Shown one piece after another: positions 1-64,000 of a DNA stretch of 64,000 nt; the first letter of the stretch is position 1, and the number at the start of each line of letters is the position of its first letter. This DNA is from an uncultured Chloroflexia bacterium. GTDB taxonomy: Bacteria > Chloroflexota > Anaerolineae > JAAYZQ01. The translations under genes and the position numbers were made by a program. The notes beneath the pieces were generated by a model, which was not told the DNA's origin, ran no database searches, and was given only the letters and a program-made list of their open reading frames with translations. The stretch is taken from contig CAVOXA010000010.1 of NCBI GenBank assembly GCA_963700285.1, forward strand, positions 320,001 to 384,000. The letters run 5' to 3'.

Positions 1-761
1 CCAGGAATGATCACGCGCCCCTCGTGGTCGACCAGCGTATCCAGGGCCTTGACCAGGCGCCAGGCAGGATTGACAACCCAGGCCGAGTCGCCGGAGTGTA
101 TCTCGCTGGCCGCGCCCTGGCAGCGCAGTTCGGCGTAGAGGATGGCCTTGTTGCCCAACGACACCCGGGGTCGCCCTGTGCCGGAATCAACGCCTCCGTC
201 GAGGCAGTGCATGGCGTCGGCCTGCACCAGCTCGGCGGCGGTCATGGTCTGGCCATTGGGGGCGAGGACCGTGCTGGCCAGCCAGTCGCTGAGGTGCGGG
301 CTGCCCACCTCCTCCTCGCCTTCAAAGATGAACTTTAGGCTGACAGGCAGCCGGCCCCGGACCTCCAGAAAAGCCTGGGCCGCCCGAACAAAGGCCAGCA
401 GACCACTCTTGTTGTCGGTAGCGCCGCGGGCAATTACTACGCCGTCCTCAATCTCGGCGGCAAAAGGCGGGCTGGACCACAGTTCCTCCGGCCCCGGCGG
501 CTGGACGTCATAGTGAGCATAGCACAGCATTGTCTTACTCTGTTCGCCGGGCACGCGGCCATAGACTACTTCCGGCCCGCCGGGTGTCGGGTAGATCTGG
601 ACATCAGAAATACCCGCCTCAAGCATCATGTCCTGCACCATGACAGCGCACTCTTCCAGGCCAATTCTCTGGGCGGAGATGCTGGGCTGCCGGAGCAAGC
701 GCTGCAGTTCTTCGACCATTTCGTCCTGATGGGCATCGATCCAGGCATAAATGTCATTCAT
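1..761 (-). CDS. M20/M25/M40 family metallopeptidase (dipeptidase-like), 3' end runs off the window
   Basis: Not in the ORF track. Manual translation from ATG at 761 gives MNDIYAWIDAHQDEMVEELQRLLRQPSIS...YAHYDVQP...RGATDNKSG...FEGEEEVGS, the canonical M20 metal-binding and catalytic motifs. Confidence 0.9.
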   Translation of the reverse strand, partial: MNDIYAWIDAHQDEMVEELQRLLRQPSISAQRIGLEECAVMVQDMMLEAGISDVQIYPTPGGPEVVYGRVPGEQSKTMLCYAHYDVQPPGPEELWSSPPFAAEIEDGVVIARGATDNKSGLLAFVRAAQAFLEVRGRLPVSLKFIFEGEEEVGSPHLSDWLASTVLAPNGQTMTAAELVQADAMHCLDGGVDSGTGRPRVSLGNKAILYAELRCQGAASEIHSGDSAWVVNPAWRLVKALDTLVDHEGRVIIP

Positions 762-766
762 AAAGC

Positions 767-2844
767 TCAATCTCCCGGGGTCTCCAAGGTGACCAGATCC
801 ACCCTCACCAGGCCCTCGATAAGGGGCAGGAATAGGGCCGGATCCAGTTCAAAGCCAAACTCCATGCAGACGGCCTCGGCAATCTCTGCGATGTTGCGCC
901 GGCCATCGATCATGTTCCACACTTCGTCGTTCATCACGCGCAATGCATAGAAGGTATAGACCGGATCCTGGGTCTCCATCGGGGCCGAGATCTCGGCTTG
1001 CTCCGGGTAGGTAAAGATGGCCAGCCCGGGCGTGAATCCGGGTACCCTCTTGTGGGGGATGGCTGCCAGGGCTGCCGCCTGGCCAGCAGAACGGCGGCCC
1101 AGATCGCTCCCAGGCTGGGGGCTTCCAGCTTTGGCATCCAGAGAGATCCCGGCCCTGGACAGGGCCTTCTCAATGCGTGACGATGCCTGCTCAGCCTCTT
1201 GTCGCAACGCGTCGATGCAGGCCGCGATCTGCTCCTCCGCTTCCGCGGGCGGCTGGCCCGGAACCAGATCCAACGTGGAGGCGATGGCCCGGGCGTCCCG
1301 GCTTTGGAAATAATCCAGTTCCCGGAAAGCGCGGCTGGCTATTCCCTCAGCCAGGCTACCACCAACCGGCGCATGGGCCGCCTTCAAGATCTGCTGTACG
1401 GCGCGGCTGCTTATTCTCCGGAGCCGGAACTGGCTGCGCGCCAGTACCTCATCGGCAATGGCCATCGCCTCTGGCAAGCCCGCATCGGCAATCTCGTACA
1501 GGGCCAGCGCGGTGGGCACGCCAGCGCGACGGAATACCTGGGGATCCATCTTGTCCGCGGTCAGGAACTGGGTATGAAAGTAGATGCTGGGCGTCGACAT
1601 GATCAGCGGGCTGGGGATGCCAAAGGAGGCGAAACGGTTGTTGTCGCTCCAGGGCGTGTAGGGCTCGGAGGTAAACACGACCCCTGACATGCCCTCGTCC
1701 TGCCGGCCGATCCATTGGCGTCCTTCGGCGCGCGGTCCATCAGCCCTTCAAAGTAATCGTTGATGAACGAGGGCGACGAGTCGGGGTGCCGGGAGAAGAT
1801 GAGCGTCGACTTGAGTATCTCCTGGTGGTTGCCGACGCTATCCAGGCAGATGGCGGCCTTGATGCCAGGCAGTTCCTCCGGGTGCTCGGCGAAATAGGCT
1901 TCAGTGCCCAAGCCTTCAGCGACGACAAAGAACTTGATGCTGCGGCGTGGCGGGCGCACCTTGCCCTCCCGGATGAGGCACTGCAGGACGCGGGCGATCT
2001 CAACTAGTAGCGCCACCCCAGCCGCACAGTTGGCGCCAGGTTGGGTACCGGTTGTGTGGGCCATCAGGATCACCGATTCTTCTGGCAGCTCCCGGCCCGG
2101 GATGGTGGCTATCACATTCCGCCCATGGCCCTTGAACGAACGACAGCGGATATCGGCGTGTACGGTGACCGGCCCGAGCTTGAGCAACTCTCTCAGGCGT
2201 TGTCCGGCATGCAGAGTTAGGGAGCAGCCCCAGGCATCATATTTGCCCTGGCTGTTTGGCAGACGCAGGAACTGAGCCGCATCAGGCACCTGCCAGCGCG
2301 TCCGGTAGGGCGCCAGAGGGTAGAGAAAATAGTCGGTCAGTACGCCTTTTGCTCCGCGCCGCAGCGCCTCTTCCGCCGCGTATTTCCAAGCCTCCCGCCG
2401 GTTGGTATGGCTGATAAAGGCAACCTTGCCCTCGAGATCTTTGTCCCGCCAATCTGCCTCCGACAAGCCCAAGCCGACATCCACAACCTCAGCCGCCATG
2501 CCTCCAGCGGGCGTGGGCTGCGACCAGACGGTCAGGCAGGTGGGCGCCTCATCAAAGCTGACCAGCTTTTCCTGGGTCGGGGCGAGCACACTGACTTGTG
2601 CAGCGTGGGGTTCCCAGGCCAAGGGGGTAGCGCCATCCAGCAGCACGGTCTCGCCATCGATGGGATAGGTTGTCACCTCCAAGTCATCGAACCCGCACTC
2701 GCGCAGCTTCTGCAGGGCCAGGTTGGTCGCGGCGTGGTACCCGGATGAGCCCGGGGTACGGTAAAAGCGCGTGATGGCAGCCGTGGTTTCTGTAGCGCTC
2801 TCCCCCGAAAGCATCTCGTGAATCAGCAAGGCCAGAGAATCCAT
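767..2844 (-). CDS. DUF4910/M28-like aminopeptidase with PA-type insert and C-terminal winged-helix-like tail; split by one frameshift near 1700
   Basis: ORFs 1603..2883 and 767..1690 read as one protein (TRFYRTPGSSGY, AHTTGTQPGAN, CLDSVG, PYTPWSDN, WNMIDGRRNIAEI). Start MDSLALL at 2844. Confidence 0.75.
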
Positions 2845-3031
2845 ACGTTCCCTCTTGGGTTTTCTTGGCGGCCAGTTCCGCACATGGCCTATTTTCTATG
2901 GACAGAGAAGTGAGGACCGTTCGTTAGACCACATCGTCGATGGCTACAAAACCGGCTTTTTGGAAAAGGTGGCGTCAGGATCTATCGCAGGCTCCCTCTT
3001 ACGAGTCGGTAACAGGCGCCCAGCGTGCTGG

Positions 3032-3979
3032 CTATACCACGTTCTTCATGCGCGGATCCAAATAGTCCCGTATCCAATCACCCAGCACATTGATCCCAAG
3101 CACAGTCAAAGAAATGGCCAGACCGGGAAAGATAACCAGCCAGGGAGCGATCTCCAGATACTCGCGGTTTTCCGACAGCATTCCCCCCCAGGTTGGAACA
3201 TCAGGGGGCACACCCAAGCCCAGAAAACTGAGCGAGGCTTCAGCAATGATGGTACTTGCCACAGAAAAGCTGGCGATGACAATCACCACACCCCACAGAT
3301 TGGGGAGCACGTGACGTCCCATGATCCGCCCTTGGCGAACACCCACGGCGCGGGCCGCATCTACGAATTCCATCTCCCGCAAGTATATGACCTGGCTCCG
3401 GGCCAGGCGACCATAGGTCACCCAGCCGGTAATCCCCAGCACGATGATAAGCTTGTCCACACCCGGCCCCAGGACGGCCAAGACGCTGATGGCCAGCAGA
3501 ATGAAGGGGAAGGCTAGCTGGATATCGCCGATACGCATGATCACGTCGTCCAGAAGACCGCCCATATAGCCGGAGATCAGGCCCAGGAAAACACCCAGTG
3601 TACCCGCCAACAGTACCGCGCTCAAACCGACAACCAGCGAAACCCGGGCGCCGTAGCACAACCGGGCAAAAACATCACGGCCCAGCGTATCAGTGCCCAG
3701 GAGGTGCAATGTGCCATCGGGCGCGCGCCATAGAGGTGGCTTGAGCCGGCTGATGATGTCGATCTGGGCGGGGTCGAGTGGCGTCAGGACCGGCGCCAGC
3801 ACGGCAACCAGGACTGCGACCAGGACGATAATCGCACCAACCAGAGCGAGCTTTCGACGGGCGAGACTGCGCAGCGCCCCAAAACGGGGGCGTTCCGGAA
3901 TTGTGCCGCCATCGGTAAGAGAAGCGGGGCGCGCCGGCGACACCTCTGCTGCCCCTGACGCATCGTTTCTATCAGACAT
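3032..3979 (-). CDS. dppC: Peptide/nickel ABC transporter permease (DppC/OppC type)
   Basis: HLLGTDTLGRD, EAA-type loop (EFVDAARAVG), EASLSFLGLG, GDWIRDYLDPR. Confidence 0.95.
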   Translation of the reverse strand: MSDRNDASGAAEVSPARPASLTDGGTIPERPRFGALRSLARRKLALVGAIIVLVAVLVAVLAPVLTPLDPAQIDIISRLKPPLWRAPDGTLHLLGTDTLGRDVFARLCYGARVSLVVGLSAVLLAGTLGVFLGLISGYMGGLLDDVIMRIGDIQLAFPFILLAISVLAVLGPGVDKLIIVLGITGWVTYGRLARSQVIYLREMEFVDAARAVGVRQGRIMGRHVLPNLWGVVIVIASFSVASTIIAEASLSFLGLGVPPDVPTWGGMLSENREYLEIAPWLVIFPGLAISLTVLGINVLGDWIRDYLDPRMKNVV

Positions 3980-3997
3980 TCAGGCTCCTCTGTCCCT

Positions 3998-4921
3998 CTA
4001 GTTGTATCGGACGCGAGGATCTATCCAGGAGTAGAGGAGGTCCACCCCAAGATTGACAAGCGTAAAAGCGATGGCCAGCACCGTCACACCAGCTTGAACA
4101 ATGGCAAAGTCCTTGTTGTAGATGGCATCAATGATCAGCCGGCCCACACCGGGCCAGGCAAAGATGCTCTCGACGATGACAGAACCGGCCAGCAGAAAGC
4201 CTAGCTGAAGACCCACCATCGTCACCAAGGGCAGAAGCGCGTTTCGCAGGGCATGAAGATAGATGACCTTTCTCTCAGACAGGCCCTTGGCCCGTGCGGT
4301 CCGCACATAGTCCTGCTGAATGACCTCCAGCAGGGATGCGCGAGTCAGGCGCATGTTGCGGGCCAGCGAGAAGGCAGCCAGGGTGAATGCTGGCAGAATC
4401 AGATTCCGCCAGTCCCCCTTCCCCGAGATAGGCAACACCCTCAGCCAGACGCCAAATATGAGCATCAGCATGATGCCCAGAAAAAAACTGGGGACCGACT
4501 GTCCGATCAAGGCTGCGAGCGTGGAAATATAGTCCGCCCCGGTGTTGGGGCGGGTGGCCGAGAGCACGCCAATGGGGACGCCGAGAATGACCGAAACTGC
4601 CAGAGCGATAAGTGCCAGCTGAACTGTGGCCGGAAAGCGGCGCATGACAACGTCAAAGGCAGGCTCGCTGTAGCGATACGAGTCGCCAAAATCCCCGCGG
4701 ACAGCATTCTTGGCGAAAATAAAGTACTGGATATACCAGGGCTGGTCAAAGCCCTTGAGTTGGCGGAACTCGTCGATCTGCTCTGCGGTCATAAAGTCCG
4801 CACTCTCGCCGAGCCATACCTCCGTTGGGTCCCCGGTCAGGAACATCAGCCCAAAGGAGATAAAACTCACCCCAAGGATCACAATGAACGTTTGAAGTAG
4901 CCGCCGAATTGTGTATTGCAT
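3998..4921 (-). CDS. dppB: Peptide/nickel ABC transporter permease (DppB/OppB type)
   Basis: GDFGDSY, DYVRTARAKGL, HALRNA, ESIFAWPGVG, DPRVRY. Confidence 0.95.
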   Translation of the reverse strand: MQYTIRRLLQTFIVILGVSFISFGLMFLTGDPTEVWLGESADFMTAEQIDEFRQLKGFDQPWYIQYFIFAKNAVRGDFGDSYRYSEPAFDVVMRRFPATVQLALIALAVSVILGVPIGVLSATRPNTGADYISTLAALIGQSVPSFFLGIMLMLIFGVWLRVLPISGKGDWRNLILPAFTLAAFSLARNMRLTRASLLEVIQQDYVRTARAKGLSERKVIYLHALRNALLPLVTMVGLQLGFLLAGSVIVESIFAWPGVGRLIIDAIYNKDFAIVQAGVTVLAIAFTLVNLGVDLLYSWIDPRVRYN

Positions 4922-4962
4922 CCAGATCCTTCCTCGGTGCTTTCAAGAGGGAAAGAAGGCAA

Positions 4963-4988
4963 GGGGCCTGGGCAGGCGCCCAGGCCCC
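4963..4988 (-). terminator. GC-rich hairpin after the solute-binding-protein gene (terminator or mRNA-stabilising stem)
   Basis: Perfect 11-bp stem GGGGCCTGGGC/GCCCAGGCCCC with a 4-nt loop, followed on the minus strand by a pyrimidine-rich tract. Confidence 0.6.
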
Positions 4989-4995
4989 ACAAAGA

Positions 4996-6718
4996 CTATC
5001 TCAGGGAAGCGTCCATCATCAGAATACGTTCGTCTGCTCTGGGCTCCCAGTCCATCCGGTCCGATGCCGCGTAAAAGTCGGTCTGCATGTAGATCTGGAC
5101 CACGGCCGCATCCTCGACGGCAATCTCTTCGATCTGATGGCAGAGCGCCAGGCGCTCGTCCGGATCGAAGGTGGCATCCAGTTCCGCAAAGAGGGCGGTG
5201 ATCTCTTCATTGGCGTACTGCGAGCGGTTGGAGCCAGTGTTGGCTTCGATGTAGCCCAGGTCCGAGCGGCAGTTAAAGCCGGGGCCGGAGCCGATCAGAT
5301 GCATGTCGGGGAAGCCAGCACCCTGGCTGGAAGCATGGTCGATGAACACGGACCAGTCAAGCACGTTGACCGTAACGTCGATGCCAACTTTCGCCAGGTC
5401 GGAGGCCAGAACCAGGCACATATCCTTGTCCTTGATATAGCGGCCGTTGGGGCACTCCATCTCGAGCGCCAGCTTCTCACCGTCCTTCTCGCGGACGCCA
5501 TCGCTGCCCATGGTCCAGCCGGCTTCGTCCAGAAGAGCAGCGGCCTTCTCCGGATCGTAGGGGTAGGCCTCGACGTTGGGGCTGCCGTTGGGCGCGTTGA
5601 TGATGTGGGCTGAGCACTCGCCCGCGCCGGCCAGCAGGCTGGTCATCATGGACTCGCAGTCGAAGGCATAGTTGATGGCCTGGCGGACCCGCACATCCTT
5701 CAACGCCGGGTGATCGGTCTCTTTTTGGTCCAGGCCAAAGAACATGCGGCGCATGCCATCGACCGGGGCCATGTGGGCGCCCGGTGCCTTGTCGACGCTC
5801 AGCGCCAGATCCGGCGGTACGTTGGTGATGATATCCGCGTTACCGGCCTTTAGTTCGTTGATGCGCGTCGAGGCTTCGGGCACGGCGCGCCAGATGATCT
5901 TCTGGATGGAAGGCTTCTCGCCGGCATAGTCTGGATAGACCTCCATCTCGATCGACTTCTTCGGGGACATAGTTGGTGATCATGTACGGGCCACTGCCAA
6001 TGCCCGTGCGCCCAAACTCATCGCCTCCAACTTCGGTGATGTACTGGGGCGGCTGAGCCGCGGTCTGGACGTGCGCCACATGCTCGGGGATGAGCGGGTT
6101 GGGGGCCGTGGTGACGATGTGCAAGGTGTACTCGTCAACCGCAATGACCTCCGCCAGGTCCAGAAGGCCATACTCGTAGCTGGTGCGGCCCACGCCTGTC
6201 TCGAACATCTCCTGACCACGATCCAGGGCGAACTTGAAGGCCTCGGCATTCACCGGCTCGCCATTGTGGAAGGTGTAGCCCTCCTTGATCTTGAACTCCC
6301 ACGTGACGTCGTCGACGGCTTCCCACGACTCGGCCATGTAGGGCTCCAGTTCGACATTGGCGTTGAACCGCGTCAGCGTCTGGAAGAGGTGCTTGTGAAC
6401 ATTGTCATCGGGGATGGACTGGCCGATGTGCGGGTCCAGGGTGATGACCTCAGCGCCCTGCAGAATGACCACGGGCTCTTGTTCCTCTACCACTGGGACA
6501 GCGGTCACCTCTACCTCTACCTCGACCACCTCGGTGACGACCTTTTCGACAACCTGGGCCGTCCCCTCGACAATGACCGTCTCCTTGACCGTCTGCTCGA
6601 CGATCTGGGTGACAATCTTTTCGACTTCGACCACCTGGGGCTCCGGCGTAGCGCCACAGGCTGCGAGCAGCAGTGACACCACAATCATGAGCGTAAGCAA
6701 TAGACCTAAACGTTTCAT
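4996..6718 (-). CDS. ABC transporter substrate-binding lipoprotein, family 5; one frameshift near 5960
   Basis: ORFs 5840..6766 and 4996..5970 join. Lipobox LLAAC, V/E/T-rich stalk, TLDPH, FHNGEP, GSGPY, DVRVRQAINYA. RBS AGGAGG before ATG 6718. Confidence 0.9.
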
Positions 6719-6946
6719 CTGTACTCCTCCTACCTTTCGTAAATTTGGACTCTGCGCGGACAGCAAACTTCAAAATGCTCGATAGGCTTACCTCCCATCA
6801 TCAAAAACCTCGGAACCGAATCGCCAAACACACCTTGAAAGCTGATAGCTACACCGACCTGAATGGGACAATCCCATCCCAGGGCAAAAGTCGCTGTGGA
6901 GTCATCGCGATAGAGTGCCGTTACAATGATAGAGCGGCCCCATATA

Positions 6947-6960
6947 TATCCTATAGGATA
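6947..6960. promoter_or_regulatory. Operator-like palindrome TATCCTATAGGATA (copy 1)
   Basis: Perfect 14-bp palindrome 8 bp downstream of the -10 box. Recurs at 26021 and 55664. Confidence 0.8.
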
Positions 6961-6968
6961 CAAAGTCT

Positions 6969-6997
6969 ATTGTACAACGATTCCAGCACGCTGTCAA
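6969..6997 (-). promoter_or_regulatory. Sigma70-type promoter P1 for the ABC operon
   Basis: Minus strand TTGACA (6992-6997), 17-bp spacer, TACAAT (6969-6974). Confidence 0.8.
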
Positions 6998-7032
6998 ATC
7001 GTCCGGGCAAAGATGGCCGGATCAAGCGCCGG

Positions 7033-7987
7033 TTAGAATCCCGTACGCTTGTCCACGACGTTGATGAGCGTTCCTCCCTTGACCCAGCGCCGAAAGTTTT
7101 CGACGAAAACCAAGAGAACCCGTTCCCTGTATCTGGGGCTCTGCCCGCCCAGGTGGGGGGTCAGCGCGACGTTGGGCAATCTGCGCAGTTCGCTATCCAC
7201 GGGCAGCGGTTCCTGGTCAAAGACGTCAAGGCCGGCTCCGGCAAGCGGGCCCTCCTTCAGCGCTTCGATGAGCGCCTCTTCGTCGACGAGGGGACCGCGC
7301 GCGATGTTAACCAGGTAACTGCCCTCGTTCATCAGCGAGATGAGATGGCCATCTACCATACCCCTGGTCCCATCGGTAAGCGCGGCAGCCACGACCAGGA
7401 CATCCAGACCTGATGAAGAATTCCTCGATCTGGTCGCTGAGATACATCTCGTTCAGGTAGGGCACAAAAGCCGGGCGGGTGTCATAGCCGCGGACTCTCA
7501 TACCAAAGGCTGCCCCTTTGCGGGCGATCTCCCTGCCGACGTTGCCCATGCCCAGGACGCCCATGGTCTTGCCATACAATTCCTCACAGGTCTGCCGCTC
7601 CCACGTGTCCAACAGGTTGTTCTCCCCGTAGGAGTCGATGATCCTGCGGGTCACGGCCAACAGCAGCGCAAAGGCGTGTTCAGAGACCGAGATGGGGTGA
7701 TTGCCACTGGCATTGGTGAGGACGACATCACTGTTTACAAAGTCCGGCGTGAGCAGGTTCTCCACGCCCGCGCTCAGGGACTGATACCAACTCAGTTTCT
7801 TTGCCCGAGCCAGCAGTTCATCGGTGAAGCGTCCATGTAGAATGATGTCTGCATCCTCGATCCAGGGCGCCATGTCGTCCAGGGTCAGCGTCTGATGCAC
7901 GCACAGGTCTGGATGGATGGCCTCTAGCCGTTTTCGGGTTTCGTCATCAATTTCGTACCGCGACAGAATCGTGATCTCTTTGGTCAT
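7033..7987 (-). CDS. D-2-hydroxyacid dehydrogenase family protein; one frameshift near 7410
   Basis: ORFs 7307..7987 and 7033..7392 join. SAGVE, GVLGMGNVG, NIARG, DVFDQEPL, TPHLGG. Confidence 0.9.
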
Positions 7988-8042
7988 TTTGGCCTCCAGG
8001 ACCTACGACAATGGTCAGTCTTGTCACAATGCCCGTCTTTGC

Positions 8043-9344
8043 CTAGGCTTCAAAAAAGGCTTTGAAAGCCTTGTACATATAGTATTGATCCAGAACACCA
8101 CCCAGCTCCCTGATAGAGTGCATGGCCATCGCGGGATTGCCCACATCCAGGGAACGCATGTCCAATTGAGTAGCCGAGATGGGGCCGATGGTCGAACCGC
8201 CCACGAGATCGGAACGGCTGACAAAGCGCTGGACCGGAACGTCCACTCCCCGGCACAGGGTCTCAAAGACGGCAGCCGAGTCGCTGTCGGTGGTGAAATT
8301 CTGATTGGCCGAGACCTTGACCATGGGGCCGCCGTTCAAGACCGGCCGGTTGACAGGATCGTGTTTGTCCACAGCACCGGGATGAACCCCATGTCCCATG
8401 TCGGCCGATATGAGGAATGACTGGTAGATGGATTGGAAGAAGCCCTCTCGATCCCCGGCCAGCCCATAGGCGATCCGTTCGAGCAGCGTGCTCAGCAAGG
8501 GAGAAGCCGCTCCCTGTTTGGTCCTGCTGCCAACCTCCTCGTTGTCGTAGCAGACCAGAACGTTGGTGGCCTGGGCAGTGCCGGCATTGAGCAGGGCGTG
8601 CAATCCGGCATGGACCATGGCCAGGTCATCCAGCCTGGAGCTGGAGATAAAGTCGTCGTTCAGACCAACAATGCTGCCCCTACCATACTCGTTCAGGAAC
8701 AGGTCAAAATCGACAATACTGCCGGCCTCAATGCCCAGTTTCTCGGCCAGCAGTCCGGCCAGGAAGGCACCTTTTTCGAACTCGGCATTCACGCAGGCCA
8801 CCAGGGGCAGCATGTCCGTCTGCTTGTTCAACTCGATCCCCTCGTTGACCTTGCGGTTCATGTGTAGAGACTGGTTGGGGATGATCAGCAGGGGCTGGTC
8901 AAAGCTGACAAGTCTGATTTCAGGATGCAGGGGATCGTCGCCTGTAAGCGCCACCCGGCCGGCCAGAGTCAGGGGTCTATCCAGCCAGGTGTTGAGGATA
9001 GGACCGCCATAGGACTCTGTATTCAGCATGAGGTAGGTATTGGCCTTGACCAGCTCGGGCGATGGTTTGATCCTGAAGGATGGCGCATCGGTGTGAGCGC
9101 CTACCAGCCGGAATCCCTCTTTCTCGACGGCGCCCTGCCCCACGACAAAGGCGATAACGGCCGAATCATTCCTGGTCAGAAAGTACTTGCCGCCCTTGGT
9201 GATTTTCCACCTCTCTGTCAATTCTAGCTCGTCGAAGCCGTTTGCCTGGAGTGCGTCCTTGATGGTGGCCACGACGTGGAATGGACTGGGGCTGGTATGG
9301 ATGAAATCAAGAAGGTCGTTGGCGAATTTCAGTTCTTCAGTCAT
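8043..9344 (-). CDS. apeB: M18 family aspartyl aminopeptidase
   Basis: SPSPFH, GAHTDAP, YGGPILNTWLDR, RLDDL, DNEEVGS, SADMGHGVHP, GGSTIGP, AMHSIRE. Confidence 0.92.
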   Translation of the reverse strand: MTEELKFANDLLDFIHTSPSPFHVVATIKDALQANGFDELELTERWKITKGGKYFLTRNDSAVIAFVVGQGAVEKEGFRLVGAHTDAPSFRIKPSPELVKANTYLMLNTESYGGPILNTWLDRPLTLAGRVALTGDDPLHPEIRLVSFDQPLLIIPNQSLHMNRKVNEGIELNKQTDMLPLVACVNAEFEKGAFLAGLLAEKLGIEAGSIVDFDLFLNEYGRGSIVGLNDDFISSSRLDDLAMVHAGLHALLNAGTAQATNVLVCYDNEEVGSRTKQGAASPLLSTLLERIAYGLAGDREGFFQSIYQSFLISADMGHGVHPGAVDKHDPVNRPVLNGGPMVKVSANQNFTTDSDSAAVFETLCRGVDVPVQRFVSRSDLVGGSTIGPISATQLDMRSLDVGNPAMAMHSIRELGGVLDQYYMYKAFKAFFEA

Positions 9345-9379
9345 AACGTATGCTCCTCGCTGAAAGTAGGGTTATTGGC

Positions 9380-10422
9380 TCAATAGAGTAAGACTGGATC
9401 CAACACATTGCGCAGAGGTTCTCCGGCCAGATAACGGTGAAGGTTGTCGCAGAATAGATCTGTGAGTTTGGCTTTCTCACTATCTGCGGCACTGGCAGAG
9501 TGCGGACAGATGAGCACGTTGGGCATATCCCACAACGGGCTGTTCGCCGGGCAGTGGTTCCACGGCAAAGACGTCGGAAGCCAAGCCCCCTAAGTGCCCT
9601 GATTGCAGGGCGCGCACAACGGCGGCTCGTCCCAGATAGTGCCCCGGGCCACGTTGATCAACACCGCGCCTGGCTTCATGGCCGCCAGTTCCTCTGCCCC
9701 GATCAAGCCCTCGGTCTCTGGCGTATGGGGCAGGAACAGCACCACGAAATCGGCCCTGGCCAGCATTGGCTGCGAGATCTGTCCAGGGATAGAGGCGCTC
9801 AACCCCAAGGGATGTAGGCTCTAGCCCTTCGATGGTACCGCTTGGTGCCGATCACGCGCATCCCCAGACAACGGGCCAGCCGCGCCACCTCTTGCCCGCC
9901 CTTGCCCAGGCTGATCACCGCCAGCGTCTTGCCCCGCAGTTCGGTCCCGGCGTAGCGCTCCCAGTGCTTGCGTTCCTGTTCAGCCGCCATCCGGAAGGCA
10001 TCCTTGACAAACATGAGCATGGCCATCAGGCAGAATTCGGCCAGAGGGCGGGAATGGACCCCACCGGCGGTGGTAAAGACAATATCGCTCTGGTCCCAAC
10101 CAAACTTGACCACGCCTGGCCGATGCCAGTGCTCGAACCCTGAACCCATTTGAGTTGCGGCGCGAGATCGCAGGAGATCATCGAGGTGGGTATAGTCAAA
10201 GCCGAACATCACTTCGGCTTGAGCCAGCAACTCCTGCCAGCGCGCCTCCTGCGCTCGGGGTACGCTCGATGGGCGCGTTGTAATGCGTTGCATAGTGCGG
10301 CCGGCCCAGCAGACTCGGGATCAAAGAGGACCTCAACCCGGGGATCCACGCCCCGGATCTGGTTGACCAGTTCCGGTTCCAGGGGCAGCGAAATGCAGAA
10401 CCTTGGTTTGATTGTTTGGCAT
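9380..10422 (-). CDS. D-2-hydroxyacid dehydrogenase family protein; several frameshifts
   Basis: Consecutive fragments (10209..10469, 9799..10293, 9590..9808, 9380..9568) carry GVHSRPLAEF, ELRGKTLAVISLGKGG, LPHTPETEGLI, INVARG, PHSAS. Confidence 0.8.
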
Positions 10423-10472
10423 GTGCCTGTGTCCCTTCCAGGCCGATTCGTCAGCCGGACGGCCTGCACGCT

Positions 10473-10842
10473 CTAGAGGACGGCCATCAGGTCGATTTCG
10501 ATCAGGAAATCCTTGCGTGCCAACTCGTTGATGCCCACCGTGGTGCGAGTCGGTGGAATCGGGAAAGTACTCCTTGTAGACCTCGTTCATGCCGCCGAAA
10601 TCCTGGACGTCCACCAGGTAGATGTTGACCTTGACGACGTCGTCAAAGGACAAGCCAGAGCTCTCGACAGTGGCCTTGAGGTTGTCCAGTACCTGGCGGG
10701 TCTGCGGCTCGATGCCGCCCTCGGGCACCTGGCCGGTCTCTGGATTCACGGCAACGTTGCCTGACACGAACAGGAACCCGCCGGCCTTGACCGCCTTGGC
10801 ATAGGGTGCGCCCGGCTTTCCTAGCATCGTCTCTTTTTTCAT
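10473..10842 (-). CDS. RidA family protein (Arg-containing); frameshift near 10560
   Basis: APYAKAV, FVSG, QTRQVLDNL, DVVKVNIYL, MNEVYKEYF; the shifted frame continues PTRTTVG...IEIDLMAVL-stop at 10473. Confidence 0.85.
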
Positions 10843-10868
10843 GATCTGACTCCTTTTTTATGGTTTCC

Positions 10869-11847
10869 TCATTCCTGAGGTTCAAACGACAACGCCCGGG
10901 CCGGATTCTCAACCAGGATGCGGTGTAGCAAGCGCATCGTCAAAGCCCGCCTTGACGCAGCCTGGGCACAAAATCCCGCAGCACGTGATCGTAGCCCGGC
11001 CCGCCTCCGACCTTGAGTTCCATCTCGCGGCAGCGATCGGAGGATAGCATTAGGTGGTCCTGATATCCCCTGTCGACCATCTCGCACAGCAGGTCGACCC
11101 GGGTCTCGTCGAGCATCCAGTGGATCTTGCCGATGACGTCGAACTGGACGTAGGCCCCCCGCCGGGCCAGGGCCACCAGTTGGCGGATGTCGGCGTTCTC
11201 GTCGGTATGGCCAATGATCACCCGGCCGGGTCCACCCCTTCCGCCTCAAAGAGATCGAGGTGCTGCATACCAATGTTGCCGCCCTCGATCTCAAAGCGCG
11301 TCGAGCCGCTGGTGTGGGTGGTGATGGACACACCGGTTCGCTTTTGGGCAAGGGCGACGGCGCGGGCACACTTGAGCTCAGGCCCCTCGATCACCGGCCG
11401 GCTGACGCCCGACTTGAGCAGGCCGGTGCGGATGGTCGTACCGTCCGCGCCGCAGGTCAACTCTTGCACCAATAGTTCCGCCAGATCATCGATGCTGGTA
11501 TCAGCCACGTAGGGCGGGTGGCAGTCTTCGACGTAAAAGCCCGAGATGGCGACAACGTGAATATCCGCACGCTCCGAGATATCTTTCAGAACCACCACGT
11601 CCCGCCCCCAGCCGCTGGTCGTCATCTCGGCGATGGCCCGGCCGCCGGCGGCGTGAAAATCGACCAGCTCGGCGACGATGGTATCCACGTTCAACAGAAC
11701 CATCTTGGCATAGGTACCGGGGAAATCGAGCTCGGAGCGGCAGAGGCGCTGATCACAGTAGAGATGCTCGTGGGGAGCCGTTACCCCCAGTTCCTCTGGA
11801 GCAATATCGCCGCGCACCGTTCGAACCACAGGCGAACCGGTTTTCAT
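10869..11847 (-). CDS. Phosphotriesterase-like (Php/PTE) amidohydrolase; frameshifts near 11221 and 10940
   Basis: VRTVRGDI, HEH, GLLK, ITTHT, IGHTD, LSSD, ILVENPARAL across ORFs 11218..11847, 10940..11221 and 10869..11369. Confidence 0.85.
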
Positions 11848-12524
11848 GTGCGCACCCCCTCCAGCATCTCGATGACCTGCTGCGTGGTCCGCATGCGTAC
11901 CAGGGGACCCACCAGGCCGGTCTTGATGATCTCGTGCCAGCCCAGTGTTTCGCTGGCCGACGCATCCCAGGCGAGGATCACTCCCAGGTCACGGTCGGCA
12001 GCCTCCCGGGCGGCGAGGGCCACCGTCGTGTTGGCCAGCATGCCAGCCAGGATGATGGTGTCGACGCCAGCCTCGTGCAGCGTGTTCAGAAGCACCGGCC
12101 CCGCCGCGAAGGGGCTGTAGGTCCCTCTGGATAGCACCAGATCGCCGGACGTCGGAGCCACTTCGGGGCGGATCTCCTCCCACGGCGAGGCAACCGGGAT
12201 CGGCAAGCCACTCAGGCGGAGCTGCCGTGACAGGTCGCTGCGGTCGGGCTCCTGAGCACAGAGGACGGAATAGATCACCCGCAGCCCATGCCGGCGACAA
12301 CCAGTCAGCAGCGACACCATGTTGCGAAGGGCGGCATCTGTCTGGGCATAGTATTCCTCAAACTCGCGCAGGATGCCCTGCTCACCGGCAAACAGGCCCA
12401 ACCCCTGGTCGCGCATTGTGGTAAAGCGCTGGGCGTCCAGCAGCAACAGGGCCGCGTTCCCCGCCGCCAACGGAAAGGCCGGGTTGGCATGCGAGAGCAT
12501 CTTGAAGGGTACCCTTGGTTTCAT
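11844..12524 (-). CDS. Isochorismatase/cysteine-hydrolase family protein lacking the catalytic Lys and Cys
   Basis: C-terminal part of ORF 11844..13988 from MKPRVPFK: ALLLLDAQ, SRGTYSPF, LAGMLANTTV, AADRD. Purine-rich RBS-like GGGGAAAGGG precedes ATG 12524. Confidence 0.75.
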   Translation of the reverse strand: MKPRVPFKMLSHANPAFPLAAGNAALLLLDAQRFTTMRDQGLGLFAGEQGILREFEEYYAQTDAALRNMVSLLTGCRRHGLRVIYSVLCAQEPDRSDLSRQLRLSGLPIPVASPWEEIRPEVAPTSGDLVLSRGTYSPFAAGPVLLNTLHEAGVDTIILAGMLANTTVALAAREAADRDLGVILAWDASASETLGWHEIIKTGLVGPLVRMRTTQQVIEMLEGVRT

Positions 12525-12537
12525 AGGCCCTTTCCCC

Positions 12538-13988
12538 CTACAACTGCCTGCGGCATAGTTGTACACGAGGTCGACCAGGTACTTTTCGACGTCGGCCAGA
12601 CCGGCGACTTGGCCGTCCCCTTCGATGATCATATACTCGTCGGCATCGCCCCGGCCTCCACCGCCGATGACGCCGCCCCGGACACAGGGTACATTGAAAG
12701 TGTTGGGAACCACGGTCCAGGGGCCGCCGCCCGGCTGCATGGGCCAGATCTCGGCCGCCACGTTCCAGGACGCTAGCGTCTGAAGCGTGGCCTGCACGCC
12801 CGGATCGGAGACGGAGGTTTGGGAGTGGCTAAAGGCAGCGTAGACGTCGATCTCGATATCGGCGAAACCTCGTTCGTCCAGGTGCTGTCGTATAAAGCCA
12901 ATGATCTCCTCAGCCGTCAGATCCACCACCCAGCGCATATCCAGCGTGGCTGTGGCCGTGGCCGGGGTGATATAGGGAATGGTGGTCGTCTCTGGTCCCA
13001 GGAACCCACTGCGTAGGCCGGCGATGTTGAAGGTCGGCCCATAGAGCAGGTTGACGAGGGGGTCCATGCCCTCCAGACCGCCCACGACGTGGCTCACATT
13101 GCCGACACCGCCGAGAGGTAGGACATCACGCCAGTCGCGGCCAGAAGCCCGGGCAGCTAGCGTCTCCAGCAACTCTCGCTCTTCCCCCGTCAGGGGTTTG
13201 CGATAGTTCCAGAGTTCCTCCAGCCCTGCGACGGTGCAGCCCAACCCATCCGCATCGGTCAGGGAAGACAGGGCCTGCGCCAGGCGGAAGGGAGGGCAAT
13301 CCACCAGCGACGCCGCGGAGCTGTGCACAGTCTTGACCGGTCCCCGCCCCCAGGACTGCCCGCTGGCCGTCAATTCGATGACGACCATGCCCTTGAGCCC
13401 CAGGCCCATCGAGACAGTACCGTTGCCTGCCTGGCTACAGGAGGGACAGAAGCTGGCATCCACGTTCTGCAAGCGGCCGGCATAGCGCGCCACAAAATCG
13501 GCATAGGTGGGACTGCCCATAATCTCCTCGCCCTCGGCCAGGAACATGATATTCATGGGCAGGCCACCCTCTACAGCAATGATGGAAGCTAGAGCGTTCA
13601 ACCAGGCTACGTAGGGGCCCTTGGCGCCCATAGCACCACGGCCGACGAGCACCTTGGGGTAAGGTCCGATGGGTACCAGTTCCGCCCCCCAGGGATCGTA
13701 GCTCCAGGTACCCGGCTGCACGGTCCGGGTGTCGATCATGCAGTAGTTATGGACCGTCAAGGGTGCCCCGGCGTCATAATGGGCCCAGACGCCAGGGTGG
13801 AAACGTCCCTCGATGACCTCTACTTCCTGGCAGCCCAGGTCGCTGTACGACTGGGCCACCAGCTCGGCGGCCTCGCGGGTGCCGATATTGTCCCAACTGA
13901 CGCTGGGCTGCCTGACCCACTCTTGGATGTGGGCGACGTGCTGGTCCAGATGTTCGTCGATATGGCGGTGTATGGCTTCTCGATCCAT
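12538..13988 (-). CDS. M20 family peptidase-like protein with degenerate metal ligands (appears fused in frame to the next gene)
   Basis: VRQPSVS, YCMIDT, GRGAMGAKGP, EGEEIMGS, PTFNIAGL, GDADEY. An out-of-frame TAG at 12538-12540 is the likely true stop. Confidence 0.75.
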
Positions 13989-14008
13989 GTGAGAACCTCA
14001 CTCCTCAG

Positions 14009-15433
14009 TTATAATGATTTGATCTGGGCAACGATCTGCTCGACTGACTTGACCTGGATGACCCCACTCTCTACTCTCCACAGAAACTCTTGCAGCCCAG
14101 CGTGATGGGTCGCGCAGGCATCGGGCACCACGACCAAACCATAGCCACGGTCGCTGGTACTGCGGATGGAACCCTCGACAGCGCCGTCGTACGAGATGCC
14201 GGCCAGAATGAGGTTCTCGAGGGCCAGGTTGCGCAAAAGCTCGTCCAGGCCGGTGCCGGTAAAGATACCCGAGGCAGACTTGTCGAGGATGATCTCGCCT
14301 GCTCGTGGCGCCAGTCCGGGCATAAACTCGGCCTCGGGGCTGTCTGGCCCAAAGGCGAAACCCTGGGCCCGTACCTTGCGGCTGAGATCTCGGCCGTCGG
14401 GCAGTCTTCCGGCCGTGCGAACGTGGATCACCGGGACACCTTGGGCGCGACAGGCCTGCAGCAATTTCCCCATACCCGCCAGGGCACTCTGAACGCGCCC
14501 ATAGTACTCGGACAACAACTCCTCTTGACCTCCAGCGGCGGCCAGGGCTCCCAGCCCGAGAGATGGGTCACAGGTGAATCGCTGTCCATCGACCAAGACC
14601 AATGCCGTGTTGCTCTGCGCCAGGGGGAGTTGAAGAGCAGGCGGGAGGATGGCATCATAGGGATCTTTGTCGGCAGAGTCTGTGTCGTCCGGGGGCTTGG
14701 GGAGATAGGGTTTGACCCGCTCCAGGCCGCTCTTCACCTCGGGGCCAACAGCCTCCAGCGGATCGATCAAGTCCACGATCTGGTCTGTGGAGAGGATGTG
14801 CGTCAGCGCGCCCTCCAGATAGCAGATAGCTAGTTCGTGGGTCTCGATGGTGCCCGCCGCACAGGCGTCCGATACGACCACAACGTCATAGCCCAGATCC
14901 ACGGCGTCCCGCACGGCGCTCTCGACACAGCCATTGGTCGAAGTGCCGGTAAAGATCAGGGTCGTGATGCCCATATTGCGCAGCAAGCGATCAAGGTTGG
15001 TAACGGGGAACACGCCAGAGGAGGACTTGTTCACGATCAACTCATCGCCCTTGGGCTGCAGGTCGTCCAGAAAATCAGCCTCACGGCTGCCCGCTGGCAC
15101 GACAAAGCCACGCACCAACTGCTTGCGCCCCACGTCCCGCGAGTCCCCAGTCAGTTCCGAGACACGGATGTGGATGACCTCCATCTCTTTGTGGCGAAAG
15201 AGGGTCAAGAGCTGCTGGATGCGCGGAATGACCGCGTCAATCTGGGAGAAATATTCCTCAAAGTACCGTTCTACACCCAGTTCTTTGGCCGTGCGGCCCT
15301 CGCCCTCATCACGGTCAGCGTCAAAGTACTGCATGTCGACCACCAGCAGGGCGGTACTACCGGCCTGCATCTGTACAGGGGATGTACCAAGGACCTGGCC
15401 AATGGGGTTGTGACAGTTGTCTTTCACATTCAT
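14009..15433 (-). CDS. Tandem two-domain isochorismatase/cysteine hydrolase
   Basis: Domain 1: VVDMQ, NKSSSGVF, TNGCVES, SDACA. Domain 2: LVDGQ, DKSASGIF, YDGAVEG, PDACA. Confidence 0.9.
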   Translation of the reverse strand: MNVKDNCHNPIGQVLGTSPVQMQAGSTALLVVDMQYFDADRDEGEGRTAKELGVERYFEEYFSQIDAVIPRIQQLLTLFRHKEMEVIHIRVSELTGDSRDVGRKQLVRGFVVPAGSREADFLDDLQPKGDELIVNKSSSGVFPVTNLDRLLRNMGITTLIFTGTSTNGCVESAVRDAVDLGYDVVVVSDACAAGTIETHELAICYLEGALTHILSTDQIVDLIDPLEAVGPEVKSGLERVKPYLPKPPDDTDSADKDPYDAILPPALQLPLAQSNTALVLVDGQRFTCDPSLGLGALAAAGGQEELLSEYYGRVQSALAGMGKLLQACRAQGVPVIHVRTAGRLPDGRDLSRKVRAQGFAFGPDSPEAEFMPGLAPRAGEIILDKSASGIFTGTGLDELLRNLALENLILAGISYDGAVEGSIRSTSDRGYGLVVVPDACATHHAGLQEFLWRVESGVIQVKSVEQIVAQIKSL

Positions 15434-15525
15434 GTCCTTTTTCGCAACAGATTTTCAGGTCTTTGCCCCGGGGACTACTGCCCCCGAGGCGGGGCTATGA
15501 GCCATGACAGAAGAATTGGCCAAGC

Positions 15526-17133
15526 CTATGATTTTCGAAGCGCCCGGCCCGGCAGCTTGCCCGTGAATATCCCCTGGTCCACGACCAGTTCACCGTTGAC
15601 GAGAACATAGGGGATGCCCTCGGGAACCTGCTCCGGTTCGTCGTAGGTCGCCTTGTCCGCCACCTGCTCGGGGTCAAGCAGCACGATGTCGGCCCAGGCG
15701 CCCTCCCGCAGTATCCCCCTATCCTTCAGCCCCAGGATCGCGGCAGGGAAAGCGGTGATCTTGCGGATCGCCTCCGGCAGGTCAAAGATCTTTCTTACGC
15801 GCACGAACTCTTTGAGATAGCGCGGATAGGCGCCGTACAGCCGGGGATGGGGTCGACCGCCATAGATGCCATCGGAGCCCACCGTCGCCTGGGGGTGCCC
15901 GAGGACCTTGTCCAGCACATGCTCCGAGCCATAGTGACTGATCATGGTCACGGCCAGATTCTCCTCGGCCAGCAGGTCACAGACGAAATCGAGGGGGTCC
16001 TTGTCACAGGTCTGGGCCAGGTCGGCGACGTCCCTGCCCTCCATCCAGCGGTTCTTCTCGCTATTGACCGCCGACACGACGATCTTGGACCAGCCCACCG
16101 AGATGGAGCGGTTGTTCCAGACGTCGAGCCCCTGCTGAAAGTCCTCGCGGATACGGGCTCGGAACTGGGGATCCATCAGGTTCTGGGCCAGGGCCTTGGT
16201 GCCCTCGGCAAAGGTCCACTGGGGCAGGACAGCCGTCAGCACGGTACAGCCGGCCAGGTAGGGATACCGGTCCCAGGTCACCCGGCCGCCCTCGGCCAGG
16301 AAGGCATCGGCCTTCTCAAGAATGACGTCCATCTTCGGCCAGTTAATCTGGCCGTAGGCCTGCAGGTGGGACACGTGGAGGTGCACGCCGGATTCGCGGG
16401 CAATGCGGGTGACCTCGTCAAAGGCCTGCTCGATCCGGTAGCCCTCGTCCCGCTGGTGCACGACAAAGATACCATCCCGGGCGGCCGCCTCCCGGTTCAG
16501 GGCCACCAGCTCCTCGGTGGGCCCGTAGCTGCAGGGCGGATAGATGAGGCCCGTGGACAGGCCAAATGCACCACAATCCATGGCCTCCCTGGTCAGGGCG
16601 CACATGGTGGCCAGTTCCGCGGGCGTCGCGGGACGGTTGTCCATGCCCATGGCCATGATGCGCAGCGGCCCATGGGGGGCCAGCATGGCAGCGTTGTTGG
16701 GCAGGCCGCGCCGGTCGAGGGCCTGAAGATAGTCTTCAAAGGACCGCCATGTCCAGCGATCGAGGGGCAGCTTGCCCAGCAACCCAGCCGTAAGCTCTGA
16801 CATCAGCTCGACGTTCTCGTCGCTGATGGGGGCTACACCGAGCCCGTCCTGGGCAAGCAGCTCGGTGGTGACCCCCTGGCGGACCTTGGCGTCGGGCGCC
16901 TGGTCCCGAAAGAATTCCAGGTCGGTGTGGCTGTGCATGTCGATAAAGCCCGGTGTGGCCGCCAGACCAGCACCGTCGACGGTACGCTTTGCTGAGGCAT
17001 CGACGGGCAGGCCATGTCCAGCGCCAGTCACCATGGCCGCGATCCTGCCGGCTCTGACGGCTATGTCACCGGGTACCGGCTCTGCACCAGTACCGTCGAG
17101 GATCTGCACATTCTTGATCAGACAGTCATACAT
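15526..17133 (-). CDS. D-aminoacylase (N-acyl-D-amino-acid deacylase) family amidohydrolase
   Basis: PGFIDMHSHTD, QGVTTE, GLSTGLIYPP, VSHLQ, GSDG, PHPRLYGAYPR, DRGILREGAWAD. Confidence 0.92.
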   Translation of the reverse strand: MYDCLIKNVQILDGTGAEPVPGDIAVRAGRIAAMVTGAGHGLPVDASAKRTVDGAGLAATPGFIDMHSHTDLEFFRDQAPDAKVRQGVTTELLAQDGLGVAPISDENVELMSELTAGLLGKLPLDRWTWRSFEDYLQALDRRGLPNNAAMLAPHGPLRIMAMGMDNRPATPAELATMCALTREAMDCGAFGLSTGLIYPPCSYGPTEELVALNREAAARDGIFVVHQRDEGYRIEQAFDEVTRIARESGVHLHVSHLQAYGQINWPKMDVILEKADAFLAEGGRVTWDRYPYLAGCTVLTAVLPQWTFAEGTKALAQNLMDPQFRARIREDFQQGLDVWNNRSISVGWSKIVVSAVNSEKNRWMEGRDVADLAQTCDKDPLDFVCDLLAEENLAVTMISHYGSEHVLDKVLGHPQATVGSDGIYGGRPHPRLYGAYPRYLKEFVRVRKIFDLPEAIRKITAFPAAILGLKDRGILREGAWADIVLLDPEQVADKATYDEPEQVPEGIPYVLVNGELVVDQGIFTGKLPGRALRKS

Positions 17134-17150
17134 CCCTATACCCTCTCCCC

Positions 17151-17867
17151 TCAGCCCACCCAGCCGCCCACCTCGACCATCGCCCCGGTCATCGCCCGCG
17201 CGTCATCCGAAGCCAAGAACAAGGCAACGTCGGCGATATCCTCAGGTTGCATCCAACCCGCCTTGTCAACCCCCTGACGGGAGACAGCAGTCAACGCGGT
17301 GTCGACCAGACCAGGACAGATGGCATTGACGGCGATCCCGTGGGTCTTCATGTCCAGGGCCAGAGATGCGGTAAAGCCCGTGACCGCGTATTTGGATGCG
17401 CAGTAGGCTTCTCGGTTGGGCAACCCGCGGAGCCCTGCCACCGAAGAGATGTTGATGATCTTGCCCGAGCCCTGCTCGATCATGCCCGGCAGGACGGCTT
17501 TGCAGCAGAGAAAAACGCTGCGTACGTTGACGGCCATCATCGTGTCCCAGGCCTCCACGGTGGTTCCCAACAGATCTCCGGGCATGATGATGGTACCGGC
17601 GTTGTTCACCAAAACATCCACTCGGCCGAATTCGGCCAGGGTACGGTCAACCAAGCGCAGCACGTCCTCCTGTCGGGAGACGTCGGCAGTCTGAACCAAA
17701 ACACGACGGCCTAGCGCGCGGATCTCCTGGGCAAGGGTCTCCAGCTCGTCGGGCGTTCTGGAAGCGATCGCCAGTTCAGCACCCTCGCGGGCATAGGTGA
17801 GCGCAATGCTGCGGCCGATCCCGCGGCCGGCGCCAGTTACGACTGCTACGGTCTCTGCTAGTTTCAT
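17151..17867 (-). CDS. SDR family oxidoreductase (canonical YxxxK)
   Basis: TGAGRGIG, VNNAG, NISS, YCASK, ICPG. Start MKLAETVA. Confidence 0.92.
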   Translation of the reverse strand: MKLAETVAVVTGAGRGIGRSIALTYAREGAELAIASRTPDELETLAQEIRALGRRVLVQTADVSRQEDVLRLVDRTLAEFGRVDVLVNNAGTIIMPGDLLGTTVEAWDTMMAVNVRSVFLCCKAVLPGMIEQGSGKIINISSVAGLRGLPNREAYCASKYAVTGFTASLALDMKTHGIAVNAICPGLVDTALTAVSRQGVDKAGWMQPEDIADVALFLASDDARAMTGAMVEVGGWVG

Positions 17868-17989
17868 TTCATGGTCCCTTCGATTACTGAACCCACCCAA
17901 AAACGCACCAAGCCCCCGATTCAACCGGGCTCCGTACTCGGGGGCGCAACTCGCCCTCGAGACGAGGGTTAGAGCGGTCATGACAGGTA

Positions 17990-18772
17990 CTATGTGAGTT
18001 TAAGCAGACGAGCCGCATTCCCCCCCAGGATGAGCGCCTTTTCCCCATCCGGGATATCCAGGTCCAGGAGTGGAGCCAAATTCTCTTTGAATCGAAAGGT
18101 CTTGAGCGGATTGGCGTCTGAGCCAAAGATAACCTTGGATGCTCCCGACTCGCCACTGACCAGGCCCATGAACTTGAGCGTATCCTCGCCCAGGCCAGGG
18201 ATCAAGCGCGCAAACCGGGCAAAGGTCGTAGTCGTATCCATGTAGACGTTGGCATGCTTGCCGGCGATGGCCGGCGCTGAGCCAAAAGGATCACCGTGGG
18301 CGATCACGAGCTTGGCTTCAGGGTAAACCAGGGCCAGATCGTCCACCTCCAGGGGATCATCAAAGCGGGAGCGGGTGCCTGGAATCGGGACCGCACCGGT
18401 GTGGATCAGCACCGGCAGGTCGAGTTCGACGGTCTTCTCAATCACGGGGTAGATCCGCTGGTCCGATGGATAGAACTCTTGCATCGAGGGATGCAGTTTG
18501 AGGCCGCGGAAGCCATAAGCTTCCACATAGTACTCTAGCATTTCGGCTGCATCGGTCAGATAGGGCACCACACAGGCTAGCCCTACGAGCCGGGAGGGAT
18601 GGGTCCGGACCGCCTCGTACACCAGGGCATTTGCTGCCCGGCCATTGTCGCCGCCGGGCGTGACGACGGCGGTAACGGCAGCCATGTCGATGCCCTGCTC
18701 GTCCATGCCGGCTACCAGGTTCTCGATGGGACCCTGTCCCTCGCCAAAGTGCGTGTGAAAATCGATGATCAT
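17990..18772 (-). CDS. Amidohydrolase_2 family metal-dependent hydrolase
   Basis: IDFHTH, GLKLHP, LIHTG, IAHG, FGSD, ILGGNAARLL. Confidence 0.9.
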   Translation of the reverse strand: MIIDFHTHFGEGQGPIENLVAGMDEQGIDMAAVTAVVTPGGDNGRAANALVYEAVRTHPSRLVGLACVVPYLTDAAEMLEYYVEAYGFRGLKLHPSMQEFYPSDQRIYPVIEKTVELDLPVLIHTGAVPIPGTRSRFDDPLEVDDLALVYPEAKLVIAHGDPFGSAPAIAGKHANVYMDTTTTFARFARLIPGLGEDTLKFMGLVSGESGASKVIFGSDANPLKTFRFKENLAPLLDLDIPDGEKALILGGNAARLLKLT

Positions 18773-18835
18773 CCGTTGACCTCAAGGTCCATAAAACTTT
18801 TTCCCACAGCCATCTCTCACGAGGGCCATGGGATG

Positions 18836-19048
18836 CTATTTGTCCAACTGTACGTAGATGGCCAGGTCGGGACATCCGATCTCGCACAGCTTGCAGCCTA
18901 CACAGTCATCGAGGTCATAGACCTCAACCACCGAATAGCCCTTCTGATTGCGCCTGTCGGACATTCTCAACACGTTTCGCGGACAGTAATTTATACACAG
19001 GTCACAACCCTTGCACACTCTTTCGTCAATGTGGATCTTCACAATCAT
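18836..19048 (-). CDS. 2x[4Fe-4S] ferredoxin, delta subunit of 2-oxoacid:ferredoxin oxidoreductase
   Basis: CKGCDLCINYCP and CVGCKLCEIGCPDLAI, with the NQKGY motif typical of KorD/VorD. Confidence 0.9.
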   Translation of the reverse strand: MIVKIHIDERVCKGCDLCINYCPRNVLRMSDRRNQKGYSVVEVYDLDDCVGCKLCEIGCPDLAIYVQLDK

Positions 19049-19917
19049 AGCACTCCAAGTTCTCTGATTCTCAGGGGGATTTCTGAGGGCCGGTAGGCGA
19101 TCCGGACCCCGGCATCTGCCAGGGCTTTTATCTTGCTGGCCGCAGTCCCCTCTTTCCCTTCAATGATCGCCCCGGCGTGTCCCATCTGCGCCCCTTCCGG
19201 GGCTGCACGGCCTACGATCAGGGCCACCACCGGCTTGTCCATGTTCGCCTTGATAAAGGCCGCTGCCTCCTGCTCCATCGTCCCACCGACCTCACCCAAA
19301 AGGACGATAGCCTTGGTCTCCGGATCCTCCTGAAACATGCGGAGGACCGATTCCTGCGACAGGCCCCAGAACGGCCCACCCCCGATGCCAGCCACTGTCG
19401 ATTGGCCAATACCGTTTTCTGTAAGCGTCTTGCAGACTTCGTAGGATAGTGCCCCACTCTTGGACAGTACGCCCACATGGCCTTCCAGCAGCACCCCGTT
19501 GGGGTGAACGCCCAGCTTGCATTTTCCCGGTGAGACCAAGCCCGGGGTGTCGGGCCCCACGACCGTCGTGCCCTTGGCAGCCGCATAATGGATGATGGTC
19601 AGCATATCGTGGTCCGGAACCCCCTCGGCCGTCAGCACCAGGAGTGGGATCCCGGCGTCGATGACCTCCAACGCGGCGTCCTTGGCGAACCGAGCTGGGA
19701 CAAAGCCAAAGGCAGCATCGATCTCGTGGTGGGCAACCGCATCGGCACAATAGTCATAGACGGGGATGCTGTGCACCTGCCTGCCCCCCTTGCCCGGCGT
19801 CACGCCGGCTACTACCTGCGTGCCATATTCCTGCATGATGCGGGTTTGGAAGGAGCCGACTGCGCCCGTGATTCCCTGGATCAGCACCCGGGTATTCCCA
19901 TCGATGAGTATGGCCAT
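19045..19917 (-). CDS. sucD: Succinate-CoA ligase (ADP-forming) alpha subunit
   Basis: IQGITG, GVTPGKGG, SKSGALSYE, GIGQST, GEVGG, and the phospho-His motif MGHAGA. Confidence 0.92.
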   Translation of the reverse strand: MAILIDGNTRVLIQGITGAVGSFQTRIMQEYGTQVVAGVTPGKGGRQVHSIPVYDYCADAVAHHEIDAAFGFVPARFAKDAALEVIDAGIPLLVLTAEGVPDHDMLTIIHYAAAKGTTVVGPDTPGLVSPGKCKLGVHPNGVLLEGHVGVLSKSGALSYEVCKTLTENGIGQSTVAGIGGGPFWGLSQESVLRMFQEDPETKAIVLLGEVGGTMEQEAAAFIKANMDKPVVALIVGRAAPEGAQMGHAGAIIEGKEGTAASKIKALADAGVRIAYRPSEIPLRIRELGVL

Positions 19918-19919
19918 GG

Positions 19920-21069
19920 TTAATGCTCCCTCGCCAACGCTACAACCCGCTCAACCGCGTCCGGGAGATTTTCAAAGGCGTCTATACCCACCGCCCGGAG
20001 GGTTTCCCTGCCGACCTCTGCCTGGGTACCATACATCCGGACGACGACAGGCAGATGCAACTCGTTGTGCTCCAGGTACTGGACGACGCCGTCGGCCATT
20101 TCGTCCATGCGCGTCATGCCTCCGATGAGCGATGATCAATAGGGCCTTCGCCCTGGGGTTGGCCAGCACCACTTCCATGCCCTGGCACATGACCTGGGCA
20201 TTGGAATGCCCGCCCAGCTCACAGAAATTGGCCGCGCGCCCCCCGGCGTCCTGGATCAGATCCACAGTCAGCATGCCTGTCCCGGCTCCGTCGGCGATCA
20301 TGGCTATGTCGCCGTCCAGCGGTACGTAGGTGACCCCCCGTTCGGCCGCCAGTTGTTCCGCCCCAGCAGGGGCCGCGGCCGTCTCTGCACCGACCAGTTG
20401 CTCCTGCTCTGCCGAAAGCGAGGCGAACAGGTCCGCGTGGCGGAAGGCCGCCTTGTCGTCCAGCACCATCTTGGCGTCCAGCGCCATCAGGCCGCTTGCA
20501 GTCTCGGCCAGGGGGTTGATCTCGACGAGGGTGGCATCAAGGGAGCAGAGAAGAGAATACATCCTACCAAGCAGGGCTCCAAAGCCCCCGACGTCATCAA
20601 GCCCCAGGGCCTGGGCCAGGTAACGGATCGTGTAGTTCTGCAGCCCGATGAAGGGGTCAATGTGCCGGACCACAATCTGTCCCGGAGCCTGCTCAGCCAC
20701 CTGTTCGATTTCGATGCCACCAGCCGCACTGGCCATGACCATGGGCTTGTTGGCCCGTTTGTCCAGGAGCACGGCCAGGTAGATCTCCCGCTTGATGGCG
20801 GTCCTTGCTTCGGCCAGGATGGCTCGAACAGGGTAGCCCCTGATCTCAGAGCCGATCAGATCTTTTGCGATGGCCGTGGCCTCAGCCTGGTCTGCGGCCA
20901 TCCGAATGCCGCCGGCCTTGCCGCGGCCACCAACGGGTACCTGGGCCTTGAGGACAGCGGGCAACGGGATCCCGGGCACATCGGATGGAGAGCGCAGCAA
21001 CCGGCTCTCGGGAACGGGGATCCCCCGCTCGGCCAGGAGCCTTTTGGCCTGAAACTCTAACAGTCGCAT
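19920..21069 (-). CDS. sucC: Succinate-CoA ligase beta subunit; frameshift near 20130
   Basis: MRLLEFQAK, KAQVPVGGRGKAGG, EINPL, ALDAK, GAGTGM, ANFCELGG; tail in ORF 19920..20117. Confidence 0.9.
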
Positions 21070-21072
21070 GGC

Positions 21073-21651
21073 TCAGACCTCCACCTCAAAGCCGGTATTC
21101 CTGGCCAGCGCCCTGCCCTGCGCCGCCGCTTTCAGGTTCAGCTCCAGGAACTTTTGTGGGACATTGTCCCGGATCGTTTCAGATAGGGCATCCGCCGATA
21201 GGAGGCCAGTTGCTTGCTGCAAGAAACCCAGCATGACCATATTGGCCGCGATCCTGGCCCCCAACTCGCTGGCCATCTGGGTTGCGGGAACCTGGGCCAC
21301 CGCGATGTCATCCAGACCATCGGGGTAAACCTGGGGCTCGTCGACCAGCTCGGGGTCGATGATCAGCGTGCCGCCAGACCGCAGACGCCCCAGGTATTTA
21401 TCAAGGGCCGACTGGGACATCGCTACCAGTATATCGACGCGCTCGGCCAAGGGCGAATTGATCGGACCCTTTGAGATGATGAGTTCAGCCTGGCACTCCC
21501 CACCCCGTGCTTCAGAACCGTATGATTGCGTCTGTACGCCGTTTAGACCCGCCCGTGTCACCGCGGCAGTACCAAAGACTACAGAAGAGAGCACGATCCC
21601 CTGGCCGCCAAAACCGCAAAACTGCACTGTAACTCGATCCTTAGGTTTCAT
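21073..21651 (-). CDS. 2-oxoacid:ferredoxin oxidoreductase gamma subunit
   Basis: GFGGQGI, QSYGSEARGG, ANMVMLG, NLKA. Confidence 0.92.
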   Translation of the reverse strand: MKPKDRVTVQFCGFGGQGIVLSSVVFGTAAVTRAGLNGVQTQSYGSEARGGECQAELIISKGPINSPLAERVDILVAMSQSALDKYLGRLRSGGTLIIDPELVDEPQVYPDGLDDIAVAQVPATQMASELGARIAANMVMLGFLQQATGLLSADALSETIRDNVPQKFLELNLKAAAQGRALARNTGFEVEV

Positions 21652-21759
21652 TCACATCCCTCTATCACTGTGCTCCAACGTGAGACACTCTTGCTCTGGC
21701 CAAAGGACAACCCGCGACGAACAGAGACTCTCGCCCGACCAGAGCAAATGGAGCCAGCG

Positions 21760-22574
21760 TTACTCGGAGATATACAAGGAACTGCCCGCAAAGACGGGCA
21801 CCTGCTTCTGGACAAAGGTGCCCAACCACAAACTTGTCGGCCAGCTCTTCCTCAGACAGGGCGCTGGCCTGTTTGACGGTAACCGAGTGTTCTTGTATCC
21901 AATCGACACCGTCAATGGGATCGCCCGAGCCGATGGCCCTGCGGCCAAAGTAGGTGGGGCACTGGGTGATGATCTCCACGAAGGCAAAGCCCTCGTGCTG
22001 CATCGCCTTTTTGATGGCATTGATAGCATGCCGAGGTCGATTGCGTAGTCCAACGGCTGACGAAGGTAGCCCCGGCGGCCACGGCCAGCTTGCAGAGGTC
22101 AAAGGGCTGTTCGCGTATTGCCGTAGGGCGTGGTCGACGTGGTCAGACTCCTGGAAGGTCGTCGGCGCCACCTGGCCGCCGGTCATGGCAAAGGTCAGGT
22201 TGTTGACCACGATCATGGTCACGTCCAGGTTGCGACGAGCCGCCTGGATCAGGTGGTTGCCGCCGATGGCGCCTGCATCGCCGTCTCCGGAAAAGATGAC
22301 CACTTCCAGCTCGGGATTGTGCAGCTTGATGCCCGTCGCCCAGGGCAGTGTCCGGCCATGCACGCCATGCAGCGACTCGGCGTGAAGATAGACCGGAATG
22401 CGGGCCGCGCAGCCCACGCCGCCGATGGCTACCAGGTTGTCAAAGTCCAGATCGAGCTCGTCGGCCGCCTGGACAAAGTAGTTCAAGACCTGGGCCGCGC
22501 CACAGCCAGAGCAGAAAAAGTGCGGCAAGCTGTCTTTGCGCAGGTACTTTCTCAGCGGATTTGTGTTCAGCCAT
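21760..22574 (-). CDS. 2-oxoacid:ferredoxin oxidoreductase beta subunit (ThDP-binding); several frameshifts
   Basis: FCSGCG, GVGC, HGRTLP, GDGD, IGGNHLI, MTGGQVAPT, ITQCPTYFGR. Confidence 0.88.
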
Positions 22575-23721
22575 CAGCCTCCAATCGCCTCCAGGATCTC
22601 ACCGGGGGTGTGAACCAGCCCCCGGTTCTTGGTGACCCGGACCACCGGGCACGTCCCGCGACCACCCGCTCGATTTCGCCGGCATACTTGCCGATGTTCA
22701 TCTCCACCGCCAGGATCGTCGAGCACTGTTCCGCCAGCGCGCCGGATCTCCCGCTCGGGCACGGGCCAGACGGTGTCCAGCTTGAGCAAGCCGGCCCTGA
22801 TACCCTGGGCCCGGGCCTGCTCCACGGCCTCCAGCGCCGGCCGGCACTCGCTGCCATAGGCCATCAAGCCCATCTCGGCATCGTCGAGGATAGTAAGCTC
22901 TTCGGTCTGGACGATGTCGTCATAGTTGGCCGTGATCTTGCCCGTGATCCGCTGGTACAGGGCTTCAAAGACCTCGGGGATCCCAGTGGATGCTGCCCTC
23001 CTCGTCGTGGGGGTTGAGCGAGTGCAGAATGCGATAGCCGTCGCCAAAATCGGGCAGGGGCGGCACGCCGTTGGGGCCGCCCTGGAAGGGCAGGAACTCT
23101 TCGGGCGGTACCTGGGTCTCGCCCGGTTGACGATTTCGATCTCCTCCGGCTCGGGGATCACCAGCTTCTCGCGCATCAGGGCGATGGTCGTCTCTGACAT
23201 TACGACCACGGGCGTCCGATACCTCTCGGCCAGGTTGAAGGCCCGGATGGTGAAGTCAAACAGCTCCTGGACCGACGAGGGGGCCAGGACGATCATCTCG
23301 TGGTCGCCGCTGGCCCCCCAGCGCATCTGCATCACGTCCGCCTGGGTGGCAAAGTTCTCACCACGACAGCGCTGCACATCGACGATGACGCATGGGATCT
23401 CGGAAGCGATGGCGTAGCCGATCCCTTCCTGCATATAGTTATAGCCGGCACTGGCGGTGGCCGTCATGGCCTTGGCCCCGGCCAGCGAGGCCCCGGTCAG
23501 GGCATAGATGGAGCACAGCTCATCCTCACTCTGCAGGAACTTGCCGCCCACCCGGGGCAGCCGCGGCCGCCATACGCTCCGAAATCTCGTTGGCGGGCGT
23601 GATGGGATAGCCGGCGTAAAAGTCGCACCCAGCAGCCAGCGCGCCTTCGACGACGGCATAGTTGCCCAGCATAAAGTGGGTGCCCGTCAGCACGCGCTTG
23701 CGATCCGTCTGAACTGTGCAT
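22574..23721 (-). CDS. 2-oxoacid:ferredoxin oxidoreductase alpha subunit; several frameshifts
   Basis: [19 protein letters not shown] (shifted frames), [37 protein letters not shown]. Confidence 0.88.
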
Positions 23722-23731
23722 CAACTGCTCC

Positions 23732-24920
23732 TCACATTCTAGTCTTGTGATGAATGTCTCCATGCGATCGAAGGCTTCGACGATGTTGTCCATCGAGGTG
23801 GAATAGCACAGCCGCAGGGACGCCTTCTCCGCAGTGCGCCAAAGGCCGAGCCCGGCACCGTGGCCACGTGGGCCTCTTCCAGCAGCCTGTGGTCGCAAAC
23901 TCCAGCGACGGCATGTCCAGCCTGTAGGAGGGGAAGCGTATAGAACGCCCCCTGGGGCGGGACGCAGTCAAAGAACTCGGAGCGAGCCAGGATCAGGTCC
24001 AGGTCAGGTCGCACCGCTCCTTGTAGCCGGCCATCATCTGCTGCAGACGCAGCCCGGGACTCTGCGCTGGTCAGGGCTTCAAGTGCCCCGGCCTGGGCAA
24101 AGGCGGTGACACAGGTAGCCGAGTGCTGGTAGATCTTGACCATGCCATCCAGGATCTCGCTGGGGCCGGTGACATAGCCCAGCCGCCAGCCGGTCATGGC
24201 ATAGCTCTTGGAAAAGCTGTTGACGGTGACCACGTTGTCATACTCAGAGGCCGGGCTGTAGTGCTCGCCTTCGTAGACCAGGTACTCGTAGACCTCGTCG
24301 GACAGCAGCAGGGCGCCATGGCGCTCGGGCGATCTCGGCGATGCCCGCAGGCTGTCGCCGAATCATAGACCGCGCCGGTGGGATTGTTGGGCGAGCTGAT
24401 GACGATGATACTTGACCGAGCCGTCCATCGCAGCCTCACATGTCGTCCAGGTCGGGCTGGAACCCGCTGGCTGGCGCTGACAATCGACAGTCACCAACTC
24501 AGCGCCGGCCAGTTGAGCCATCGACTTGTAGGACACCCAGGCCGGCTCCAGGACCATCACCCGGTCGCCCGGTTCGAGCATGGCCTGGAAGGCCAGATAG
24601 ATGGCGAACTTGCCGCCGGGCGTGACAATGATGTCCTCCGGCGCCGGCGATTTATGCCATTCTCCCGTTGGAGCTTTTGCGCGATGGCCTCGCGCAGTTC
24701 GTAGGTCGCCAGTGGTGGGCTCATACTTGGTCTTGCCAGCCTGCATCGCCTCGCTCGGCGGCATCCTGGATGTTCTGGGGGGTGTCAAAGCAAGGCTCGC
24801 CCCGCCCAGGGAAATGATGTCGTCGATCCCGGCCCGGCGCATGCGCTTGACAATGTTGTCAACTTCGTCCGTAGCCGAGAGTTCCAGGTTGGCGACCTTG
24901 TCCGCTACTTTGTAACCCAT
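23732..24920 (-). CDS. PLP-dependent aminotransferase class I/II (aspartate aminotransferase-like); many frameshifts, 3' end approximate
   Basis: VTPGGK, PAWVSY, SSPNNPTG, SDEVY, SFSKSYAMTGWRLGY, PQGAFY, VPGSAFG spread over fragments. Confidence 0.85.
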
Positions 24921-25067
24921 GTCTTTCCTCCCTCCTAGCTATGGCTGCCGCACTGTTGCGCAAGACAGTACAACACGATTCTCCAGTGAAAACCAACACT
25001 CACCAACAGATTTCCTTCAGCCTCGCCCCACAAGTGATCCACAGTCCGCCTATTGAGAAACTCGATC

Positions 25068-25096
25068 CTGTCATCCTTCGACTGCGCTCAGGACAG
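25068..25096 (-). repeat. REP-like hairpin CTGTCCTGAGCGCAGTCGAAGGATGACAG just after the racemase stop
   Basis: Nested inverted repeats (CTGTC/GACAG, TCCT/AGGA). Resembles the CCTGAGCGCAGTCGAAGG extragenic repeat class. Single copy in this window. Confidence 0.5.
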
Positions 25097-25098
25097 AT

Positions 25099-25945
25099 CT
25101 ACCCGGCAGCCTTCACGTCAGTCAAAGGGACACGTTCCACTTTCACTTGTGGCAGATCCAGGAATCTGGCCGTGAAAGAACCAAAGTTGGCTTGGTCATC
25201 ACCTGTGATCAGAAACTGGTATCTGCCGGATCCCAGTACCTGTGATCTGAGCGCCCCGGCATCCCGAAGGATCTGGTGTGCTTCTCTGACCACCTCTTCG
25301 GCGGGGTCTACGACCGTGACGTCCTCGCCAGCTACTTGCTCGGCAATGTCTCGCACACAGGTCAGGTCGGTACAGCCCAGAATCAGGGTATCTATACCCA
25401 CGCTGGCCAAAGGCTCAAAATAGCCCTGGGCTAAGGACAAGAGATGGCGTCGATCGTCGATCTGACCTTTCTCCGCCAGGCGCAAGAGTTCGGGACAGGT
25501 TGCGCCAAATACCTCCATGTCCGGGTTGAGCCGCAGAATCTGTTGGTCATAGGCCTTGCTGTCGATCGTGATGGCCGTGCCCCACACCCCAATGCGGCTG
25601 CCTGGACTGGCGGCCAGGGCAGCGCGGACACCAGGGCCGATCATACCCAGCACGGGCAGATTGGGGAAGCGTTGCTGGGCAGCTTCTCGCCCGGCCACGC
25701 TGGCCGTATTACAGGCAATGATCACCAGCTTGACCCCTCGTTGTGCCAGATAGCCGGTGTTCTCTACTGCATAGTGCCGTACAGCTTCCAGCGGCTGGGG
25801 GCCATAGGGTTGTCGAGCCGTATCTCCCCAAAAAGAGCACGTCTTCGTACGGCAGCAAGCGGCGTACCTCTCGAAGAACCGCCAGTCCCCCTAGCCCCGA
25901 ATCAAAAACGCCGATTGGGGCATCTGAACCCACGTTGGCTGACAT
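25099..25945 (-). CDS. murI: Glutamate racemase family protein; frameshift near 25820
   Basis: PIGVFDSGLGGLAV, PYGP, IIACNTAS, LILGCTD, VDPA across ORFs 25709..25993 and 25099..25725. Confidence 0.85.
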
Positions 25946-26020
25946 GCCAGCTACCTCCTTGATCTCAACACAGAGCGGAACGTGTAAGGCCATTGTACAC
26001 CCAAAGCTCCGAACCGTAGA

Positions 26021-26034
26021 TATCCTATAGGCTA
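26021..26034. promoter_or_regulatory. Operator-like palindrome TATCCTATAGGCTA (copy 2, one mismatch)
   Basis: 13/14 match to copy 1, 6 bp downstream of the -10 box. Confidence 0.75.
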
Positions 26035-26040
26035 TTTTCT

Positions 26041-26069
26041 ATGATATCACAAAATACACAGGGTGTCAA
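26041..26069 (-). promoter_or_regulatory. Sigma70-type promoter P2 upstream of the racemase operon
   Basis: Minus strand TTGACA (26064-26069), 17-bp spacer, TATCAT (26041-26046). Confidence 0.75.
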
Positions 26070-26313
26070 GCCATCCCGCAGGTTTTTGATGTGTGATGTT
26101 GCGCAGAACCAAGACCAGATCAGTCACCAGCAGGGCAGAATGGTACGCGAACCTGCGGGAGGATCGCCCAGTCAAGGGATACTTTGCAGCAACCCTGTTC
26201 GAGCCAAGGGCCCGTGGCCTAGGCCCGGATCGCGGGCTCTCAGGGCATGCAGAATGGCACAGTGCTCAGGGATGAGCACCAGTACCTCTTCAGCGGCGTA
26301 TCCAAATCCATGG

Positions 26314-27325
26314 CTAAACACGCTCGGGCCGGCCACCGTCACGAGCCGAGCGGTAGAGCGCCTCGATTACCTTCATGCCAGCCCCAGCTTCCGCAGGTGG
26401 ATAGCGCACCGGCGTCCCCGAATGGACGCTGTCGCCAAAGTGCTCGACCATGAGTTGGTACTCGTCCACACCCGGGATCTTGTGCGCAATCGAATCCTGC
26501 CGGCCATGGTGCTCAAGGATCGTGGTGTCGCCGGTACCGGGCAGAAAAGCGGATTGGACGTCGAGGTGACCTTCCGGTCCCGCTACCTGATAGAACTCTC
26601 GCCGCTCGAGGGTCAGGCCACAACTGAACTGGGCCAGGAGCCCATTGGCGAAGCGCAGCGTGCCGGTCATCTCTTCGTCCACGCCCGTCTTGCCCCAGTT
26701 GGCGTAGGCCTGAACCTCTACCGGTTCGCCGGCGCCTGGAATGACCCCGGCTACGGTACGGATGATATTCACGCAGTAGCAGCCGACGTCCATCAGCGAG
26801 CCGCCGCCCAACTCGCGCACAAACCGGATATTCTCTGGATTCGTCAGGCGGAAGGTAAAGGCGGCATAGAATCAACCGGGGCTCACCGATGGCCCCACTC
26901 TGCACGAGTTCAAGCACCATCTCCGTCTGCGGGTGAAAGCGGTACATGAAGGCTTCCATAAAGACCACCCCGTGCTGCTGGGCAGCGGCCTCCATCTCCC
27001 GGCATTCGGCTGCGTCCAGGGCCAAGGGTTTTTCACAGAGGATATGCTTGCCCGCTTCAGCAGCCTTGATGGCCCATTCCCGATGCAGGCTGTTGGGCAG
27101 CGGGATATAGACCGCATCTATGTCGTCCGCAGCGAGCAATGCTTCATAGCTGCCGTAAGCTCGGGGAACCCCAAGCTTGTCTGCGAAGGTCCGTGCCTTC
27201 TCCTCGTCCCGGCTGGCAACTGCCACGAGTTCGCCATTCCTGGAATGTTGGATCGCCGGCAGCACAGCAGCGCGCCCGATATTCGCCGTACTGATTACAC
27301 CCCATCTCAATGCTTTTTCTGCCAC
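26314..27325 (-). CDS. Gfo/Idh/MocA family oxidoreductase; frameshift near 26865
   Basis: WGVISTANIG, YIPLPNSLH, LCEKP, EAFMYRFHP, GGGSLMDVGCY. Confidence 0.9.
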
Positions 27326-27358
27326 GGTTCCCCCTCTCTTGACATTCGAAATGAGAGA

Positions 27359-28195
27359 TCAGTCCGGATAGCTTGCCTGCCATGCGAGCCGCGTCTCGAA
27401 ATCCTCCACATAAAGTGTCACCTTTTCGGGACTGAACTCGAATTCGTAGCCCTCGGCGGCAATGGTGTCCGCCAGGGGGCCGGCATCAAAGCGAAGGCCG
27501 GTGAAGCGGTCGGGCGGCTGGGATGCCAGCCAGACAAAGGCCGTGCCTAATTCCGCCGGATCAGCCCAGGCCGCTTTTTGCTCCGCGGGCATGGCATCGA
27601 ACTGCTCCCAGGTCAGGTCGGTGGTCTTGATCGGCTTGCCCGGTCCTATGGTGTTGATAGCAATCCTTTGATCGGCAGATTCCAGGGCCAGCGCCTTCAC
27701 GAATCCCTCCTGTCCATGTTTTCCGGTACAGTAGGTCACCTCATCCTTGTAGCCCCGGACACTGGAGCCACTGGCAATGCCGATGATGTGCCCACCTCCT
27801 TGAGCTACCATGACATTCCAGGACGCCCGAGTGGCGTTAAAGATGCCGCCCAGGCTGATCTGTAGCTGGCGCCACCACAACTCGGGGGACGTCGCCTCGA
27901 AGCGGATCAGGGGCATGTACACAGCGTTCTGCACCACCACGTCCAGGCGCCCCCAGCGGGCTACCACCTGATCCACGGCCTCCTGGAAAGCCGTCAGGTC
28001 GCTCACATCCAGATGTAGGGCCATGACTTTAGATCCGTCGGCCCGCAGATCGGCTTCGGAGCGCGCCAATTCGTCGCTGATGTCGCTAACGCAGACTCTC
28101 GCCCCGGCGCGGCCCAGCGCCCGGGCGATGCCCCAACCAAAACCTCGTCCCGCGCCAGTGACCAGGGCCACTTTGTCTTCAAGTATCATGTTCAA
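27359..28195 (-). CDS. SDR family oxidoreductase with C-terminal extension
   Basis: TGAGRGFG, VQNA, IASGSS, YCTGK. Confidence 0.9.
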   Translation of the reverse strand: MNMILEDKVALVTGAGRGFGWGIARALGRAGARVCVSDISDELARSEADLRADGSKVMALHLDVSDLTAFQEAVDQVVARWGRLDVVVQNAVYMPLIRFEATSPELWWRQLQISLGGIFNATRASWNVMVAQGGGHIIGIASGSSVRGYKDEVTYCTGKHGQEGFVKALALESADQRIAINTIGPGKPIKTTDLTWEQFDAMPAEQKAAWADPAELGTAFVWLASQPPDRFTGLRFDAGPLADTIAAEGYEFEFSPEKVTLYVEDFETRLAWQASYPD

Positions 28196-28218
28196 AATCC
28201 TCTCTAGACTCTACCGTT

Positions 28219-29128
28219 TCATATGCGGGTCCAGCGCATCGCGCAGCCCGTCGCCCAGGAGGTTGATGGCCAGCACGGTGACCATGATCGCCAATCCGGG
28301 GAAGGTCGTGATCCACGGCGCGGCGCGCAGATAGTTGCGGCCACTCGCTCAGCATCAGCCCCCATTCTGGCGTGGGAGGCAGCGCCCCCAGACCCAAGGA
28401 AACTGAGGGCCGCGCCGGCGATGATGGCACCGGCTACGCCCAGGGTGGCCACCACGACGAGGGGACCCAGGATGTTGGGCAGAATATGGCGCGAAATGAT
28501 GCGCTGGGGGCGACAACCGATGCAGATGGCGGCCTCGACGAATACATCGGCCTTTGGTCTTCAGCACCATGCCCCGCGTCACCCGGGCATAGGTCGGAGC
28601 AGCCGAGATGCCCACCGCCACCATGGCATTGAACAGGCTGGGACCCAGTACGGCAATGATAACCAGCGCCAGCAGGATCCCTGGAAAGGCCAGGGTGATG
28701 TCCACCAGGCGCATGACGAGGGTGTCTGTGCGACCTCCGAAGAATCCGGATAGCAGCCCACTGGTCACACCCAGTAAGGCGGCAATGGTCACCGAGACGA
28801 TGCCCATCCGCAGCGAGATGCGGCTGCCATAGACGAGCCGGGTAAAGATATCCCGGCCAAACGAGTCCGTACCAAACCAGTACTGGGCGCTGGGAGGCTT
28901 CAGCCGCTCGGAGGCAACGATCTCGATGGGATCGTAGCGGGTGACATAGGGCGCAAAGAATGGCAGCCAGGATGAGCACGGACAGGATCACGGCTCCCGT
29001 CACCGAGCCGGGATTCCGGATCAGACGGCGAAAGGCGTCGGCCCAGAGGGAACGAGCCCTGCCCAGTTCCCCCTGCTGGCAGTGCTCAGGCGGCACCGTG
29101 TATCCCGGACGTGGTCGATCTCACTCAT
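28219..29128 (-). CDS. dppC: Peptide ABC transporter permease (DppC type); several frameshifts
   Basis: Fragments: [47 protein letters not shown]. Confidence 0.85.
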
Positions 29129-30053
29129 AGCGAATCCTCGGATCCAGGACCGCATAGGAAAGATCGACCAGGATGTTGGTGACCATCATAAAGATGGCTA
29201 TCATGAGCGTAAGTCCCTGCACCATGGTGATGTCCTTGTTCAAGATCGACTCGACGTACATCCTGCCCAGACCGACACGGGCAAAGATGGTCTCGGTCAG
29301 GACCGCGCCGCTCAGTAGCCCGCCGAACTGCAGGCCCAGCACGGTGATGGCCGGGATGAGCGCGTTGCGCAGGGCATGGCGGATGACCACCCCGCGTTCG
29401 CGCAGTCCCTTGGCCCGCGCGGTGCGGACATAGTCCTCGCTCATCACCTCCAACATGCTGCTGCGCACCAGGCGGGCGAGGGTGGCCGAACTGAGGAGGC
29501 CGAGCGCAAGAGCCGGCAGTATGAACCGGTCCAGGCCGCCCTGCCCCATTGGCGGGAACCACTGCAGTTGGACGGAGAAGAAGAAAATGAGCATCAGACC
29601 CAGCCAGAAGACCGGCATGGAGACGCCCACCAGGGCCATGCCCATGGAAAGGCTGTCCACCCAGGTGTTGTGCCTGAGGGCGGAGATGACCCCCAGGCTG
29701 ACGCCAAGTACGGTACTGATGAGCAAGGCGGTCAAGGCCAGTTCCAACGTGTAGGGCAGTGCGTCAAGGATCTGTTGCGTTACAGGCTGATTGTTGAAGA
29801 GGGAAGCTACCCAGGTCGCCACGTAGGACGCCCCCACATGTAGGACAAGTACTGGATGTGGAGAGGCCGGTCGAGCCCCATGTCGTGGCGCACCTGCTGC
29901 CAGGAGTTCCGGCGAGCTCTGCTTCTCTCCCAAAAAGATCTCGGCCGGATCTCCGGGGACCAGTTGGAGCATCAAGAAGACCAGCACCGTCACGGCGAGG
30001 ATGGTGGGGATGGTGACCAGCAGCCGCTGAGCCGCATAACGGGTCATTGTCAT
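29121..30053 (-). CDS. dppB: Peptide ABC transporter permease (DppB type); short locally shifted segment near 29800-29900
   Basis: VPGDPA, DYVRTARAKGL, HALRNALIP, LDPRIRY. Confidence 0.9.
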   Translation of the reverse strand: MTMTRYAAQRLLVTIPTILAVTVLVFLMLQLVPGDPAEIFLGEKQSSPELLAAGAPRHGARPASPHPVLVLHVGASYVATWVASLFNNQPVTQQILDALPYTLELALTALLISTVLGVSLGVISALRHNTWVDSLSMGMALVGVSMPVFWLGLMLIFFFSVQLQWFPPMGQGGLDRFILPALALGLLSSATLARLVRSSMLEVMSEDYVRTARAKGLRERGVVIRHALRNALIPAITVLGLQFGGLLSGAVLTETIFARVGLGRMYVESILNKDITMVQGLTLMIAIFMMVTNILVDLSYAVLDPRIRYE

Positions 30054-30233
30054 TGGAGTTCCGACCTCCTCTAAGGCCGTCCTAGCGGTCTGAGACAGAC
30101 CATAGCCCATCTGGAGAGTCGCTGCCGGCAAGACGAGCTTGGCTCAGTCAGAGCGGGGCAGGTGCGCCCACAGGAAAGGCAGTGGCGCAGCCTGCCGCAG
30201 AGAACCGTCAGGTGCGCCTGAGCACGCCTGCGA

Positions 30234-32048
30234 CTATTCAGTCAGCATGCTACCGTGCCGCACCAAAGTAGGGGAAGGCACCAGCCAGATAGTACATGAC
30301 GACGTTCTCGAGGCCGGTATCGTGGGCATAGAGCAGCACGGGGTCGAGCCAGGTCTCCATGTGCGCCTCCTCTTTGACCTTCTTGAGGACATCGCAGACG
30401 AGCTCGGCCCGCTTCTCCGGATCTGGCTCGGCAGCCTGAGCCTCGATCAGGGCGTCCATCTCCGGGTCGACATAGTTGTTGCGGTTCGTGCCGCCGTGGA
30501 TGTTGCTGCTGTGCAGCACACCGCGCAGCATCATGTCGGGATCGGTCGTCCACTCTGACCAGCTCTGGGTGTTGTGCTCGCCAGAGCGCACTGCGTCAAA
30601 GTAGCCGCTGCGAGCTCAGGCCGTGGAGCTCGACCTCGACGCCGATCTTGGCAAAGTTGTCCTTCAGGAACGCGGCCATCATTGCTCCAGCTCGCAGCAT
30701 CAGCCCGGTAGTAGTGGCCTACGACCAACTTCTGCGCCGTCCTTTTCGCGGATGCCATCGCCGTCCTCGTCCACCCAACCAGCTTCCTCCAGCACCTGAT
30801 TGGCTGCTTCCAGATCGTAGGGGGCGATGTCGCAGGTTTCGGCGCAGTACCCAAACACCGAGCTGGTGATGAGGGCACAGGACGGTCGCCGTATCCCGTT
30901 AAAGACGGTGTCGATCATACCCTGCTTGTCCATGGCCAACTGCATCGCCTTGCGGACGGCCAGTTCATCGGTGGGTGCGCGCTCGTGGTTGAACATCAAG
31001 GCGTCGCCCATACCAGCCTGGGGCATCTCGACGGCGGTGAAGGCGGGGTCAGCCTCCAGAGTCGGGAAATCAACCTCGCAGGACCTCGTCCAGGAAGTCG
31101 ATCTCACCGGTCAGTAGAGCCGCTGTGCGGGTCGCCGGTTCGGCGATGAACTTGTAGACGATCTTGTCGACCTTGGCCGGCCCGTCAAAGCCCAGCTCTG
31201 GCGGCCCCCAGTTGTAGTCGGGGTTGCGGACCATGACGACCTCGTTGTCGAGGATCATCGACTCAAACATGTAGGGACCGGTGCCCACAAACTTGTGCAT
31301 ACCCCAGGCGTAGCCGCCTGTCTCCACGGCCGTAGGCGAGACAGGGGTCAGATAAGGCCCGGAGACACTGTCCAGGAAGGGGGCGTAGGGTTTGGAGAAC
31401 TTGACAATGACCTCGTAGTCGTTGACGATCTCCGTCTCCAGGTACGGCCCGATCACGCTCAGGCCCATCTGGGACTTGTTGCGCGGGATCTACGATACGA
31501 TCGAAGGTGAATTTGACCGCTTCGGCATTGAAAGGCGTGCCGTCGTGGAAGGTGACATCGTCGCGCAGCTTGAAGGTGTATTCGGTCGCGTCCTCGTTGA
31601 CCGACCATTCGGTGGCCAGGCCGGGCACAAACACGCCCGGCTCGACCTGCCAGATCAAAGGATCGGTCATGTGTAGGGTCATGCGTCCCACACGGGTGAA
31701 GGTGGTGATGTTGGGATCGAGGATGTCAAAGCCGCTGGGCATGCCGATGACGACGGTAGTCTCGTCGGCTGCCTCGATTTCTGCGGCCTCGGGGGTGGCG
31801 GTGACGACCATCTCTACCTCGACGATCTCGGTCACCACCTTTTCCACCACCTTTTCCACTACCTGGGACGTGCCCTCGACGATGACCGTCTCCTGCACGA
31901 CCTGGGTGATGACCTTTTCAACCTCCTGGGTCACCACCTTCTCAACCTCAACCACCTCAGGTTCGGGCGCTGCGCCACAGCCAGCAAGAACCAAACTGCT
32001 CACGATCAACAACGCCAGAAGTGTCATCCAACTCTTTTTGCTGAACAT
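30234..32048 (-). CDS. ABC transporter substrate-binding lipoprotein, family 5; many frameshifts, 3' end approximate
   Basis: Lipobox VLAGC, V/E/T stalk, ILDPN, FHDGTPFNAEAV, GTGPY, RNPDYNWGP, AVRKAM over consecutive fragments. Confidence 0.88.
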
Positions 32049-32274
32049 TTTACCCTCTCCTCTTGGATTCTGATTCGTAATAGCCGACGACAGTTGACGG
32101 GCTTGACCAGAGCCCACCCTCGTGAAGCCGTGCGCCCTGGCAAGCAATGCCGATACCTCCCGACTCTTTTCTACCACCTCCCTCCCGAATAGGCCTGTTT
32201 CCAGCCAACACCTGGCAGTATGGCCCGGAGCCAAGATCACGTGAACTACTCGTTGTTGTTGAGTAGCCGCGCGA

Positions 32275-33282
32275 TCAAGCCACTACCTCGGCCTTGTCGG
32301 CGTCGAACAGGATGTAGGCATAGTTGCCCGGGTAATTCCACGATGGTACAGCCACAGCGGCGATCAACAACGTCCGCTCGAAAGGCGCTTCGAAGGTCTG
32401 GCGCTCCGTCAAGTCGTACATGTTCAGCAGCCTGCCGAGCACAGGCACCCCTGATACCGGCTGTCCATCGAACACCGTCCGGGGAGTAATGGCTGGATCG
32501 GGAATGATCAGGCCGCCCTCCCGCGGTTTGACAATGTGTGCGTTGTGTTGGTGGCCGCTGTCGCCCCGGACCACGACTTGCCTGGGCGGCGGTTGTACCT
32601 CGCCCGGCAACATGCCCAGGTAACGCATGACGTTGAACACACCACGCACCCCTCTTTCTACCCACTCGTTGTAAAGCTGTCCCTGGCCGCCACAGAGGGC
32701 GACGATGACCTTGGCCCCCAGGCGTTCCGACTGGCGCCACATCTGTCCGGGCCGCCACTCGTCAAAGAGCAAGATGGGCATGTTGAAGGCGCGGGCCATG
32801 CCGGTGGAAACCGGATCTTTGGTGAATTCGACCATGTGAACGGAATGGTGGTCGGCCCCGTCGTGGAGGTCGATCTGATAGTCCAGATGAGACAGAAACT
32901 CGCTGGTCAGCACGTCGGCGATCTGTTCGGTAATGGTTTTTACCGGCTGGGTATACTTGCTTTTTCCCGGCTCAAAGAACACGGCATTGGCGTTCTGGCC
33001 GTCGCCTGGTGTCTCGCGCGACATCTGGCCAGCCCCCAGGGGGTTGCAGACGGGCACAGCCATGATGGTACCCGACAATTCCTCGGGGTCCACCAACTCA
33101 AGCACCCTGCGGATGATGCTCACCGGCGACGTCACTTCGTCCCCGTGTATGGCTCCACTCAAGCCCAGGGTCGGGCCGGGCTTGGCGCCCTTGACCACGT
33201 GCAGGGGCAGGCGGAAATCCGAGCCGGTGGGCATCGTCGTTACCGGCAGCCAGGTGAAAGTCGATTTCAGTTTCAAGTCCAT
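32275..33282 (-). CDS. Succinylglutamate desuccinylase/aspartoacylase (M14, AstE/AspA) family protein, copy B, catalytic Glu replaced by Leu
   Basis: GAIHGDE, VPVCNP, IDLHDG, IVALCGG. Confidence 0.88.
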   Translation of the reverse strand: MDLKLKSTFTWLPVTTMPTGSDFRLPLHVVKGAKPGPTLGLSGAIHGDEVTSPVSIIRRVLELVDPEELSGTIMAVPVCNPLGAGQMSRETPGDGQNANAVFFEPGKSKYTQPVKTITEQIADVLTSEFLSHLDYQIDLHDGADHHSVHMVEFTKDPVSTGMARAFNMPILLFDEWRPGQMWRQSERLGAKVIVALCGGQGQLYNEWVERGVRGVFNVMRYLGMLPGEVQPPPRQVVVRGDSGHQHNAHIVKPREGGLIIPDPAITPRTVFDGQPVSGVPVLGRLLNMYDLTERQTFEAPFERTLLIAAVAVPSWNYPGNYAYILFDADKAEVVA

Positions 33283-33319
33283 AGTTCCCCCCACAGGCAC
33301 AAGCTACAGGCCGCGCCCG

Positions 33320-34326
33320 TCAGTCCAGTACCTCCACGTCCGGGCCGTCGGCATCGAACAGGATGTAGGCATAGGTGCCAGGGTAGGACCACGCCGGTCC
33401 AACCACCGCGGCAATGAGAAGCGTACGATCGAAAGGCGCCTCGAATTCCTGCCGCACCGTCAGGTCGTACATGTTGAGCAGTTCGCCCAGGACAGGCACT
33501 CCGGTCACCGGCTGGCCATCAAAGACCGTCTGTGGCGTGATGGCCGGATGCGGAACAATCAACCCCCCCTCGCACGGTTTCAGGATGTTCGCGTTGTGCT
33601 CGTGACCGCTGTCGCCCCGTACCATGTACTGCCTGGGCGGCGCTTCCACCTCGCCCGGCAGCATGTCGAGATAGCGCATCACATTGATAGTGCCTCGCGC
33701 GCTCCGCTCCACCCACTCATTGTAGAGCGCTCCACCGCCGCCACACTCGGCGACGATGACCCTGGCCCCCAAACGCTCGGACTCGCGCCACATTTGACCC
33801 GGCCGCCACTCGTCAAAGAGCAGGATGGGCATGTTGAAAGCCCGGGCCATGCCCTTGGAGATGGGATCCTTGTTGAACTCGATCATGTGGACGGAATGGT
33901 TGTCGCCGCCGCTGTGAAAGTCGATCTGGAAATCAAGATTGGCCAGAACCTCGGCAGCCAGCACATCGGCAATCTGCTCGCTCACCGTCTTGACCGGCTG
34001 CGTGTACTTGGTCTGGCCTGGCTCGAAAAAGACCGCATTGACGTTCTGGCCATCACCCGGCGTCTCACGCGATAGTTGGCCAACGCCCAGGGGATTGCAG
34101 ACAGGCACAGCCATCACCGTACCTGACAGTTCCGCCGGATCCAGCAACTCGAGTACCCTACGGATGGCACCTATGGAAGGCGTGACCTCGTTTCCATGTA
34201 TCGCACCGGTCAGGCCCAGCGTCGGACCCGGCCGCACGCCCTTGACCACGTGCAAAGGCAGGCGCAGGTCAGAGCCATCGGGCATTGTCGTCACTGGCAA
34301 CCACTGGAACTCGATTTCACACTCAT
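33320..34326 (-). CDS. AstE/AspA (M14) family protein, copy A; probable 1-bp indel just after the true start
   Basis: GAIHGNE, VPVCNP, IDFHSG, IVAECGG. ATG at 34326 follows GGAGGA and aligns with the copy B start if one base is restored. Confidence 0.88.
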
Positions 34327-34480
34327 TGCTTTTCCTCCACCTAACCAAGTGGCAAGACCGATCCCGTGTTCTGTGAACCGTCTGTTCGGGTTGTCGATCC
34401 AGCCACCATGGCGCAATAGGCCCAGATCTGGGCGTTACTCACCTCACGGAAGGGGCCTCTGGATGGGTCCCAATGGCAGT

Positions 34481-35295
34481 TCATGGTACGTGATCGCCGC
34501 GCGTGTCACGGTGGGGTCCCCGAATGTTGTATTTCCCGGCGCCGTACCCCCCATCCACCGCAACGTACTGACCGGTGACGAACTCGGCCTGATCCGAGGC
34601 GATAAATAGCACCATGTTCGCTATGTCCTCGGGGCGTGCAAGTCGCCCCAGCGGCATGGCCGTCAGGTGGTTTGCCACATACTCAGGCGTGGCCCCTCCA
34701 TGGCGAGAGACTTCGGAAACATCGGTCAGACCGGGGCTGACACAGTTCACAGTGATCCCATGCTTGCCCAACTCCAGGGCCATCACCTTGGTCAGCATCA
34801 CGACAGCAGCCTTGGAGGCACAGTGCGGCGCTGCCTGGATCCGGGCATTGGCAGCAGCTCCAGAGCCGATGTTGATGATCCGGCCACCGTCCCCCTGCTT
34901 GACCAACTGGCGAGCCGCAGCGCGGGAGCACAGGAAGGCACCCTTCAACTGAACGTCCACCTGATAGTCCCAATCCTCCTCCGTGAGATCCACCACCTCT
35001 TTGTGGACCCCGACGCCAGCATTGTTGACGAAAACATCTAGACGCCCAAAGTTCTCCAACACGGCTGCCATCATGGCGTCCACCTGGTCAGCCTTGGAGA
35101 CATCTGTCGTGCAAACCAGCACCTCCCCCCCTCGTTCCGCAGATTGTCTGCGACCATACCGGCCCATTCCTGGTCGACATCTGCGATGACTCCTTTTGCG
35201 CCTTCCCGCACAAAGGCAGTGATGATGGCCCGGCCAATACCCGAGGCCGCGCCTGTGACCACGACGACCTTGTCCTCAAAACGCCCGTTATTCAT
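34481..35295 (-). CDS. SDR family oxidoreductase, HxxxK variant, tandem copy B; frameshift in a G run near 35130
   Basis: ORFs 35071..35295 and 34481..35167 join. The run is G7 here and G8 in copy A. TGAASGIG, NNAG, APHCASK. Confidence 0.9.
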
Positions 35296-35399
35296 ATTGC
35301 CCCTCCTGATTCGACCTGCAATCTTGGTTCTACCCAGCGCCGCTCGTGGAACGGGCGCTCTGCCGGCCAGATTCCAGCGGCGGGAGCAACCAGGTCCCG

Positions 35400-36203
35400 C
35401 TAATAGCGATCGCTTTGGTGAGGTCCCCGAATAGAGAGCTTACCTGCACTATAACCCCCATCCACCGTGATATGCTGGCCGGTAACGAACTCGGCCTGAT
35501 CCGAGGCGACAAAGAGCACCATATTCGCTATCTCCCTGGGATCGCCCAGGCGACCCAAGGGCACGCTGCTCAAGAACGCCTCGATGTACTCGGGCGAGGC
35601 TCCTCCATGGCGAGAGACTTCTGAAACATCGGTCAGACCGGGGCTGACACAGTTCACAGTGATCCCATGCTTGCCCAACTCCAAGGCCATCACCTTGGTC
35701 AGCATCACGACACCGGCCTTGGATGCACAGTGCGGCGCCGCCTGGATCCGGGCATTGCTAGTTGCAGTGGAGCCGATGTTGATGATCCGGCCACCACCCC
35801 CCTGCTTGACCAACTGGCGAGCCGCAGCGCGGGAGCACAGGAAGGCACCCTTCAACTGAACGTCCACCTGATAGTCCCAATCTTCCTCCGTGAGATCCAC
35901 CACCTCTTTGTGGACCCCGACGCCAGCGTTGTTGACGAAAACATCTAGACGCCCAAAGTTCTCCAACACGGCTGCCATCATGGCGTCCACCTGGTCAGCC
36001 TTGGAGACATCTGTCGTGCAAACCAGCACCTCCCCCCCCTCGTTCCGCAGATTGTCTGCGACCATACCGGCCCATTCCTGGTCGACATCTGCGATGACTC
36101 CTTTTGCGCCTTCCCGCACAAAGGCAGTGATGATGGCCCGGCCAATACCCGAGGCCGCGCCTGTGACCACGACAATTTTGTCCTCAAAACGCCTGTTGTT
36201 CAT
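35400..36203 (-). CDS. SDR family oxidoreductase, HxxxK variant, tandem copy A
   Basis: TGAASGIG, NNAG, NIGS, APHCASK, VSPG, VDGG. Confidence 0.92.
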   Translation of the reverse strand: MNNRRFEDKIVVVTGAASGIGRAIITAFVREGAKGVIADVDQEWAGMVADNLRNEGGEVLVCTTDVSKADQVDAMMAAVLENFGRLDVFVNNAGVGVHKEVVDLTEEDWDYQVDVQLKGAFLCSRAAARQLVKQGGGGRIINIGSTATSNARIQAAPHCASKAGVVMLTKVMALELGKHGITVNCVSPGLTDVSEVSRHGGASPEYIEAFLSSVPLGRLGDPREIANMVLFVASDQAEFVTGQHITVDGGYSAGKLSIRGPHQSDRY

Positions 36204-37366
36204 TTGCCCCCTCCTAGTTTGAACTGCAATGGTAATTCGACCCAACGCCGCTCATGGAACGAAAGCTCCACAGCGTTAACCACTTCCTGCACCCAAGCCC
36301 CATCCTCAAAATTTCCCTGATTCCGCTCGCCACCGTCCAGGATCTCGTCGATAAAGTCCTTGATCAGGTTGGCATAGAACAGGGAGCGCCACGACTCGCG
36401 TGGGTGCCCACCCACCGGATAGAACCGCTGCGGGATCTCTAGCTCGCGGAACTCGACATCGTCCGGCGTGGCGACCTTGATCGTCTCTGCCAAGCCAAAT
36501 TCCTCTACGAGGCGGCAGATGACGGCTCCTTCTTGGCCAAAGATGCGGGCCTCGATGCCAGGGTAGTTGCCGACGGTCACCAGGCTCGTCTGTATGGAGC
36601 CAATAGCGCCGTTGGTGTACTCGCCGATAAAGATATCCCCATCATCCATGTTGATCTGCGTCATGCGACCGGTGTCCCGCACCATGCGTTCGGGGACAAA
36701 GTTGTGCAGGGTGCCCACGACGCGGGCATAATCGGCGCCCACCCACCAGTGGCCGATGTCGATAATGGGCGAGCCATAGCCCTCCAGGGAGCGGGTCTGG
36801 ATGGCCGACGGATCCGCCGGGCGGCCCAGAAGCCAATCGGGAGGCGTCCGCGGCATCTGTCGCAGTGGGACCTGGGGATCCAGCCATTGCGAGTTCTGCT
36901 CGTAGCCATTGAAGATGAAAGGTCTGCCCACAAAGCCCTCGTCGATGAGGGACTTGGCATAGAGCACGCCAGGGCTGTAGCGGAAGGTGAAGCCGAGCTT
37001 GGTCTTGAGGCCCTGGCTCCTGGCCAGTTCCGCAGCCCGCAGCGTATCGCGATAGTCGTAGGCCACCGGCTTCTCACACAGGATGTGCTTGCCCGCCTCC
37101 AGCGCTGCCCAGGCGAGTTCAAAGTGAGCCGATGATGCGGTGGCGACATCGATCACATCGATATCGGGCCGCGAAACGACGGCCTGCCAGTCACCGGTCG
37201 CGTCGGGAATGTCAAACTGCCGGGCAAAGTCCCTGGCTCGCTCCGCCACCACATCGCAGATAACCACGACCTCGCAGCGGGGATCTCGCAGCCAGCCGGG
37301 GATATGGGCCATCTCAGCCCACCTGCCCGCACCAAGTACGCCAACCCGGAGCTTTTCCCTAGTCAT
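36200..37366 (-). CDS. Gfo/Idh/MocA family oxidoreductase with atypical active-site segment
   Basis: GVLGAGRWA, GKHILCEKP, GFTFRYSP, SLEGYGSPIID. Start MTREKLRV. Confidence 0.9.
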   Translation of the reverse strand: MTREKLRVGVLGAGRWAEMAHIPGWLRDPRCEVVVICDVVAERARDFARQFDIPDATGDWQAVVSRPDIDVIDVATASSAHFELAWAALEAGKHILCEKPVAYDYRDTLRAAELARSQGLKTKLGFTFRYSPGVLYAKSLIDEGFVGRPFIFNGYEQNSQWLDPQVPLRQMPRTPPDWLLGRPADPSAIQTRSLEGYGSPIIDIGHWWVGADYARVVGTLHNFVPERMVRDTGRMTQINMDDGDIFIGEYTNGAIGSIQTSLVTVGNYPGIEARIFGQEGAVICRLVEEFGLAETIKVATPDDVEFRELEIPQRFYPVGGHPRESWRSLFYANLIKDFIDEILDGGERNQGNFEDGAWVQEVVNAVELSFHERRWVELPLQFKLGGGK

Positions 37367-38603
37367 GCAGATTTTCCTCCCCAACCACAAACTCGCCATC
37401 CAACAGTACAGCGCGGATATTCCCTGGCTTGCGCAACAGCGACACATTGGCCGTGGCATCGCCATTCACTGCTACCAGATCAGCCTTGAACCCTGGGGCC
37501 AATCGTCCTACCGTATCCTGCATGCCCAGGCAGGCGGCAGCCATAGAGGTACCCGCCCGGAGAGCTTCCAGGGATGAAAGACCTGCGTCGACCAGGTATT
37601 CAAGTTCCCTGGCATTCTCGCCGCGGACCCAATCGCCGATGTCGGTGCCCAGGCAGATCCGAACGCCCAGCTCCCTGGCCCGTTCCAGGCGTTCCGCCTG
37701 CAGGGACACGAGACTCCGCGCAGAGCGCAGGCGCGGTGGCTCATCATCCCCCGGGCCCGTGGTCGCGGTCTCTATTAGGTAGCGCTCGGCGCTCAGTGTA
37801 GGCACCAGGTAGACACCCTGCTCGGCCATGAAGGCCAGATCCTCATCGTCAAGGGGGCCCAGATGCTCGATGGAGCGGACCCCAGCCCTGAGCGCGTTCT
37901 TGAGCCCTGGGCCGCAGTAGGCGTGGGCGGCCGTGGGCAGACCGAATGCCTGTCCCTCTTCCACGATGGCTTGTACTTCGGCAAGCGAGAACTGCCTCTG
38001 AGCGTAGCTCCCCCGCACGGCACCCACAGCGCCAGTCGTCGCTACCTTGAGAAAGTCGGCGCCCGCACGGATGATCTCCCGGGCCTTGGCCCGTACGCCG
38101 TCCACCCCGTCAGCAACGCCGTCGGGGATGCCAGGCAGCCGGGGTACGTTCCGGCGCAGACCGCTGGCCGGGATAAAGCCATCGGCTAACCCCGCGGTCT
38201 GGGTGATGATCACCAGGCAGATCTGCAATCTCGGCCCCGAGATCAGGCCCGATTCCACCGACTGTTTGACCCCCAGATCCACGCCAGCACAGTCCCGCAC
38301 GGTGGTAAAGCCCCGTTCCAGCGTCAGCCGCAGGTTGAGCGCCGTCTCGAGCACGGTCCGGCTGATGGGAGTATAGGCATTCGTCGCCAAGTCGCCGCCG
38401 GGATAGGCCAGGTGGTCGTGGCAGTCAATCAGGCCAGGCATTAGCGTCGCGTCACCAAGCTCACGGACAGCCACGCCTACTGGCCGGCCCACTGTTTCCG
38501 CCGGACCGACGGCCTCGATCCTGTCGCCATCGATGAGCACCGCACCACCACGGAGCGAGCGATCACCATCGAACAACCTGTCGGCCGTAAATAAGCGATG
38601 CAT
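37359..38603 (-). CDS. Amidohydrolase family protein (Xaa-Pro dipeptidase-like subgroup)
   Basis: PGLIDCHDH, GFTTVRD, GADFLK, AAHA, SIEH, GTD, GRLAPGFKADL. Confidence 0.9.
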   Translation of the reverse strand: MHRLFTADRLFDGDRSLRGGAVLIDGDRIEAVGPAETVGRPVGVAVRELGDATLMPGLIDCHDHLAYPGGDLATNAYTPISRTVLETALNLRLTLERGFTTVRDCAGVDLGVKQSVESGLISGPRLQICLVIITQTAGLADGFIPASGLRRNVPRLPGIPDGVADGVDGVRAKAREIIRAGADFLKVATTGAVGAVRGSYAQRQFSLAEVQAIVEEGQAFGLPTAAHAYCGPGLKNALRAGVRSIEHLGPLDDEDLAFMAEQGVYLVPTLSAERYLIETATTGPGDDEPPRLRSARSLVSLQAERLERARELGVRICLGTDIGDWVRGENARELEYLVDAGLSSLEALRAGTSMAAACLGMQDTVGRLAPGFKADLVAVNGDATANVSLLRKPGNIRAVLLDGEFVVGEENLHD

Positions 38604-38604
38604 C

Positions 38605-39684
38605 CTACGGCAACTCCAAGCCCAGTTCCTGGCGGTACAGGTCCAACTCTTCCAGGTTCTCCCAGCCCATGGAGCGCTCGCCACGTTCTATCTCGTATAT
38701 CATTTCGACCAATCGTTGATTCAGGGGCACCGGCACTCCATACTCCAGGGCCTTGTCCACCACGGCGCCGGTCAGACCCGGTGTTTCGGACGGCCGGTGG
38801 CGGTAGACAATGTCCCACCATACACCACTGGCAGTCTTGACATAGTCGTGGGGATCCTGAACCTGATGGCGAGAGAGCCTGTCCAGGTAGTTATCCAGGT
38901 AGTCCAGGATACGCAGCGTATCCTCTGGCGTCCGGGGCTGATACATCTCGGGATCAAAGGAAGCGCTGGCCGGTAGGGAGACACCCGCCGCCCAGGCTAC
39001 ATCTAGAGCCTCACCGACCAGGATGATCCCCAGTCGCCGGTATCTATCGACGTCAAGAACTTGGTGTACGGAGGCGTCTACCAGGGCGGTGAGTGTGATC
39101 TGCGAAAAGTAGCACTGTTTGCCCCAGATCTCACCCACGATATTCCCCGAGACGTAGGTCGTCGTCAGATGCTTAAACCCACTTTCCAGCCATTGGATGC
39201 GGGGCGTGACTGCACCGTTCAGCTCGCCAATGTGGATGGGGCCCTCGTGCACAAACTCGATGTGGCCTGGCTCCACGAGCGCGCCGCCATAGTTGGGAAC
39301 CGTACCGACAATCTGAGAGGCGTCCACAAAGGCCTGAAGGACCTCGACGTTGAAGCCGTTCTGCAAGCTCACGACGATGGTTTCAGACGTGAGGAGGGGC
39401 TGAATCGACCCCATCGCCTCTACGGTATGGTGGCTTTTGACGCCGAGAAACAGCACGTCCAGGGGCTCAGCGAGTTCCGTGGTCAGGCAGGCCTTCACGT
39501 CAAAGTGCTTCACCCCACGGACGCCATCGGTGTACAGTCCCCTGGTCCGCAGGGCTTCTACGTGCTCCCGCCAACTGTCCGTCAAGGTGACATCGTAGCC
39601 TGCGCCGGATAGATAGGTTCCGGCCAGGCCTCCGATGGCGCCTGCACCCACTATGACAATTCGATGCTTGTCCAGATCATTCAT
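38605..39684 (-). CDS. Ketopantoate reductase (PanE/ApbA) family protein, divergent
   Basis: GAGAIGG, GVKS, SLQNG, IGELNG, IWGK. Confidence 0.85.
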   Translation of the reverse strand: MNDLDKHRIVIVGAGAIGGLAGTYLSGAGYDVTLTDSWREHVEALRTRGLYTDGVRGVKHFDVKACLTTELAEPLDVLFLGVKSHHTVEAMGSIQPLLTSETIVVSLQNGFNVEVLQAFVDASQIVGTVPNYGGALVEPGHIEFVHEGPIHIGELNGAVTPRIQWLESGFKHLTTTYVSGNIVGEIWGKQCYFSQITLTALVDASVHQVLDVDRYRRLGIILVGEALDVAWAAGVSLPASASFDPEMYQPRTPEDTLRILDYLDNYLDRLSRHQVQDPHDYVKTASGVWWDIVYRHRPSETPGLTGAVVDKALEYGVPVPLNQRLVEMIYEIERGERSMGWENLEELDLYRQELGLELP

Positions 39685-39714
39685 GACTTTGTCTCCAACT
39701 GTACGGGGGAGCCA

Positions 39715-41115
39715 CTATCGGGGAGCAGCCCCTTCTGGCAGGGGCGACACATAGGCTTTGCCGCCCGTTTTGCGCTGAAACTCGTCCTGGGCTGCTTTGA
39801 CAATATCCGGCTTGACCTCGAGATCGAAGGCCGCCAGGGCCATGGCCTTTGCCGCCAGCATCATGCCTTTGTAGCCAATGCTCGATCCCGAAGTGACAAC
39901 GTTCTGCCAGCTATGTCCTGGCGTCCCAAGCGCCTGGCAACAGGTTGTGAGTTCCATCGTTGGCGTGATATGGCTCACATCGCCTACGTCGGTCGAGCCC
40001 CCCATTACCTTGCCCAGGCCGCCAGGTTCAGTGATGACCTCACAGAGGGGATCCCCCATCTCTTCCCTGGTCATCTCAAAACGCTTCAATGCCTTCTCTA
40101 TCGACCCAGGTGGGAAGGTAGCCTGCAGTTTCCTGGCCAGATCTTTTTCCTCATCCGTGAACTTTGGGGGGCCTGCCACCTTGAGTTTCTCCACCAAGAG
40201 TTCACCGAGCACCTCGTTGGGCAGCGTATTGTAGCATCCGGTCAGGAACTCGATATCGTAGGTTGTACCGGTCATGAGGGCAGCGCCCTTGGCTATGTCG
40301 AGCATCCAGGCATAGATAAAGTCGACCTGGTCCCGATTGGGGGCGCGGACATAGTACCACACCTGGGCATAGGGTGGGACGACGTTGGGCGCCTGCCCCC
40401 CCTCGGTTATCACACAGTGGACACGGGCGTCTTGAATGATATGCTCGCGCATATAGTTGACGCCCACATCCATCAACTGGACGCCATCCAGAGCACTGCG
40501 GCCTGCCTCTGGTGTGCCCCCAGCATGAGCAGCGATCCCATGGAAATTGACCTTGAAGGAGTTCAGAGCACTGGCCGACGTATACCTTGCAGAATTCACA
40601 TAGCTGGGATGCCAGGTGATGGCTGCATCCAGATCGTCAAAGACACCGGCCCTGGCCATAAAGACCTTGCCTACGAGTGTCTCTTCGGCGGGACAGCCAT
40701 AGTACCTGATAGTACCCTGGATCCCACCATCTTCCATAGCGTCTTTGACGGCCAATGCTGCTCCCACCCCCGCCATGCCCAATAAGTTGTGACCGCAGCC
40801 ATGACCTGGCCCCCCTTCTACTATCGGGGCCTGGGTGGCAGATACCTTTTGGGAAAGACTTGGCAGCGCATCATACTCGCCCAGGATGCCGATAATGGGC
40901 TGGCCCTGGCCCCAGCTCGCTACAAATGCCGTCGGTAACTGGTCGACGCCCTGGCTGATCTGAAAGCCCGCTGCTGCAAGCCGGTCAGCCTGCAGCTTGG
41001 CCGCATAGGATTCCTGCTGCCCCAGCTCAGGATGCTCCCAAATATCCTGCGCCATTGCTACAAGCTCGTTCTCCGCCATATCCAAAAAGCCCAGGATCTT
41101 TTTTTCTGCATTCAT
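39715..41115 (-). CDS. M20D amidohydrolase, p-aminobenzoyl-glutamate hydrolase subunit B-like
   Basis: IWEHPELG, GEYDALP, GHGCGHNLLG, GCPAEE, WHP, GRSALD, GSTDVGDVS, PGHSWQ. Confidence 0.92.
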   Translation of the reverse strand: MNAEKKILGFLDMAENELVAMAQDIWEHPELGQQESYAAKLQADRLAAAGFQISQGVDQLPTAFVASWGQGQPIIGILGEYDALPSLSQKVSATQAPIVEGGPGHGCGHNLLGMAGVGAALAVKDAMEDGGIQGTIRYYGCPAEETLVGKVFMARAGVFDDLDAAITWHPSYVNSARYTSASALNSFKVNFHGIAAHAGGTPEAGRSALDGVQLMDVGVNYMREHIIQDARVHCVITEGGQAPNVVPPYAQVWYYVRAPNRDQVDFIYAWMLDIAKGAALMTGTTYDIEFLTGCYNTLPNEVLGELLVEKLKVAGPPKFTDEEKDLARKLQATFPPGSIEKALKRFEMTREEMGDPLCEVITEPGGLGKVMGGSTDVGDVSHITPTMELTTCCQALGTPGHSWQNVVTSGSSIGYKGMMLAAKAMALAAFDLEVKPDIVKAAQDEFQRKTGGKAYVSPLPEGAAPR

Positions 41116-41137
41116 TGCTCCACCTCCACCAGTGATT

Positions 41138-42886
41138 CTATTCTGCGAAAGACTCGGCTTGCCTGGCAGCCTCCGCTCGCTGCCAGGGCGCTACCGGAAC
41201 CGCGGCATTGTGCTCCGGGGCGACCAAGATTTCGATGAGGGTAGGACTGCCATGCCGCAATGCATCCCTCAGAGCAGGGCCGATCTCCTCGGGGTCACGA
41301 ACCTGTTGGGAACGCAGGCCGAAACCCCTGGCTACGTCCGTGTAGCTCATATCCTCGTTAAAATCTACCGAATAGTAGCGGCCACCGTGGTACAGCTCCT
41401 GAAGGGCCTTTATCCAGCCGTAGCAGCCATTGTTGAACAGGATCAAAATCGTGGGCCCACCGACCCGGCCAACGGTCGCCAGGTCGCCGGCGGACATGGC
41501 AAAAGAACCATCGCCACACAATCCGACCACGAGCTGGTCGGGCCTGGCCAGGCGGGCGCCCACCACGCCGGGGATGGCGTAGCCCAGGCCGCCCTGGGCC
41601 CGAGGGATGACCACCCTCCGGCCCGGCTGGCTCAGTTCCAATTCGCCGGCGACAAAGGGCGTTGGCGTGCCAGGATCGCAAACCAGGACAGTCTCATCCG
41701 AGAGGATGCCCTCCAATTCACCCATGACGCGCCGAGGCATGATCGGCACCTGCGAACTCTTGGCCAACTTTCTGGTCTGAGACCGCCACGCCGCCTTCCG
41801 CGCCGCGATCTGCTCCAGCCACTTGCCCCGATCTGGGGGCGAGCCACCGCTCTCCTGCAGCGCCTGCAGCAGGTCAGCCAGGGTCATCTTCGCATCACCG
41901 CACAAACCCTCGTCGACCGGATAGTTGTTCCCGATCTCGGCAGGATCAACGTCGATCTGTACGATAGCAGGCGGTTCCGCCAGGGATGGGTATCGCCAGC
42001 TATCGGTATCCACATAGTTAACCTTGGAGCCCACAAAGAGTACGAGATCTGCTTCTCCAAGAACCTGGGCCGCGTAGGGCCGGCCTGCATTGGCCCCGAC
42101 CGTGCCGAGGCTCAGCACGTGTGTTTCGGCGACGGCTCCCTTGCCGCTGATGGTGGTGGCCACCGGGGCTCGCAGGAAATCAGAGACACCGCGCAACTCA
42201 TCAAAGGCACCCGACGATACCGCTCCTCCGCCGGCCACGATGACGGGGCGCTCGGCAGCCAGTAGCCTGCGAATTGCCCGGCTGACGGAGTCGGCGGCGG
42301 GACGGGTTCGATAGGCGGGCCACGACTTGCAGGCTGGCTCCCCAACCAATCGGGGCGCTGCGGTGGTATCTCCAGACAGCACATCCTTGGGCAGGCTCAG
42401 ATGCACGGCGCCGGGACGGCCGCTGGTTGCCAAGCGGAACGCGCGCCGGAGGAACCTGGGGACCATGTCCGGATGTTTGACCACCGCCGTCCACTTGGTG
42501 ACCGAACGATAGATCTGGGGCTGGTCGAGGTCAGTGAGCGCGCCTTGCACCTCGTAGCTCAGGGGGTTGTCGGTAGTCAGGGCAATCAGTGCCACCGACG
42601 AGCCATGGGCTTCCACGACCCCCGGCAGCATGTAGGTCGCGCCGCCGCCGCTGGGACCCTCACAGACGCCGGGCTTGCCGCTAAGACGGGCATAGGCGTC
42701 GGCCATGAAGGCGGCAGAGCGTTCGTCGCGGGCCATGAGGTGGGTAATGCGTGGTGAACGGCCATTCGCCTGAGACTGGGCATAAAAAGCGTCGTACAAG
42801 TCCACAGTGGTGTCCCCAGGCAGGCCAAAGACCACCTCTGTGTCATACTGAAGCAGCGTTTCTACCAAGGCTTGTGCGCCGTTCAT
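41138..42886 (-). CDS. ThDP-binding protein (acetolactate synthase large subunit-like)
   Basis: VFGLPG, RDERSAAFMADAYAR, GRPGAVHL, GDGSF...NN ThDP motif. Confidence 0.92.
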   Translation of the reverse strand: MNGAQALVETLLQYDTEVVFGLPGDTTVDLYDAFYAQSQANGRSPRITHLMARDERSAAFMADAYARLSGKPGVCEGPSGGGATYMLPGVVEAHGSSVALIALTTDNPLSYEVQGALTDLDQPQIYRSVTKWTAVVKHPDMVPRFLRRAFRLATSGRPGAVHLSLPKDVLSGDTTAAPRLVGEPACKSWPAYRTRPAADSVSRAIRRLLAAERPVIVAGGGAVSSGAFDELRGVSDFLRAPVATTISGKGAVAETHVLSLGTVGANAGRPYAAQVLGEADLVLFVGSKVNYVDTDSWRYPSLAEPPAIVQIDVDPAEIGNNYPVDEGLCGDAKMTLADLLQALQESGGSPPDRGKWLEQIAARKAAWRSQTRKLAKSSQVPIMPRRVMGELEGILSDETVLVCDPGTPTPFVAGELELSQPGRRVVIPRAQGGLGYAIPGVVGARLARPDQLVVGLCGDGSFAMSAGDLATVGRVGGPTILILFNNGCYGWIKALQELYHGGRYYSVDFNEDMSYTDVARGFGLRSQQVRDPEEIGPALRDALRHGSPTLIEILVAPEHNAAVPVAPWQRAEAARQAESFAE

Positions 42887-42900
42887 GCTATCCCTTTCTA

Positions 42901-44148
42901 CTATCGCGAATCCTTGATGACCTCTCCGTCTTTCATGATCAACCGCAGCCGCGAACGATCCTGGAGCAGGGTTACGTCCTGGAGCGGATCGCCATCAACG
43001 GCCAGCAGGTCAGCCAGCATGCCTTCTCGCAATACGCCTACCTCAGGGCCCAGCCCCATACACTGGGCGCCCATGCTGGTGGTCGCCACGATGGCCTGCA
43101 TGGGCGTCATGCCCGCTTCTACGAGGTAGGCCAATTCGGAAGCATTCTGACCGTGGCCAAAACCTCCGGCATCGGTGCCCATGGCCATTTTTACGCCGGC
43201 GGCCAGTGCATTCTGGAAACTCACGACCTGCTGGTCCAGCAGAGTCCGCGCCTTGCGGGGGATGTACTCCGGGATGGGACAGGGCTCCTGCTTACCTATC
43301 TCGACGATCTTGCGAAGTACGGTGAAGGTCGGGACCAGCCAGGTCCCCTGGCACACCATCCTCTCGATCAGATCGTCGTCCAGCGCCGCGCCATGCTCGA
43401 TACAGTCCACGCCCGCTTCCAGGCAGATGGCCACACCCTCGCCGCCATAGGCGTGGCTCATAACCGGCTTGCCCGCCGCGTGGGCGGCGTCCACGATGGC
43501 CTGTACCTCTTCCAGGGAGAACTGGCGGATGAGCGGGCCGCCCGTGGGGGTACCCACGCCGCCAGTGGTGCAGATCTTGATCCAGTCGGCGCCGGCGCGT
43601 ATCATCTCCCGCGTCTTTTGCCGGCAGCCGTCCGGCCCATCGCAGATACCACTGGGGACGCCGGGCAGGCGTGGGAAATCGGAATCGATGCCGGCCGGCT
43701 CGGTGTGATCGTTGTGGCCGCCAAACTGCGACAACAGGTTGACGCTTATCTTGAGGCGCGGCCCGGGGATAAGACCCTGCTCCACGGCCAGCTTCATGCC
43801 CAGGTCGACGCCGCCGGCGTCCCGGATGGCGGTAAAGCCGCCGAGCAAGGTATCGCGGAAAGTCCTGGCCGTCCTCAGGACCGCCAGGCTGGGTGGAATG
43901 GCTGCCCGGGCCACCATGCCGCCTTCCTGAACGGCCAGGTGATCGTGGCAGTCAATCATACCCGGCATCAGCGTCATGCCATGCAGATCGATCGGGCTTC
44001 CGCCCTCGGGGCAGGACAATTGAGACTGGGGCGCGAGGGCCTCGATCCGCTGACCAGAGACCACCATAGCATACGGCTCGTCGGGGACAGCACCCCCGGC
44101 GCCGTCGAGCAACCGGGCATTGCAGAGATATTTGGGTTTGTCGCTCAC
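42901..44148 (-). CDS. Amidohydrolase family protein (paralogue of 37359..38603)
   Basis: PGMIDCHDH, RDAGGVDLG, GADWIK, SHA, IEHG, GTDAG. Confidence 0.92.
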   Translation of the reverse strand: MSDKPKYLCNARLLDGAGGAVPDEPYAMVVSGQRIEALAPQSQLSCPEGGSPIDLHGMTLMPGMIDCHDHLAVQEGGMVARAAIPPSLAVLRTARTFRDTLLGGFTAIRDAGGVDLGMKLAVEQGLIPGPRLKISVNLLSQFGGHNDHTEPAGIDSDFPRLPGVPSGICDGPDGCRQKTREMIRAGADWIKICTTGGVGTPTGGPLIRQFSLEEVQAIVDAAHAAGKPVMSHAYGGEGVAICLEAGVDCIEHGAALDDDLIERMVCQGTWLVPTFTVLRKIVEIGKQEPCPIPEYIPRKARTLLDQQVVSFQNALAAGVKMAMGTDAGGFGHGQNASELAYLVEAGMTPMQAIVATTSMGAQCMGLGPEVGVLREGMLADLLAVDGDPLQDVTLLQDRSRLRLIMKDGEVIKDSR

Positions 44149-44178
44149 CGACCGTCCTCCATCACAGATCCCTCAAGC

Positions 44179-44985
44179 TCAATGACCATCCAGCATGGTA
44201 AAGTCATGCACGCCCTGGAAGGAGTAATGGCCCGCCATCAGGCCGCCATCGACCAGGTAAAGCTGGCCCGTGATCCAATCGGCGTCAGCCGACGAGAGAA
44301 AAAGAACCGCCTTTGCTATGTCTGAAGGCTGGCCCATGCGACCCAGTGGGACCTCCTCCAGATAGCGGGTTTGATAGGCCTGAGACAGGTTCTCTTCGTC
44401 GCGCTGGGCTGGCACATCGATCAGTCCCGGAGCCACGGCATTGACGTTGATCTGGTACTGGGCCAGCTCCATGGCCAGCACCTTGGTCAGCAGCGTCAGC
44501 CCGGCCTTGGCCGTGCAGTGGGGGCCGCCTTTGATGCGCCCCATGACAGCCGAAACCGACGAGATGTTGACGATCTTACCTCCGCCGCCCCGGTCGATCA
44601 TGTGCCGGGCTACGTGCTTGGATGTCAGGAAGGGACCGGTTAGCTGCACCGCCAGTTGCCGATCCCAATCGGACCGGTCCAGGTCCACCAGCAGTTTGTG
44701 GACGACAATGCCGGCATTGTTGACGAGGATGTCGATCCGGCCTAGCTGATCCAGGACCTGTTGAACCATGGTCTCGACCCGGGGCTCATCGGCCACGTCG
44801 GTCGGCACGGAGATGGCCCGGCCACCGGCTGCGGCGATCTCGGCGACAGCCCGCGCCCCAGATGCCTCATTGATGTCTGCTACCACCACTCGGGCGCCCT
44901 CGGCAGCATAGGCATGGGCCATGGCCAAACCGATGCCGTTGCCCGCCCCAGTGACGATGGTTACCTTGTCCTCAAAGCGTTTCAT
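44179..44985 (-). CDS. SDR family oxidoreductase, HxxxK variant
   Basis: TGAGNGIG, NNAG, NISS, GPHCTAK, VAPG, VDGG. Confidence 0.92.
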   Translation of the reverse strand: MKRFEDKVTIVTGAGNGIGLAMAHAYAAEGARVVVADINEASGARAVAEIAAAGGRAISVPTDVADEPRVETMVQQVLDQLGRIDILVNNAGIVVHKLLVDLDRSDWDRQLAVQLTGPFLTSKHVARHMIDRGGGGKIVNISSVSAVMGRIKGGPHCTAKAGLTLLTKVLAMELAQYQINVNAVAPGLIDVPAQRDEENLSQAYQTRYLEEVPLGRMGQPSDIAKAVLFLSSADADWITGQLYLVDGGLMAGHYSFQGVHDFTMLDGH

Positions 44986-46164
44986 TCTCCCATACCTCCC
45001 AGATCCACGTCGCCTTCCAGGGGCAGGCCCACCCAGCGCCGTTCCCGGTGAGACAAGGTCACGGCGTTGATGATCTCCTGCACCCGTGCACTCTGGGTGA
45101 AATTCCCCTGGTTGGTGTCGCCGCCATCCACGATCTCTTGCATAAAGTTGTGCACCAGCCCGACGTAAAAAGCCGAAGGCCAGGGCTCGCCGTCCTGATA
45201 TTCGGGCGGGAAGAAACGCTCGGGGATCTCTATCGGCACGAACTCCACGGCGTCCGGCTTGGCGCCGTGAAGGGTCTGAATAACGCCAAACTCCTCCACC
45301 AGGCGGGCGATCAGCGCGCCCTCAGAGCCATAGATGCGGGCCTCGATCCCGGGATAGTTGCCCACGGTCACAAAACTGCTCTGCATGGAGTAGAGCGCGC
45401 CGTTGGCGCACTCGCCGATAAACATGTCAGCGTCGTCGACGTTGATCCGCTCCCGCTCGGTGTCCAGATTGGTCCGCCGGCGGTAGGGAACCATATTGGC
45501 CAGGATGCCGACCACCTGGGTCAGATCGCTGCCCACCAGCTCCAGGCCAATGTCGATGGTCGGCGCGCCATAGCCTTCCAGCGACGAGACGTGGATCCCC
45601 TCCCGCGTCAGGTCGGTGCCCCACAGTTGCTCTTCGACCGGCTTGGTCCTGTGGATCCGCTTGTCCATGGGGTTGTCGGGATCCAGCCACTGGGAATTCT
45701 GCTCGTAGCCGTTAAAGACAAAGGGCTCACCGATGAAACCCTGGCGCACCAGTTCGAACATGTACTGCACGGCCGGTGCATAGCGAAAGGTGAGTCCTAC
45801 TTTGGTCTTTAACCCCTTGGAGTCGGCCAGCCGCTGGGCGCGCAACACGTCGCGGTAGTCGTGGCACACCGGTTTTTCGACCAGGCAGTGTTTGCCCGCC
45901 TCCAGGGTGGCAAAGACCAGATCCTGGTGATCGCCACGGGTCACGACGTCGACCACATCGATGTCGCTCGCGCTGAAGGATCTTTTCATAGTCGGTGACC
46001 ACCTCGGGGATGCCGAACTCCTCGGCCCTGGCCTCGGCCAGATCCCGATGGAGGTCACAGATCATGACGATTTCACTGAGCGGTGAACGGGTGAATCCCG
46101 GCAGGTGGGCAGAAGCCGACCAGCGACCGGCGCCAATAACGCCTACACGAAGTTTTTCTGTCAT
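44982..46164 (-). CDS. Gfo/Idh/MocA family oxidoreductase (paralogue of 36200..37366); frameshift near 45980
   Basis: ORFs 45727..46167 and 44982..46058 join. GAGRWS, VEKP, FNGYEQNSQWLDP, SLEGYGAPTID. Confidence 0.9.
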
Positions 46165-46239
46165 CACTTTCTCCTTTTCTCCAAATCCACACCGGCTGTC
46201 TGCCGGCAGTGTCCCTGGGATCGTACTCGCTTCTGGCTC

Positions 46240-47058
46240 TCAACCTCTATTGCGACCCGTCACCCAATCGTAACGGACGTCGTCGTCAACTATGGGTCCG
46301 CTGAAGCGAGTCCCTACCGACGCCGCCCCGTCGACGCTGATGACGGAACCGTTGATATAGCTGGACGCATCGGAGGCCAAAAAGAGGACTACGTCCACCA
46401 CCTCCTCCGGCTCGCCCGGCCTGGCCAAGGGCAGGGTGGGGATGCGGGCCTCCAGTTTTTCCTTCATATCAGGCGGCAGGGGCTTGGGCTGGGTGTCGAT
46501 CAGCCCCGGGCTGACGGTGTTGACCAGGATGTTGTGCGGCGCAAGCTCGATGGCCGCGACGCGAGAAAAACTCTCGGTCGCTGCCCGGCTGGAGGCATAG
46601 GCGGCCCCACCGGCTGAGCCACGTTTGCTGGCGGCTGAGGAAAAGTTGATGATCCGGCCCCCACGTCCGGCGGCGATCATGGCCCGGGCCGCCGCTTGCG
46701 TCAGCAGGAAGGTGCCGCGACAATTGACAGCGTAAACCGTGTCCCAGACCTCAACCCGCTCCTCCAGAAGCGCCGTGTGGGGCGCGACAGCGGCATTGTT
46801 CACGCAGATATCCAGGCGCCCAAAGCGCGCCATGGCTGCGTCGACGATCTCGCCGGCCCCTGCGGTTGTACTGACATCAGCCACCACTGCCACCACACCG
46901 GCGGCATACGGTGCACAGGTCTCGGCCAGGCCGATTGCGTCGCGGTCGGCCGCTACCACCTGTACCCCAACCTGCACAAAACCCGCCACCAGTGCCCGGC
47001 CGACACCACGTGCGGCGCCGGTCACAACTGCTACTTTACCCTCAAGACCAAAGTCCAT
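46240..47058 (-). CDS. SDR family oxidoreductase, YxxxR variant
   Basis: TGAARGVG, NNAA, NFSS, AYASSR, VSPG. Confidence 0.9.
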   Translation of the reverse strand: MDFGLEGKVAVVTGAARGVGRALVAGFVQVGVQVVAADRDAIGLAETCAPYAAGVVAVVADVSTTAGAGEIVDAAMARFGRLDICVNNAAVAPHTALLEERVEVWDTVYAVNCRGTFLLTQAAARAMIAAGRGGRIINFSSAASKRGSAGGAAYASSRAATESFSRVAAIELAPHNILVNTVSPGLIDTQPKPLPPDMKEKLEARIPTLPLARPGEPEEVVDVVLFLASDASSYINGSVISVDGAASVGTRFSGPIVDDDVRYDWVTGRNRG

Positions 47059-47084
47059 TTCTCCAACCCCCACCAGCATCCTCT

Positions 47085-48755
47085 TTAGAAGAGAACACCA
47101 TCATCGGCTGTCCCCAGCATATCCTGACGGATCAATTTTAGAGGAATCAAGCCGTAGGTCATAAAGCGGTCGTGGAACTCTTTTAGGTTGAACTCGCTGC
47201 CGAGCAAGGTCTCATAGTCAGCGCGGATCTTGCGCACCATCTCGCAGCCAATGTGATAGGTCAGGTGTGTGGGATAGTACACGGCGCGATCCAGCAATCC
47301 ATAGGCGCTGGCGCTCATGATACCCGCCTTGGCCTCCATCCACTCGGCCGCCTGGGATAGGGTCCGGACCTGCAGGTGGATCTCCATACCGATAATGGCC
47401 CGCACGATGTAGGCGCGCTTGGACACAAGCGCGCCAAAGCGGTATAGCGGGTCCTGTTCGCCATACACCTCGTCGATCATCATATACTTGCCATATTCAG
47501 CCCAGCCGTCCGAGTTGGAGTCAGAGTCGTGATCCTTGCTGGCCCGCATGGGTACGCGCTGTTCCAGGTGAAACTGGGTATGGTGACCCGGATAGGCCTC
47601 ATGCAGGAAGAGAAGCACCGTAGAATAAGTGTTAAAGTTCCGCAACTGGGACTGAAGCTGCTCAGCGGACCAATCAGACTGAGGCAGGTGCACCATCAGG
47701 TACGATTCCTTGGCCACCGTCTCGAACGGGCCAGGGGTGAGCATCATGCCCCCGCCACTGGCATAGCTGGGCATGGGGCTGACGATCACATCGGGCATCT
47801 CTGGCGGCAGCGTCAACAGGTCGCGGTCAGTGAGGTAGCCGCGCATGCGGGCCAGTTCGCGTCGCATCATCGGCATCAGATCATCGGCTTTTGGGTGGCG
47901 TCCCAACATCCGCTCGCGCAGATCGTCTGGCGTGGCAGCCGGGTCGATCTCGCGTGCCAGTTCATCGATCCGCCGTTCGACCTCCTCCAGGTGGCCATAG
48001 CAGCGCGCCAGAATCTCGGCCACTGGCACGTCGATCATCTCTTCGGCGTCCAGGATGGCCTGGATGCCTGCTTCGCCCACGGCAAAGCTGCCATGCGAGC
48101 GGGGCAGCAGATCTTCCTGCAGGTAGGCTAGAAAGCCCTCCAGTTCCTCCACCACGCAGTCGTTGGCCTCGCGGAAAGCGTTCACCAGGCTGCTATCCTG
48201 GACACGGTCAAACTGGCGGGGCAAGTTTCGAAAGAAATCAATGGCTCCCGGCATCAAGCGAATGGCTTGTTCGGTGTATTCGTAGGGTGGGTTGGTGAGA
48301 TTCGCCCACGCTGCCTGCAACACCTGGGGTACATGCCGCTCGCGTGAGATCACCAACTTGAGGCGCTCCTCCAGCGGCGCGAAGCTGCGGCTGACCAGGT
48401 TGAACACGCCTTCGACGATGGTATCCTTGTAAAAGAGGGGGTTGTTCTCCCAAAAGCGCCAGGTCTCGATCCAATAGATCTCGCGCTTCAGGCGTGTGCT
48501 CAGCACCAGATGGTCGATGGCATGCCAGTAGCCCATCCCCGCCGGGTCGATCCGGGCTACCTCTGCTTGGATGGCCTTCATGCGCCGCAGGGTTTCCTCT
48601 ACTTCATCGCGGCGATAGTGCCCCAGGTGATCATCGTACTGGTGCAGCCCCTGCCGCGTGGCATGCGGCGGGTGATAGGTGTAATAGACGTCGAAAAAAT
48701 CTTTGCTGAGCCGGTCGTATCGCGCTTCTACACTGCTCCGCGCATCCTGAGCCAT
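47085..48755 (-). CDS. DUF885 family zincin-like protein
   Basis: ATRQGLHQYDD, HEAYPGHH, DGWAEY, YHIG, FNLKEFHD, YGLIP. No signal peptide. Confidence 0.88.
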   Translation of the reverse strand: MAQDARSSVEARYDRLSKDFFDVYYTYHPPHATRQGLHQYDDHLGHYRRDEVEETLRRMKAIQAEVARIDPAGMGYWHAIDHLVLSTRLKREIYWIETWRFWENNPLFYKDTIVEGVFNLVSRSFAPLEERLKLVISRERHVPQVLQAAWANLTNPPYEYTEQAIRLMPGAIDFFRNLPRQFDRVQDSSLVNAFREANDCVVEELEGFLAYLQEDLLPRSHGSFAVGEAGIQAILDAEEMIDVPVAEILARCYGHLEEVERRIDELAREIDPAATPDDLRERMLGRHPKADDLMPMMRRELARMRGYLTDRDLLTLPPEMPDVIVSPMPSYASGGGMMLTPGPFETVAKESYLMVHLPQSDWSAEQLQSQLRNFNTYSTVLLFLHEAYPGHHTQFHLEQRVPMRASKDHDSDSNSDGWAEYGKYMMIDEVYGEQDPLYRFGALVSKRAYIVRAIIGMEIHLQVRTLSQAAEWMEAKAGIMSASAYGLLDRAVYYPTHLTYHIGCEMVRKIRADYETLLGSEFNLKEFHDRFMTYGLIPLKLIRQDMLGTADDGVLF

Positions 48756-48772
48756 TGGCTACCCCCTGCGAG

Positions 48773-49705
48773 TTATCCTCGGTGTAGCGTCGGATCTAGG
48801 GCATCGTGCAGTCCATCCCCCACAAAGTTGATACAGAGCACGGTCACGAGGATGGCCAGTCCTGGGAAAATGGTGAGCCAGGGCTTGGTAGACATGGTAT
48901 CCTGCGAGTCCTGCAGCATATTGCCCCATGTCGGCGTTGGCGGTGAGACACCAAGTCCCAGAAAACTCAAGGAAGACTCGATGATAATGGCCATGCCCAC
49001 GCCCAGAGTGGCCCCGACAATGATCGGTCCCATGGCATTGGGCACAATGTGCCTAAAGATCACAGTTCTGTCACGGGTACCGATCATCCGTGCAGCAGTC
49101 ACAAACTCCTGTTCCTTGAGCGACAGCACAGAACCGCGTACGACCCTGGCCGTACCCATCCAGCTCAGGAAGCCGATGATCAATACCATGACCGGAACGG
49201 CGGCGTTGGTATAGGAGGTCAGGACGATGAGTAACGGCAGCGATGGAATGGCAAAGATGATGTCTGTGAACCGCATCAGGGCATTGTCTACCGCACCCCC
49301 GTAAAAGCCGGCAAAGGCTCCCACCAGCGAGCCAAAGATGGTTGCCACCAAGGCAGCAAAGATGCCGATGGACATCGAGATCCGTCCCCCGTACAGGATC
49401 CGGGTCAAAAGATCGCGACCCAAATCGTCCGTTCCCAACCAGTGTTCCTTCGAAGGAGGCTCTTTGACGTGCTTTAGATCGATGGCATCGAATTCGTAGG
49501 GAGCAATGATGGGAGCCAGGTATACTGCCAGGGTCAGGATTACCAGCACCACAGCGGCAGCCATGGCCACCCTGTGGCGCCGGAATTGCCGCCAGATCAT
49601 GCTGCGCAAAGAACGAACATGAGCCTGCTCTGGAGCTACCTCTGCGATCTCGCGTTTTTGGTTAACCATTTTGTGATTCGTATTATCCGGAGTTGAGTGT
49701 GTCAT
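48773..49705 (-). CDS. dppC: Peptide ABC transporter permease (DppC/OppC type)
   Basis: HWLGTDDLGRD, ESSLSFLGLG, GDGLHDALDP. ATGA overlap with the upstream permease. Confidence 0.93.
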   Translation of the reverse strand: MTHSTPDNTNHKMVNQKREIAEVAPEQAHVRSLRSMIWRQFRRHRVAMAAAVVLVILTLAVYLAPIIAPYEFDAIDLKHVKEPPSKEHWLGTDDLGRDLLTRILYGGRISMSIGIFAALVATIFGSLVGAFAGFYGGAVDNALMRFTDIIFAIPSLPLLIVLTSYTNAAVPVMVLIIGFLSWMGTARVVRGSVLSLKEQEFVTAARMIGTRDRTVIFRHIVPNAMGPIIVGATLGVGMAIIIESSLSFLGLGVSPPTPTWGNMLQDSQDTMSTKPWLTIFPGLAILVTVLCINFVGDGLHDALDPTLHRG

Positions 49706-50655
49706 TCGTAGCTGATGCGCGGATCCAGCCAACCATAGACAATATCCGCGAAAAGATTGAAAAAGACAACCATGAAGGCCCCCATCATCAAGATAGCCAT
49801 CAGCAGGGGATAGTCGCGCTGACCCATGGCCTGGATGAACAGGCGACCAATGCCTGGCCAGGCAAAGATGGTCTCGGTGATCACTGCTCCGGAAAAGAGC
49901 CCAGCCAGGTCCAGGGCCATGATAGAGACCACCGGGATGAGCGCATTCTTGAGCGCGTGCCGCCCCAGAATCATGTTCTCGGTAAGGCCCTTTGCCCGGC
50001 CGGTACGAATATACTCCGAATTGACCACTCCCAGCATACTGGTTCGCATGTAGCGAGACCAGCCGGCAATGTAGCGCAGAGAGAGGACAATGCCCGGCAG
50101 AATAAGATGTTTGGCCTGATCCCAAAACGAGTTGTCGCCAACGGTCGCGCGGCCCGAGGTGGGCAGCCAGCCTAGCTGGACTGCAAAAACCAACTGTAGG
50201 ATCAAGGCGAACCAGAAGACCGGCATCGCCACCCCCAGGAAGGAGAGGCCGGTACCTGCAAAGTCCAGCGCGCTATACTGACGCACGGCGCTTACAATGC
50301 CCAGAGGTAAGGCTACGACGGCGGCGATGATGAACCCGACCAGCATCAACTCCAGCGTCGCCGGCAGGCGTTCAAAAACCATCTCTGCCACGGGCCGCGC
50401 TGAGGTATAGCTGTAACCCAGGTCCCCTTTGGCCGCAGTGCTGATCCAGCGCAGATATTGAATGTAGATAGGCTTGTCCAGGCCCAGCCGGTGGCGGTAG
50501 GCCTCGATGATCTTTGGATCGACAAAGCGTCCCGTCTCCAGAAAGACGGTCTCCGGGCCACCCGGGGCTGCCTGGATGACGAGAAAAATAATGATCGAGA
50601 TTCCGACCAGGAGCGGGATCATCTGCAGCAGCCGGCGACGTATATATCGACTCAC
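49702..50655 (-). CDS. dppB: Peptide ABC transporter permease (DppB/OppB type)
   Basis: GLDKPI, GDLGYSY, YIRTGRAKGL, ETIFAWPGIG, LDPRI. Confidence 0.95.
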   Translation of the reverse strand: MSRYIRRRLLQMIPLLVGISIIIFLVIQAAPGGPETVFLETGRFVDPKIIEAYRHRLGLDKPIYIQYLRWISTAAKGDLGYSYTSARPVAEMVFERLPATLELMLVGFIIAAVVALPLGIVSAVRQYSALDFAGTGLSFLGVAMPVFWFALILQLVFAVQLGWLPTSGRATVGDNSFWDQAKHLILPGIVLSLRYIAGWSRYMRTSMLGVVNSEYIRTGRAKGLTENMILGRHALKNALIPVVSIMALDLAGLFSGAVITETIFAWPGIGRLFIQAMGQRDYPLLMAILMMGAFMVVFFNLFADIVYGWLDPRISYE

Positions 50656-50690
50656 TGAGTACCTTCCACCATGAGTTAGCTTCTGGAATT

Positions 50691-50714
50691 GGCAGCTATG
50701 GAAAGCCGCCCTAC
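50691..50714 (-). repeat. GTAG-type REP-like element GTAGGGCGGCTTTCCATAGCTGCC
   Basis: GTAG tetranucleotide directly followed by a 7-bp stem with one G-T wobble. A second hairpin lies next to it at 50721-50742. Confidence 0.5.
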
Positions 50715-50800
50715 GGACTCCCCTACCAGGTTCCTGGCAGGGTGGGTATCCCTACCCGTATCTTTTCAAAGCTCAGCGCCTGTACTGCGGAATATCGCCA

Positions 50801-50834
50801 GGTTGGGCTGGAGACCTGAATCCCCAGCCCAACC
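50801..50834 (-). terminator. Hairpin downstream of the third solute-binding-protein gene
   Basis: 11-bp stem GGTTGGGCTGG/CCAGCCCAACC. No clear U tract, so mRNA stabilisation is as likely as termination. Confidence 0.5.
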
Positions 50835-50860
50835 CATACAGACTAGACAACCTCAGTCAG

Positions 50861-52558
50861 CTAGTTGCCAAAGTCCCATTCGTAGGAATTCCAGAAGCTG
50901 CCCAGGTTGGTGCCACTGCCCTTAAAGTTCTCAAAGTCTTCCCTGAGAACATAGGGTCTCGGCTGGTAGTAGATGGGCAACTGCGGCACTTCTTCCTGCA
51001 AGATCACCTGGACCTCGTCAATCAGCGGTTTGCGCTCGGCAAAGTCAAAGACGCTATCTGAGGCGTGCATGGCCTCATCCAGGTCCTCGAAGCAATAGCC
51101 GGTAAAGTTGTTGGAGGCGTCGCAGGCATACAGAGAGGTGAGGCTTGGATCGGCGGGAATGATCCAACCGCCGACAATGGCGTCCCATTCGGTGGAAAGC
51201 CACTTTTCGATCCAGGCCGCATTCTCCATGTCCTCGAACACGACTTCGACGCCGATCTCTTTGAGCTGGGCCTGGATCACCTGGGCGATGGCCACGCGTT
51301 CCGGGCGGCTCATACGGTTCATGATGGCGAAGGAGAAACGCTCGCCGTCCTTTTCACGGATGCCATCGTCGCCTACCGTCCAGCCCGCTTCGTCGAGCAA
51401 CTGCTTGGCCTTCTCAGGATCATATGTGTACTTGGGCACGTCGGGGTTGTGATAGGGGCTGCTGGGCGTGATCGGCGTGTCCGCGACCTCTACGGTACCC
51501 TCCATAAGATCGACGGCGATGGACTCGCGGTCAAAGCCAAGGGACAGGGCATGGCGTACGTTCTTGTCGCCGAACAACATCTGGCCCCGCTCCGTGGCAA
51601 CGTTGGTACCAAAGTAGACCCAGATGTTCGAGTTGACGATGTCGGTCTTGTACCCTTCCAGGCCCTCAACCTCTGCTACCTGGGCGGGCAGGACCTCGCC
51701 AAGGTCGTGTTCACCGGCCTTGAGCGCATTCAGACGGGTGTTGGGGTCGGGGATGAAGGTAAAGATGATCTCGTCGAGCTTGGGATAGTCGGGTCCACGC
51801 CAGTAGTTCTCATTCTTTACGACGCGGACGTACTCGCCTGATTTCCACTCGGCAAACTTGAAGGGGCCTGTGCCCAGCGGGCTGCGGTTGTAAGCGTCGT
51901 AGGTGAGGATGTCCTCGCCCTCAAGAAAATGCTTGGGCAGGATCGTGTCGAACAGGCTGGCATAGGGCGCGTAGACTTTTTCCCAGGTCAGGACGACGGT
52001 GTAGGGATCGGGCGCCTGGCAGTCGATGATGTTCTGGTACTCGGTCTGGTTATAGACCGCAGCACCCGCCTCACTGACGATGAATTCCCAGGTGAAGCAA
52101 ACGTCCTCGCTGGTGAACTCGACGCCGTCGTGCCACTGGACACCCTCGTACAGGTTCCAGGTCATCTCGACCTTACCATCATCGAGCATGACAATGCCGC
52201 CGTTCTCGGTGGTGGGAATCTCTTTGGCCAGCACAGGAATATAGCTATTGTTGTCATCGCTCATGATCAAACCATCGATCATGGTGATCTCGATGTCAGT
52301 GAGGTTCTGGCTGGTGAGCGCATTCAGCGTATCGATCTCAGAACCATAGGCCACGCGCAAGACCTTCTTCTCGGCCGCGGGCGGCTCGGTGGGCGCCTCG
52401 GTAGGTTCGGGCTCGGCGGGCGCCTGGGTAGGCTCGGGCGCAGCGGCTGCCTCGGTCGGCTCCGGCGGCGCCTCGGTTGCTGCCGGACCGCAGGCGGCCA
52501 CCAACAGCGCGAGTACTACGATCATCAATAACATGCTAGGCCAGTACTGCTTTTTCAT
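50861..52558 (-). CDS. Peptide ABC transporter substrate-binding lipoprotein, family 5
   Basis: Lipobox LVAAC, P/A/T/E linker, WHDGVEFTSEDV, GTGPF, NVRHAL, FWNSYEW. Confidence 0.95.
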   Translation of the reverse strand: MKKQYWPSMLLMIVVLALLVAACGPAATEAPPEPTEAAAAPEPTQAPAEPEPTEAPTEPPAAEKKVLRVAYGSEIDTLNALTSQNLTDIEITMIDGLIMSDDNNSYIPVLAKEIPTTENGGIVMLDDGKVEMTWNLYEGVQWHDGVEFTSEDVCFTWEFIVSEAGAAVYNQTEYQNIIDCQAPDPYTVVLTWEKVYAPYASLFDTILPKHFLEGEDILTYDAYNRSPLGTGPFKFAEWKSGEYVRVVKNENYWRGPDYPKLDEIIFTFIPDPNTRLNALKAGEHDLGEVLPAQVAEVEGLEGYKTDIVNSNIWVYFGTNVATERGQMLFGDKNVRHALSLGFDRESIAVDLMEGTVEVADTPITPSSPYHNPDVPKYTYDPEKAKQLLDEAGWTVGDDGIREKDGERFSFAIMNRMSRPERVAIAQVIQAQLKEIGVEVVFEDMENAAWIEKWLSTEWDAIVGGWIIPADPSLTSLYACDASNNFTGYCFEDLDEAMHASDSVFDFAERKPLIDEVQVILQEEVPQLPIYYQPRPYVLREDFENFKGSGTNLGSFWNSYEWDFGN

Positions 52559-52716
52559 TTCCTTCTCCTTATTCTTCCGAAAATGGATACAGCTTGTTCC
52601 TACACCTCGCTCCCGAGCATAGTCGGGAGAACCAACTGGTTATGGTTTGGTCTCACCTCCTTGCTCGGCGTGGACGAGTCTTGACCACACCACTCAGCCG
52701 AACGCGTTGCCAGCTC

Positions 52717-53886
52717 CTATTGAAACATCTCGACTGTCTGAAGGGAGTGCATTCTCCCATACAGATAGCGATAAAACTCGGGACGGCGCTCCACCGGCAC
52801 TCGTTGCCATACCGGCGTGACTACTCGCTCCCCCCACCAGTAGGACCAGATCAGGACAGCGCGCGCTGGAGCAGCCAAAAAGCGAATGCGATTCGCCACC
52901 CAACCCTCGCCCCCGGCCAGACTGACGGACCGCAGCCAATCAGTTACCTGTTCCTCAGGCCAGTCCAGGGCGTGCATGCGCCAGGCCGCCCCGGTCCCGA
53001 TGCCAGCCCGGTAGCGGCCCATCAAGGCTGAGAAGCGATCGTCATCCGACTCGAGCCAACCCAGCATGTGCAGGCCATTGTCGGCAATGCCCTCGAAGGG
53101 CGAAGAGCTGGCAGTATTGACCACCGAAAGCAGGCCATCGGCTGGCGCGAGCCCCTCGTGATACCAGCTTTCGCGCAGCTTGAACTGGACATAGTGGCCT
53201 GGGCAGCCTTCGTGCACAGCCAGATGCTTCAAACCAGGCCGCGTCAAAATGGGGTCTGTATTCAGCTCGATCTTGCGCACCAGGTAGTTGCAGCGCGCGT
53301 TAAAGGCAACACCCGAGACTGGGACAACCTGCATGGCGTCCGACTTGGGCGCGGGGATGTGCAGCCGCTCCTCGGTGCGGTCCCAGGCTTCTGCCATCAA
53401 CGCCTGGCTCAGATCAGGCACCTCATCAGGCGGCACCCGATTCCGGGCTTCCCAAGCTGCACACTGCGCTGCCAGATCACCGCTGTAACCCATGCTATTC
53501 AACAGAGAACGCATCTCGCCGCGTAGGGCGTCCAGTTCGGCATCGGAAGCAGGCCCGGCCGGGACATGCAGGAACCCGCCGAGTTGCTCGGACAGGGACA
53601 AGTCACCCTCGCGCCAGTCCATAAAAGCCAGCGTAGACTGGCACAGTTGCTCATAATAGCGGCAGCGGTCCGGTTCTGGCAGCTCGCCGGCCAGGGTCGA
53701 CAACTGCCCAAAGCGTTCCCGGGCTGCGGCATAGGAATCAAAGGCTTCGGGTTGGTGAGTACCGGCAGCCATATTGACGACGACAAGCCCTTCCTCGTCT
53801 CCGCTTTCGGCCCGGTACAGAGCATCCACGCCGAGCAGCGCGGTTGTAGCTTGCTCGCCAAGGGCCATAGTCTTGTCACTAAGCAT
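52717..53886 (-). CDS. Hypothetical zincin-like protein, short and distant DUF885 relative
   Basis: VHEGCPGHYVQ, FEGIAD, WSYWWG. Overlaps the stop of the upstream DUF885 gene. Confidence 0.7.
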   Translation of the reverse strand: MLSDKTMALGEQATTALLGVDALYRAESGDEEGLVVVNMAAGTHQPEAFDSYAAARERFGQLSTLAGELPEPDRCRYYEQLCQSTLAFMDWREGDLSLSEQLGGFLHVPAGPASDAELDALRGEMRSLLNSMGYSGDLAAQCAAWEARNRVPPDEVPDLSQALMAEAWDRTEERLHIPAPKSDAMQVVPVSGVAFNARCNYLVRKIELNTDPILTRPGLKHLAVHEGCPGHYVQFKLRESWYHEGLAPADGLLSVVNTASSSPFEGIADNGLHMLGWLESDDDRFSALMGRYRAGIGTGAAWRMHALDWPEEQVTDWLRSVSLAGGEGWVANRIRFLAAPARAVLIWSYWWGERVVTPVWQRVPVERRPEFYRYLYGRMHSLQTVEMFQ

Positions 53887-55579
53887 CAACTGCTTTCCTT
53901 TCCATCTCACTGGCGGTCAACGCCACGGGAATAGAGCCATAGGAGAGAAACTGGTCATGGAAACGGCGCAGGCTAAAGCCGCTGCCCCAGCGGCGCGCCA
54001 TCTCCTGGCGCAACGATTGGATATGGTCAGTGCCAATCAGGTACATCATCGCCCCGCCGGGGAACATGCTGTTCTTGACTGCCTCGCCGTGGGCAGCCCC
54101 GTGCGGCATGCCTGCCCGCTCCTCATAAAAACGCACAGCCTCGTCCAGACTCATGCGCCCCTGGTGCAGCCGGACGTCAACGATGGCCCGGGCGCTCATC
54201 CGCCGCCTTGACTGGTGTTCGGCATACAGCTCCAGGGGCGTCAGGAACCCGGCCTCGCCCATGAGACCGGTAGCATAGCAAGCCCAGCCTTCGGCAATGG
54301 TCCCGCTGCAGAACATGGCGACGCGGGAAGCACAATCGACGGCCGCCATCCGCCCGATGCGGGATTCGGCCCGGTAGGCGTGCCAGTTCTGGACGTGGTG
54401 CCCGATGCTGCCGTGATGGACCACGTGGTTTAGCTTGATGGTACTATCGTTGTTGCCTCGAAGCAGTGCATCCTGCTCGGCCGCAGGCATCGTGGCCTCG
54501 ATGGGGGTTACCAGGTAATCGTGCACCGGCGGCCTGTTGAAAGCCGCTGGGGCGCGGTAGAACAAGAAATAGAGATAGGGAGCCGCCCTGCGCGCCCAGC
54601 CAGGCCGGGGCACGTAGCGGATGGGAAACTCGGGCCAGGTCAGCAGTTCCTGCGCTTCGGCCGTGGCCCGGCAGGCTTCCCACACCTCAGTGTAGCGATC
54701 ATAATAGCCCTCGACCGTGGGATGAAGATCGGCCAGTGCGTCCAGTGCCTCGCGGGCGATGCCTGCACCAAAGTCAGCGGCATGCGCCGCGAGCTGAGCT
54801 TCGGCCTCAGCCATCTGCTCCTCGGCGTAGCGAGCGATCTCGTCGGGGCTCATGTCCACAAAATGACCCTGCTGCATCATTAACTCAAACGCTAGCTCAC
54901 CGCAGGCATAGCCATCGGTGGGGTGTGCGCGCAATTCGGTTTCCAGGAAGCCCTGGTATCCGGCAAATGCCGAGGCGGCCTTGTCCGCTGCGGCCCGGAA
55001 GCGCGGATCGGTTACCGGCTCGTTCTGGATCAGCCAATCAACACCGTCCTGAAAGAAAGCCAGGGCCCCGGTGCATTCCCTTATGGCCCGCTCGGTCCAG
55101 GCAGGTGGCGCCTGGGTCACGTTGGCCCGCGCCTGCTCCAGCAAGGCTGCAGTCGCCCCCATGCGGGCGATGGCCGACTCGACACGCTGGTCCAGTGGGG
55201 CAAATGGGGTCAGAAAAAGGGACAGGATGCCAAATATCGCCTCGCCGGTATAGAGGGATGGATTCCCAAGGTGGAAATGAGTGGAGGTATATTCCCACAA
55301 CTGGCACTCGAGGTAGCCCTTGGCCAGTTTGCGATCCAGCGCCTCTGCCCCGGTCAGGGGTTCGGCGCCGGGCATGGGTTCGGCCGCTAGATTACGCAGT
55401 TGCCCCAGCAGTGACTCCATTTCGGCCAGCGTGTCACCCGCTCCCTGCTCCGAGTAATCAGGCAACTGGTCATCGTATTGGTGAACGCCAATGAACGTGG
55501 CGTTGACCGGGCGGCGGCGGTAGTAGGCAGCGAAAAACTCATCGAGCCAGGTAGTGAATTCTGGGGCTTTTGTCTCCAT
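53879..55579 (-). CDS. DUF885 family protein with HH in place of HE
   Basis: ATFIGVHQYDDQLPD, VVHHGSIGHHVQ, AEGWACY, IVDVRLH, FSLRRFHD, YGSIP. Confidence 0.88.
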   Translation of the reverse strand: METKAPEFTTWLDEFFAAYYRRRPVNATFIGVHQYDDQLPDYSEQGAGDTLAEMESLLGQLRNLAAEPMPGAEPLTGAEALDRKLAKGYLECQLWEYTSTHFHLGNPSLYTGEAIFGILSLFLTPFAPLDQRVESAIARMGATAALLEQARANVTQAPPAWTERAIRECTGALAFFQDGVDWLIQNEPVTDPRFRAAADKAASAFAGYQGFLETELRAHPTDGYACGELAFELMMQQGHFVDMSPDEIARYAEEQMAEAEAQLAAHAADFGAGIAREALDALADLHPTVEGYYDRYTEVWEACRATAEAQELLTWPEFPIRYVPRPGWARRAAPYLYFLFYRAPAAFNRPPVHDYLVTPIEATMPAAEQDALLRGNNDSTIKLNHVVHHGSIGHHVQNWHAYRAESRIGRMAAVDCASRVAMFCSGTIAEGWACYATGLMGEAGFLTPLELYAEHQSRRRMSARAIVDVRLHQGRMSLDEAVRFYEERAGMPHGAAHGEAVKNSMFPGGAMMYLIGTDHIQSLRQEMARRWGSGFSLRRFHDQFLSYGSIPVALTASEMERKAVDA

Positions 55580-55663
55580 CAGTAAACACTCCAGTGGTGC
55601 TCTGGCTCATCACAGGGGAACATGATCAAGTCAGAACTCCAGGATCGCCCGATCTCTATCCTC

Positions 55664-55677
55664 TATCCTATAGGATG
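55664..55677. promoter_or_regulatory. Operator-like palindrome TATCCTATAGGATG (copy 3) with extra half-sites
   Basis: 13/14 match, 8 bp downstream of the -10 box. Flanked in 7-bp register by TATCCTC (55657) and CAGGATC (55678). Confidence 0.8.
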
Positions 55678-55685
55678 CAGGATCC

Positions 55686-55714
55686 ATTATACCAGGATCA
55701 TATATCGCTGTCAA
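55686..55714 (-). promoter_or_regulatory. Sigma70-type promoter P3 (perfect consensus) upstream of the DUF885/ABC operon
   Basis: Minus strand TTGACA (55709-55714), 17-bp spacer, TATAAT (55686-55691). Confidence 0.88.
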
Positions 55715-55739
55715 GCCCCTTACGGAACAGGGCCTTTGC

Positions 55740-56288
55740 TCAGATGACTGCCCGCACTACATCCTGGGCCGAAAGCCGGTGGGGTGGCCCTGGCTGGTGA
55801 GCTGGATAGCCCAGAGCAACCAGGAGAAAAGGTGTGATCTCTTTGGGAATGGGCAGCACCCGCTTCAGGGCGCCTGGATCAAAGCCGACGGCCACGCAAG
55901 ACCCCAGCCCAAAGTGGGTGGCGGCCAGCAGCATGTTCTCCACGCAGCCCATGCAGTCCAGCTTGGTCAAGAGATCTCGACCTTTTTGTCCATAGCGGGC
56001 GGTCATGCGTTTGAGATCGTAGCACACGACGACGATGACCGGGGCCGCCAGCATCCATTCCTGGGTGGTCACGCCAGCGCGGGTCGTGATGCCCGCATCG
56101 GTGGTATCCACCGCTTTCTGCCGCGCCCCTGGATCCTTCAGGATAACAAACTCCCAGGCCTGCATGTTACCTGCGGATGGCGCCCAGGTACCAGCCTCGA
56201 TGATCTGCCACAGTACCTCGTCCGGCACATCCTTGTCCACGAAACTGCGTACGCTCCGGCGCTGATAGATGGCTTCCATAACATCCAT
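55740..56288 (-). CDS. Nitroreductase family protein
   Basis: RRSVRSF, APSAGNMQAW, ENMLLAA, GLGSC, ALGYP. Confidence 0.92.
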   Translation of the reverse strand: MDVMEAIYQRRSVRSFVDKDVPDEVLWQIIEAGTWAPSAGNMQAWEFVILKDPGARQKAVDTTDAGITTRAGVTTQEWMLAAPVIVVVCYDLKRMTARYGQKGRDLLTKLDCMGCVENMLLAATHFGLGSCVAVGFDPGALKRVLPIPKEITPFLLVALGYPAHQPGPPHRLSAQDVVRAVI

Positions 56289-56312
56289 GGACTCTATTCC
56301 TCGCTCCCTTGT

Positions 56313-56870
56313 CTACCACCGCTCCTGGTGGAAATAGTCCTCCAGGGGCAGGAGGGGCAGTCGCGCCGCCTCTGCCTGGGAATACCCGAGCACAATCAAG
56401 ATAAGCGGTTCGACGTGTTCTGGCAACTCCAGGAGTTTGGCCATCCGTTGGTGGTCGAATTCCCGGATCAAGCAGCTCTTGATCCCGAGCTCCAGGGCCG
56501 CCAGCCGCATATTCTGAATCGCCCCGCCGCTGTCCTGGATCCCAAACAGCTTCTCCCCAATCTCGCCGTAGCGGGCCTTGGCCCGCAAGCGATCAAGGCA
56601 CACAACCAGGACGACGGGTGCTTGGGCCAACCAGTCCCGCCGCTCATCGCCTCCCAGGCGTGGGCGCAGGTGGGAGTCCAGCAGGGTACGGACAAGGTCT
56701 ACCTTCCGCTCTCCGTCGCGGACGGCAATGATCTCCCAGGGCTGGGCGTTGGCCGCCGACGGCGCCAACGCAGCCATCCCCACGATGGCTGCCAGTTCAG
56801 CATCGCTCACAGCCTGCTCTTCGAACTCACTGACACAACCGACGCGCTTCAACTGATCGACAATGGCCAT
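56313..56870 (-). CDS. Nitroreductase family protein lacking the N-terminal RRSxR motif
   Basis: APSAANAQPW, QNMRLAALELG, VLGY. N-terminus reads KRVGCVSEF. Confidence 0.85.
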   Translation of the reverse strand: MAIVDQLKRVGCVSEFEEQAVSDAELAAIVGMAALAPSAANAQPWEIIAVRDGERKVDLVRTLLDSHLRPRLGGDERRDWLAQAPVVLVVCLDRLRAKARYGEIGEKLFGIQDSGGAIQNMRLAALELGIKSCLIREFDHQRMAKLLELPEHVEPLILIVLGYSQAEAARLPLLPLEDYFHQERW

Positions 56871-56880
56871 GGTCACCTCT

Positions 56881-57585
56881 CTACTCCCTATCCGTACGGA
56901 GTTTCTCAAGGGCTCTCAGAGTACGCTCCTTGCCACCCTTTAGGTGGACAATGAGACGCTCGTAGGCCAACTCCTGATCACGGGCCCGCAGGGCCTGCAC
57001 GATGCCGCAATGTTCGTCGATCATGACGAGCACCTCTTCCGCCGGCGCGATCGTCTCGACCAGCCAGCGAATGCGGACAGATTGATCGTTCACCAACCTG
57101 GCCAACCGCTCGAACAACCGGTTACCGGTGGCCTGCAGGATCATCTCGTGCATGGCAAAGTCAGACTCCAGATGGCTGTCGTACCGAGATTCGCCTGCGT
57201 CCTGGCGAGCGCATGCCAGTGCCCCGGCGATCTCGTCGAGCGTGTCCTCCGGAAGCCTGAGCGCCGCCTCATTGATGGCCCAGCCTTCGAGCAGGAGGCG
57301 CATCTCCCACGCGTCGCGCACATCCGCTGCCTCGATCTCGGCCACGCGGGGGTTCTCATAGGGTCTCATTGTGACTAGACCATCGTGCTGGAGCATGGCC
57401 AGCGCTTCGCGCACTGGGGTGTGGCTCACACCCAGATCACTGGCCAGTCGGTCGATGACGATGGCTTGGCCGGGACGAAGCTGGTTAGTCAGAATGAGCT
57501 GTTTGATCTGGGCCCGGACCTGTTCCCGCAGCGGCCCCCTCTGGATCTTTTCCACTCCGGGTAGCGTGTATCTACTCTCGTCCAT
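56881..57585 (-). CDS. GntR family transcriptional regulator (FCD domain)
   Basis: wHTH LASDLGVSHTPVREALAML, MRLLLE, DFAMH...TGN, EHCGIV. Confidence 0.93.
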   Translation of the reverse strand: MDESRYTLPGVEKIQRGPLREQVRAQIKQLILTNQLRPGQAIVIDRLASDLGVSHTPVREALAMLQHDGLVTMRPYENPRVAEIEAADVRDAWEMRLLLEGWAINEAALRLPEDTLDEIAGALACARQDAGESRYDSHLESDFAMHEMILQATGNRLFERLARLVNDQSVRIRWLVETIAPAEEVLVMIDEHCGIVQALRARDQELAYERLIVHLKGGKERTLRALEKLRTDRE

Positions 57586-57641
57586 CTGACCATGCCCCCT
57601 TTCAGAAGAATGTCGAGGTTGAGGATAAAGGCTGGAAGGGC

Positions 57642-58028
57642 CTAGTCCTCTACAACGGCAAACACCTCAATCTCCAGACGGATACCGCGCTCTACCCAGG
57701 ATTGGCTGTCCAGCTTGGTGCCGGTGTGCGGCGGGTAGTGGTCGCCCATGTACCGCTGGCGGACCTCGTGGATGACGGGCATGTCCTCCGCATCGAGGAA
57801 CATGGTATGCACATAGACCACGTCCTGAAGGGTGGCGCCCCCCTCAGCCAAGATCGCCTGCAAGGAATCCATGATATTCTCGGTCTGGGCCCGGGCATCA
57901 TTGGGCGCAACCACATTGCCATCGATATCCAGCGGCACGCGCCCAGCGGTAAAGATCATGTTGCCGGCCCTGACTCCTGAATAGTAGCGCGGTGTGTTAT
58001 AGATCGTCTTGGGGTTCAGTATTTTCAT
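57642..58028 (-). CDS. RidA/YjgF family protein without the catalytic Arg
   Basis: FTAGRVP, AQTENI, DVVYV, YPPHTG in place of PAR, LEIEVFA. Confidence 0.88.
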   Translation of the reverse strand: MKILNPKTIYNTPRYYSGVRAGNMIFTAGRVPLDIDGNVVAPNDARAQTENIMDSLQAILAEGGATLQDVVYVHTMFLDAEDMPVIHEVRQRYMGDHYPPHTGTKLDSQSWVERGIRLEIEVFAVVED

Positions 58029-58124
58029 GGCCTCATCGCCTCCTATGCATCTCTGCCCTTGTCAAAGCTGCCGAGGCTCCGCCCGACGCGAAGGTTCAGC
58101 ACGGCCCTGGGCAGGGTGATTGAC

Positions 58125-58598
58125 TCAAGCAAGCGGGTTCACTTTGCCTTCCACTGCCTGCATGAACTCGAGGGGAAGATGGGCATCCTCCGGCACGATA
58201 AAGTTACAGACACCCTCCAGGGCATCCCGATGTTCCTCAAAACGAACGCGCATACCGGCATTGGTCGCTTTATCAAGCATGTAGTCCAGATCGGTGGTCT
58301 CGAAAGAAATGTGCGAGATCCCCTCGCCGGTCTCGTTGACGATCCTGTGCCCGCTAAAGGTCACCGGCAGATCAAGGCCCTCGGTTGCCTGCGCCCGCCG
58401 GTCGGGGTTGGTGTACTCGTTCAGAAAAAAGGTCACGTCCACCACCTTGACCACACCGATGCGCAGACCATTCTCTGGGATGTCGACGACCTTGCCTTCA
58501 CAGCCAAAGACCGATGTCCATTGTTTCACAGCCTTTTGCGCGTCGTTGACCGTTACGCCAATGTGATGGATCCTGGTTACTTTTGGGTCCTGTGTCAT
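58125..58598 (-). CDS. VOC family protein (methylmalonyl-CoA epimerase-like)
   Basis: IHHIGVTV, GEGISHISF, LEFMQ metal-ligand pattern. Confidence 0.85.
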   Translation of the reverse strand: MTQDPKVTRIHHIGVTVNDAQKAVKQWTSVFGCEGKVVDIPENGLRIGVVKVVDVTFFLNEYTNPDRRAQATEGLDLPVTFSGHRIVNETGEGISHISFETTDLDYMLDKATNAGMRVRFEEHRDALEGVCNFIVPEDAHLPLEFMQAVEGKVNPLA

Positions 58599-58616
58599 GT
58601 CAATGTCTCCTTTGTT

Positions 58617-59813
58617 TTAGACTTTGTTACTGAGGTTTCTCCAGCGCATCACTGCCTGCTGCATGCGCTGCAGGCCCTCTTCTAGTTTGTCGACGGGTGC
58701 GTTGAAGGACACACGGATGTAGCCTTCTCCCTCCTCACCGAAGGTGGTGCCAGGGCCCACCAATACCTTCTCTTCCTGCCTAAGCGCTTGGGCAAACTCC
58801 TTGGAAGTTTTGCCCGTTGGGGTGATGTTGACCATCAGATAGAAGGCGCCCTGTGGCTGGCCATAGCTCAAACCCATGGCATCCAGGCCCTCCATCCATA
58901 GCTGTCGGCGCTCCTCATAGTCCTTCTTGACCGCCGGCCACCAATCCATGGGGCCGGTCAGCGCTGCCAGGGCCGCCCACTGGGACACGGCTGGCGTACA
59001 GATGGTCATGGAGTGTTTGAAGGCCAGCATCTTTTGGAGCAGAGCCGCCGGTCCCGTGAGGTAGCCCACCCGCCAACCCGTCATCGAGTAGCATTTCGAA
59101 AAACCGTTGACGGTGACCGTCCGTTCCCACATGCCCGGCAGGGCCGCGATGCTGTGGTGTCGATAGCCGTCGTAGAGGAATTTTTCATAGATCTCGTCGG
59201 AAACCACCACCAGGTCGCGCCTCTGGGCCAACTCAGCAATCTCCTCCAAGGCCCTGAGGGAAAGAACTGTACCGGTCGAGCCTCCAGGGCTATTGAGCAT
59301 GATGGCCTTGGTCCTGGGGCTGATACGCTCCTCGATCTCTGCGACATCGACCAGGAAGTTGTCCCGCTCGTAGGTGGGCACCGTGACGAGGCAACCACCC
59401 GCCACCAGGGCGTCGCGATAGTACTCGTTGTAGTAGGGCGAGGGAACCAACATCTCGTCGCCCTGGTCCAAGAGAGCCAGAAAGATAACCAGGAGCGCCT
59501 CTTGGGCACCCGTCGTCACGATGAGTTCGTTCTGCACATCTACCTTGAGCCCGTTATCCAGGTCAAGCTTGTCGGCAATCGCCTCGCGGAGAGGCAAGAT
59601 GCCCGACCAGGCCGTGTACTGGGTATGTCCCTCATCCAGGGACCGTTTCGCTGCTTCAATAACATGGGCAGGCGTCGGAAAGTCCGGGGTCCCGGTCCCG
59701 AGATTGATCACCCCCTCCAGCGGGATAGAGGTCTGGGTCTCCAAAGTGGCGCCCACACGTTTGGCCCTATCCGAAAGGGCCCGATCAGCGACGGTACTTG
59801 CGGTCATGTTCAA
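58617..59813 (-). CDS. PLP-dependent aminotransferase class I/II
   Basis: GTPDFPTP, VTTGAQEAL, SDEIY, FSKCYSMTGWRVGY, PQGAFY, GYIRVSF. Confidence 0.93.
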   Translation of the reverse strand: MNMTASTVADRALSDRAKRVGATLETQTSIPLEGVINLGTGTPDFPTPAHVIEAAKRSLDEGHTQYTAWSGILPLREAIADKLDLDNGLKVDVQNELIVTTGAQEALLVIFLALLDQGDEMLVPSPYYNEYYRDALVAGGCLVTVPTYERDNFLVDVAEIEERISPRTKAIMLNSPGGSTGTVLSLRALEEIAELAQRRDLVVVSDEIYEKFLYDGYRHHSIAALPGMWERTVTVNGFSKCYSMTGWRVGYLTGPAALLQKMLAFKHSMTICTPAVSQWAALAALTGPMDWWPAVKKDYEERRQLWMEGLDAMGLSYGQPQGAFYLMVNITPTGKTSKEFAQALRQEEKVLVGPGTTFGEEGEGYIRVSFNAPVDKLEEGLQRMQQAVMRWRNLSNKV

Positions 59814-59829
59814 TACCTCACTTGGATTC

Positions 59830-61056
59830 TCAGACCAGGCGCTGGCCGGCTTTGAAGGTCATCTGGACCTCTTCGAGCGCGTCTAGATCCTCCAGGGGAT
59901 TGCCGGCCACGACGATGACGTCGGCCAGCTTGCCCGCTTCCAGCGTACCCAACTTATCATCAAGCCCGTTGAGCCAGGCTGCGACGCTGGTCGCGCTGCG
60001 CAGCGCACCATAGTTGTCGGGTACCAGGCCCAGCTTGACCAGGAACTTGAGCTCGGGTGCGACGATATCGTGGCCCACGGCCGGGCTGCCGGCATCGGTG
60101 CCGAAAACGATGGGAACTCCGGCCTTGGCCGCGGCCACAAGGCTGTCATAGCGGCTGGGATCGGCCACAGCGCGCTGGCGCTCGGCGATCTTCCACTCGG
60201 GTATGTTGTACTTGCGCGCCACCTCAGGCTGGGCCTGCATGACTACCGGCGCCATGGTCGTGACGATGGGGATCCCACGGTCCAACAAAAGCTGGATCGT
60301 CTCCTCGCTCATCTGACCACCGTGCTCGATGCAGTCGATGCCAAAACGGGCGACCCGGTTGATGCAGGCGTCAAAAGTGGCATGGGCCGTGGTGGGCAGG
60401 CCATTGCGATGCGCCTCGTCGATGACGGCCTCCAATTCAGCATCGGTGAACTCGAGTGTATCGTGGCAGCCCATGATCTTGATCAGGTCAGCCCCACCGC
60501 GAACCTGATCGCGCACAGCGCGGCGCATTTCGTCAGCCCCGCTGGCCTCTCGGCAGGTCCAATAGGTATGGCCACCTGTCTGTACAATCGACTCACCCGT
60601 GATCAGCAGGCGCGGGCCGGGGTAGATCCCTTGCTCCACGGCCTGCTTGGCGGCAAAGTTGGTCGCGTTGACGCCCAGGTCCCGCACGGTCGTGACACCG
60701 GCCCGCAGCGAGATTAGCATGTTGCTCGCATACTTGTAGGCGCTGATCTCCGGGCTGTCAAAGATCGATTGCTGGGCCAGATCGTGAATTCCGTCCCACC
60801 CCAGGTGGGCGTGGCTGTTAAAGAGACCGGGAAGCAAGGTACCCCCGGTGTCGATCACATCGGCATCGCTTTCACCCAGCTCAGCCGCGCTGCCCACGGC
60901 CTTGATCCGGTCGCCATCGATCTCGACGAAACCATCCTCAAGGATCGTATCACCCACGCAGGTTAGTAGCCGTCCCTTCAGGACAAGGTGCTGCGGTGGC
61001 GGGTCGTACAGAGGTTTTATCAGTTTTTGAAACCGCCAAGCCGGTTGCTCAGGCAT
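59830..61056 (-). CDS. Amidohydrolase family protein
   Basis: PGLFNSHAH, GVTTVRDLG, GADLIK, AHA, IEHG, GTDAG, GTLEAGKLAD. Confidence 0.92.
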   Translation of the reverse strand: MPEQPAWRFQKLIKPLYDPPPQHLVLKGRLLTCVGDTILEDGFVEIDGDRIKAVGSAAELGESDADVIDTGGTLLPGLFNSHAHLGWDGIHDLAQQSIFDSPEISAYKYASNMLISLRAGVTTVRDLGVNATNFAAKQAVEQGIYPGPRLLITGESIVQTGGHTYWTCREASGADEMRRAVRDQVRGGADLIKIMGCHDTLEFTDAELEAVIDEAHRNGLPTTAHATFDACINRVARFGIDCIEHGGQMSEETIQLLLDRGIPIVTTMAPVVMQAQPEVARKYNIPEWKIAERQRAVADPSRYDSLVAAAKAGVPIVFGTDAGSPAVGHDIVAPELKFLVKLGLVPDNYGALRSATSVAAWLNGLDDKLGTLEAGKLADVIVVAGNPLEDLDALEEVQMTFKAGQRLV

Positions 61057-61099
61057 AGTAACTCCCTTTTAGTGTCTTTCGATTGTCTTCGAAGCCGAA

Positions 61100-62443
61100 C
61101 TAGACCTCGGAGGTTTTCGAACGAACCCCCCGGTTCGCAACCTCCGAAGTCTGGTCTAGATAGAGACCATATTGTGCTTGTACCAAAGGCAGGATACCCA
61201 GCCGCTCCAATTGCTCTACCGGCGCCATGACGCTGGCCAATACCAAACCCGGCGCCCGACCGATCTCGAGGGAGCCGGTGATGGTCACCCTGTTCCTCAC
61301 CTCGTCCAGGCTCATATCCAGAAGGTGCGCCGTCCTTTCCAGGGCATTCTGTACCGCCGCATTCAGATCCGGCCCGGAGCCGACAACCTGAATCGGCGCC
61401 ACCTGCTCCAAGTCCGTGTCCCACTCTGTGGCCAGTTTTCGCGCCTGCTCCACCTCTACCTGGCTGTAGGGCTGGCACAGAAAGGGCAGATCCTCCGCCG
61501 GTGGCAGCAGGACCGGCCCCTGCAAAGCCAGCCTCTTGATAACCTCAACGCTGAGTGTCACCTCGGCTGAGACGTCCGTGGTATGACCGGCGATCTCGCC
61601 ATCGCCCTGCATGGCATGCACGTCACCCAGATAGACGCCTCCGCCCTGTACCTTGACCGGGCAGATCAGGATGGCGCCTTCCCGAACAGAGTCTGCGTCC
61701 AAGTGGCCGTCGGTCAAGGCATCGAACTCTTTCGGGCTCAGGCCCTCCTCATGGAGGCTCTGGCCAAAGTCGCCGCAGTTGCAGGAAGCAGAGATATCCA
61801 TGGCCGGGACAGTGCCGATGTTGCCAATGAAGGGCCTCATGCGGGTCAGGATCCCACCGCGGAGATCGGCACTGGCCAGGGCCAGCACGGAATGCTGCTT
61901 TGAACTGGGCGGTAGGGCCGTGTACCAGGCAGCCTCGCGGGCGATATCCGCCGCCTTCCCGCCACCAACCGTGAGCCCAAAGATCCCCGTATCATCAAAG
62001 ACCATGGTATAGCCAGAGGTGATCCGGGAAGGCATGGCCTCTGCCCCACAGTTTTTGCATTGAATCGCCCCAGGGCCAATGCCCGCCACGACCGTAGCAG
62101 GAAACTCGGCATCACACCGAGGGCACTTTCTTATGACCTGGGAACCACGCTTGAGCCTGGTCCCTTCGACAGACGCACCTGTACCCGAGGCAGTGGCCCT
62201 GGATCGAAGGGCGATCTTGTGGATGCGGATGGCGATCGCATCGCCGACCTCAGCACCCTCCACGGCAATCGGTTCGGTGATCTCGTGCCCGCCATCCAGG
62301 TGGGGGGTGATCATGGGCCCCCAGCAGCCGGGGGCCGTTCTGGCGACGATGGTCCCCCCATCTTGGACCGGCCCAAGCATGGGCAGGCTCGGTCCTACAT
62401 TGCAGCCGGCGATTTTGACATCTGTGATAACTCTGAGAGCCAT
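61100..62443 (-). CDS. Acetamidase/formamidase family protein with inserted CxxC...CxxC zinc ribbon
   Basis: TEPIAVEGAEVGD, PFIGNIG, GHLD, YLGDVHAMQGDGEIAG, CPRC...CKNC. Confidence 0.9.
   Translation of the reverse strand: MALRVITDVKIAGCNVGPSLPMLGPVQDGGTIVARTAPGCWGPMITPHLDGGHEITEPIAVEGAEVGDAIAIRIHKIALRSRATASGTGASVEGTRLKRGSQVIRKCPRCDAEFPATVVAGIGPGAIQCKNCGAEAMPSRITSGYTMVFDDTGIFGLTVGGGKAADIAREAAWYTALPPSSKQHSVLALASADLRGGILTRMRPFIGNIGTVPAMDISASCNCGDFGQSLHEEGLSPKEFDALTDGHLDADSVREGAILICPVKVQGGGVYLGDVHAMQGDGEIAGHTTDVSAEVTLSVEVIKRLALQGPVLLPPAEDLPFLCQPYSQVEVEQARKLATEWDTDLEQVAPIQVVGSGPDLNAAVQNALERTAHLLDMSLDEVRNRVTITGSLEIGRAPGLVLASVMAPVEQLERLGILPLVQAQYGLYLDQTSEVANRGVRSKTSEV
61102..61152. repeat. Hairpin repeat of the AGACTTC(C/G)GA type overlapping the acetamidase 3' end
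   Basis: Arms AGACCTCGGAGGTT and AACCTCCGAAGTCT pair at 13/14 positions, with an inner stem CGAACC/GGTTCG. Confidence 0.6.
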
Positions 62444-62465
62444 TTGCTACCCCTTGTTGCGTCCC

Positions 62466-62497
62466 AGACTTCCGAAGGCTCAGGACCTCGGAAGTCT
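62466..62497. repeat. Hairpin repeat of the same type upstream of the acetamidase
   Basis: Perfect 10-bp stem AGACTTCCGA/TCGGAAGTCT. Confidence 0.6.
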
Positions 62498-63896
62498 ATG
62501 GAATCTGCGGCTTGATGACGGGCCAGGAGACACTCAGCCCGATCCTTTCACCGTAGCCCGCTTCCCGGATCATGGCCGCCTGGGCCTCGCGCGCCCGGGC
62601 CACAACCTCCTCTTCGTCAAAAACCGTACTGCGCCCGTCGCTCAAGATCACGCTACCGCCGACCAGTACTGTGTCGGCCTGAGTGCTCACTCCCGAGTAA
62701 ACCAGGTTGCTGACCAGCATCGCATCGGGCACCAAATGCAACTGATTGCGCCGGAAGAGGGCGATGTCAGCCTGCTTGCCTGGTTCCAGGGATCCCACCC
62801 GGTCGTCCATGTTCAAGGCCGCCGCGGCCTTGATGGTGACCATCTCCAGGGCCTGTTCCGCTGTGCCCAGATAACGGTCGCCGGATTGGGAGCGTTGCAG
62901 ATAGACGGCCAGTTTCATAGCCTGCCAGATATTCTGCCCGTTGTTCGAGTTTGAACCATCGACGCAGATGGCGACCCGTGCTCCCAGCTCTTCCAGATCC
63001 CAAATGGGTGGGGGCTGGTTGCCTGTGCGCAGGGCCTGGTCGGGACAGTGGGCGATCCGCACCTGGCGACTGCCCAACAATGCCAACTCCTCCTCCAACA
63101 GGCCAGTCCGGGTACAGTGTACGGCCAGCAGTTCTGGCCCGAGCAGACCCAGGCTGTCCAGGTATTGGACCGTGCCCATGCCTACCGTTTGCAGTGCATC
63201 GGCCAGCTCCTCGCGGTGATGGCCAAGATGCATGTGCCACAATTGGCCCCGCTCCCTGGCCCAACCATACATGGCCAGGATCCCTTCGGGCGTGCAGCGC
63301 AGGGATTTGGATGCTTCCGAGTTGATGAGGATGCGCTCGGAATCGTACTTGGCTTCCAGGCGGTCTAGATCTTGCAGGGCAACCTCCGGTCGCTCCCGGA
63401 AGGGTTCCGCCATCTGCTGGCCATCGCTGAACCCCCGGCCGATGATGGCGCGCATGCCAGACTGCAGGACCGCGTCACAGACGCCGTCGGTGGAATCCAT
63501 GTGGTAGTGGGTAAAATGGCTCTCTTGCGTCGTCGTCACGCCATAGTGGACGAGTTCCAGAAGCGAAAGGCTGGCGCCCGCCCGTGCCCGTTCCCGCGTC
63601 AGACCCAGGGCCATGTGCCAGAAAGACCCGGGTGGATTGGGCTCGTTGAAACAACTCCGGTACAGACATTGGTCCAGGTGATTGTGGGCATTGACCAGGC
63701 CCGGCATGACCAGCATATCGGAAGCGTCGATGCGTTCTTTGGCCGCGAAATCTCGGACCGAACTGCTCACACCCACAACCAGGCCATCCTTGACGCCCAC
63801 ATGGCCGGGTACATAGATTCGCCGCTGGGCGTCCATGGTGAGGACGATGCCCCCCTCGATCAGCAGGTCCACAGGGATGCTTGGCTGCTTGGTCAT
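62496..63896 (-). CDS. Amidohydrolase of the MTA/SAH deaminase - atrazine chlorohydrolase group
   Basis: PGLVNAHNH, GVTT, HMHLGH, AVHC, AHCP, CVDG, GSLEPGKQAD. Confidence 0.9.
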   Translation of the reverse strand: MTKQPSIPVDLLIEGGIVLTMDAQRRIYVPGHVGVKDGLVVGVSSSVRDFAAKERIDASDMLVMPGLVNAHNHLDQCLYRSCFNEPNPPGSFWHMALGLTRERARAGASLSLLELVHYGVTTTQESHFTHYHMDSTDGVCDAVLQSGMRAIIGRGFSDGQQMAEPFRERPEVALQDLDRLEAKYDSERILINSEASKSLRCTPEGILAMYGWARERGQLWHMHLGHHREELADALQTVGMGTVQYLDSLGLLGPELLAVHCTRTGLLEEELALLGSRQVRIAHCPDQALRTGNQPPPIWDLEELGARVAICVDGSNSNNGQNIWQAMKLAVYLQRSQSGDRYLGTAEQALEMVTIKAAAALNMDDRVGSLEPGKQADIALFRRNQLHLVPDAMLVSNLVYSGVSTQADTVLVGGSVILSDGRSTVFDEEEVVARAREAQAAMIREAGYGERIGLSVSWPVIKPQIP

Positions 63897-64000
63897 GCGT
63901 TCTCCTCCCAATTGGGGAAGGCAGGCTCATAGAAGTCGGTCAGAGGCTGGCCCCTGTAAGTAGTCTCTGCCGTCCTGGCATAGAGCTTGCGGTTGAACCG
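63893..64000 (-). CDS. 3' end of an unidentified upstream gene
   Basis: Open frame RFNRKLYARTAETTYRGQPLTDFYEPAFPNWEENA-stop. Its TGA overlaps the next ATG (ATGA coupling). Confidence 0.55.
   Translation of the reverse strand, partial: RFNRKLYARTAETTYRGQPLTDFYEPAFPNWEENA

Follow-up and report, generated by a model that had tools for sequence, protein, structure and literature searches.

The nearest described parallels to the locus analysed here are the metformin hydrolase MfmAB and the carboxyguanidine deiminase CgdAB, which PMC10927577 presents as adjacent homologous genes, ~34% identical and always co-located, with one chain lacking the cofactor-binding residues and serving as a scaffold. 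Both act in nitrogen-compound catabolism, as proposed for the window, and they represent ureohydrolase and deiminase folds for which complexes and substrates were demonstrated; in the window the families are nitroreductase, AstE and isochorismatase, with predicted complexes only, and a fixed homologous twin is missing for most variants. The design is already known from MfmAB and CgdAB, while the families are new.

The window, meaning the whole 64,000 nt stretch analysed (contig CAVOXA010000010.1 of GCA_963700285.1, positions 320,001-384,000, forward), contains the region discussed at 767..63896, and all features given below are on the reverse strand. A preliminary description had listed catalytic substitutions in eight families of this region and dismissed indel noise as their cause. 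Both statements hold: every listed substitution is an in-frame codon, and the same residues recur in G001, a genome of the same genus in which the entire region is syntenic; G269 and G270 also carry most of the gene set, with identities of 55-79%. The dN/dS values of 11 variant genes range from 0.02 to 0.22, and those of intact neighbours from 0.03 to 0.22, indicating purifying selection on both. Most variants mark old, conserved subfamilies, some of them spanning phyla. Canonical orthologues elsewhere together with relaxed selection, which the preliminary description had named as evidence against its proposal, were therefore not what was found. Decay of duplicates or long-read errors could be suspected from the many frameshifts in the assembly, two of which are contradicted by other runs, and from the AstE (78% identity) and SDR (87%) pairs, which are recent duplicates. 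However, G001 has the same residues, as do dozens to >100 homologues, and dN/dS is far below 1; this evidence refutes the explanation, which we consider extremely improbable.

Non-canonical copies were more frequent in the window (10/18) than in the rest of the genome (8/85; six families, Fisher p 4e-5), in a comparison where the families were picked post hoc and paralogues are not independent; family by family, only SDR (4/6 vs 3/36, p 0.004) and Gfo (2/3 vs 2/26, p 0.04) were significant. The window unites three modules, each of which recurs separately elsewhere: a DUF885/Gfo/PanE-like module in Deinococcus and Alphaproteobacteria (Deinococcus ficus, Deinococcus sp. QL22, Lichenicola cladoniae, Ensifer adhaerens and Microvirga antarctica), an isochorismatase/M20/phosphotriesterase-like module in three phyla, and the nitroreductase pair with amino-acid fermentation genes in Chloroflexota. 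The island is a real catabolic super-cluster made of three separable modules rather than a single indivisible system, and no description of it was found in the literature searched. Several of the supporting loci counted below are close relatives or near-duplicates, and genes reported as not found refer to incomplete genomes (among them G011 at 91% and G013 at 87%).

The closest counterpart of MfmAB is a pair of nitroreductase genes. Nitroreductase homodimers share both FMN sites between their chains, and the closest solved members of the superfamily (4dn2, 4g8s, 9exv and the albonoursin synthase 8uc3) resemble the window proteins in fold, PSxxNxQ loop and modelled dimer interface. Here, instead, there are two genes: NtrB (56313..56873), in which the FMN-phosphate motif RRSxR is replaced by VGCVS, and directly downstream NtrA (55740..56288), in which it is intact. 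This predicts an asymmetric dimer with one FMN, of which NtrB is likely the non-flavin half. As in MfmAB and CgdAB, the genes are constantly co-located, the proteins are 34% identical, and cofactor residues are lost in one chain and kept in the other. Arginine was missing at both motif columns in 72/72 ungapped NtrB homologues, acidic residues occupy both lost FMN-phosphate arginine columns in NtrB, and its dN/dS is 0.10; the RRSxR motif was kept in all 21 NtrA orthologues. Among 23 metagenome loci examined, two ended inside NtrB and one was without it, and NtrA lay directly downstream in 20/20 of those extending past NtrB. The same adjacency was found in G001, G005, G011, G013, G018, G269 and G270, and a reverse search of 400 genomes of the phylum gave one match, a distant pair in G500, whose upstream partner likewise lacks RRS; NtrB was never seen without NtrA in the informative loci and genomes examined. 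A GntR/FCD regulator (56881..57585), located upstream of NtrB here, is near the pair in several genomes, and genes for a racemase, a class I aminotransferase, a 2-oxoacid:ferredoxin oxidoreductase and a succinyl-CoA-synthetase-like enzyme (19045..25993, several frameshifted) travel with NtrB-NtrA.

The NtrA-NtrB complex model scored 0.90 (best of three controls, 0.03), passing a mark attained by 116/157 solved complexes and 2/215 mismatched pairs, although the model resembles solved nitroreductase homodimers, so that the pass may reflect structures already familiar to the predictor and shows likeness only. Its runs shared at least 99% of contacts, with partner pLDDT of at least 86. This pair is the best case for an active enzyme with a helper, and is predicted as a heterodimer, likely with one FMN site, in which NtrA would provide the phosphate-binding arginines and NtrB the PSxxN/D-xQPW loop. 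No nitroreductase heterodimer of this kind was found in the literature searched. Since NtrA retains its own PSAGN loop, and the loop Asn of NtrB is replaced by Asp in 38/73 homologues, the two losses do not complement each other cleanly, and NtrA might function as a homodimer.

A second candidate is the tandem of AstE/AspA-family deacylases. One copy (33320..34312) keeps the catalytic Glu (GAG at 33748) and does not have the NxNR-motif Arg of the family; its duplicate (32275..33282, 78% identical, dN/dS 0.053) has Leu (CTC at 32697) and keeps the zinc ligands. The Glu-less copies carry Leu in G000/G001 and Gln in L068, and they are not monophyletic (AU p 7e-11; 6e-13 without the long branch), which indicates that Glu was lost twice independently, each time beside a Glu-keeping copy. 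The Glu-less gene was adjacent to the Glu copy in 3/3 cases, and the Glu copy was found alone in G005, G011, G013 and L080; the single Glu-keeping copies of the first three genomes show that the Glu-less one is dispensable. From these sequences the Glu-less protein would plausibly be a non-catalytic member of an AstE oligomer. The repeated Glu loss, the strict NtrB-NtrA adjacency with its passing model, and the MfmAB and CgdAB precedent (PMC10927577) could be extended to the proposal that all variants are dead scaffold subunits assembling with intact homologues, the island being one pathway of such heteromers. The separate occurrence of the modules argues against it, as do the arrangements of the other families.

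Upstream of the isochorismatase module lies an Amidohydro_3 protein (15526..17133), which we take to be D-aminoacylase-like. The module itself includes a two-domain isochorismatase-family amidase (14009..15433) with Asp-Lys-Cys in domain 1 (Cys169) and Asp-Lys-Ala in domain 2 (Ala418). In all orthologue rows, domain 1 has Cys and domain 2 has Ala, Thr or Ser, mostly Ala. An active and a dead domain within one chain plausibly fit a heteromer-type reading, where the Cys-less domain would be a non-catalytic member of its oligomer. The single-domain protein (11844..12524) has Asp-Arg-Thr instead (Lys to Arg, Cys to Thr), and its stop overlaps the start of a phosphotriesterase (PTE)-family hydrolase gene (10869..11847) with metal ligands kept and a frameshift near 11227 in this assembly. 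This unrelated PTE-like gene is its constant neighbour (14/14 loci, plus G531), while the two-domain enzyme accompanied it in only 10/14 loci, two more genomes having it elsewhere. G268 and G274 have the Cys-less protein, but no two-domain enzyme was found in either, so the two do not always co-occur, contrary to what a universal scaffold role would require. BiuH, TrtA, N-carbamoylsarcosine amidase and NicF share the fold, with TM 0.73-0.79 against the Cys-less protein, and domain 1 of the amidase retains Asp-Lys-Cys; in contrast to these enzymes, two of the three window domains are Cys-less and there is a fixed link to the PTE-like gene. Identity with BiuH (NF050097) was rejected at 146 bits, far under the 370 cut-off.

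The neighbouring M20A-like protein (12521..13988) has none of the five metal ligands (H, D, E, D, H) of M20A metallopeptidases (His to Cys/Met, Asp to Gly, Glu to Ile) and keeps the general-base Glu and the HxD Asp. A 714-aa open reading frame joining it to the isochorismatase gene by one extra base near 12551 is an assembly error, since the genes are separate in G001 and the base is absent from the X3 and X4 run contigs. The ligand-less proteins form one clade (16 rows, SH-aLRT 100) in which both kept residues are present throughout, with members in Bosea and Natrialba. They share the fold and general-base Glu of M20A dipeptidases (2pok, CNDP2, Dug1), unlike which the metal ligands are lost across a prokaryotic clade. 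Yeast Dug2p also holds an inactive M20 domain. It activates the unrelated Dug3p, according to one report (10.1101/2023.02.02.526638), but no Dug3-like partner was seen for the window protein. The intact M20 is 11 kb away and 30% identical, and the loci of the ligand-less form are without an intact M20 of its clade, again at odds with obligate scaffolding.

The DUF885-HH protein (53879..55579) has a zincin fold with the two His and downstream Glu ligands of gluzincins, and His for the general-base Glu (HHGSIGHH; HE to HH at 54415), as in 119/119 homologues. Its whole chain matches 3u24, 3o0y and 3iuk (Z 28-31, rmsd 3.2-4.4 over 509-526 residues) and more weakly M32 carboxypeptidases (Z 11-13), with the HxxxxGH and EGWA zinc motifs in common; the Glu to His change sets it apart from them. 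No function for any DUF885 was found in the searched literature. A short DUF885-like protein with an HE motif (52717..53883) is a frequent companion, not an obligatory one, and a full-length HE copy lies at 47085..48755. Both types occur together in G000, G001, G005, G269, G270 and 4/4 plasmid loci examined, as scaffolding would predict, but DUF885-HH is the sole DUF885 match in G011 and G274. DUF885-HH stands without the short gene in G011, G271, G274 and G721, and the short gene was not found in G013 either; these genomes may be incomplete, part of this search covering five genomes without a positive control. Also in this module are a peptide-type ABC importer (48773..52558; family-5 binding protein and two permeases) and, as a core member, a PanE-like protein (38605..39684), which passes the ketopantoate reductase model TIGR00745 (147.1 vs 141.35) and has a putative activity of this type in a catabolic context.

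The redox proteins include a trio (44179..47079) of an SDR with YxxxR, a Gfo with His to Pro and a frameshift near its 5' end, and an SDR with HxxxK; two tandem HxxxK SDRs (34481..36245; 87% identity, with a frameshift close to the start of the downstream copy); and a second Gfo/Idh/MocA protein without the Asp/His pair (EGYGSPIID; 36200..37363). In the SDRs, Tyr is changed to His at 35732, 34825 and 44520, and Lys to Arg at 46587; the TGxxxGxG cofactor motif is present and the YxxxK catalytic motif is absent. HxxxK was found in 13/13 rows with at least 40% identity, and YxxxR in 5/5 covering rows. In the Gfo copies His is Pro at 36769 and 45563, so that the neighbouring SDRs (both tandem copies with His) and both Gfo proteins are all variants. 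Among Gfo relatives from Deinococcus and Alphaproteobacteria that have the same neighbours, 6/6 kept the His (41-46% identity); the module therefore does not need its loss. The Rossmann fold and EKP motif are shared with levoglucosan dehydrogenase (6a3f) and DgpA, where DIATH aligns with the window GYGSP, and the window neighbours are peptide rather than sugar transporters. A Rid-family protein (57642..58028, dN/dS 0.02) has His in place of the Arg105 of RidA/Rid1-3 imine hydrolases (57728), as in 4/4 orthologues, and the intact Rid is 47 kb away and 29% identical. Loss of this Arg, which imine hydrolysis requires, is shared with Rid4-Rid7, which keep the Glu and often occur alongside RidA (PMC4433059); the window protein has His there.

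An intact copy was thus adjacent to its variant, as the preliminary description had generalized, for AstE, nitroreductases, isochorismatase domains and one DUF885 pair, and not for M20, Rid, SDRs and Gfo. Its active/scaffold complexes suit the nitroreductases well and AstE and the two-domain isochorismatase plausibly, but provide no general rule; gene-pair conservation held for NtrB-NtrA and failed for the DUF885-HH and Cys-less isochorismatase twins, and Arg-less Rid proteins are an already described class. Scaffolding throughout the island is accordingly quite unlikely, and altered chemistry, the alternative of that description, suits most families better. A further reading contains no pseudoenzyme at all: every variant would be a normal, active enzyme from an uncharacterised subfamily, the region being a catabolic one rich in paralogues and adjacency reflecting only consecutive pathway steps. 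Each variant does have its own invariant residues, Ser/Thr could stand in for the Cys nucleophile (116/120 single-domain isochorismatase homologues), the genome has further HxxxK SDRs and ligand-less M20s elsewhere, and Arg-less Rid subfamilies are on record (PMC4433059). However, a Leu could not serve as the AstE general base, domain 2 of the amidase mostly has Ala as its nucleophile, and NtrB has acidic residues for its arginines and was never seen without NtrA, leaving the absence of any pseudoenzyme rather doubtful.

The reading we favour, with a probability of about 60%, is a super-cluster of at least three modules that likely imports modified peptides or amides, hydrolyses and redox-processes them, and ferments the amino acids for ATP, with few helper subunits and mostly re-tooled proteins. 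The substrate would enter through three family-5 ABC binding proteins; amide bonds would be cut by DUF885 zincins, M18/M20/M28 peptidases, amidohydrolases, AstE, isochorismatase and PTE-like enzymes, with C-N redox enzymes taking part in the stripping. The aminotransferase, 2-oxoacid:ferredoxin oxidoreductase and succinyl-CoA-synthetase-like ligase would then yield acyl-CoA and ATP from amino acids, in the manner of known peptide fermentation. The minority of odd proteins would be helpers of a homologous enzyme. DUF885-HH, ligand-less M20, Cys-less isochorismatase, His-SDR, His-less Gfo and His-Rid, which usually travel with unrelated enzymes and in some cases without the proposed twin, are likely re-tooled and would act or bind alone or with unrelated partners. 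Arginines that bind carboxylates (Rid, both AstE copies) and acid/base residues directed at oxygen (SDR Tyr, Gfo His) appear to be the ones lost, and cofactor motifs and general bases the ones kept, a pattern that would suit C-N/C=N-bond substrates without a free alpha-carboxylate.

Of the single undescribed pathway suggested earlier, the single part gives way to separable modules; an uncharacterised catabolic pathway is likely, because the subfamilies are conserved, the gene set recurs in other genomes, and neither decay nor noise explains it. More tentatively, and as a possibility we would not favour, it could be a cross-phylum pathway that breaks down a class of N-heterocyclic amides or chemically modified peptides and relies mainly on proteins that annotation would call dead: a single-FMN nitroreductase heterodimer, a metal-free M20 still using its glutamate, a three-histidine DUF885 metalloenzyme with non-peptidase chemistry, a Ser/Thr isochorismatase with a phosphotriesterase-like partner, and His-SDR/Gfo amine-imine oxidoreductases.

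Comparison with the syntenic region of a same-genus genome (G001), in which the genes keep the same order with mostly 85-98% protein identity, showed that each of the substitutions named in the preliminary description is an in-frame codon change that recurs in the relative. Nei-Gojobori dN/dS values between the source genome (G000) and G001 were 0.02-0.22 for 11 variant genes (the Gfo gene at 36200 was left out) and 0.03-0.22 for intact genes, with individual values of 0.02 for the Rid protein with His at the catalytic Arg position (His-Rid), 0.053 for the AstE copy with Leu, 0.064 for DUF885-HH, 0.082 for the variant M20, 0.10 for NtrB and 0.215 for the Cys-less isochorismatase. The shared residues and low dN/dS rule out decay or sequencing error behind the substitutions, bearing out the initial view that indel noise was not their cause. 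In a count over six families, chosen post hoc and with paralogues included, non-canonical copies were enriched in the window (10/18) relative to the rest of the genome (8/85). Frameshifts are found in many window genes. An apparent 714-aa M20-isochorismatase fusion was ruled out as a real protein: it comprises two genes, separate in G001, and the contigs of runs X3 and X4 are without one base at 12551/12552.

The G000 genome comprises 7.05 Mb in 22 contigs and is 89% complete. Every identified gene of the window maps to the minus strand. Transport and hydrolysis genes encode three peptide-type ABC importers, M18, M20 and M28 peptidases, three DUF885 proteins, six amidohydrolases, AstE and isochorismatases; redox and amino-acid genes encode SDR and Gfo proteins, 2-hydroxyacid dehydrogenases, aminotransferases, a racemase, a 2-oxoacid:ferredoxin oxidoreductase and succinyl-CoA-synthetase-like subunits. 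No tRNA or tmRNA was found in the window and G+C is 0.58-0.64 across its whole length, which gives no indication that the island was acquired recently. Related paralogues run on along the contig (C10), so that the catabolic region reaches from about 274 to 410 kb. This includes a second unit (G000:C10:274700-285100) with GntR, a peptide ABC importer, an amidohydrolase, an Arg-bearing Rid and a paralogue of the ligand-less M20. An array of TRZ/ATZ-type amidohydrolase paralogues surrounds the window (62496-63911, minus strand; G000:C10:307000-317000 and 384000-388400); the copy in the window reads HMHLGH where deaminases have the motif HxHxxE, another possible non-canonical site. The two ORFs at 767-2883 (minus strand) probably represent a single M28/DUF4910 aminopeptidase gene split by a frameshift, as relatives have it as one ORF (659 and 733 aa); this gene accompanies the isochorismatase module in two metagenome loci (L054 and L061) and in the genome G531.

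The nitroreductase-fold protein NtrB (56313..56873, minus strand) lacks the RRSxR motif, which is intact in its homologue NtrA (55740..56288, minus strand), encoded directly downstream. Arg was absent from the first and last RRSxR Arg columns in all 72 ungapped rows of 74 NtrB homologues, and RRSxR is kept in 21/21 NtrA orthologues. NtrA directly follows NtrB in all 20 metagenome loci reaching past NtrB, among the 23 top-ranked loci examined out of 59 (two end inside NtrB, one is without it, and some are near-duplicates). The same order is found in G001, G005, G011, G013, G018, G269 and G270, and a search for NtrA in 400 genomes of the phylum gave one match, G500 (43%), with an RRS-less homologue again upstream. 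The two genes travel with racemase, aminotransferase, oxidoreductase and CoA-ligase genes. Complex modelling, proposed in the preliminary description for each pair, gave NtrA-NtrB a score of 0.90 against 0.03 for the best control, with contact agreement of at least 99% and partner pLDDT of at least 86; the score mark it passed is reached by 116/157 solved complexes and 2/215 mismatched pairs, but because solved homodimers of this fold exist, the pass indicates likeness only. In nitroreductases both chains contribute to the FMN sites, so a single FMN would be expected in an AB dimer. Two features count against neat complementarity: NtrA has retained a PSAGN loop of its own, and in NtrB the Asn is often replaced by Asp. 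NtrA and NtrB are likely a true homologous enzyme/helper pair. No account of a heterodimeric nitroreductase was found in the literature searched, a scope outside which most subscription journals lie. The pair is a testable two-gene unit; in a family known for its homodimers, it would stand out as an asymmetric enzyme with a single flavin.

The AstE copy with Leu is a tandem duplicate (78%) present in G000 and G001. A single Glu-keeping AstE was found in G005, G011 and G013, and of the two copies in the metagenome locus L068, one carries Gln. An 11-row tree rejected monophyly of the Glu-less AstE copies (AU p 7e-11; 6e-13 without the long branch L048), ruling out one ancient origin and thus indicating two independent duplications that each lost the catalytic Glu. 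The repeated loss suggests selection for a non-catalytic twin, and an enzyme/helper pair is plausible here. The Arg of the NxNR family motif is missing from both window copies.

DUF885-HH (53879..55579, minus strand), a zincin-fold protein with HH for HE, has this change in 119/119 homologues; its model (pLDDT 91.2) matches DUF885 structures with Z 28-31 and M32 peptidases with Z 11-13. It is encoded in a compact operon with a binding protein, permeases, a PanE-like protein, Gfo and usually a short HE-motif DUF885 companion (52717..53883, minus strand). The operon was found in Deinococcus ficus (DFI_RS14445-14490, with DFI_RS14450 encoding the binding protein), Deinococcus sp. QL22, Lichenicola cladoniae and Ensifer adhaerens, four of eight plasmid matches having been examined. 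Microvirga antarctica has a version lacking the short gene. Gfo adjoins DUF885-HH in G011, L080, G274, G271, G721 and the four examined plasmids. The two DUF885 proteins are not an obligate pair: the short gene was not found in six genomes (G011, G013, G268, G271, G274 and G721), and G011 and G274 gave no DUF885 match other than DUF885-HH. A short-gene orthologue occurs in 1/250 genomes of the class. The Gfo His position holds Pro in 15/15 rows with 49-82% identity and His in 11/11 rows with 33-46%; this Gfo was found in 1/400 further genomes from the class of G271. In G270 (C4:623200-629600) and G269 (C8:50400-56900), three tandem HE-type DUF885 genes are interleaved with two His-less Gfo genes, with DUF885 and Gfo thus amplified together. 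The PanE-like protein (38605-39684, minus strand) reads WGKQCYFSQ, and its Deinococcus counterpart WAKEVYSAQ, versus WRKACVN in ketopantoate reductases, so that substrate-binding residues differ. In an HE-type DUF885 (47085-48755, minus strand), the position of the third zinc ligand is occupied by Asp (DGWAEY), whereas it is Glu in relatives. Solved relatives of the ABC binding protein (AppA, nickel and peptide binders) pointed to no substrate, and the literature searched gave no description of a DUF885 module. In cultured, harmless Deinococcus strains the operon is a testable unit, in which a knockout could identify the substrate and assign a function to DUF885.

Among 120 homologues of the single-domain, Cys-less isochorismatase, 116 keep Asp, 116 have Arg for Lys and 116 have Ser/Thr for Cys; at the Cys position, three others have Ala/Gly and one was not displayed. 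Its model (pLDDT 92.9) has a BiuH/TrtA-like fold (TM 0.73-0.79). A phosphotriesterase-family gene (PTE; 10869..11847, minus strand) follows it in 14/14 loci from Chloroflexota, Alphaproteobacteria, Armatimonadota and unclassified bacteria; a reverse search from PTE gave the same order in G531, and a PTE orthologue was present in 1/400 phylum genomes. The two-domain isochorismatase, with Cys in domain 1 and Ala/Thr/Ser in domain 2, is a plausible enzyme/helper arrangement. It is present in 10/14 loci, and neither G268 nor G274 gave a match; the isochorismatase trio is thus not an obligate set. The ligand-less M20, also in 10/14 loci, forms one clade of 16 rows from which the bridging Asp, ligand Glu and last His have all been lost. 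The general-base Glu and the HxD Asp are present in every row, and the kept base argues for chemistry or binding over a bare scaffold. Bosea and Natrialba also have this M20, there unaccompanied by the other genes of the module. Plasmid searches with both isochorismatases gave nothing at the limits set, and no description of an isochorismatase, phosphotriesterase and M20 module was found in the literature searched. A variant module in L055 (9989-15316) and L056 comprises M24 peptidase, Cys-less isochorismatase, PTE, DUF6282, intact M20 and M24 genes; L062 instead has hydantoinase A/B upstream.

The SDR with an HxxxK motif (His-SDR) has His in 13/13 rows. It had no match at E 1e-55 in G271, G274, G721, G531 and G500, in a search without a positive control, and the literature searched on atypical SDRs gave no description of the modules. 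HxxxK is found in two more SDRs beyond the island (G000:C10:1364264-1365079 and 1413385-1414203), which may be pteridine-reductase-like. His-Rid has His in 4/4 rows. Plasmid searches with His-SDR and His-Rid gave nothing at the limits set. Arg-less Rid subfamilies without assigned function are already described (PMC4433059).

All three modules are for the most part present in G269 and G270, and single modules occur in other phyla, which makes the window a super-cluster whose catabolic units are separable. The modules are rare in broad genome samples (for NtrA-like proteins, 1/400 in the phylum). The proposed active/scaffold heteromers fit NtrA-NtrB and, plausibly, AstE and the two-domain isochorismatase, but homologous enzyme/helper pairs are unlikely as a general rule across the variants, since neither the DUF885 pair nor the isochorismatase trio is obligate. 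The modules are conserved, and no description of them as pseudoenzyme heteromers was found in the literature searched, most subscription journals being outside its scope; matches in atlas searches were confined to unnamed or generic clusters. The design itself is already known: MfmAB and CgdAB combine an active chain with a co-located cofactor-less homologue (PMC10927577), whereas the complex here is a prediction only.

Across the variants, carboxylate-binding arginines and oxygen-directed acid/base residues are lost and cofactor motifs are kept, from which we infer C-N chemistry on modified peptides or amides that may feed amino-acid fermentation. The cluster is real and conserved, and is testable in cultured strains. 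Automatic names such as nitroreductase, nicotinamidase-related amidase, M20 hydrolase and 2-dehydropantoate 2-reductase mask subfamilies that are conserved but non-canonical, so that predictions of their chemistry are probably wrong; the cluster may also indicate how uncultured Chloroflexota use hard-to-degrade organic nitrogen.

Follow-up and report, generated by a model that had tools for sequence, protein, structure and literature searches.

The 14-bp palindrome TATCCTATAGGATA is, with a probability that we put at about 0.8, the operator of a GntR/FCD protein (P0001) encoded in the same gene cluster, which would repress four long catabolic units, including its own, until a small-molecule inducer intervenes. 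The analyzed DNA (the window) is a stretch of 64,000 nucleotides on contig C10 of a 7.05-Mb genome (G000) from an uncultured Chloroflexota lineage; positions refer to the window unless a contig is named (C10:388466 is equivalent to window position 68466). The cluster comprises ~90 kb of predicted peptide- and amino-acid-breakdown genes and its features are collected in Table 1.

Table 1. Predicted regulator, gene units, promoters and operator sites of the cluster.
Feature	Position	Strand	Description
P0001	56881-57585	-	GntR-family regulator, FCD/VanR group, 234 aa; likely repressor of the cluster (predicted)
Unit A, in-window part	55740-64000	-	Amidohydrolases, formamidase family, aminotransferase, glyoxalase, RidA, the GntR, two nitroreductases (predicted); starts outside the window at promoter/operator site 4
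Unit B, behind site 3	26314-55579	-	Three DUF885 genes, two peptide-type ABC binding protein and permease sets, SDRs, Gfo/Idh/MocA oxidoreductases, further genes; putative operon extent
Unit B, further genes	26314-55579	-	Amidohydrolases, TPP enzyme, M20 hydrolase, ApbA-like reductase, two AstE/AspA hydrolases (predicted)
Unit C, behind site 2, whole	7033-25945	-	Predicted
Unit C, first cassette	18773-25945	-	Glutamate-racemase-like gene, aminotransferase, 2-oxoacid:ferredoxin oxidoreductase, succinyl-CoA-ligase-like pair, ferredoxin
Unit C, after first cassette		-	Amidohydrolases, isochorismatase-family hydrolases, RidA, 2-hydroxyacid dehydrogenases, M18 aminopeptidase
Unit D, behind site 1, in-window part	1-6718	-	Peptide-type ABC binding protein, two permeases, M28 and M20 peptidases; putative operon extent
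Operator site 1	6947-6960	-	TATCCTATAGGATA; 14/14; invariant in 5/5 aligned orthologous promoters, three genera
Promoter 1	6969-6997	-	Sigma-70-type: TTGACA (6992-6997), 17 bp, TACAAT (6969-6974); predicted from the consensus match alone
Operator site 2	26021-26034	-	TAGCCTATAGGATA; 13/14, mismatch within half-site; no flanking extra box; identical sequence in G001
Promoter 2	26041-26069	-	Sigma-70-type: TTGACA (26064-26069), 17 bp, TG-extended TATCAT (26041-26046); predicted
Operator site 3	55664-55677	-	CATCCTATAGGATA; 13/14; orthologous DUF885 promoters with the site in G001, G005, G011, G013
Extended site 3	55657-55684	-	GATCCTG (55678-55684) upstream and GAGGATA (55657-55663) downstream of the palindrome; extra half-site boxes, 7-bp phase
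Promoter 3	55686-55714	-	Sigma-70-type: TTGACA (55709-55714), 17 bp, TG-extended TATAAT (55686-55691); 12/12, predicted
Operator site 4 and promoter 4	C10:388466-388517	-	TTGACA, 17 bp, TAGAAT, 9 bp, operator; perfect operator, 4.5 kb beyond the window

An earlier note, made from the sequence of the window, had described three TTGACA promoters with 17-bp spacers, each followed by the palindrome (14/14, 13/14 and 13/14 matches) at 8, 6 and 8 bp from the -10 boxes of promoters 1, 2 and 3, respectively. We found all of them at the places described, with the sites read on the minus strand, which the note had left out; as a total, three was too low, because the fourth site outside the window heads the gene run that contains the GntR/FCD gene. 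Scanning the window with at most three mismatches returned four matches, against a mean of 0.47 in shuffled sequence (0/100 shuffles reached four). Genome-wide there are two exact and two one-mismatch sites and none further at ≤ 1 mismatch, where a 5th-order Markov model predicts 0.0004 and 0.045 sites, respectively, and all four fall in C10:326947-388479, i.e. within 62 kb. Promoters of the TTGACA/sigma-70 type were scanned in C10:285,000-412,000 (127 kb), where the four sites follow the only four promoters scoring ≥ 10/12, and in a genome-wide set of 482, where 5 carry the site at ≤ 3 mismatches. Extra half-site boxes in 7-bp phase were found at site 3 and in the relatives G005, G011 and G013, and are absent at sites 1, 2 and 4; those at site 3 match in at least 5/6 positions, and such matches occur at ~1% in 401 control promoters. 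The following matches were set aside: the fourth of the window (56132, three mismatches), which is intragenic and lacks a promoter; C10:549017 (12/14), which is another inverted repeat, flanked by a LysR-type gene and the gene divergent from it; and C1:672458, which overlaps a -10 box and is followed by sequence that it shares with the start of C5.

If each of the units behind the four sites is one operon, the cluster would hold a regulon of ~80 genes over ~94 kb, if anything larger than the earlier note had supposed when it proposed repression of most of these genes. Unit A is read as a single operon from strand, spacing and the absence of other strong promoters, and beyond the window part of unit D catabolic genes continue on the same strand to ~C10:293984; with 19-33 kb the units are long for single operons. 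Two metatranscriptome runs contained 7-9% of the words, with contigs that span only a few hundred bases within the nitroreductase genes and are uninformative on transcription starts. The earlier note had called the regulon probably island-wide. The regulon part is supported; as to a mobile island, the G+C content is 0.59-0.63, like that of the genome, and no integrase was found among the ORFs scanned in the region, but the distribution of the clade of P0001 is patchy (5/22 family genomes) and a tRNA pair (C10:274308-274458) adjoins the unit of one of the paralogues discussed below. We speak of a gene cluster.

P0001 has an N-terminal GntR winged helix (PF00392, E 5.7e-16, above the cut-off) and a C-terminal FCD domain (PF07729, E 3.5e-20), and its structure model (mean pLDDT 89.7) has six helices after residue 85, compared with six in VanR and seven in FadR; the best fold matches are 7u5q, PmiR, TM0439 and McbR. 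That it is the only regulator in the window, as the note had it, was borne out among the 63 ORFs scanned against Pfam, and none was seen in the remaining gaps. Its recognition residues are Ile44, Asp45 and His55, in place of the canonical Arg helix and the helix-2 Glu-Arg: by the alignments with PdhR and 7u5q they are equivalent to Glu34, Arg35 and Arg45 of FadR, respectively, and His55 aligns to an Arg of PdhR and 7u5q. Within the clade (n = 121 proteins) His55 is conserved in 118, Asp45 in 115 and Ile44 in 119 proteins, and the residues of the predicted metal site, a site of three His and one Asp/Asn in this group, which align with those of TM0439 and PmiR, in 121 (Asp142, His146 and His192) or 120 (His214). 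The canonical operator consensus of the FadR subfamily is given as (N)GT(N)xAC(N) or TKGT...ACMA (PMC4494728), and since a GT/AC pair occurs in 0/18 aligned sites these fall outside it, in agreement with the earlier remark that the GT-N-AC core is lacking. On sequence grounds, Asp and His in place of Arg35 and Arg45, which usually read the bases, fit such an operator.

The scan of the genome and its relatives, which the note had proposed, places the sites far above background, at promoters, and in the company of the GntR clade. Within the family (22 genomes) the five clade carriers all have the site, versus 1/17 of the genomes without the clade; within the class (401 genomes) the clade was found in seven and the promoter-plus-core pattern in six genomes, five of which are common to both. 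The Fisher values of 0.0002 by genome and 0.003 by genus are both overstated because the genomes are kin. A 14/14 site stands directly before the clade GntR gene in G013 (C228) and in L032, where the protein is 89% identical and the promoter is the same as that of site 4, and a 12/14 site in G005 (C6). The sixth clade carrier, G011, has one 13/14 site, at the head of the same-strand run that includes the single clade GntR of this genome, and in G062, which belongs to another family (GntR 46% identical), four tandem heptads precede the gene, an arrangement that occurs nowhere else in that genome. Orthologues of the first gene of unit B lie behind the site in four genera and those of the first gene of unit D in three; at five other loci a clade GntR is immediately followed by the first cassette of unit C, and single-protein scans gave 2 loci in genome contigs and 3 in metagenome contigs. 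G016 has a 13/14 site with neither promoter nor clade GntR. We counted as background the two-mismatch matches in G062, G013 (C193, C645), G016 and G018 (C336), which lie inside genes or off consensus promoters, and the 13/14 matches in 3/38 non-family genomes, which equal a reversed-pattern control (4/38). The family of G062 contained no further member (1/4), and a profile search of the phylum (301 genomes) added only G463, which has the canonical Arg helix and no site at ≤ 2 mismatches and is not a clade member. The assignment of the sites to the neighboring GntR, as predicted in the note, is thus supported by co-occurrence, by sites before homologous GntR genes and by site 4 at the head of its run.

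The same genome encodes two paralogues of P0001 (C10:274738 and C6:201071), which are 83-84% identical to it in the HTH and 57-62% in the FCD domain and share the identical recognition helix SHTPVRE. With recognition helices this similar they could bind the same site as P0001, and the site might be read mainly or equally by them, so that as many as three repressors, possibly with different inducers, would control the cluster jointly. The C10:274738 promoter agrees with this in having a degenerate site (TATCCTA-TATACTA) that overlaps its -10 box and is kept in G001; a paralogue in G001 has TATCCTA-TACCCTA behind its -10 box. Nevertheless we consider joint control unlikely, as the site is also present in G011 and G013, which contain a single clade GntR apiece (in G013 it immediately precedes that gene), L032 has it directly before the closest orthologue of P0001, and no half-site was found within 350 bp upstream of the C6 paralogue. 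The clade genes of G005 (C262) and G000 (C6) have promoters of their own that lack the site.

A regulator of another family (Rrf2, IclR, LysR or other) could instead bind the site, with the GntR gene merely a target. Two observations point this way: a promoter-plus-core pattern (11/14) before an Rrf2-cysK pair in G052, a genome in which no clade GntR was found, and an IclR-like gene divergent from one of the G013 sites. The G052 site may be of the CymR type; our literature search returned no paper on a CymR-type consensus. We regard binding by another family as very improbable, since the three full Rrf2 genes of G000 lie on other contigs with upstream regions that lack the site, since among 125 ORFs scanned in C10:284,600-412,000 the sole regulator beyond P0001 is a canonical GntR at 285,016, and since the site goes with the GntR clade and the altered helix of that clade, the distant G062 copy included.

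The location of the palindrome at the predicted +1, its capacity for a five-pair stem with a four-base loop, and the nearly invariant sequence between -10 box and operator in the site-1 promoters would also suit an RNA 5' hairpin, or a copied promoter element without a protein partner. However, in each of the 7 variant sites among the 18 a pair is lost with no compensating change, the four G000 promoters have unrelated 17-bp spacers (4-9/17 identical), the G062 form is a direct repeat, and Rfam had no match anywhere in the window, which together make this explanation hardly tenable. That P0001 binds the sites but activates, or acts weakly instead of repressing, is likewise very hard to credit, as near-consensus -35/-10 boxes stand 6-9 bp upstream of 18/18 aligned sites, which puts these in a blocking position, and consensus promoters need no activator.

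Repression by P0001 remains our preferred reading, as the operator lies at the predicted start site, and an operator over the transcription start blocks initiation. A P0001 dimer would read the palindrome, at some promoters joined by further subunits on extra TATCCT(A/G) boxes in 7-bp phase, and by sitting at ~+1 to +15 it would keep the four units from being initiated until the inducer releases it. P0001 likely represses ~80 peptide, amide and amino-acid catabolic genes in this manner. The operator would retain the central TATA of ATGTATACAT, the site of Atu1419 from Agrobacterium fabrum, and would have a C where Arg45 normally reads G, paired with the changes Arg45 to His55 and Arg35 to Asp45.

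Several characterized systems resemble the proposed one in part. Atu1419 (PDB 6z74, 6za3) is described as a winged-helix protein of the VanR group with a six-helix FCD domain and a metal site that represses catabolic genes and itself from a short palindrome with central TATA; unlike P0001 (~24% identity), it uses Arg45 on G3, where here the base is C and the residue His (PMC7797058), and the regulon proposed here is ~10x larger. Of the proteins with solved structures, TM0439/UxaR of Thermotoga maritima (PDB 3sxy, 3fms) matches P0001 best in sequence (E 1e-18, 27% identity) and is like it in its metal-binding FCD domain, in the absence of the recognition Arg (Phe) and in having several operators in one catabolic regulon, but this is a sugar-acid regulon with a 17-nt motif published as a figure (PMC3750489); CCTATAGG is absent from the supplements of that paper. 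In PmiR of Pseudomonas aeruginosa (PDB 7xp0, 7xp1) the Zn ligands D143/H147/H192/H214 align with D142/H146/H192/H214 of P0001, and R95/E99/E191 with R96/E100/E191, in a numbering that takes a chain offset of 14 from the stated construct; PmiR differs in that its Arg helix is canonical (PMC9728974), and P0001 has Ala and Gly at the positions of the PmiR ligand residues R184 and S218, so that by this comparison the inducer would not be 2-methylisocitrate. E. coli NanR, bound as three dimers to three direct GGTATA repeats (PMC8012715), is likewise a GntR-family case of a non-canonical operator with repeated boxes, although the repeats there are direct whereas here the core is palindromic with optional 7-bp-phased boxes, or consists of four tandem boxes as in G062. 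Extra GntR half-sites at 7-12 nt from the center are described for 23 orthologous groups (PMC4494728), and two supplements of that paper contain neither CCTATAGG nor the SHTP helix. The operator word and the matching recognition-helix changes appear to be undescribed.

As to the inducer, we tentatively propose a Zn-coordinated carboxylate, with glutamate, 2-oxoglutarate or an N-substituted relative as the best guess, at less than even odds; this is suggested by the cassette found together with the regulator, whose predicted enzymes would take a D/L-amino acid via a 2-oxo acid and an acyl-CoA to ATP. A bolder and rather doubtful extension would be that the clade, with Asp and His for Arg35 and Arg45, has changed the recognition code of the family and now reads a modular TATCCTA heptad in three arrangements (palindrome, palindrome plus phased extra boxes, tandem array), and that three paralogues with one DNA-reading head and divergent ligand pockets share operators in a multi-inducer control of a ~100-kb peptide/amino-acid scavenging cluster, the number of boxes tuning repression per operon. 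If true, the scavenging cluster would be one of the largest local regulons.

The regulatory logic itself is that of a textbook local GntR repressor at its own and neighboring catabolic promoters, where clustered catabolic operons, the unit of the regulator among them, have palindromic sites at their promoters that are conserved across genomes. We regard it as a solid conventional local regulon whose operator is apparently new, and given this logic and the narrow lineage its general interest is limited. The predicted operator-regulator pair, with its matched change of base and residue, offers a clean case for the GntR recognition code beyond the GT/AC consensus. Moreover, ~80 poorly annotated genes of an uncultured Chloroflexota lineage (DUF885, DUF4438, many amidohydrolases and three peptide-type transporters) would be tied to one signal, and identifying the inducer would therefore indicate which substrate the cluster as a whole acts on.

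The promoter-operator feature is real: the three elements that the earlier note had claimed for the window lie exactly where it had placed them, on the minus strand, as do all genes of the window. Matches to the 14-mer with at most three mismatches numbered four in the window (shuffle mean 0.47), and the complete source assembly (G000; 7.05 Mb, 89% complete) contained two exact and two one-mismatch copies, where 0.0004 and 0.045 were expected. All four copies with at most one mismatch sit at promoters. The fourth, a perfect copy 4.5 kb beyond the right end of the window, has the same architecture (TTGACA, 17 bp, TAGAAT, 9 bp, operator). Within C10:285,000-412,000 (C10 being the contig containing the window) only four sigma-70-type promoters reach at least 10/12, all with an operator site. 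Of the 482 TTGACA-type promoters in the genome, 5 have a match with at most three mismatches no more than 20 bp from the -10 box, namely those of sites 1-4 and one where the match is an unrelated repeat near a LysR-type gene, probably a LysR-type box.

Table. Positions and content of the features discussed (window positions unless a contig or locus is given)
Feature	Position	Strand	Content or remark
Site 1	6947	minus	heads unit D
Site 2	26021	minus	heads unit C; weakest operator of the set
Site 3	55664	minus	heads unit B
Site 4	C10:388466		heads unit A
P0001	56881-57585	minus	GntR-family regulator, 234 aa
Unit A	behind site 4		four chlorohydrolase-like amidohydrolases, formamidase-family gene, aminotransferase, RidA, GntR, two nitroreductases
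Unit B	behind site 3, 29 kb		DUF885 genes, two peptide-type ABC sets, amidohydrolases, AstE/AspA hydrolases, oxidoreductases
Unit C	behind site 2, 19 kb		first: glutamate-racemase-like gene, aminotransferase, 2-oxoacid:ferredoxin oxidoreductase, succinyl-CoA-ligase-like pair; later: further hydrolases, M18 aminopeptidase
Unit D	behind site 1, to about C10:293,984		third peptide-type ABC set and peptidases at start
Racemase-like gene	25105-25945
Ferredoxin-like ORF	18773-19044	minus	two-cluster, 68 aa (below the 90-aa ORF list); last gene of oxidoreductase cassette, unit C
Peptide-type ABC sets	3032-6718; 28196-32240; 48773-52558		binding protein and permeases, without ATPase
Unit divergent from site 4	C10:388590-395150 (L001)	plus	amidohydrolase 3, ATC-hydrolase family, dimethylargininase-like, TPP enzyme, aminotransferase; site 4 is some 100 bp from its TG-extended TATAAT
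Paralogue unit	C10:274308-288961 (L018, L096)	plus	peptide ABC set, amidohydrolases, M20, canonical GntR, hydantoin racemase; directly after tRNA-Met and tRNA-Gln
Inverted repeat	C10:549017-549035 (L005)		TAACATAT-N3-ATATGTTA at consensus promoter, between LysR-type gene and divergent membrane-protein gene
CCTATAGG core	G000 C1:672458 (L004)		overlaps TATCCT -10 box; next 25 bases recur where contig C5 begins
MATE-like transporter leader	G000 C22:71890-71960 (L081); G001 C4:768429 (L082)		conserved; TAGGAT-A-TAGGAT plus longer inverted repeat (GATAGG...CCTATC); no match in Rfam
Look-alike	G052 C479 (L079:11-60, 6944-6990)		promoter and 11/14 match before Rrf2 regulator and cysK, at both contig ends
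Stand-alone clade GntR	G005 C262 (L075:2720-3539)		behind comEC; own consensus promoter

Six genomes and a metagenome contig together yielded 18 promoter-linked sites, always 6-9 bp behind the -10 box. An RNA hairpin is disfavoured, since seven of these sites deviate from the palindrome and none carries a compensating change. An extra TATCCT(A/G) box, in 7-bp phase upstream, accompanies every one of the five DUF885-type promoters, the two GntR-proximal ones and the G005 C36 site; sites 1, 2 and 4 and their orthologues lack it, and among 401 control promoters its frequency is 1%. In the GntR family, additional half-sites at 7-12 nt from the operator centre are a described trait (PMC4494728), and cooperative binding to repeats is described for NanR (PMC8012715).

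The source genome encodes 14 FCD proteins, three of them in the clade of P0001 and its close relatives. The co-occurrence of motif and GntR orthologues that had been put forward as a check was indeed found: among the 22 other family genomes the clade occurs in five and the site (at most one mismatch) in the same five, and one of the 17 genomes lacking the clade has a site, there without promoter; as the genomes are kin, Fisher values overstate this association. In the 401 genomes of the class the clade was found in seven (at most seven candidates scored per genome), the promoter-plus-core pattern in six and both in five. In G011, a clade genome without pattern match, a single 13/14 site heads the run holding its only clade GntR, and in G062, likewise without match, four tandem TATCCTA-type boxes lie between promoter and GntR gene, the sole such place in that genome. 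The look-alike in G052, the one pattern match outside the clade genomes, resembles a CymR-type site. Sites lie directly 5' of clade GntR genes on G013 C228, on G005 C6 and at locus L032, where the promoter is orthologous to that of site 4 and the GntR protein is 89% identical to P0001; they also occur at orthologues of the first gene of unit B (five genomes) and of unit D (five genomes). Counting against the link, the clade genes on G005 C262 and G000 C6 have promoters without an operator site.

P0001, a member of the FCD/VanR group, combines a winged helix with a six-helix FCD domain, and its closest solved relatives are TM0439 (UxaR of Thermotoga maritima), PmiR of Pseudomonas aeruginosa, 7u5q, McbR and Atu1419 of Agrobacterium fabrum. 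The positions of FadR Glu34, Arg35 and Arg45 are taken by Ile44, Asp45 and His55 (conserved in 119, 115 and 118 of 121 clade proteins). In Atu1419, Arg45 reads the essential base G3 of ATGTATACAT (PMC7797058); the cluster operator shares the central TATA but has C in place of G3, and at the Arg35 position Asp is associated with a preference for C (PMC4494728). The motif had been said to lack the usual GntR GT/AC core, which agrees with this C and with the missing FadR-type Arg, and, judged from the alignment, the changed residues Asp45 and His55 may explain the difference. The Arg45 equivalent is also lost elsewhere (Phe in TM0439, Ile in McbR), and His occupies the position in 16 of 150 wider representatives. 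Because P0001 retains the Zn ligands of PmiR and its first carboxylate-binding Arg but lacks two other ligand residues, the predicted inducer is a Zn-bound carboxylate, most likely in the vicinity of glutamate or 2-oxoglutarate given the linked site 2 cassette. The two G000 paralogues share 83-84% identity with P0001 over the HTH and could therefore cross-bind the operator. One of them heads a convergent unit similar in type to the cluster, with TATCCTA-TATACTA over the -10 box, kept in G001.

Pfam and NCBIfam scans, in which most family matches score below curated cut-offs, outlined four same-strand runs, one behind each site and each presumably a single transcript. With frameshifted pieces merged, they comprise about 57 genes inside the window and roughly 80 across 94 kb. 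Many window ORFs are broken by single frameshifts (e.g. 25826-25833, 7413-7415) that are intact in G001, and vice versa; these are probably long-read assembly errors rather than pseudogenes. The three ABC sets probably use shared ATPases, as G000 has 57 SBP_bac_5 matches versus oligo_HPY ATPase tails at about eight loci, none on C10. The cluster is syntenic with G001 at 79-92% identity and rearranged in other genera. Of the island-wide regulon proposed earlier, the sites at promoters across the region stand. The region shows a flat G+C (0.59-0.63) and its scanned ORFs include no integrase, so we speak of a cluster rather than an island.

The racemase-like gene behind site 2 is the only one of its kind found, with one query, in G000, G001, G011 and G013; murD is present in G000. 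The weakness of site 2 might permit basal expression of the racemase. Its cassette directly follows a clade GntR at five other loci, and the 5 of 22 family genomes that have clade and site are also those with this racemase subtype. The racemase copy at locus L034 has GCTD where GCTH is usual.

Full-text literature searches, with RegPrecise and most subscription journals outside their range, retrieved no paper for the 14-mer or its 12-base core, and those on Chloroflexi GntR regulons gave general papers. Two supplements of PMC4494728 contain neither this core nor the SHTP helix; its.doc regulator table, outside this comparison, may bear on the point. Non-canonical GntR motifs are known for BioR, NanR, FarR, NagQ and SdhR. 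The operator is real, and we put at roughly four in five the probability that it is the site of the cluster's own VanR-group GntR protein, a predicted repressor. The system would work like those of Atu1419 and UxaR, but departs from the canonical one in both operator and recognition residues.

What the first reader, a model, noticed from the sequence alone, without database searches (positions are those of the whole stretch)
34481..44985. Three SDRs with His replacing the catalytic Tyr (HxxxK)
Seen: 34481..35295 and 35400..36203 read APHCASK and the more divergent 44179..44985 reads GPHCTAK, all with a CAC codon. TGxxxGIG, NNAG, the Ser and the Lys are intact. All three also share V(V/G)VHKxxVDL and VQLxGxFL. 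Established: Tyr of YxxxK is the general acid/base of classical SDRs. Inference: a distinct subfamily with non-standard chemistry, such as imine or C=C reduction or epimerisation.
Basis: partly seen in the sequence, partly recalled or inferred. Interest (0 to 1): 0.7.

Follow-up and report, generated by a model that had tools for sequence, protein, structure and literature searches.

The report
Histidine-for-tyrosine dehydrogenase family in Chloroflexota
These three genes belong to a conserved, uncharacterised branch of short-chain dehydrogenases in Chloroflexota bacteria in which histidine and glutamine replace the textbook catalytic tyrosine and asparagine; they likely remain working NAD-dependent enzymes that help break down imported peptide-like compounds, and natural tyrosine-bearing relatives would allow a direct test of what the swap does.

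Summary
Confirmed, with corrections. All three genes have His (CAC) at the catalytic Tyr position, with Ser and Lys intact. The tetrad Asn is also replaced, by Gln, giving Q-S-H-K. The first gene is frameshifted in this assembly (probably a long-read error) and is a tandem duplicate of the second, so there are two independent types.

His is kept in 238 of 240 homologues, against 1 of 190 non-family SDRs. The model is a classical SDR with intact NAD-binding motifs. Invariant His96, Arg150 and Tyr204 match the pocket positions of gluconate 5-dehydrogenases. Tyr204 also occurs in a sister group that keeps N-S-Y-K, so it is probably not a relocated catalytic Tyr. One sub-lineage has reverted to Tyr.

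The genes sit in catabolic operons with peptide ABC transporters, amidohydrolases, DUF885 and an odd Gfo/Idh/MocA protein. Best reading: active NAD-dependent oxidoreductases acting on a carboxylate-bearing substrate, with His as acid/base. Whether they act on C=O or C=N/C=C is unresolved. No characterised member was found. The scan had not noted this family; it noted Tyr-to-His in an unrelated GME-type SDR.

The parts
34481..35295 (-). S1: His-type SDR (Q-S-H-K), tandem paralogue of S2 with its own substrate loops (G144/H208 type); frameshifted in this assembly
35125..35131 (-). 7-G run (8 in S2) that breaks the S1 frame; probably a long-read indel
   Evidence: orthologue in G659 in frame here; reads uninformative
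34823..34825 (-). S1 His codon (CAC) at the catalytic Tyr position
35296..35353 (-). Remnant of the Gfo gene 3' end and ribosome-binding region, duplicated together with the SDR
   Evidence: blastn of S1 region against S2 region
35400..36203 (-). S2: intact His-type SDR, 267 aa (P0121); His158, codon at 35730-35732
44179..44985 (-). S3: intact His-type SDR, 268 aa (P0001); Q114, S143, H156 (44518-44520), K160; pocket H96, Q110, R150, Y204; NAD-type D37
36200..37366 (-). Gfo/Idh/MocA protein ('GfoX') overlapping the S2 start; EGYGxPxID where levoglucosan dehydrogenase has GDIATHVID
44982..46167 (-). Second GfoX paralogue directly upstream of S3, split into two frames in this assembly
37359..38600 (-). 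Amidohydrolase (Xaa-Pro dipeptidase-like, below cut-off)
38605..39684 (-). Ketopantoate-reductase-like protein; frequent partner of His-SDRs in the other class sampled
39715..41115 (-). M20 amidohydrolase
41138..42886 (-). Thiamine-diphosphate enzyme (PRK06112-like, below cut-off)
42901..44148 (-). Amidohydrolase directly downstream of S3; same position in 9 of 15 related genome loci
46240..47079 (-). Another SDR of the cluster with YxxxR (Lys replaced by Arg)
47085..48755 (-). DUF885 protein (another at 53879-55579; a DUF885-like ORF without Pfam hit at 52717-53910)
48773..52558 (-). Peptide/nickel-type (family 5) ABC transporter: binding protein and two permeases
32275..34348 (-). Two tandem AstE/AspA-family deacylases downstream of S1
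27359..28195 (-). SDR0: Tyr-type SDR (YCTGK), near the His-SDR in 12 of 15 related genome loci

Best explanation
These genes encode classical-fold short-chain dehydrogenases with Gln-Ser-His-Lys in place of Asn-Ser-Tyr-Lys, and they are likely active NAD(H)-dependent oxidoreductases in which His156 would act as the general acid/base on a carboxylate-bearing metabolite released from imported peptides or amides. Shown: the substitutions, their conservation, the fold, the intact cofactor motifs and the operon context. Inferred: (a) NAD rather than NADP, from the acidic residue 37 (established SDR rule); (b) a carboxylate site formed by His96, Arg150 and Tyr204, from positional equivalence with gluconate 5-dehydrogenases; (c) hydride transfer to or from nicotinamide C4, with Ser143 holding the substrate, Lys160 the ribose, and His156 moving the proton, the longer Gln114 perhaps adjusting the relay to the shorter side chain; (d) different substrates for S1, S2 and S3. 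Given an active His enzyme, I put CHOH/C=O chemistry on a hydroxy, keto or sugar acid at about 55%, C-N/C=N or C=C chemistry at about 35%, and internal-redox epimerisation at about 10%.
For: Catalytic site: His 238/240, Gln114 240/240, Ser143 240/240, Lys160 240/240. Pocket: Arg150 240/240, Tyr204 239/240, His96 234/240. Cofactor site: Asp/Glu37 236/240, Asp63 238/240. In a second class, 25 of 28 ORFs scoring at least 270 bits carry the full signature; the other 3 are the N-S-Y-K sister group. AlphaFold pLDDT is 93 and Foldseek gives TM 0.90, rmsd 1.3 A to ketoreductase 8y83. Purifying selection: 61 synonymous against 14 non-synonymous codon differences in 269 codons, S3 against its L001 orthologue. 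Solved gluconate/hexonate dehydrogenases 5u9p, 4ibo and 4g81 have Arg at the His96 and Arg150 positions and Phe at the Tyr204 position. A Tyr156 sub-lineage nested in the S3 clade keeps Q114, H96, R150 and Y204 (P0053, P0091, and all 14 further listed cluster members that span the site), so the site behaves as an exchangeable acid/base. S1 and S2 are homogenised across the scaffold (3/299 and 9/299 differences within genomes against 37/299 and 34/299 between orthologues, nt 100-400) but differ in the lid and C-terminus (64/200 in both genomes against 18/200 and 25/200, nt 600-800), as expected of enzymes with separate substrates. Context in 15 genome loci: ABC permease 14, SDR0 12, GfoX 11, DUF885 11, adjacent amidohydrolase 9.
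Against: No activity, substrate or ligand-bound structure exists. An engineered Y157H in the SDR mBFP abolished turnover while keeping NADPH binding (PMC10866763 section 9); I could not verify that Tyr157 is its YxxxK Tyr, and the review calls it a substrate-site residue. The carboxylate-binding role of the gluconate-dehydrogenase arginines is recalled; the paper was not held. The His-SDR is not an obligatory part of the cluster: 7 of 11 genomes with GfoX have no family member (87-97% complete), and 2 of 16 regions show no cluster neighbours.
Confidence: 0.65

Rival explanations
1. His156 only anchors the cofactor or substrate, and the proton comes from elsewhere: the lid Tyr204, His96, solvent or the substrate itself, as in SimC7.
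For: Tyr204 (239/240) and His96 (234/240) are as conserved as His156. SimC7 works without any catalytic Tyr (PMC5039031 passages).
Against: Tyr204 is also present in the sister group that keeps N-S-Y-K, so it predates the loss of the Tyr. Family member P0323 has Q-S-H-K without it. It lies in lid helix 202-211, where gluconate dehydrogenases have Phe.
Confidence: 0.15
2. The proteins are redox-inactive NAD(H) binders: sensors, or structural subunits of a heteromer with a Tyr-type SDR such as SDR0, like the inactive BbsC subunit of BbsCD (recalled).
For: mBFP Y157H binds NADPH without turnover. SDR0 lies near the His-SDR in 12 of 15 loci. BbsD (7pcs) is among the top PDB hits, though only at generic SDR level.
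Against: The substrate-pocket residues are invariant, and distinct substrate loops are kept in the S1/S2 pair. None of the 16 His-SDR regions shows an SDR0 orthologue. A Tyr revertant lineage retains the rest of the site.
Confidence: 0.12
3. Two His-SDR types of opposite stereospecificity, or one enzyme with tightly bound NAD+, epimerise a chiral centre rather than carry out a net oxidation.
For: S2-type and S3-type genes share an operon in 4 of 16 regions, adjacent in 3, and S2-type genes often come as pairs with different lids. A racemase-family gene is in the window.
Against: Fourteen of 15 genomes reached through S3 loci have at most one family match. There is no extended-SDR substrate domain as in sugar epimerases.
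Confidence: 0.06
4. The His is a sequencing artefact or a neutral change in decaying genes.
For: The assembly has many indels, and S1 is frameshifted.
Against: His in 238/240 homologues from several sources, both His codons in use, and strong purifying selection.
Confidence: 0.01

Closest known systems
Classical SDRs: FabG, glucose 1-dehydrogenase-like (NCBIfam NF005559 PRK07231, passed at 234 and 240 bits, cut-off 215), ketoreductases 8y83 and 5x8h
   Same: Fold (TM 0.9), TGxxxGxG, NNAG, Ser and Lys, length about 267 aa, about 40% identity
   Different: Tyr replaced by His and Asn by Gln. No hit above about 42% identity, and no family model with a named function is specific to them; the glucose-dehydrogenase label is a broad subfamily hit.
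Gluconate 5-dehydrogenase / hexonate dehydrogenase (PDB 5u9p, 4ibo, 4g81)
   Same: Arg six residues before the catalytic site, a basic residue four after the NNAG glycine, and an aromatic residue nine before the lid proline
   Different: They keep N-S-Y-K and are about 35% identical. Here the first Arg is His96 and the Phe is Tyr204.
Uncharacterised sister SDRs with RxGAAHYCASK (P0322, P0336, P0344, L184, L269-L271)
   Same: Arg150 and Tyr204; nearest group in the trees
   Different: They keep Asn and Tyr, lack His96 and Gln110, and have other neighbours (an amidase in 2 of 4 regions).
Isopiperitenone reductase IPR (Glu238 for Tyr) and menthone:neomenthol reductase (PMC4988501, passages read)
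   Same: A natural substitution at the catalytic Tyr position; there it switches ketoreduction to C=C reduction
   Different: Glu rather than His, plant NADPH enzymes; a precedent for the logic only.
SimC7, triphenylmethane reductase, QOR2 (PMC5039031, passages read)
   Same: Active SDRs without the catalytic Tyr, with a His in the motif
   Different: Their His is at the Lys position (I/LxxxH), and the paper sets them apart from canonical SDRs. Here His is at the Tyr position and Lys is kept.
mBFP Y157H (PMC10866763, section 9 read)
   Same: Tyr-to-His in an SDR active site with cofactor binding kept
   Different: Engineered, redox-dead and without compensating changes. That Tyr157 is the YxxxK Tyr was not verified here.

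Membership tests
Classical SDR | Rossmann fold, about 250 aa, no extended C-terminal domain | tested here: met
Classical SDR | TGxxxGxG cofactor motif and NNAG | tested here: met
   (G13 and G17 236/240; A91 240/240)
Classical SDR | Catalytic Ser and Lys | tested here: met
   S143 240/240, K160 240/240
Classical SDR | Catalytic Tyr of YxxxK | tested here: not met
   His in 238/240, Tyr in 2/240; motif definition in PMC3144213
Classical SDR | Tetrad Asn in the helix before the Ser strand | tested here: not met
   Gln in 240/240
Classical SDR | NAD(P)-dependent carbonyl/alcohol oxidoreduction | not testable with these tools
   needs an assay
Gluconate 5-dehydrogenase | NCBIfam gluconate 5-dehydrogenase model above its cut-off | tested here: not met
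   PRK07097 199 bits against cut-off 369 for S3
Gluconate 5-dehydrogenase | Basic pocket residues at the His96 and Arg150 positions | tested here: inconclusive
   Arg150 matches; Arg replaced by His at 96; their binding role is recalled
SimC7/TMR/QOR2-type SDRs | I/LxxxH motif with His at the Lys position | tested here: not met
   motif is HxxxK
Pteridine reductase (PTR1/FolM type) | Asp at the Ser position and Arg in the glycine-rich motif (recalled) | tested here: not met
   S143 and a GIG-type motif in the family; two other HxxxK SDRs of the genome do show these features
Inactive SDR subunit (BbsC-like, recalled) | Degraded cofactor site and heteromer with an active SDR | tested here: inconclusive
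   cofactor site intact; heteromer not tested

The most novel reading that the evidence does not exclude
The Q-S-H-K site is a natural mechanistic switch. The shorter, near-neutral-pKa His makes room for an N-substituent and turns a sugar-acid-dehydrogenase-like SDR into an NAD-dependent amine dehydrogenase / imine reductase. With a Gfo/Idh/MocA protein that also lacks its usual Asp/His pair, it would cleave C-N bonds in N-substituted amino acids or peptide conjugates, in an undescribed catabolic pathway of Chloroflexota.
Probability: 0.22. Interest if true: 0.8.

Novelty: new variant of a known kind. Interest (0 to 1): 0.56.

Why it matters
The YxxxK tyrosine is the most conserved residue of the SDR superfamily, and one engineered Tyr-to-His change was reported to be redox-dead. 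A natural clade under purifying selection with His there comes with two built-in controls: a sister group with the canonical tetrad and a revertant sub-lineage with Tyr on the Gln background. That makes it directly testable whether His can serve as the SDR acid/base, what compensates for it, and whether it changes the chemistry. If the chemistry is C=N, it would be a new NAD-dependent imine-reductase scaffold. In any case the current labels (FabG, glucose 1-dehydrogenase) are unsupported, and the surrounding DUF885/GfoX/amidohydrolase cluster looks like an undescribed catabolic pathway of sediment and soil Chloroflexota.

Tried and rejected
Literature. Ten searches found no paper on a natural classical SDR with HxxxK. 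The library holds open-access papers only, and no supplements were read. The papers on levoglucosan dehydrogenase and gluconate 5-dehydrogenase were not held, so the roles of their residues are recalled. PMC11612644 and PMC3793261 (passages) gave nothing on the point. My recollection that TMR and QOR2 have His at the Tyr position was wrong: it is at the Lys position.

Searches that gave little. Plasmids: no match at E 1e-55. The ESM Atlas gave generic SDR clusters only. The metagenome scan used generic patterns and returned mostly ordinary SDRs, which I used as background. Public contigs covered the S1/S2 region only in short pieces and missed the frameshift, so they say nothing on it or on habitat or expression. 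A search for an mBFP-like sequence among fetched proteins found none. No complex prediction was obtained, so heteromer formation is untested. The GfoX model was unreliable across its active-site region (pLDDT below 50 at 150-194) and confirmed only the fold.

Ideas rejected or unresolved. An obligate GfoX/His-SDR pair: rejected, since 7 of 11 GfoX genomes lack the SDR. His arising by deletion of Tyr from an 'HY' motif: rejected, since the Arg-to-site spacing is 6 in both groups. A single origin of Q-S-H-K: recovered at SH-aLRT 94 with the trait columns in; not recovered by FastTree or with five trait columns and two long rows removed, but not rejected (p-AU 0.52). The whole-class searches scored only 6 candidates per genome, so the counts are lower bounds.
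Full report
Observation. The three minus-strand genes are as described: S1 34481-35295, S2 35400-36203, S3 44179-44985, each with CAC His at the YxxxK Tyr position. Ungapped alignments to solved FabG and ketoreductase sequences put the His on their catalytic Tyr and Gln114 on their tetrad Asn, so the site is Gln-Ser-His-Lys. S1 is frameshifted at a 7-G run (35125-35131; 8 G in S2). The orthologue in same-genus genome G659 is in frame there and carries other single-base deletions, and several neighbouring genes are split, so an assembly error is likely; public contigs did not reach the site. S1 and S2 are also a tandem duplicate (88% identical; S3 is 44% to both) that includes a remnant of the upstream Gfo gene end.

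Is it more than chance? In the best 120 hits for S3 (of 4464) and for S2 (of 2334), His156 is kept in 238 of 240, Gln114, Ser143, Arg150 and Lys160 in 240, Tyr204 in 239 and His96 in 234. Four of these rows are encoded by the window itself. Relatives use both His codons, and S3 differs from its nearest orthologue by 61 synonymous and 14 non-synonymous codons. As background, 189 of 190 non-family SDR ORFs in fetched loci have Tyr, once five 'HY' alignment slips are corrected. The exception, L081, pairs His with Ser at the Asn site and falls in the sister group. In the own genome, 43 SDR ORFs could be scored: 36 Tyr, the three family genes, two pteridine-reductase-like proteins with an independent HxxxK, and two others. 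His at this site is therefore rare but not unique. Among 193 domains from the 150 best 50%-cluster representatives, 12 had His, nine in this family and three unrelated.

Range. Named relatives are Chloroflexota (Anaerolineae, Chloroflexia, Thermomicrobiales), plus one 2.5-kb contig in an alphaproteobacterial bin. In the window's class, 8 of 401 genomes matched and 4 were true members. In the class of G406, 35 of 401 matched; of 28 strong ORFs in 22 new loci from that search, 25 had the full signature and 3 were canonical sister proteins. These searches scored six candidates per genome, so the counts are lower bounds.

Structure and relatives. The model of S3 has pLDDT 93 and matches classical SDRs at TM 0.9 and 1.3 A. 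No PDB or NCBIfam hit is specific. Acidic residue 37 points to NAD (established rule). The nearest group keeps N-S-Y-K and shares Arg150 and Tyr204. Tyr204 sits in the lid helix, is older than the His, and is missing in one Q-S-H-K member (P0323), so it is probably not a relocated catalytic Tyr; distances could not be measured. Solved gluconate and hexonate dehydrogenases have Arg, Arg and Phe at the positions of His96, Arg150 and Tyr204, which suggests a carboxylate pocket; the role of those arginines is recalled, not read. Inside the S3 clade, P0053, P0091 and their cluster members have Tyr156 (with Gly153Leu) and keep the rest of the site. A single origin of Q-S-H-K is recovered with the trait columns (SH-aLRT 94) and is neither recovered nor rejected without them (p-AU 0.52).

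Context. The window holds a long minus-strand catabolic cluster: family-5 ABC transporters, DUF885 proteins, several amidohydrolases, M20 and AstE-like deacylases, a ketopantoate-reductase-like protein, a ThDP enzyme, aminotransferases and other SDRs. Of 15 genome loci around S3 orthologues, 14 have an ABC permease, 12 SDR0, 11 DUF885, 11 GfoX and 9 an amidohydrolase directly downstream; four of the 15 are short or cut contigs. Of 16 His-SDR regions from the other class, 10 have an amidohydrolase, 8 the ketopantoate-reductase-like gene, 8 ABC genes, 4 GfoX, 4 both SDR types, and 2 none of these. GfoX itself reads EGYGxPxID where levoglucosan dehydrogenase reads GDIATHVID; that this Asp/His pair is catalytic is recalled. 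GfoX occurs without the His-SDR in 7 of 11 genomes, so the SDR is an accessory step. S1 and S2 are homogenised over the scaffold but keep different substrate loops in two genomes, and the S1-type pair G144/H208 recurs in 17 of 120 homologues. That pattern fits selection for distinct substrates.

Mechanism. I favour (0.65) active NAD-dependent oxidoreductases with His156 as acid/base, acting on a carboxylate-bearing product of peptide or amide hydrolysis. The intact cofactor site, the invariant pocket, the His/Tyr exchange within the clade and the maintained substrate loops support this. The reaction type is open: about 55% CHOH/C=O, 35% C-N/C=N or C=C, 10% epimerisation. The Glu-for-Tyr switch of isopiperitenone reductase (PMC4988501, passages) shows that this position can set the chemistry. 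mBFP Y157H, redox-dead but NADPH-binding (PMC10866763, section 9; catalytic identity of Tyr157 not verified), shows that His need not replace Tyr without compensation. It supports both an altered chemistry and the non-catalytic rival. Rivals: proton from Tyr204, His96 or the substrate as in SimC7 (0.15; PMC5039031, passages); inactive binder or subunit (0.12); epimerising pair (0.06); artefact (0.01).

Novelty. The proteins have the classical SDR scaffold but fail the Tyr and Asn criteria (motif definitions in PMC3144213, passages). SDRs without the Tyr are known, but those read here use Glu, or His at the Lys position. Ten searches of open-access literature found no natural classical HxxxK family; subscription papers and supplements were not seen. 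The scan's index had nothing by sequence or place; by words it showed a Tyr-to-His change in an unrelated GME-type SDR (unchecked). Verdict: a new variant of a known kind, real and conserved, with unusually good natural controls but no demonstrated new chemistry. Interest 0.56.

Noticed in passing
window 36200-37366 and 44982-46167: Gfo/Idh/MocA family ('GfoX') with invariant QNSQ and LExYGxPxID; Gly and Pro stand where levoglucosan dehydrogenase has Asp and His. It forms a core module with DUF885 and a peptide ABC transporter in 11 of 401 genomes of the class, and may be as unusual as the SDRs.
   Followed up: partly
window 34481-36203 and L195:6740-8454: Concerted evolution of the tandem pair: scaffold nearly identical within each genome, substrate loops about 30% different and orthologous between genomes.
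   Followed up: yes
G000:C10:1413385-1414203 (L196:3479-4207) and G000:C10:1364264-1365079: Two pteridine-reductase-like SDRs with an independent HxxxK and Asp at the Ser position (for the first, PRK09135 at 211 bits, cut-off 288).
   Followed up: partly
window 46240-47079: SDR with YxxxR (Lys replaced by Arg), also seen in L001, L004 and L013.
   Followed up: no
window 27359-28195: SDR0 keeps S-Y-K but mostly lacks the tetrad Asn (SLGG or GLGG in most orthologues); it is the commonest enzyme neighbour of S3 orthologues.
   Followed up: partly
P0053, P0091 and cluster members P0450-P0466: Stable sub-lineage with Tyr156 and Leu153 on the Gln114 background: a natural H-to-Y control.
   Followed up: yes
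L081:1459-2418 (G122:C169): Apparently independent Tyr-to-His change in the sister group, with Ser at the Asn position.
   Followed up: partly
window 47085-48755, 52717-55579: Two DUF885 genes and a DUF885-like ORF without Pfam hit, up to four copies per related cluster; HExxPGH-like motifs suggest metallopeptidases (motif reading recalled).
   Followed up: no
window 17990-26000: Succinyl-CoA-synthetase-like subunits, 2-oxoacid:ferredoxin oxidoreductase subunits, an aminotransferase and an Asp/Glu racemase follow the cluster, consistent with amino-acid fermentation. All but the racemase (Pfam) were named by eye.
   Followed up: no
window 26300-32240 and 44982-46167: Many genes are split by single-base frameshifts, typical of an unpolished long-read assembly.
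   Followed up: partly
L277, L282, L292: A HAD-family hydrolase and GfoX accompany S2-type His-SDRs in three regions of the second class.
   Followed up: no
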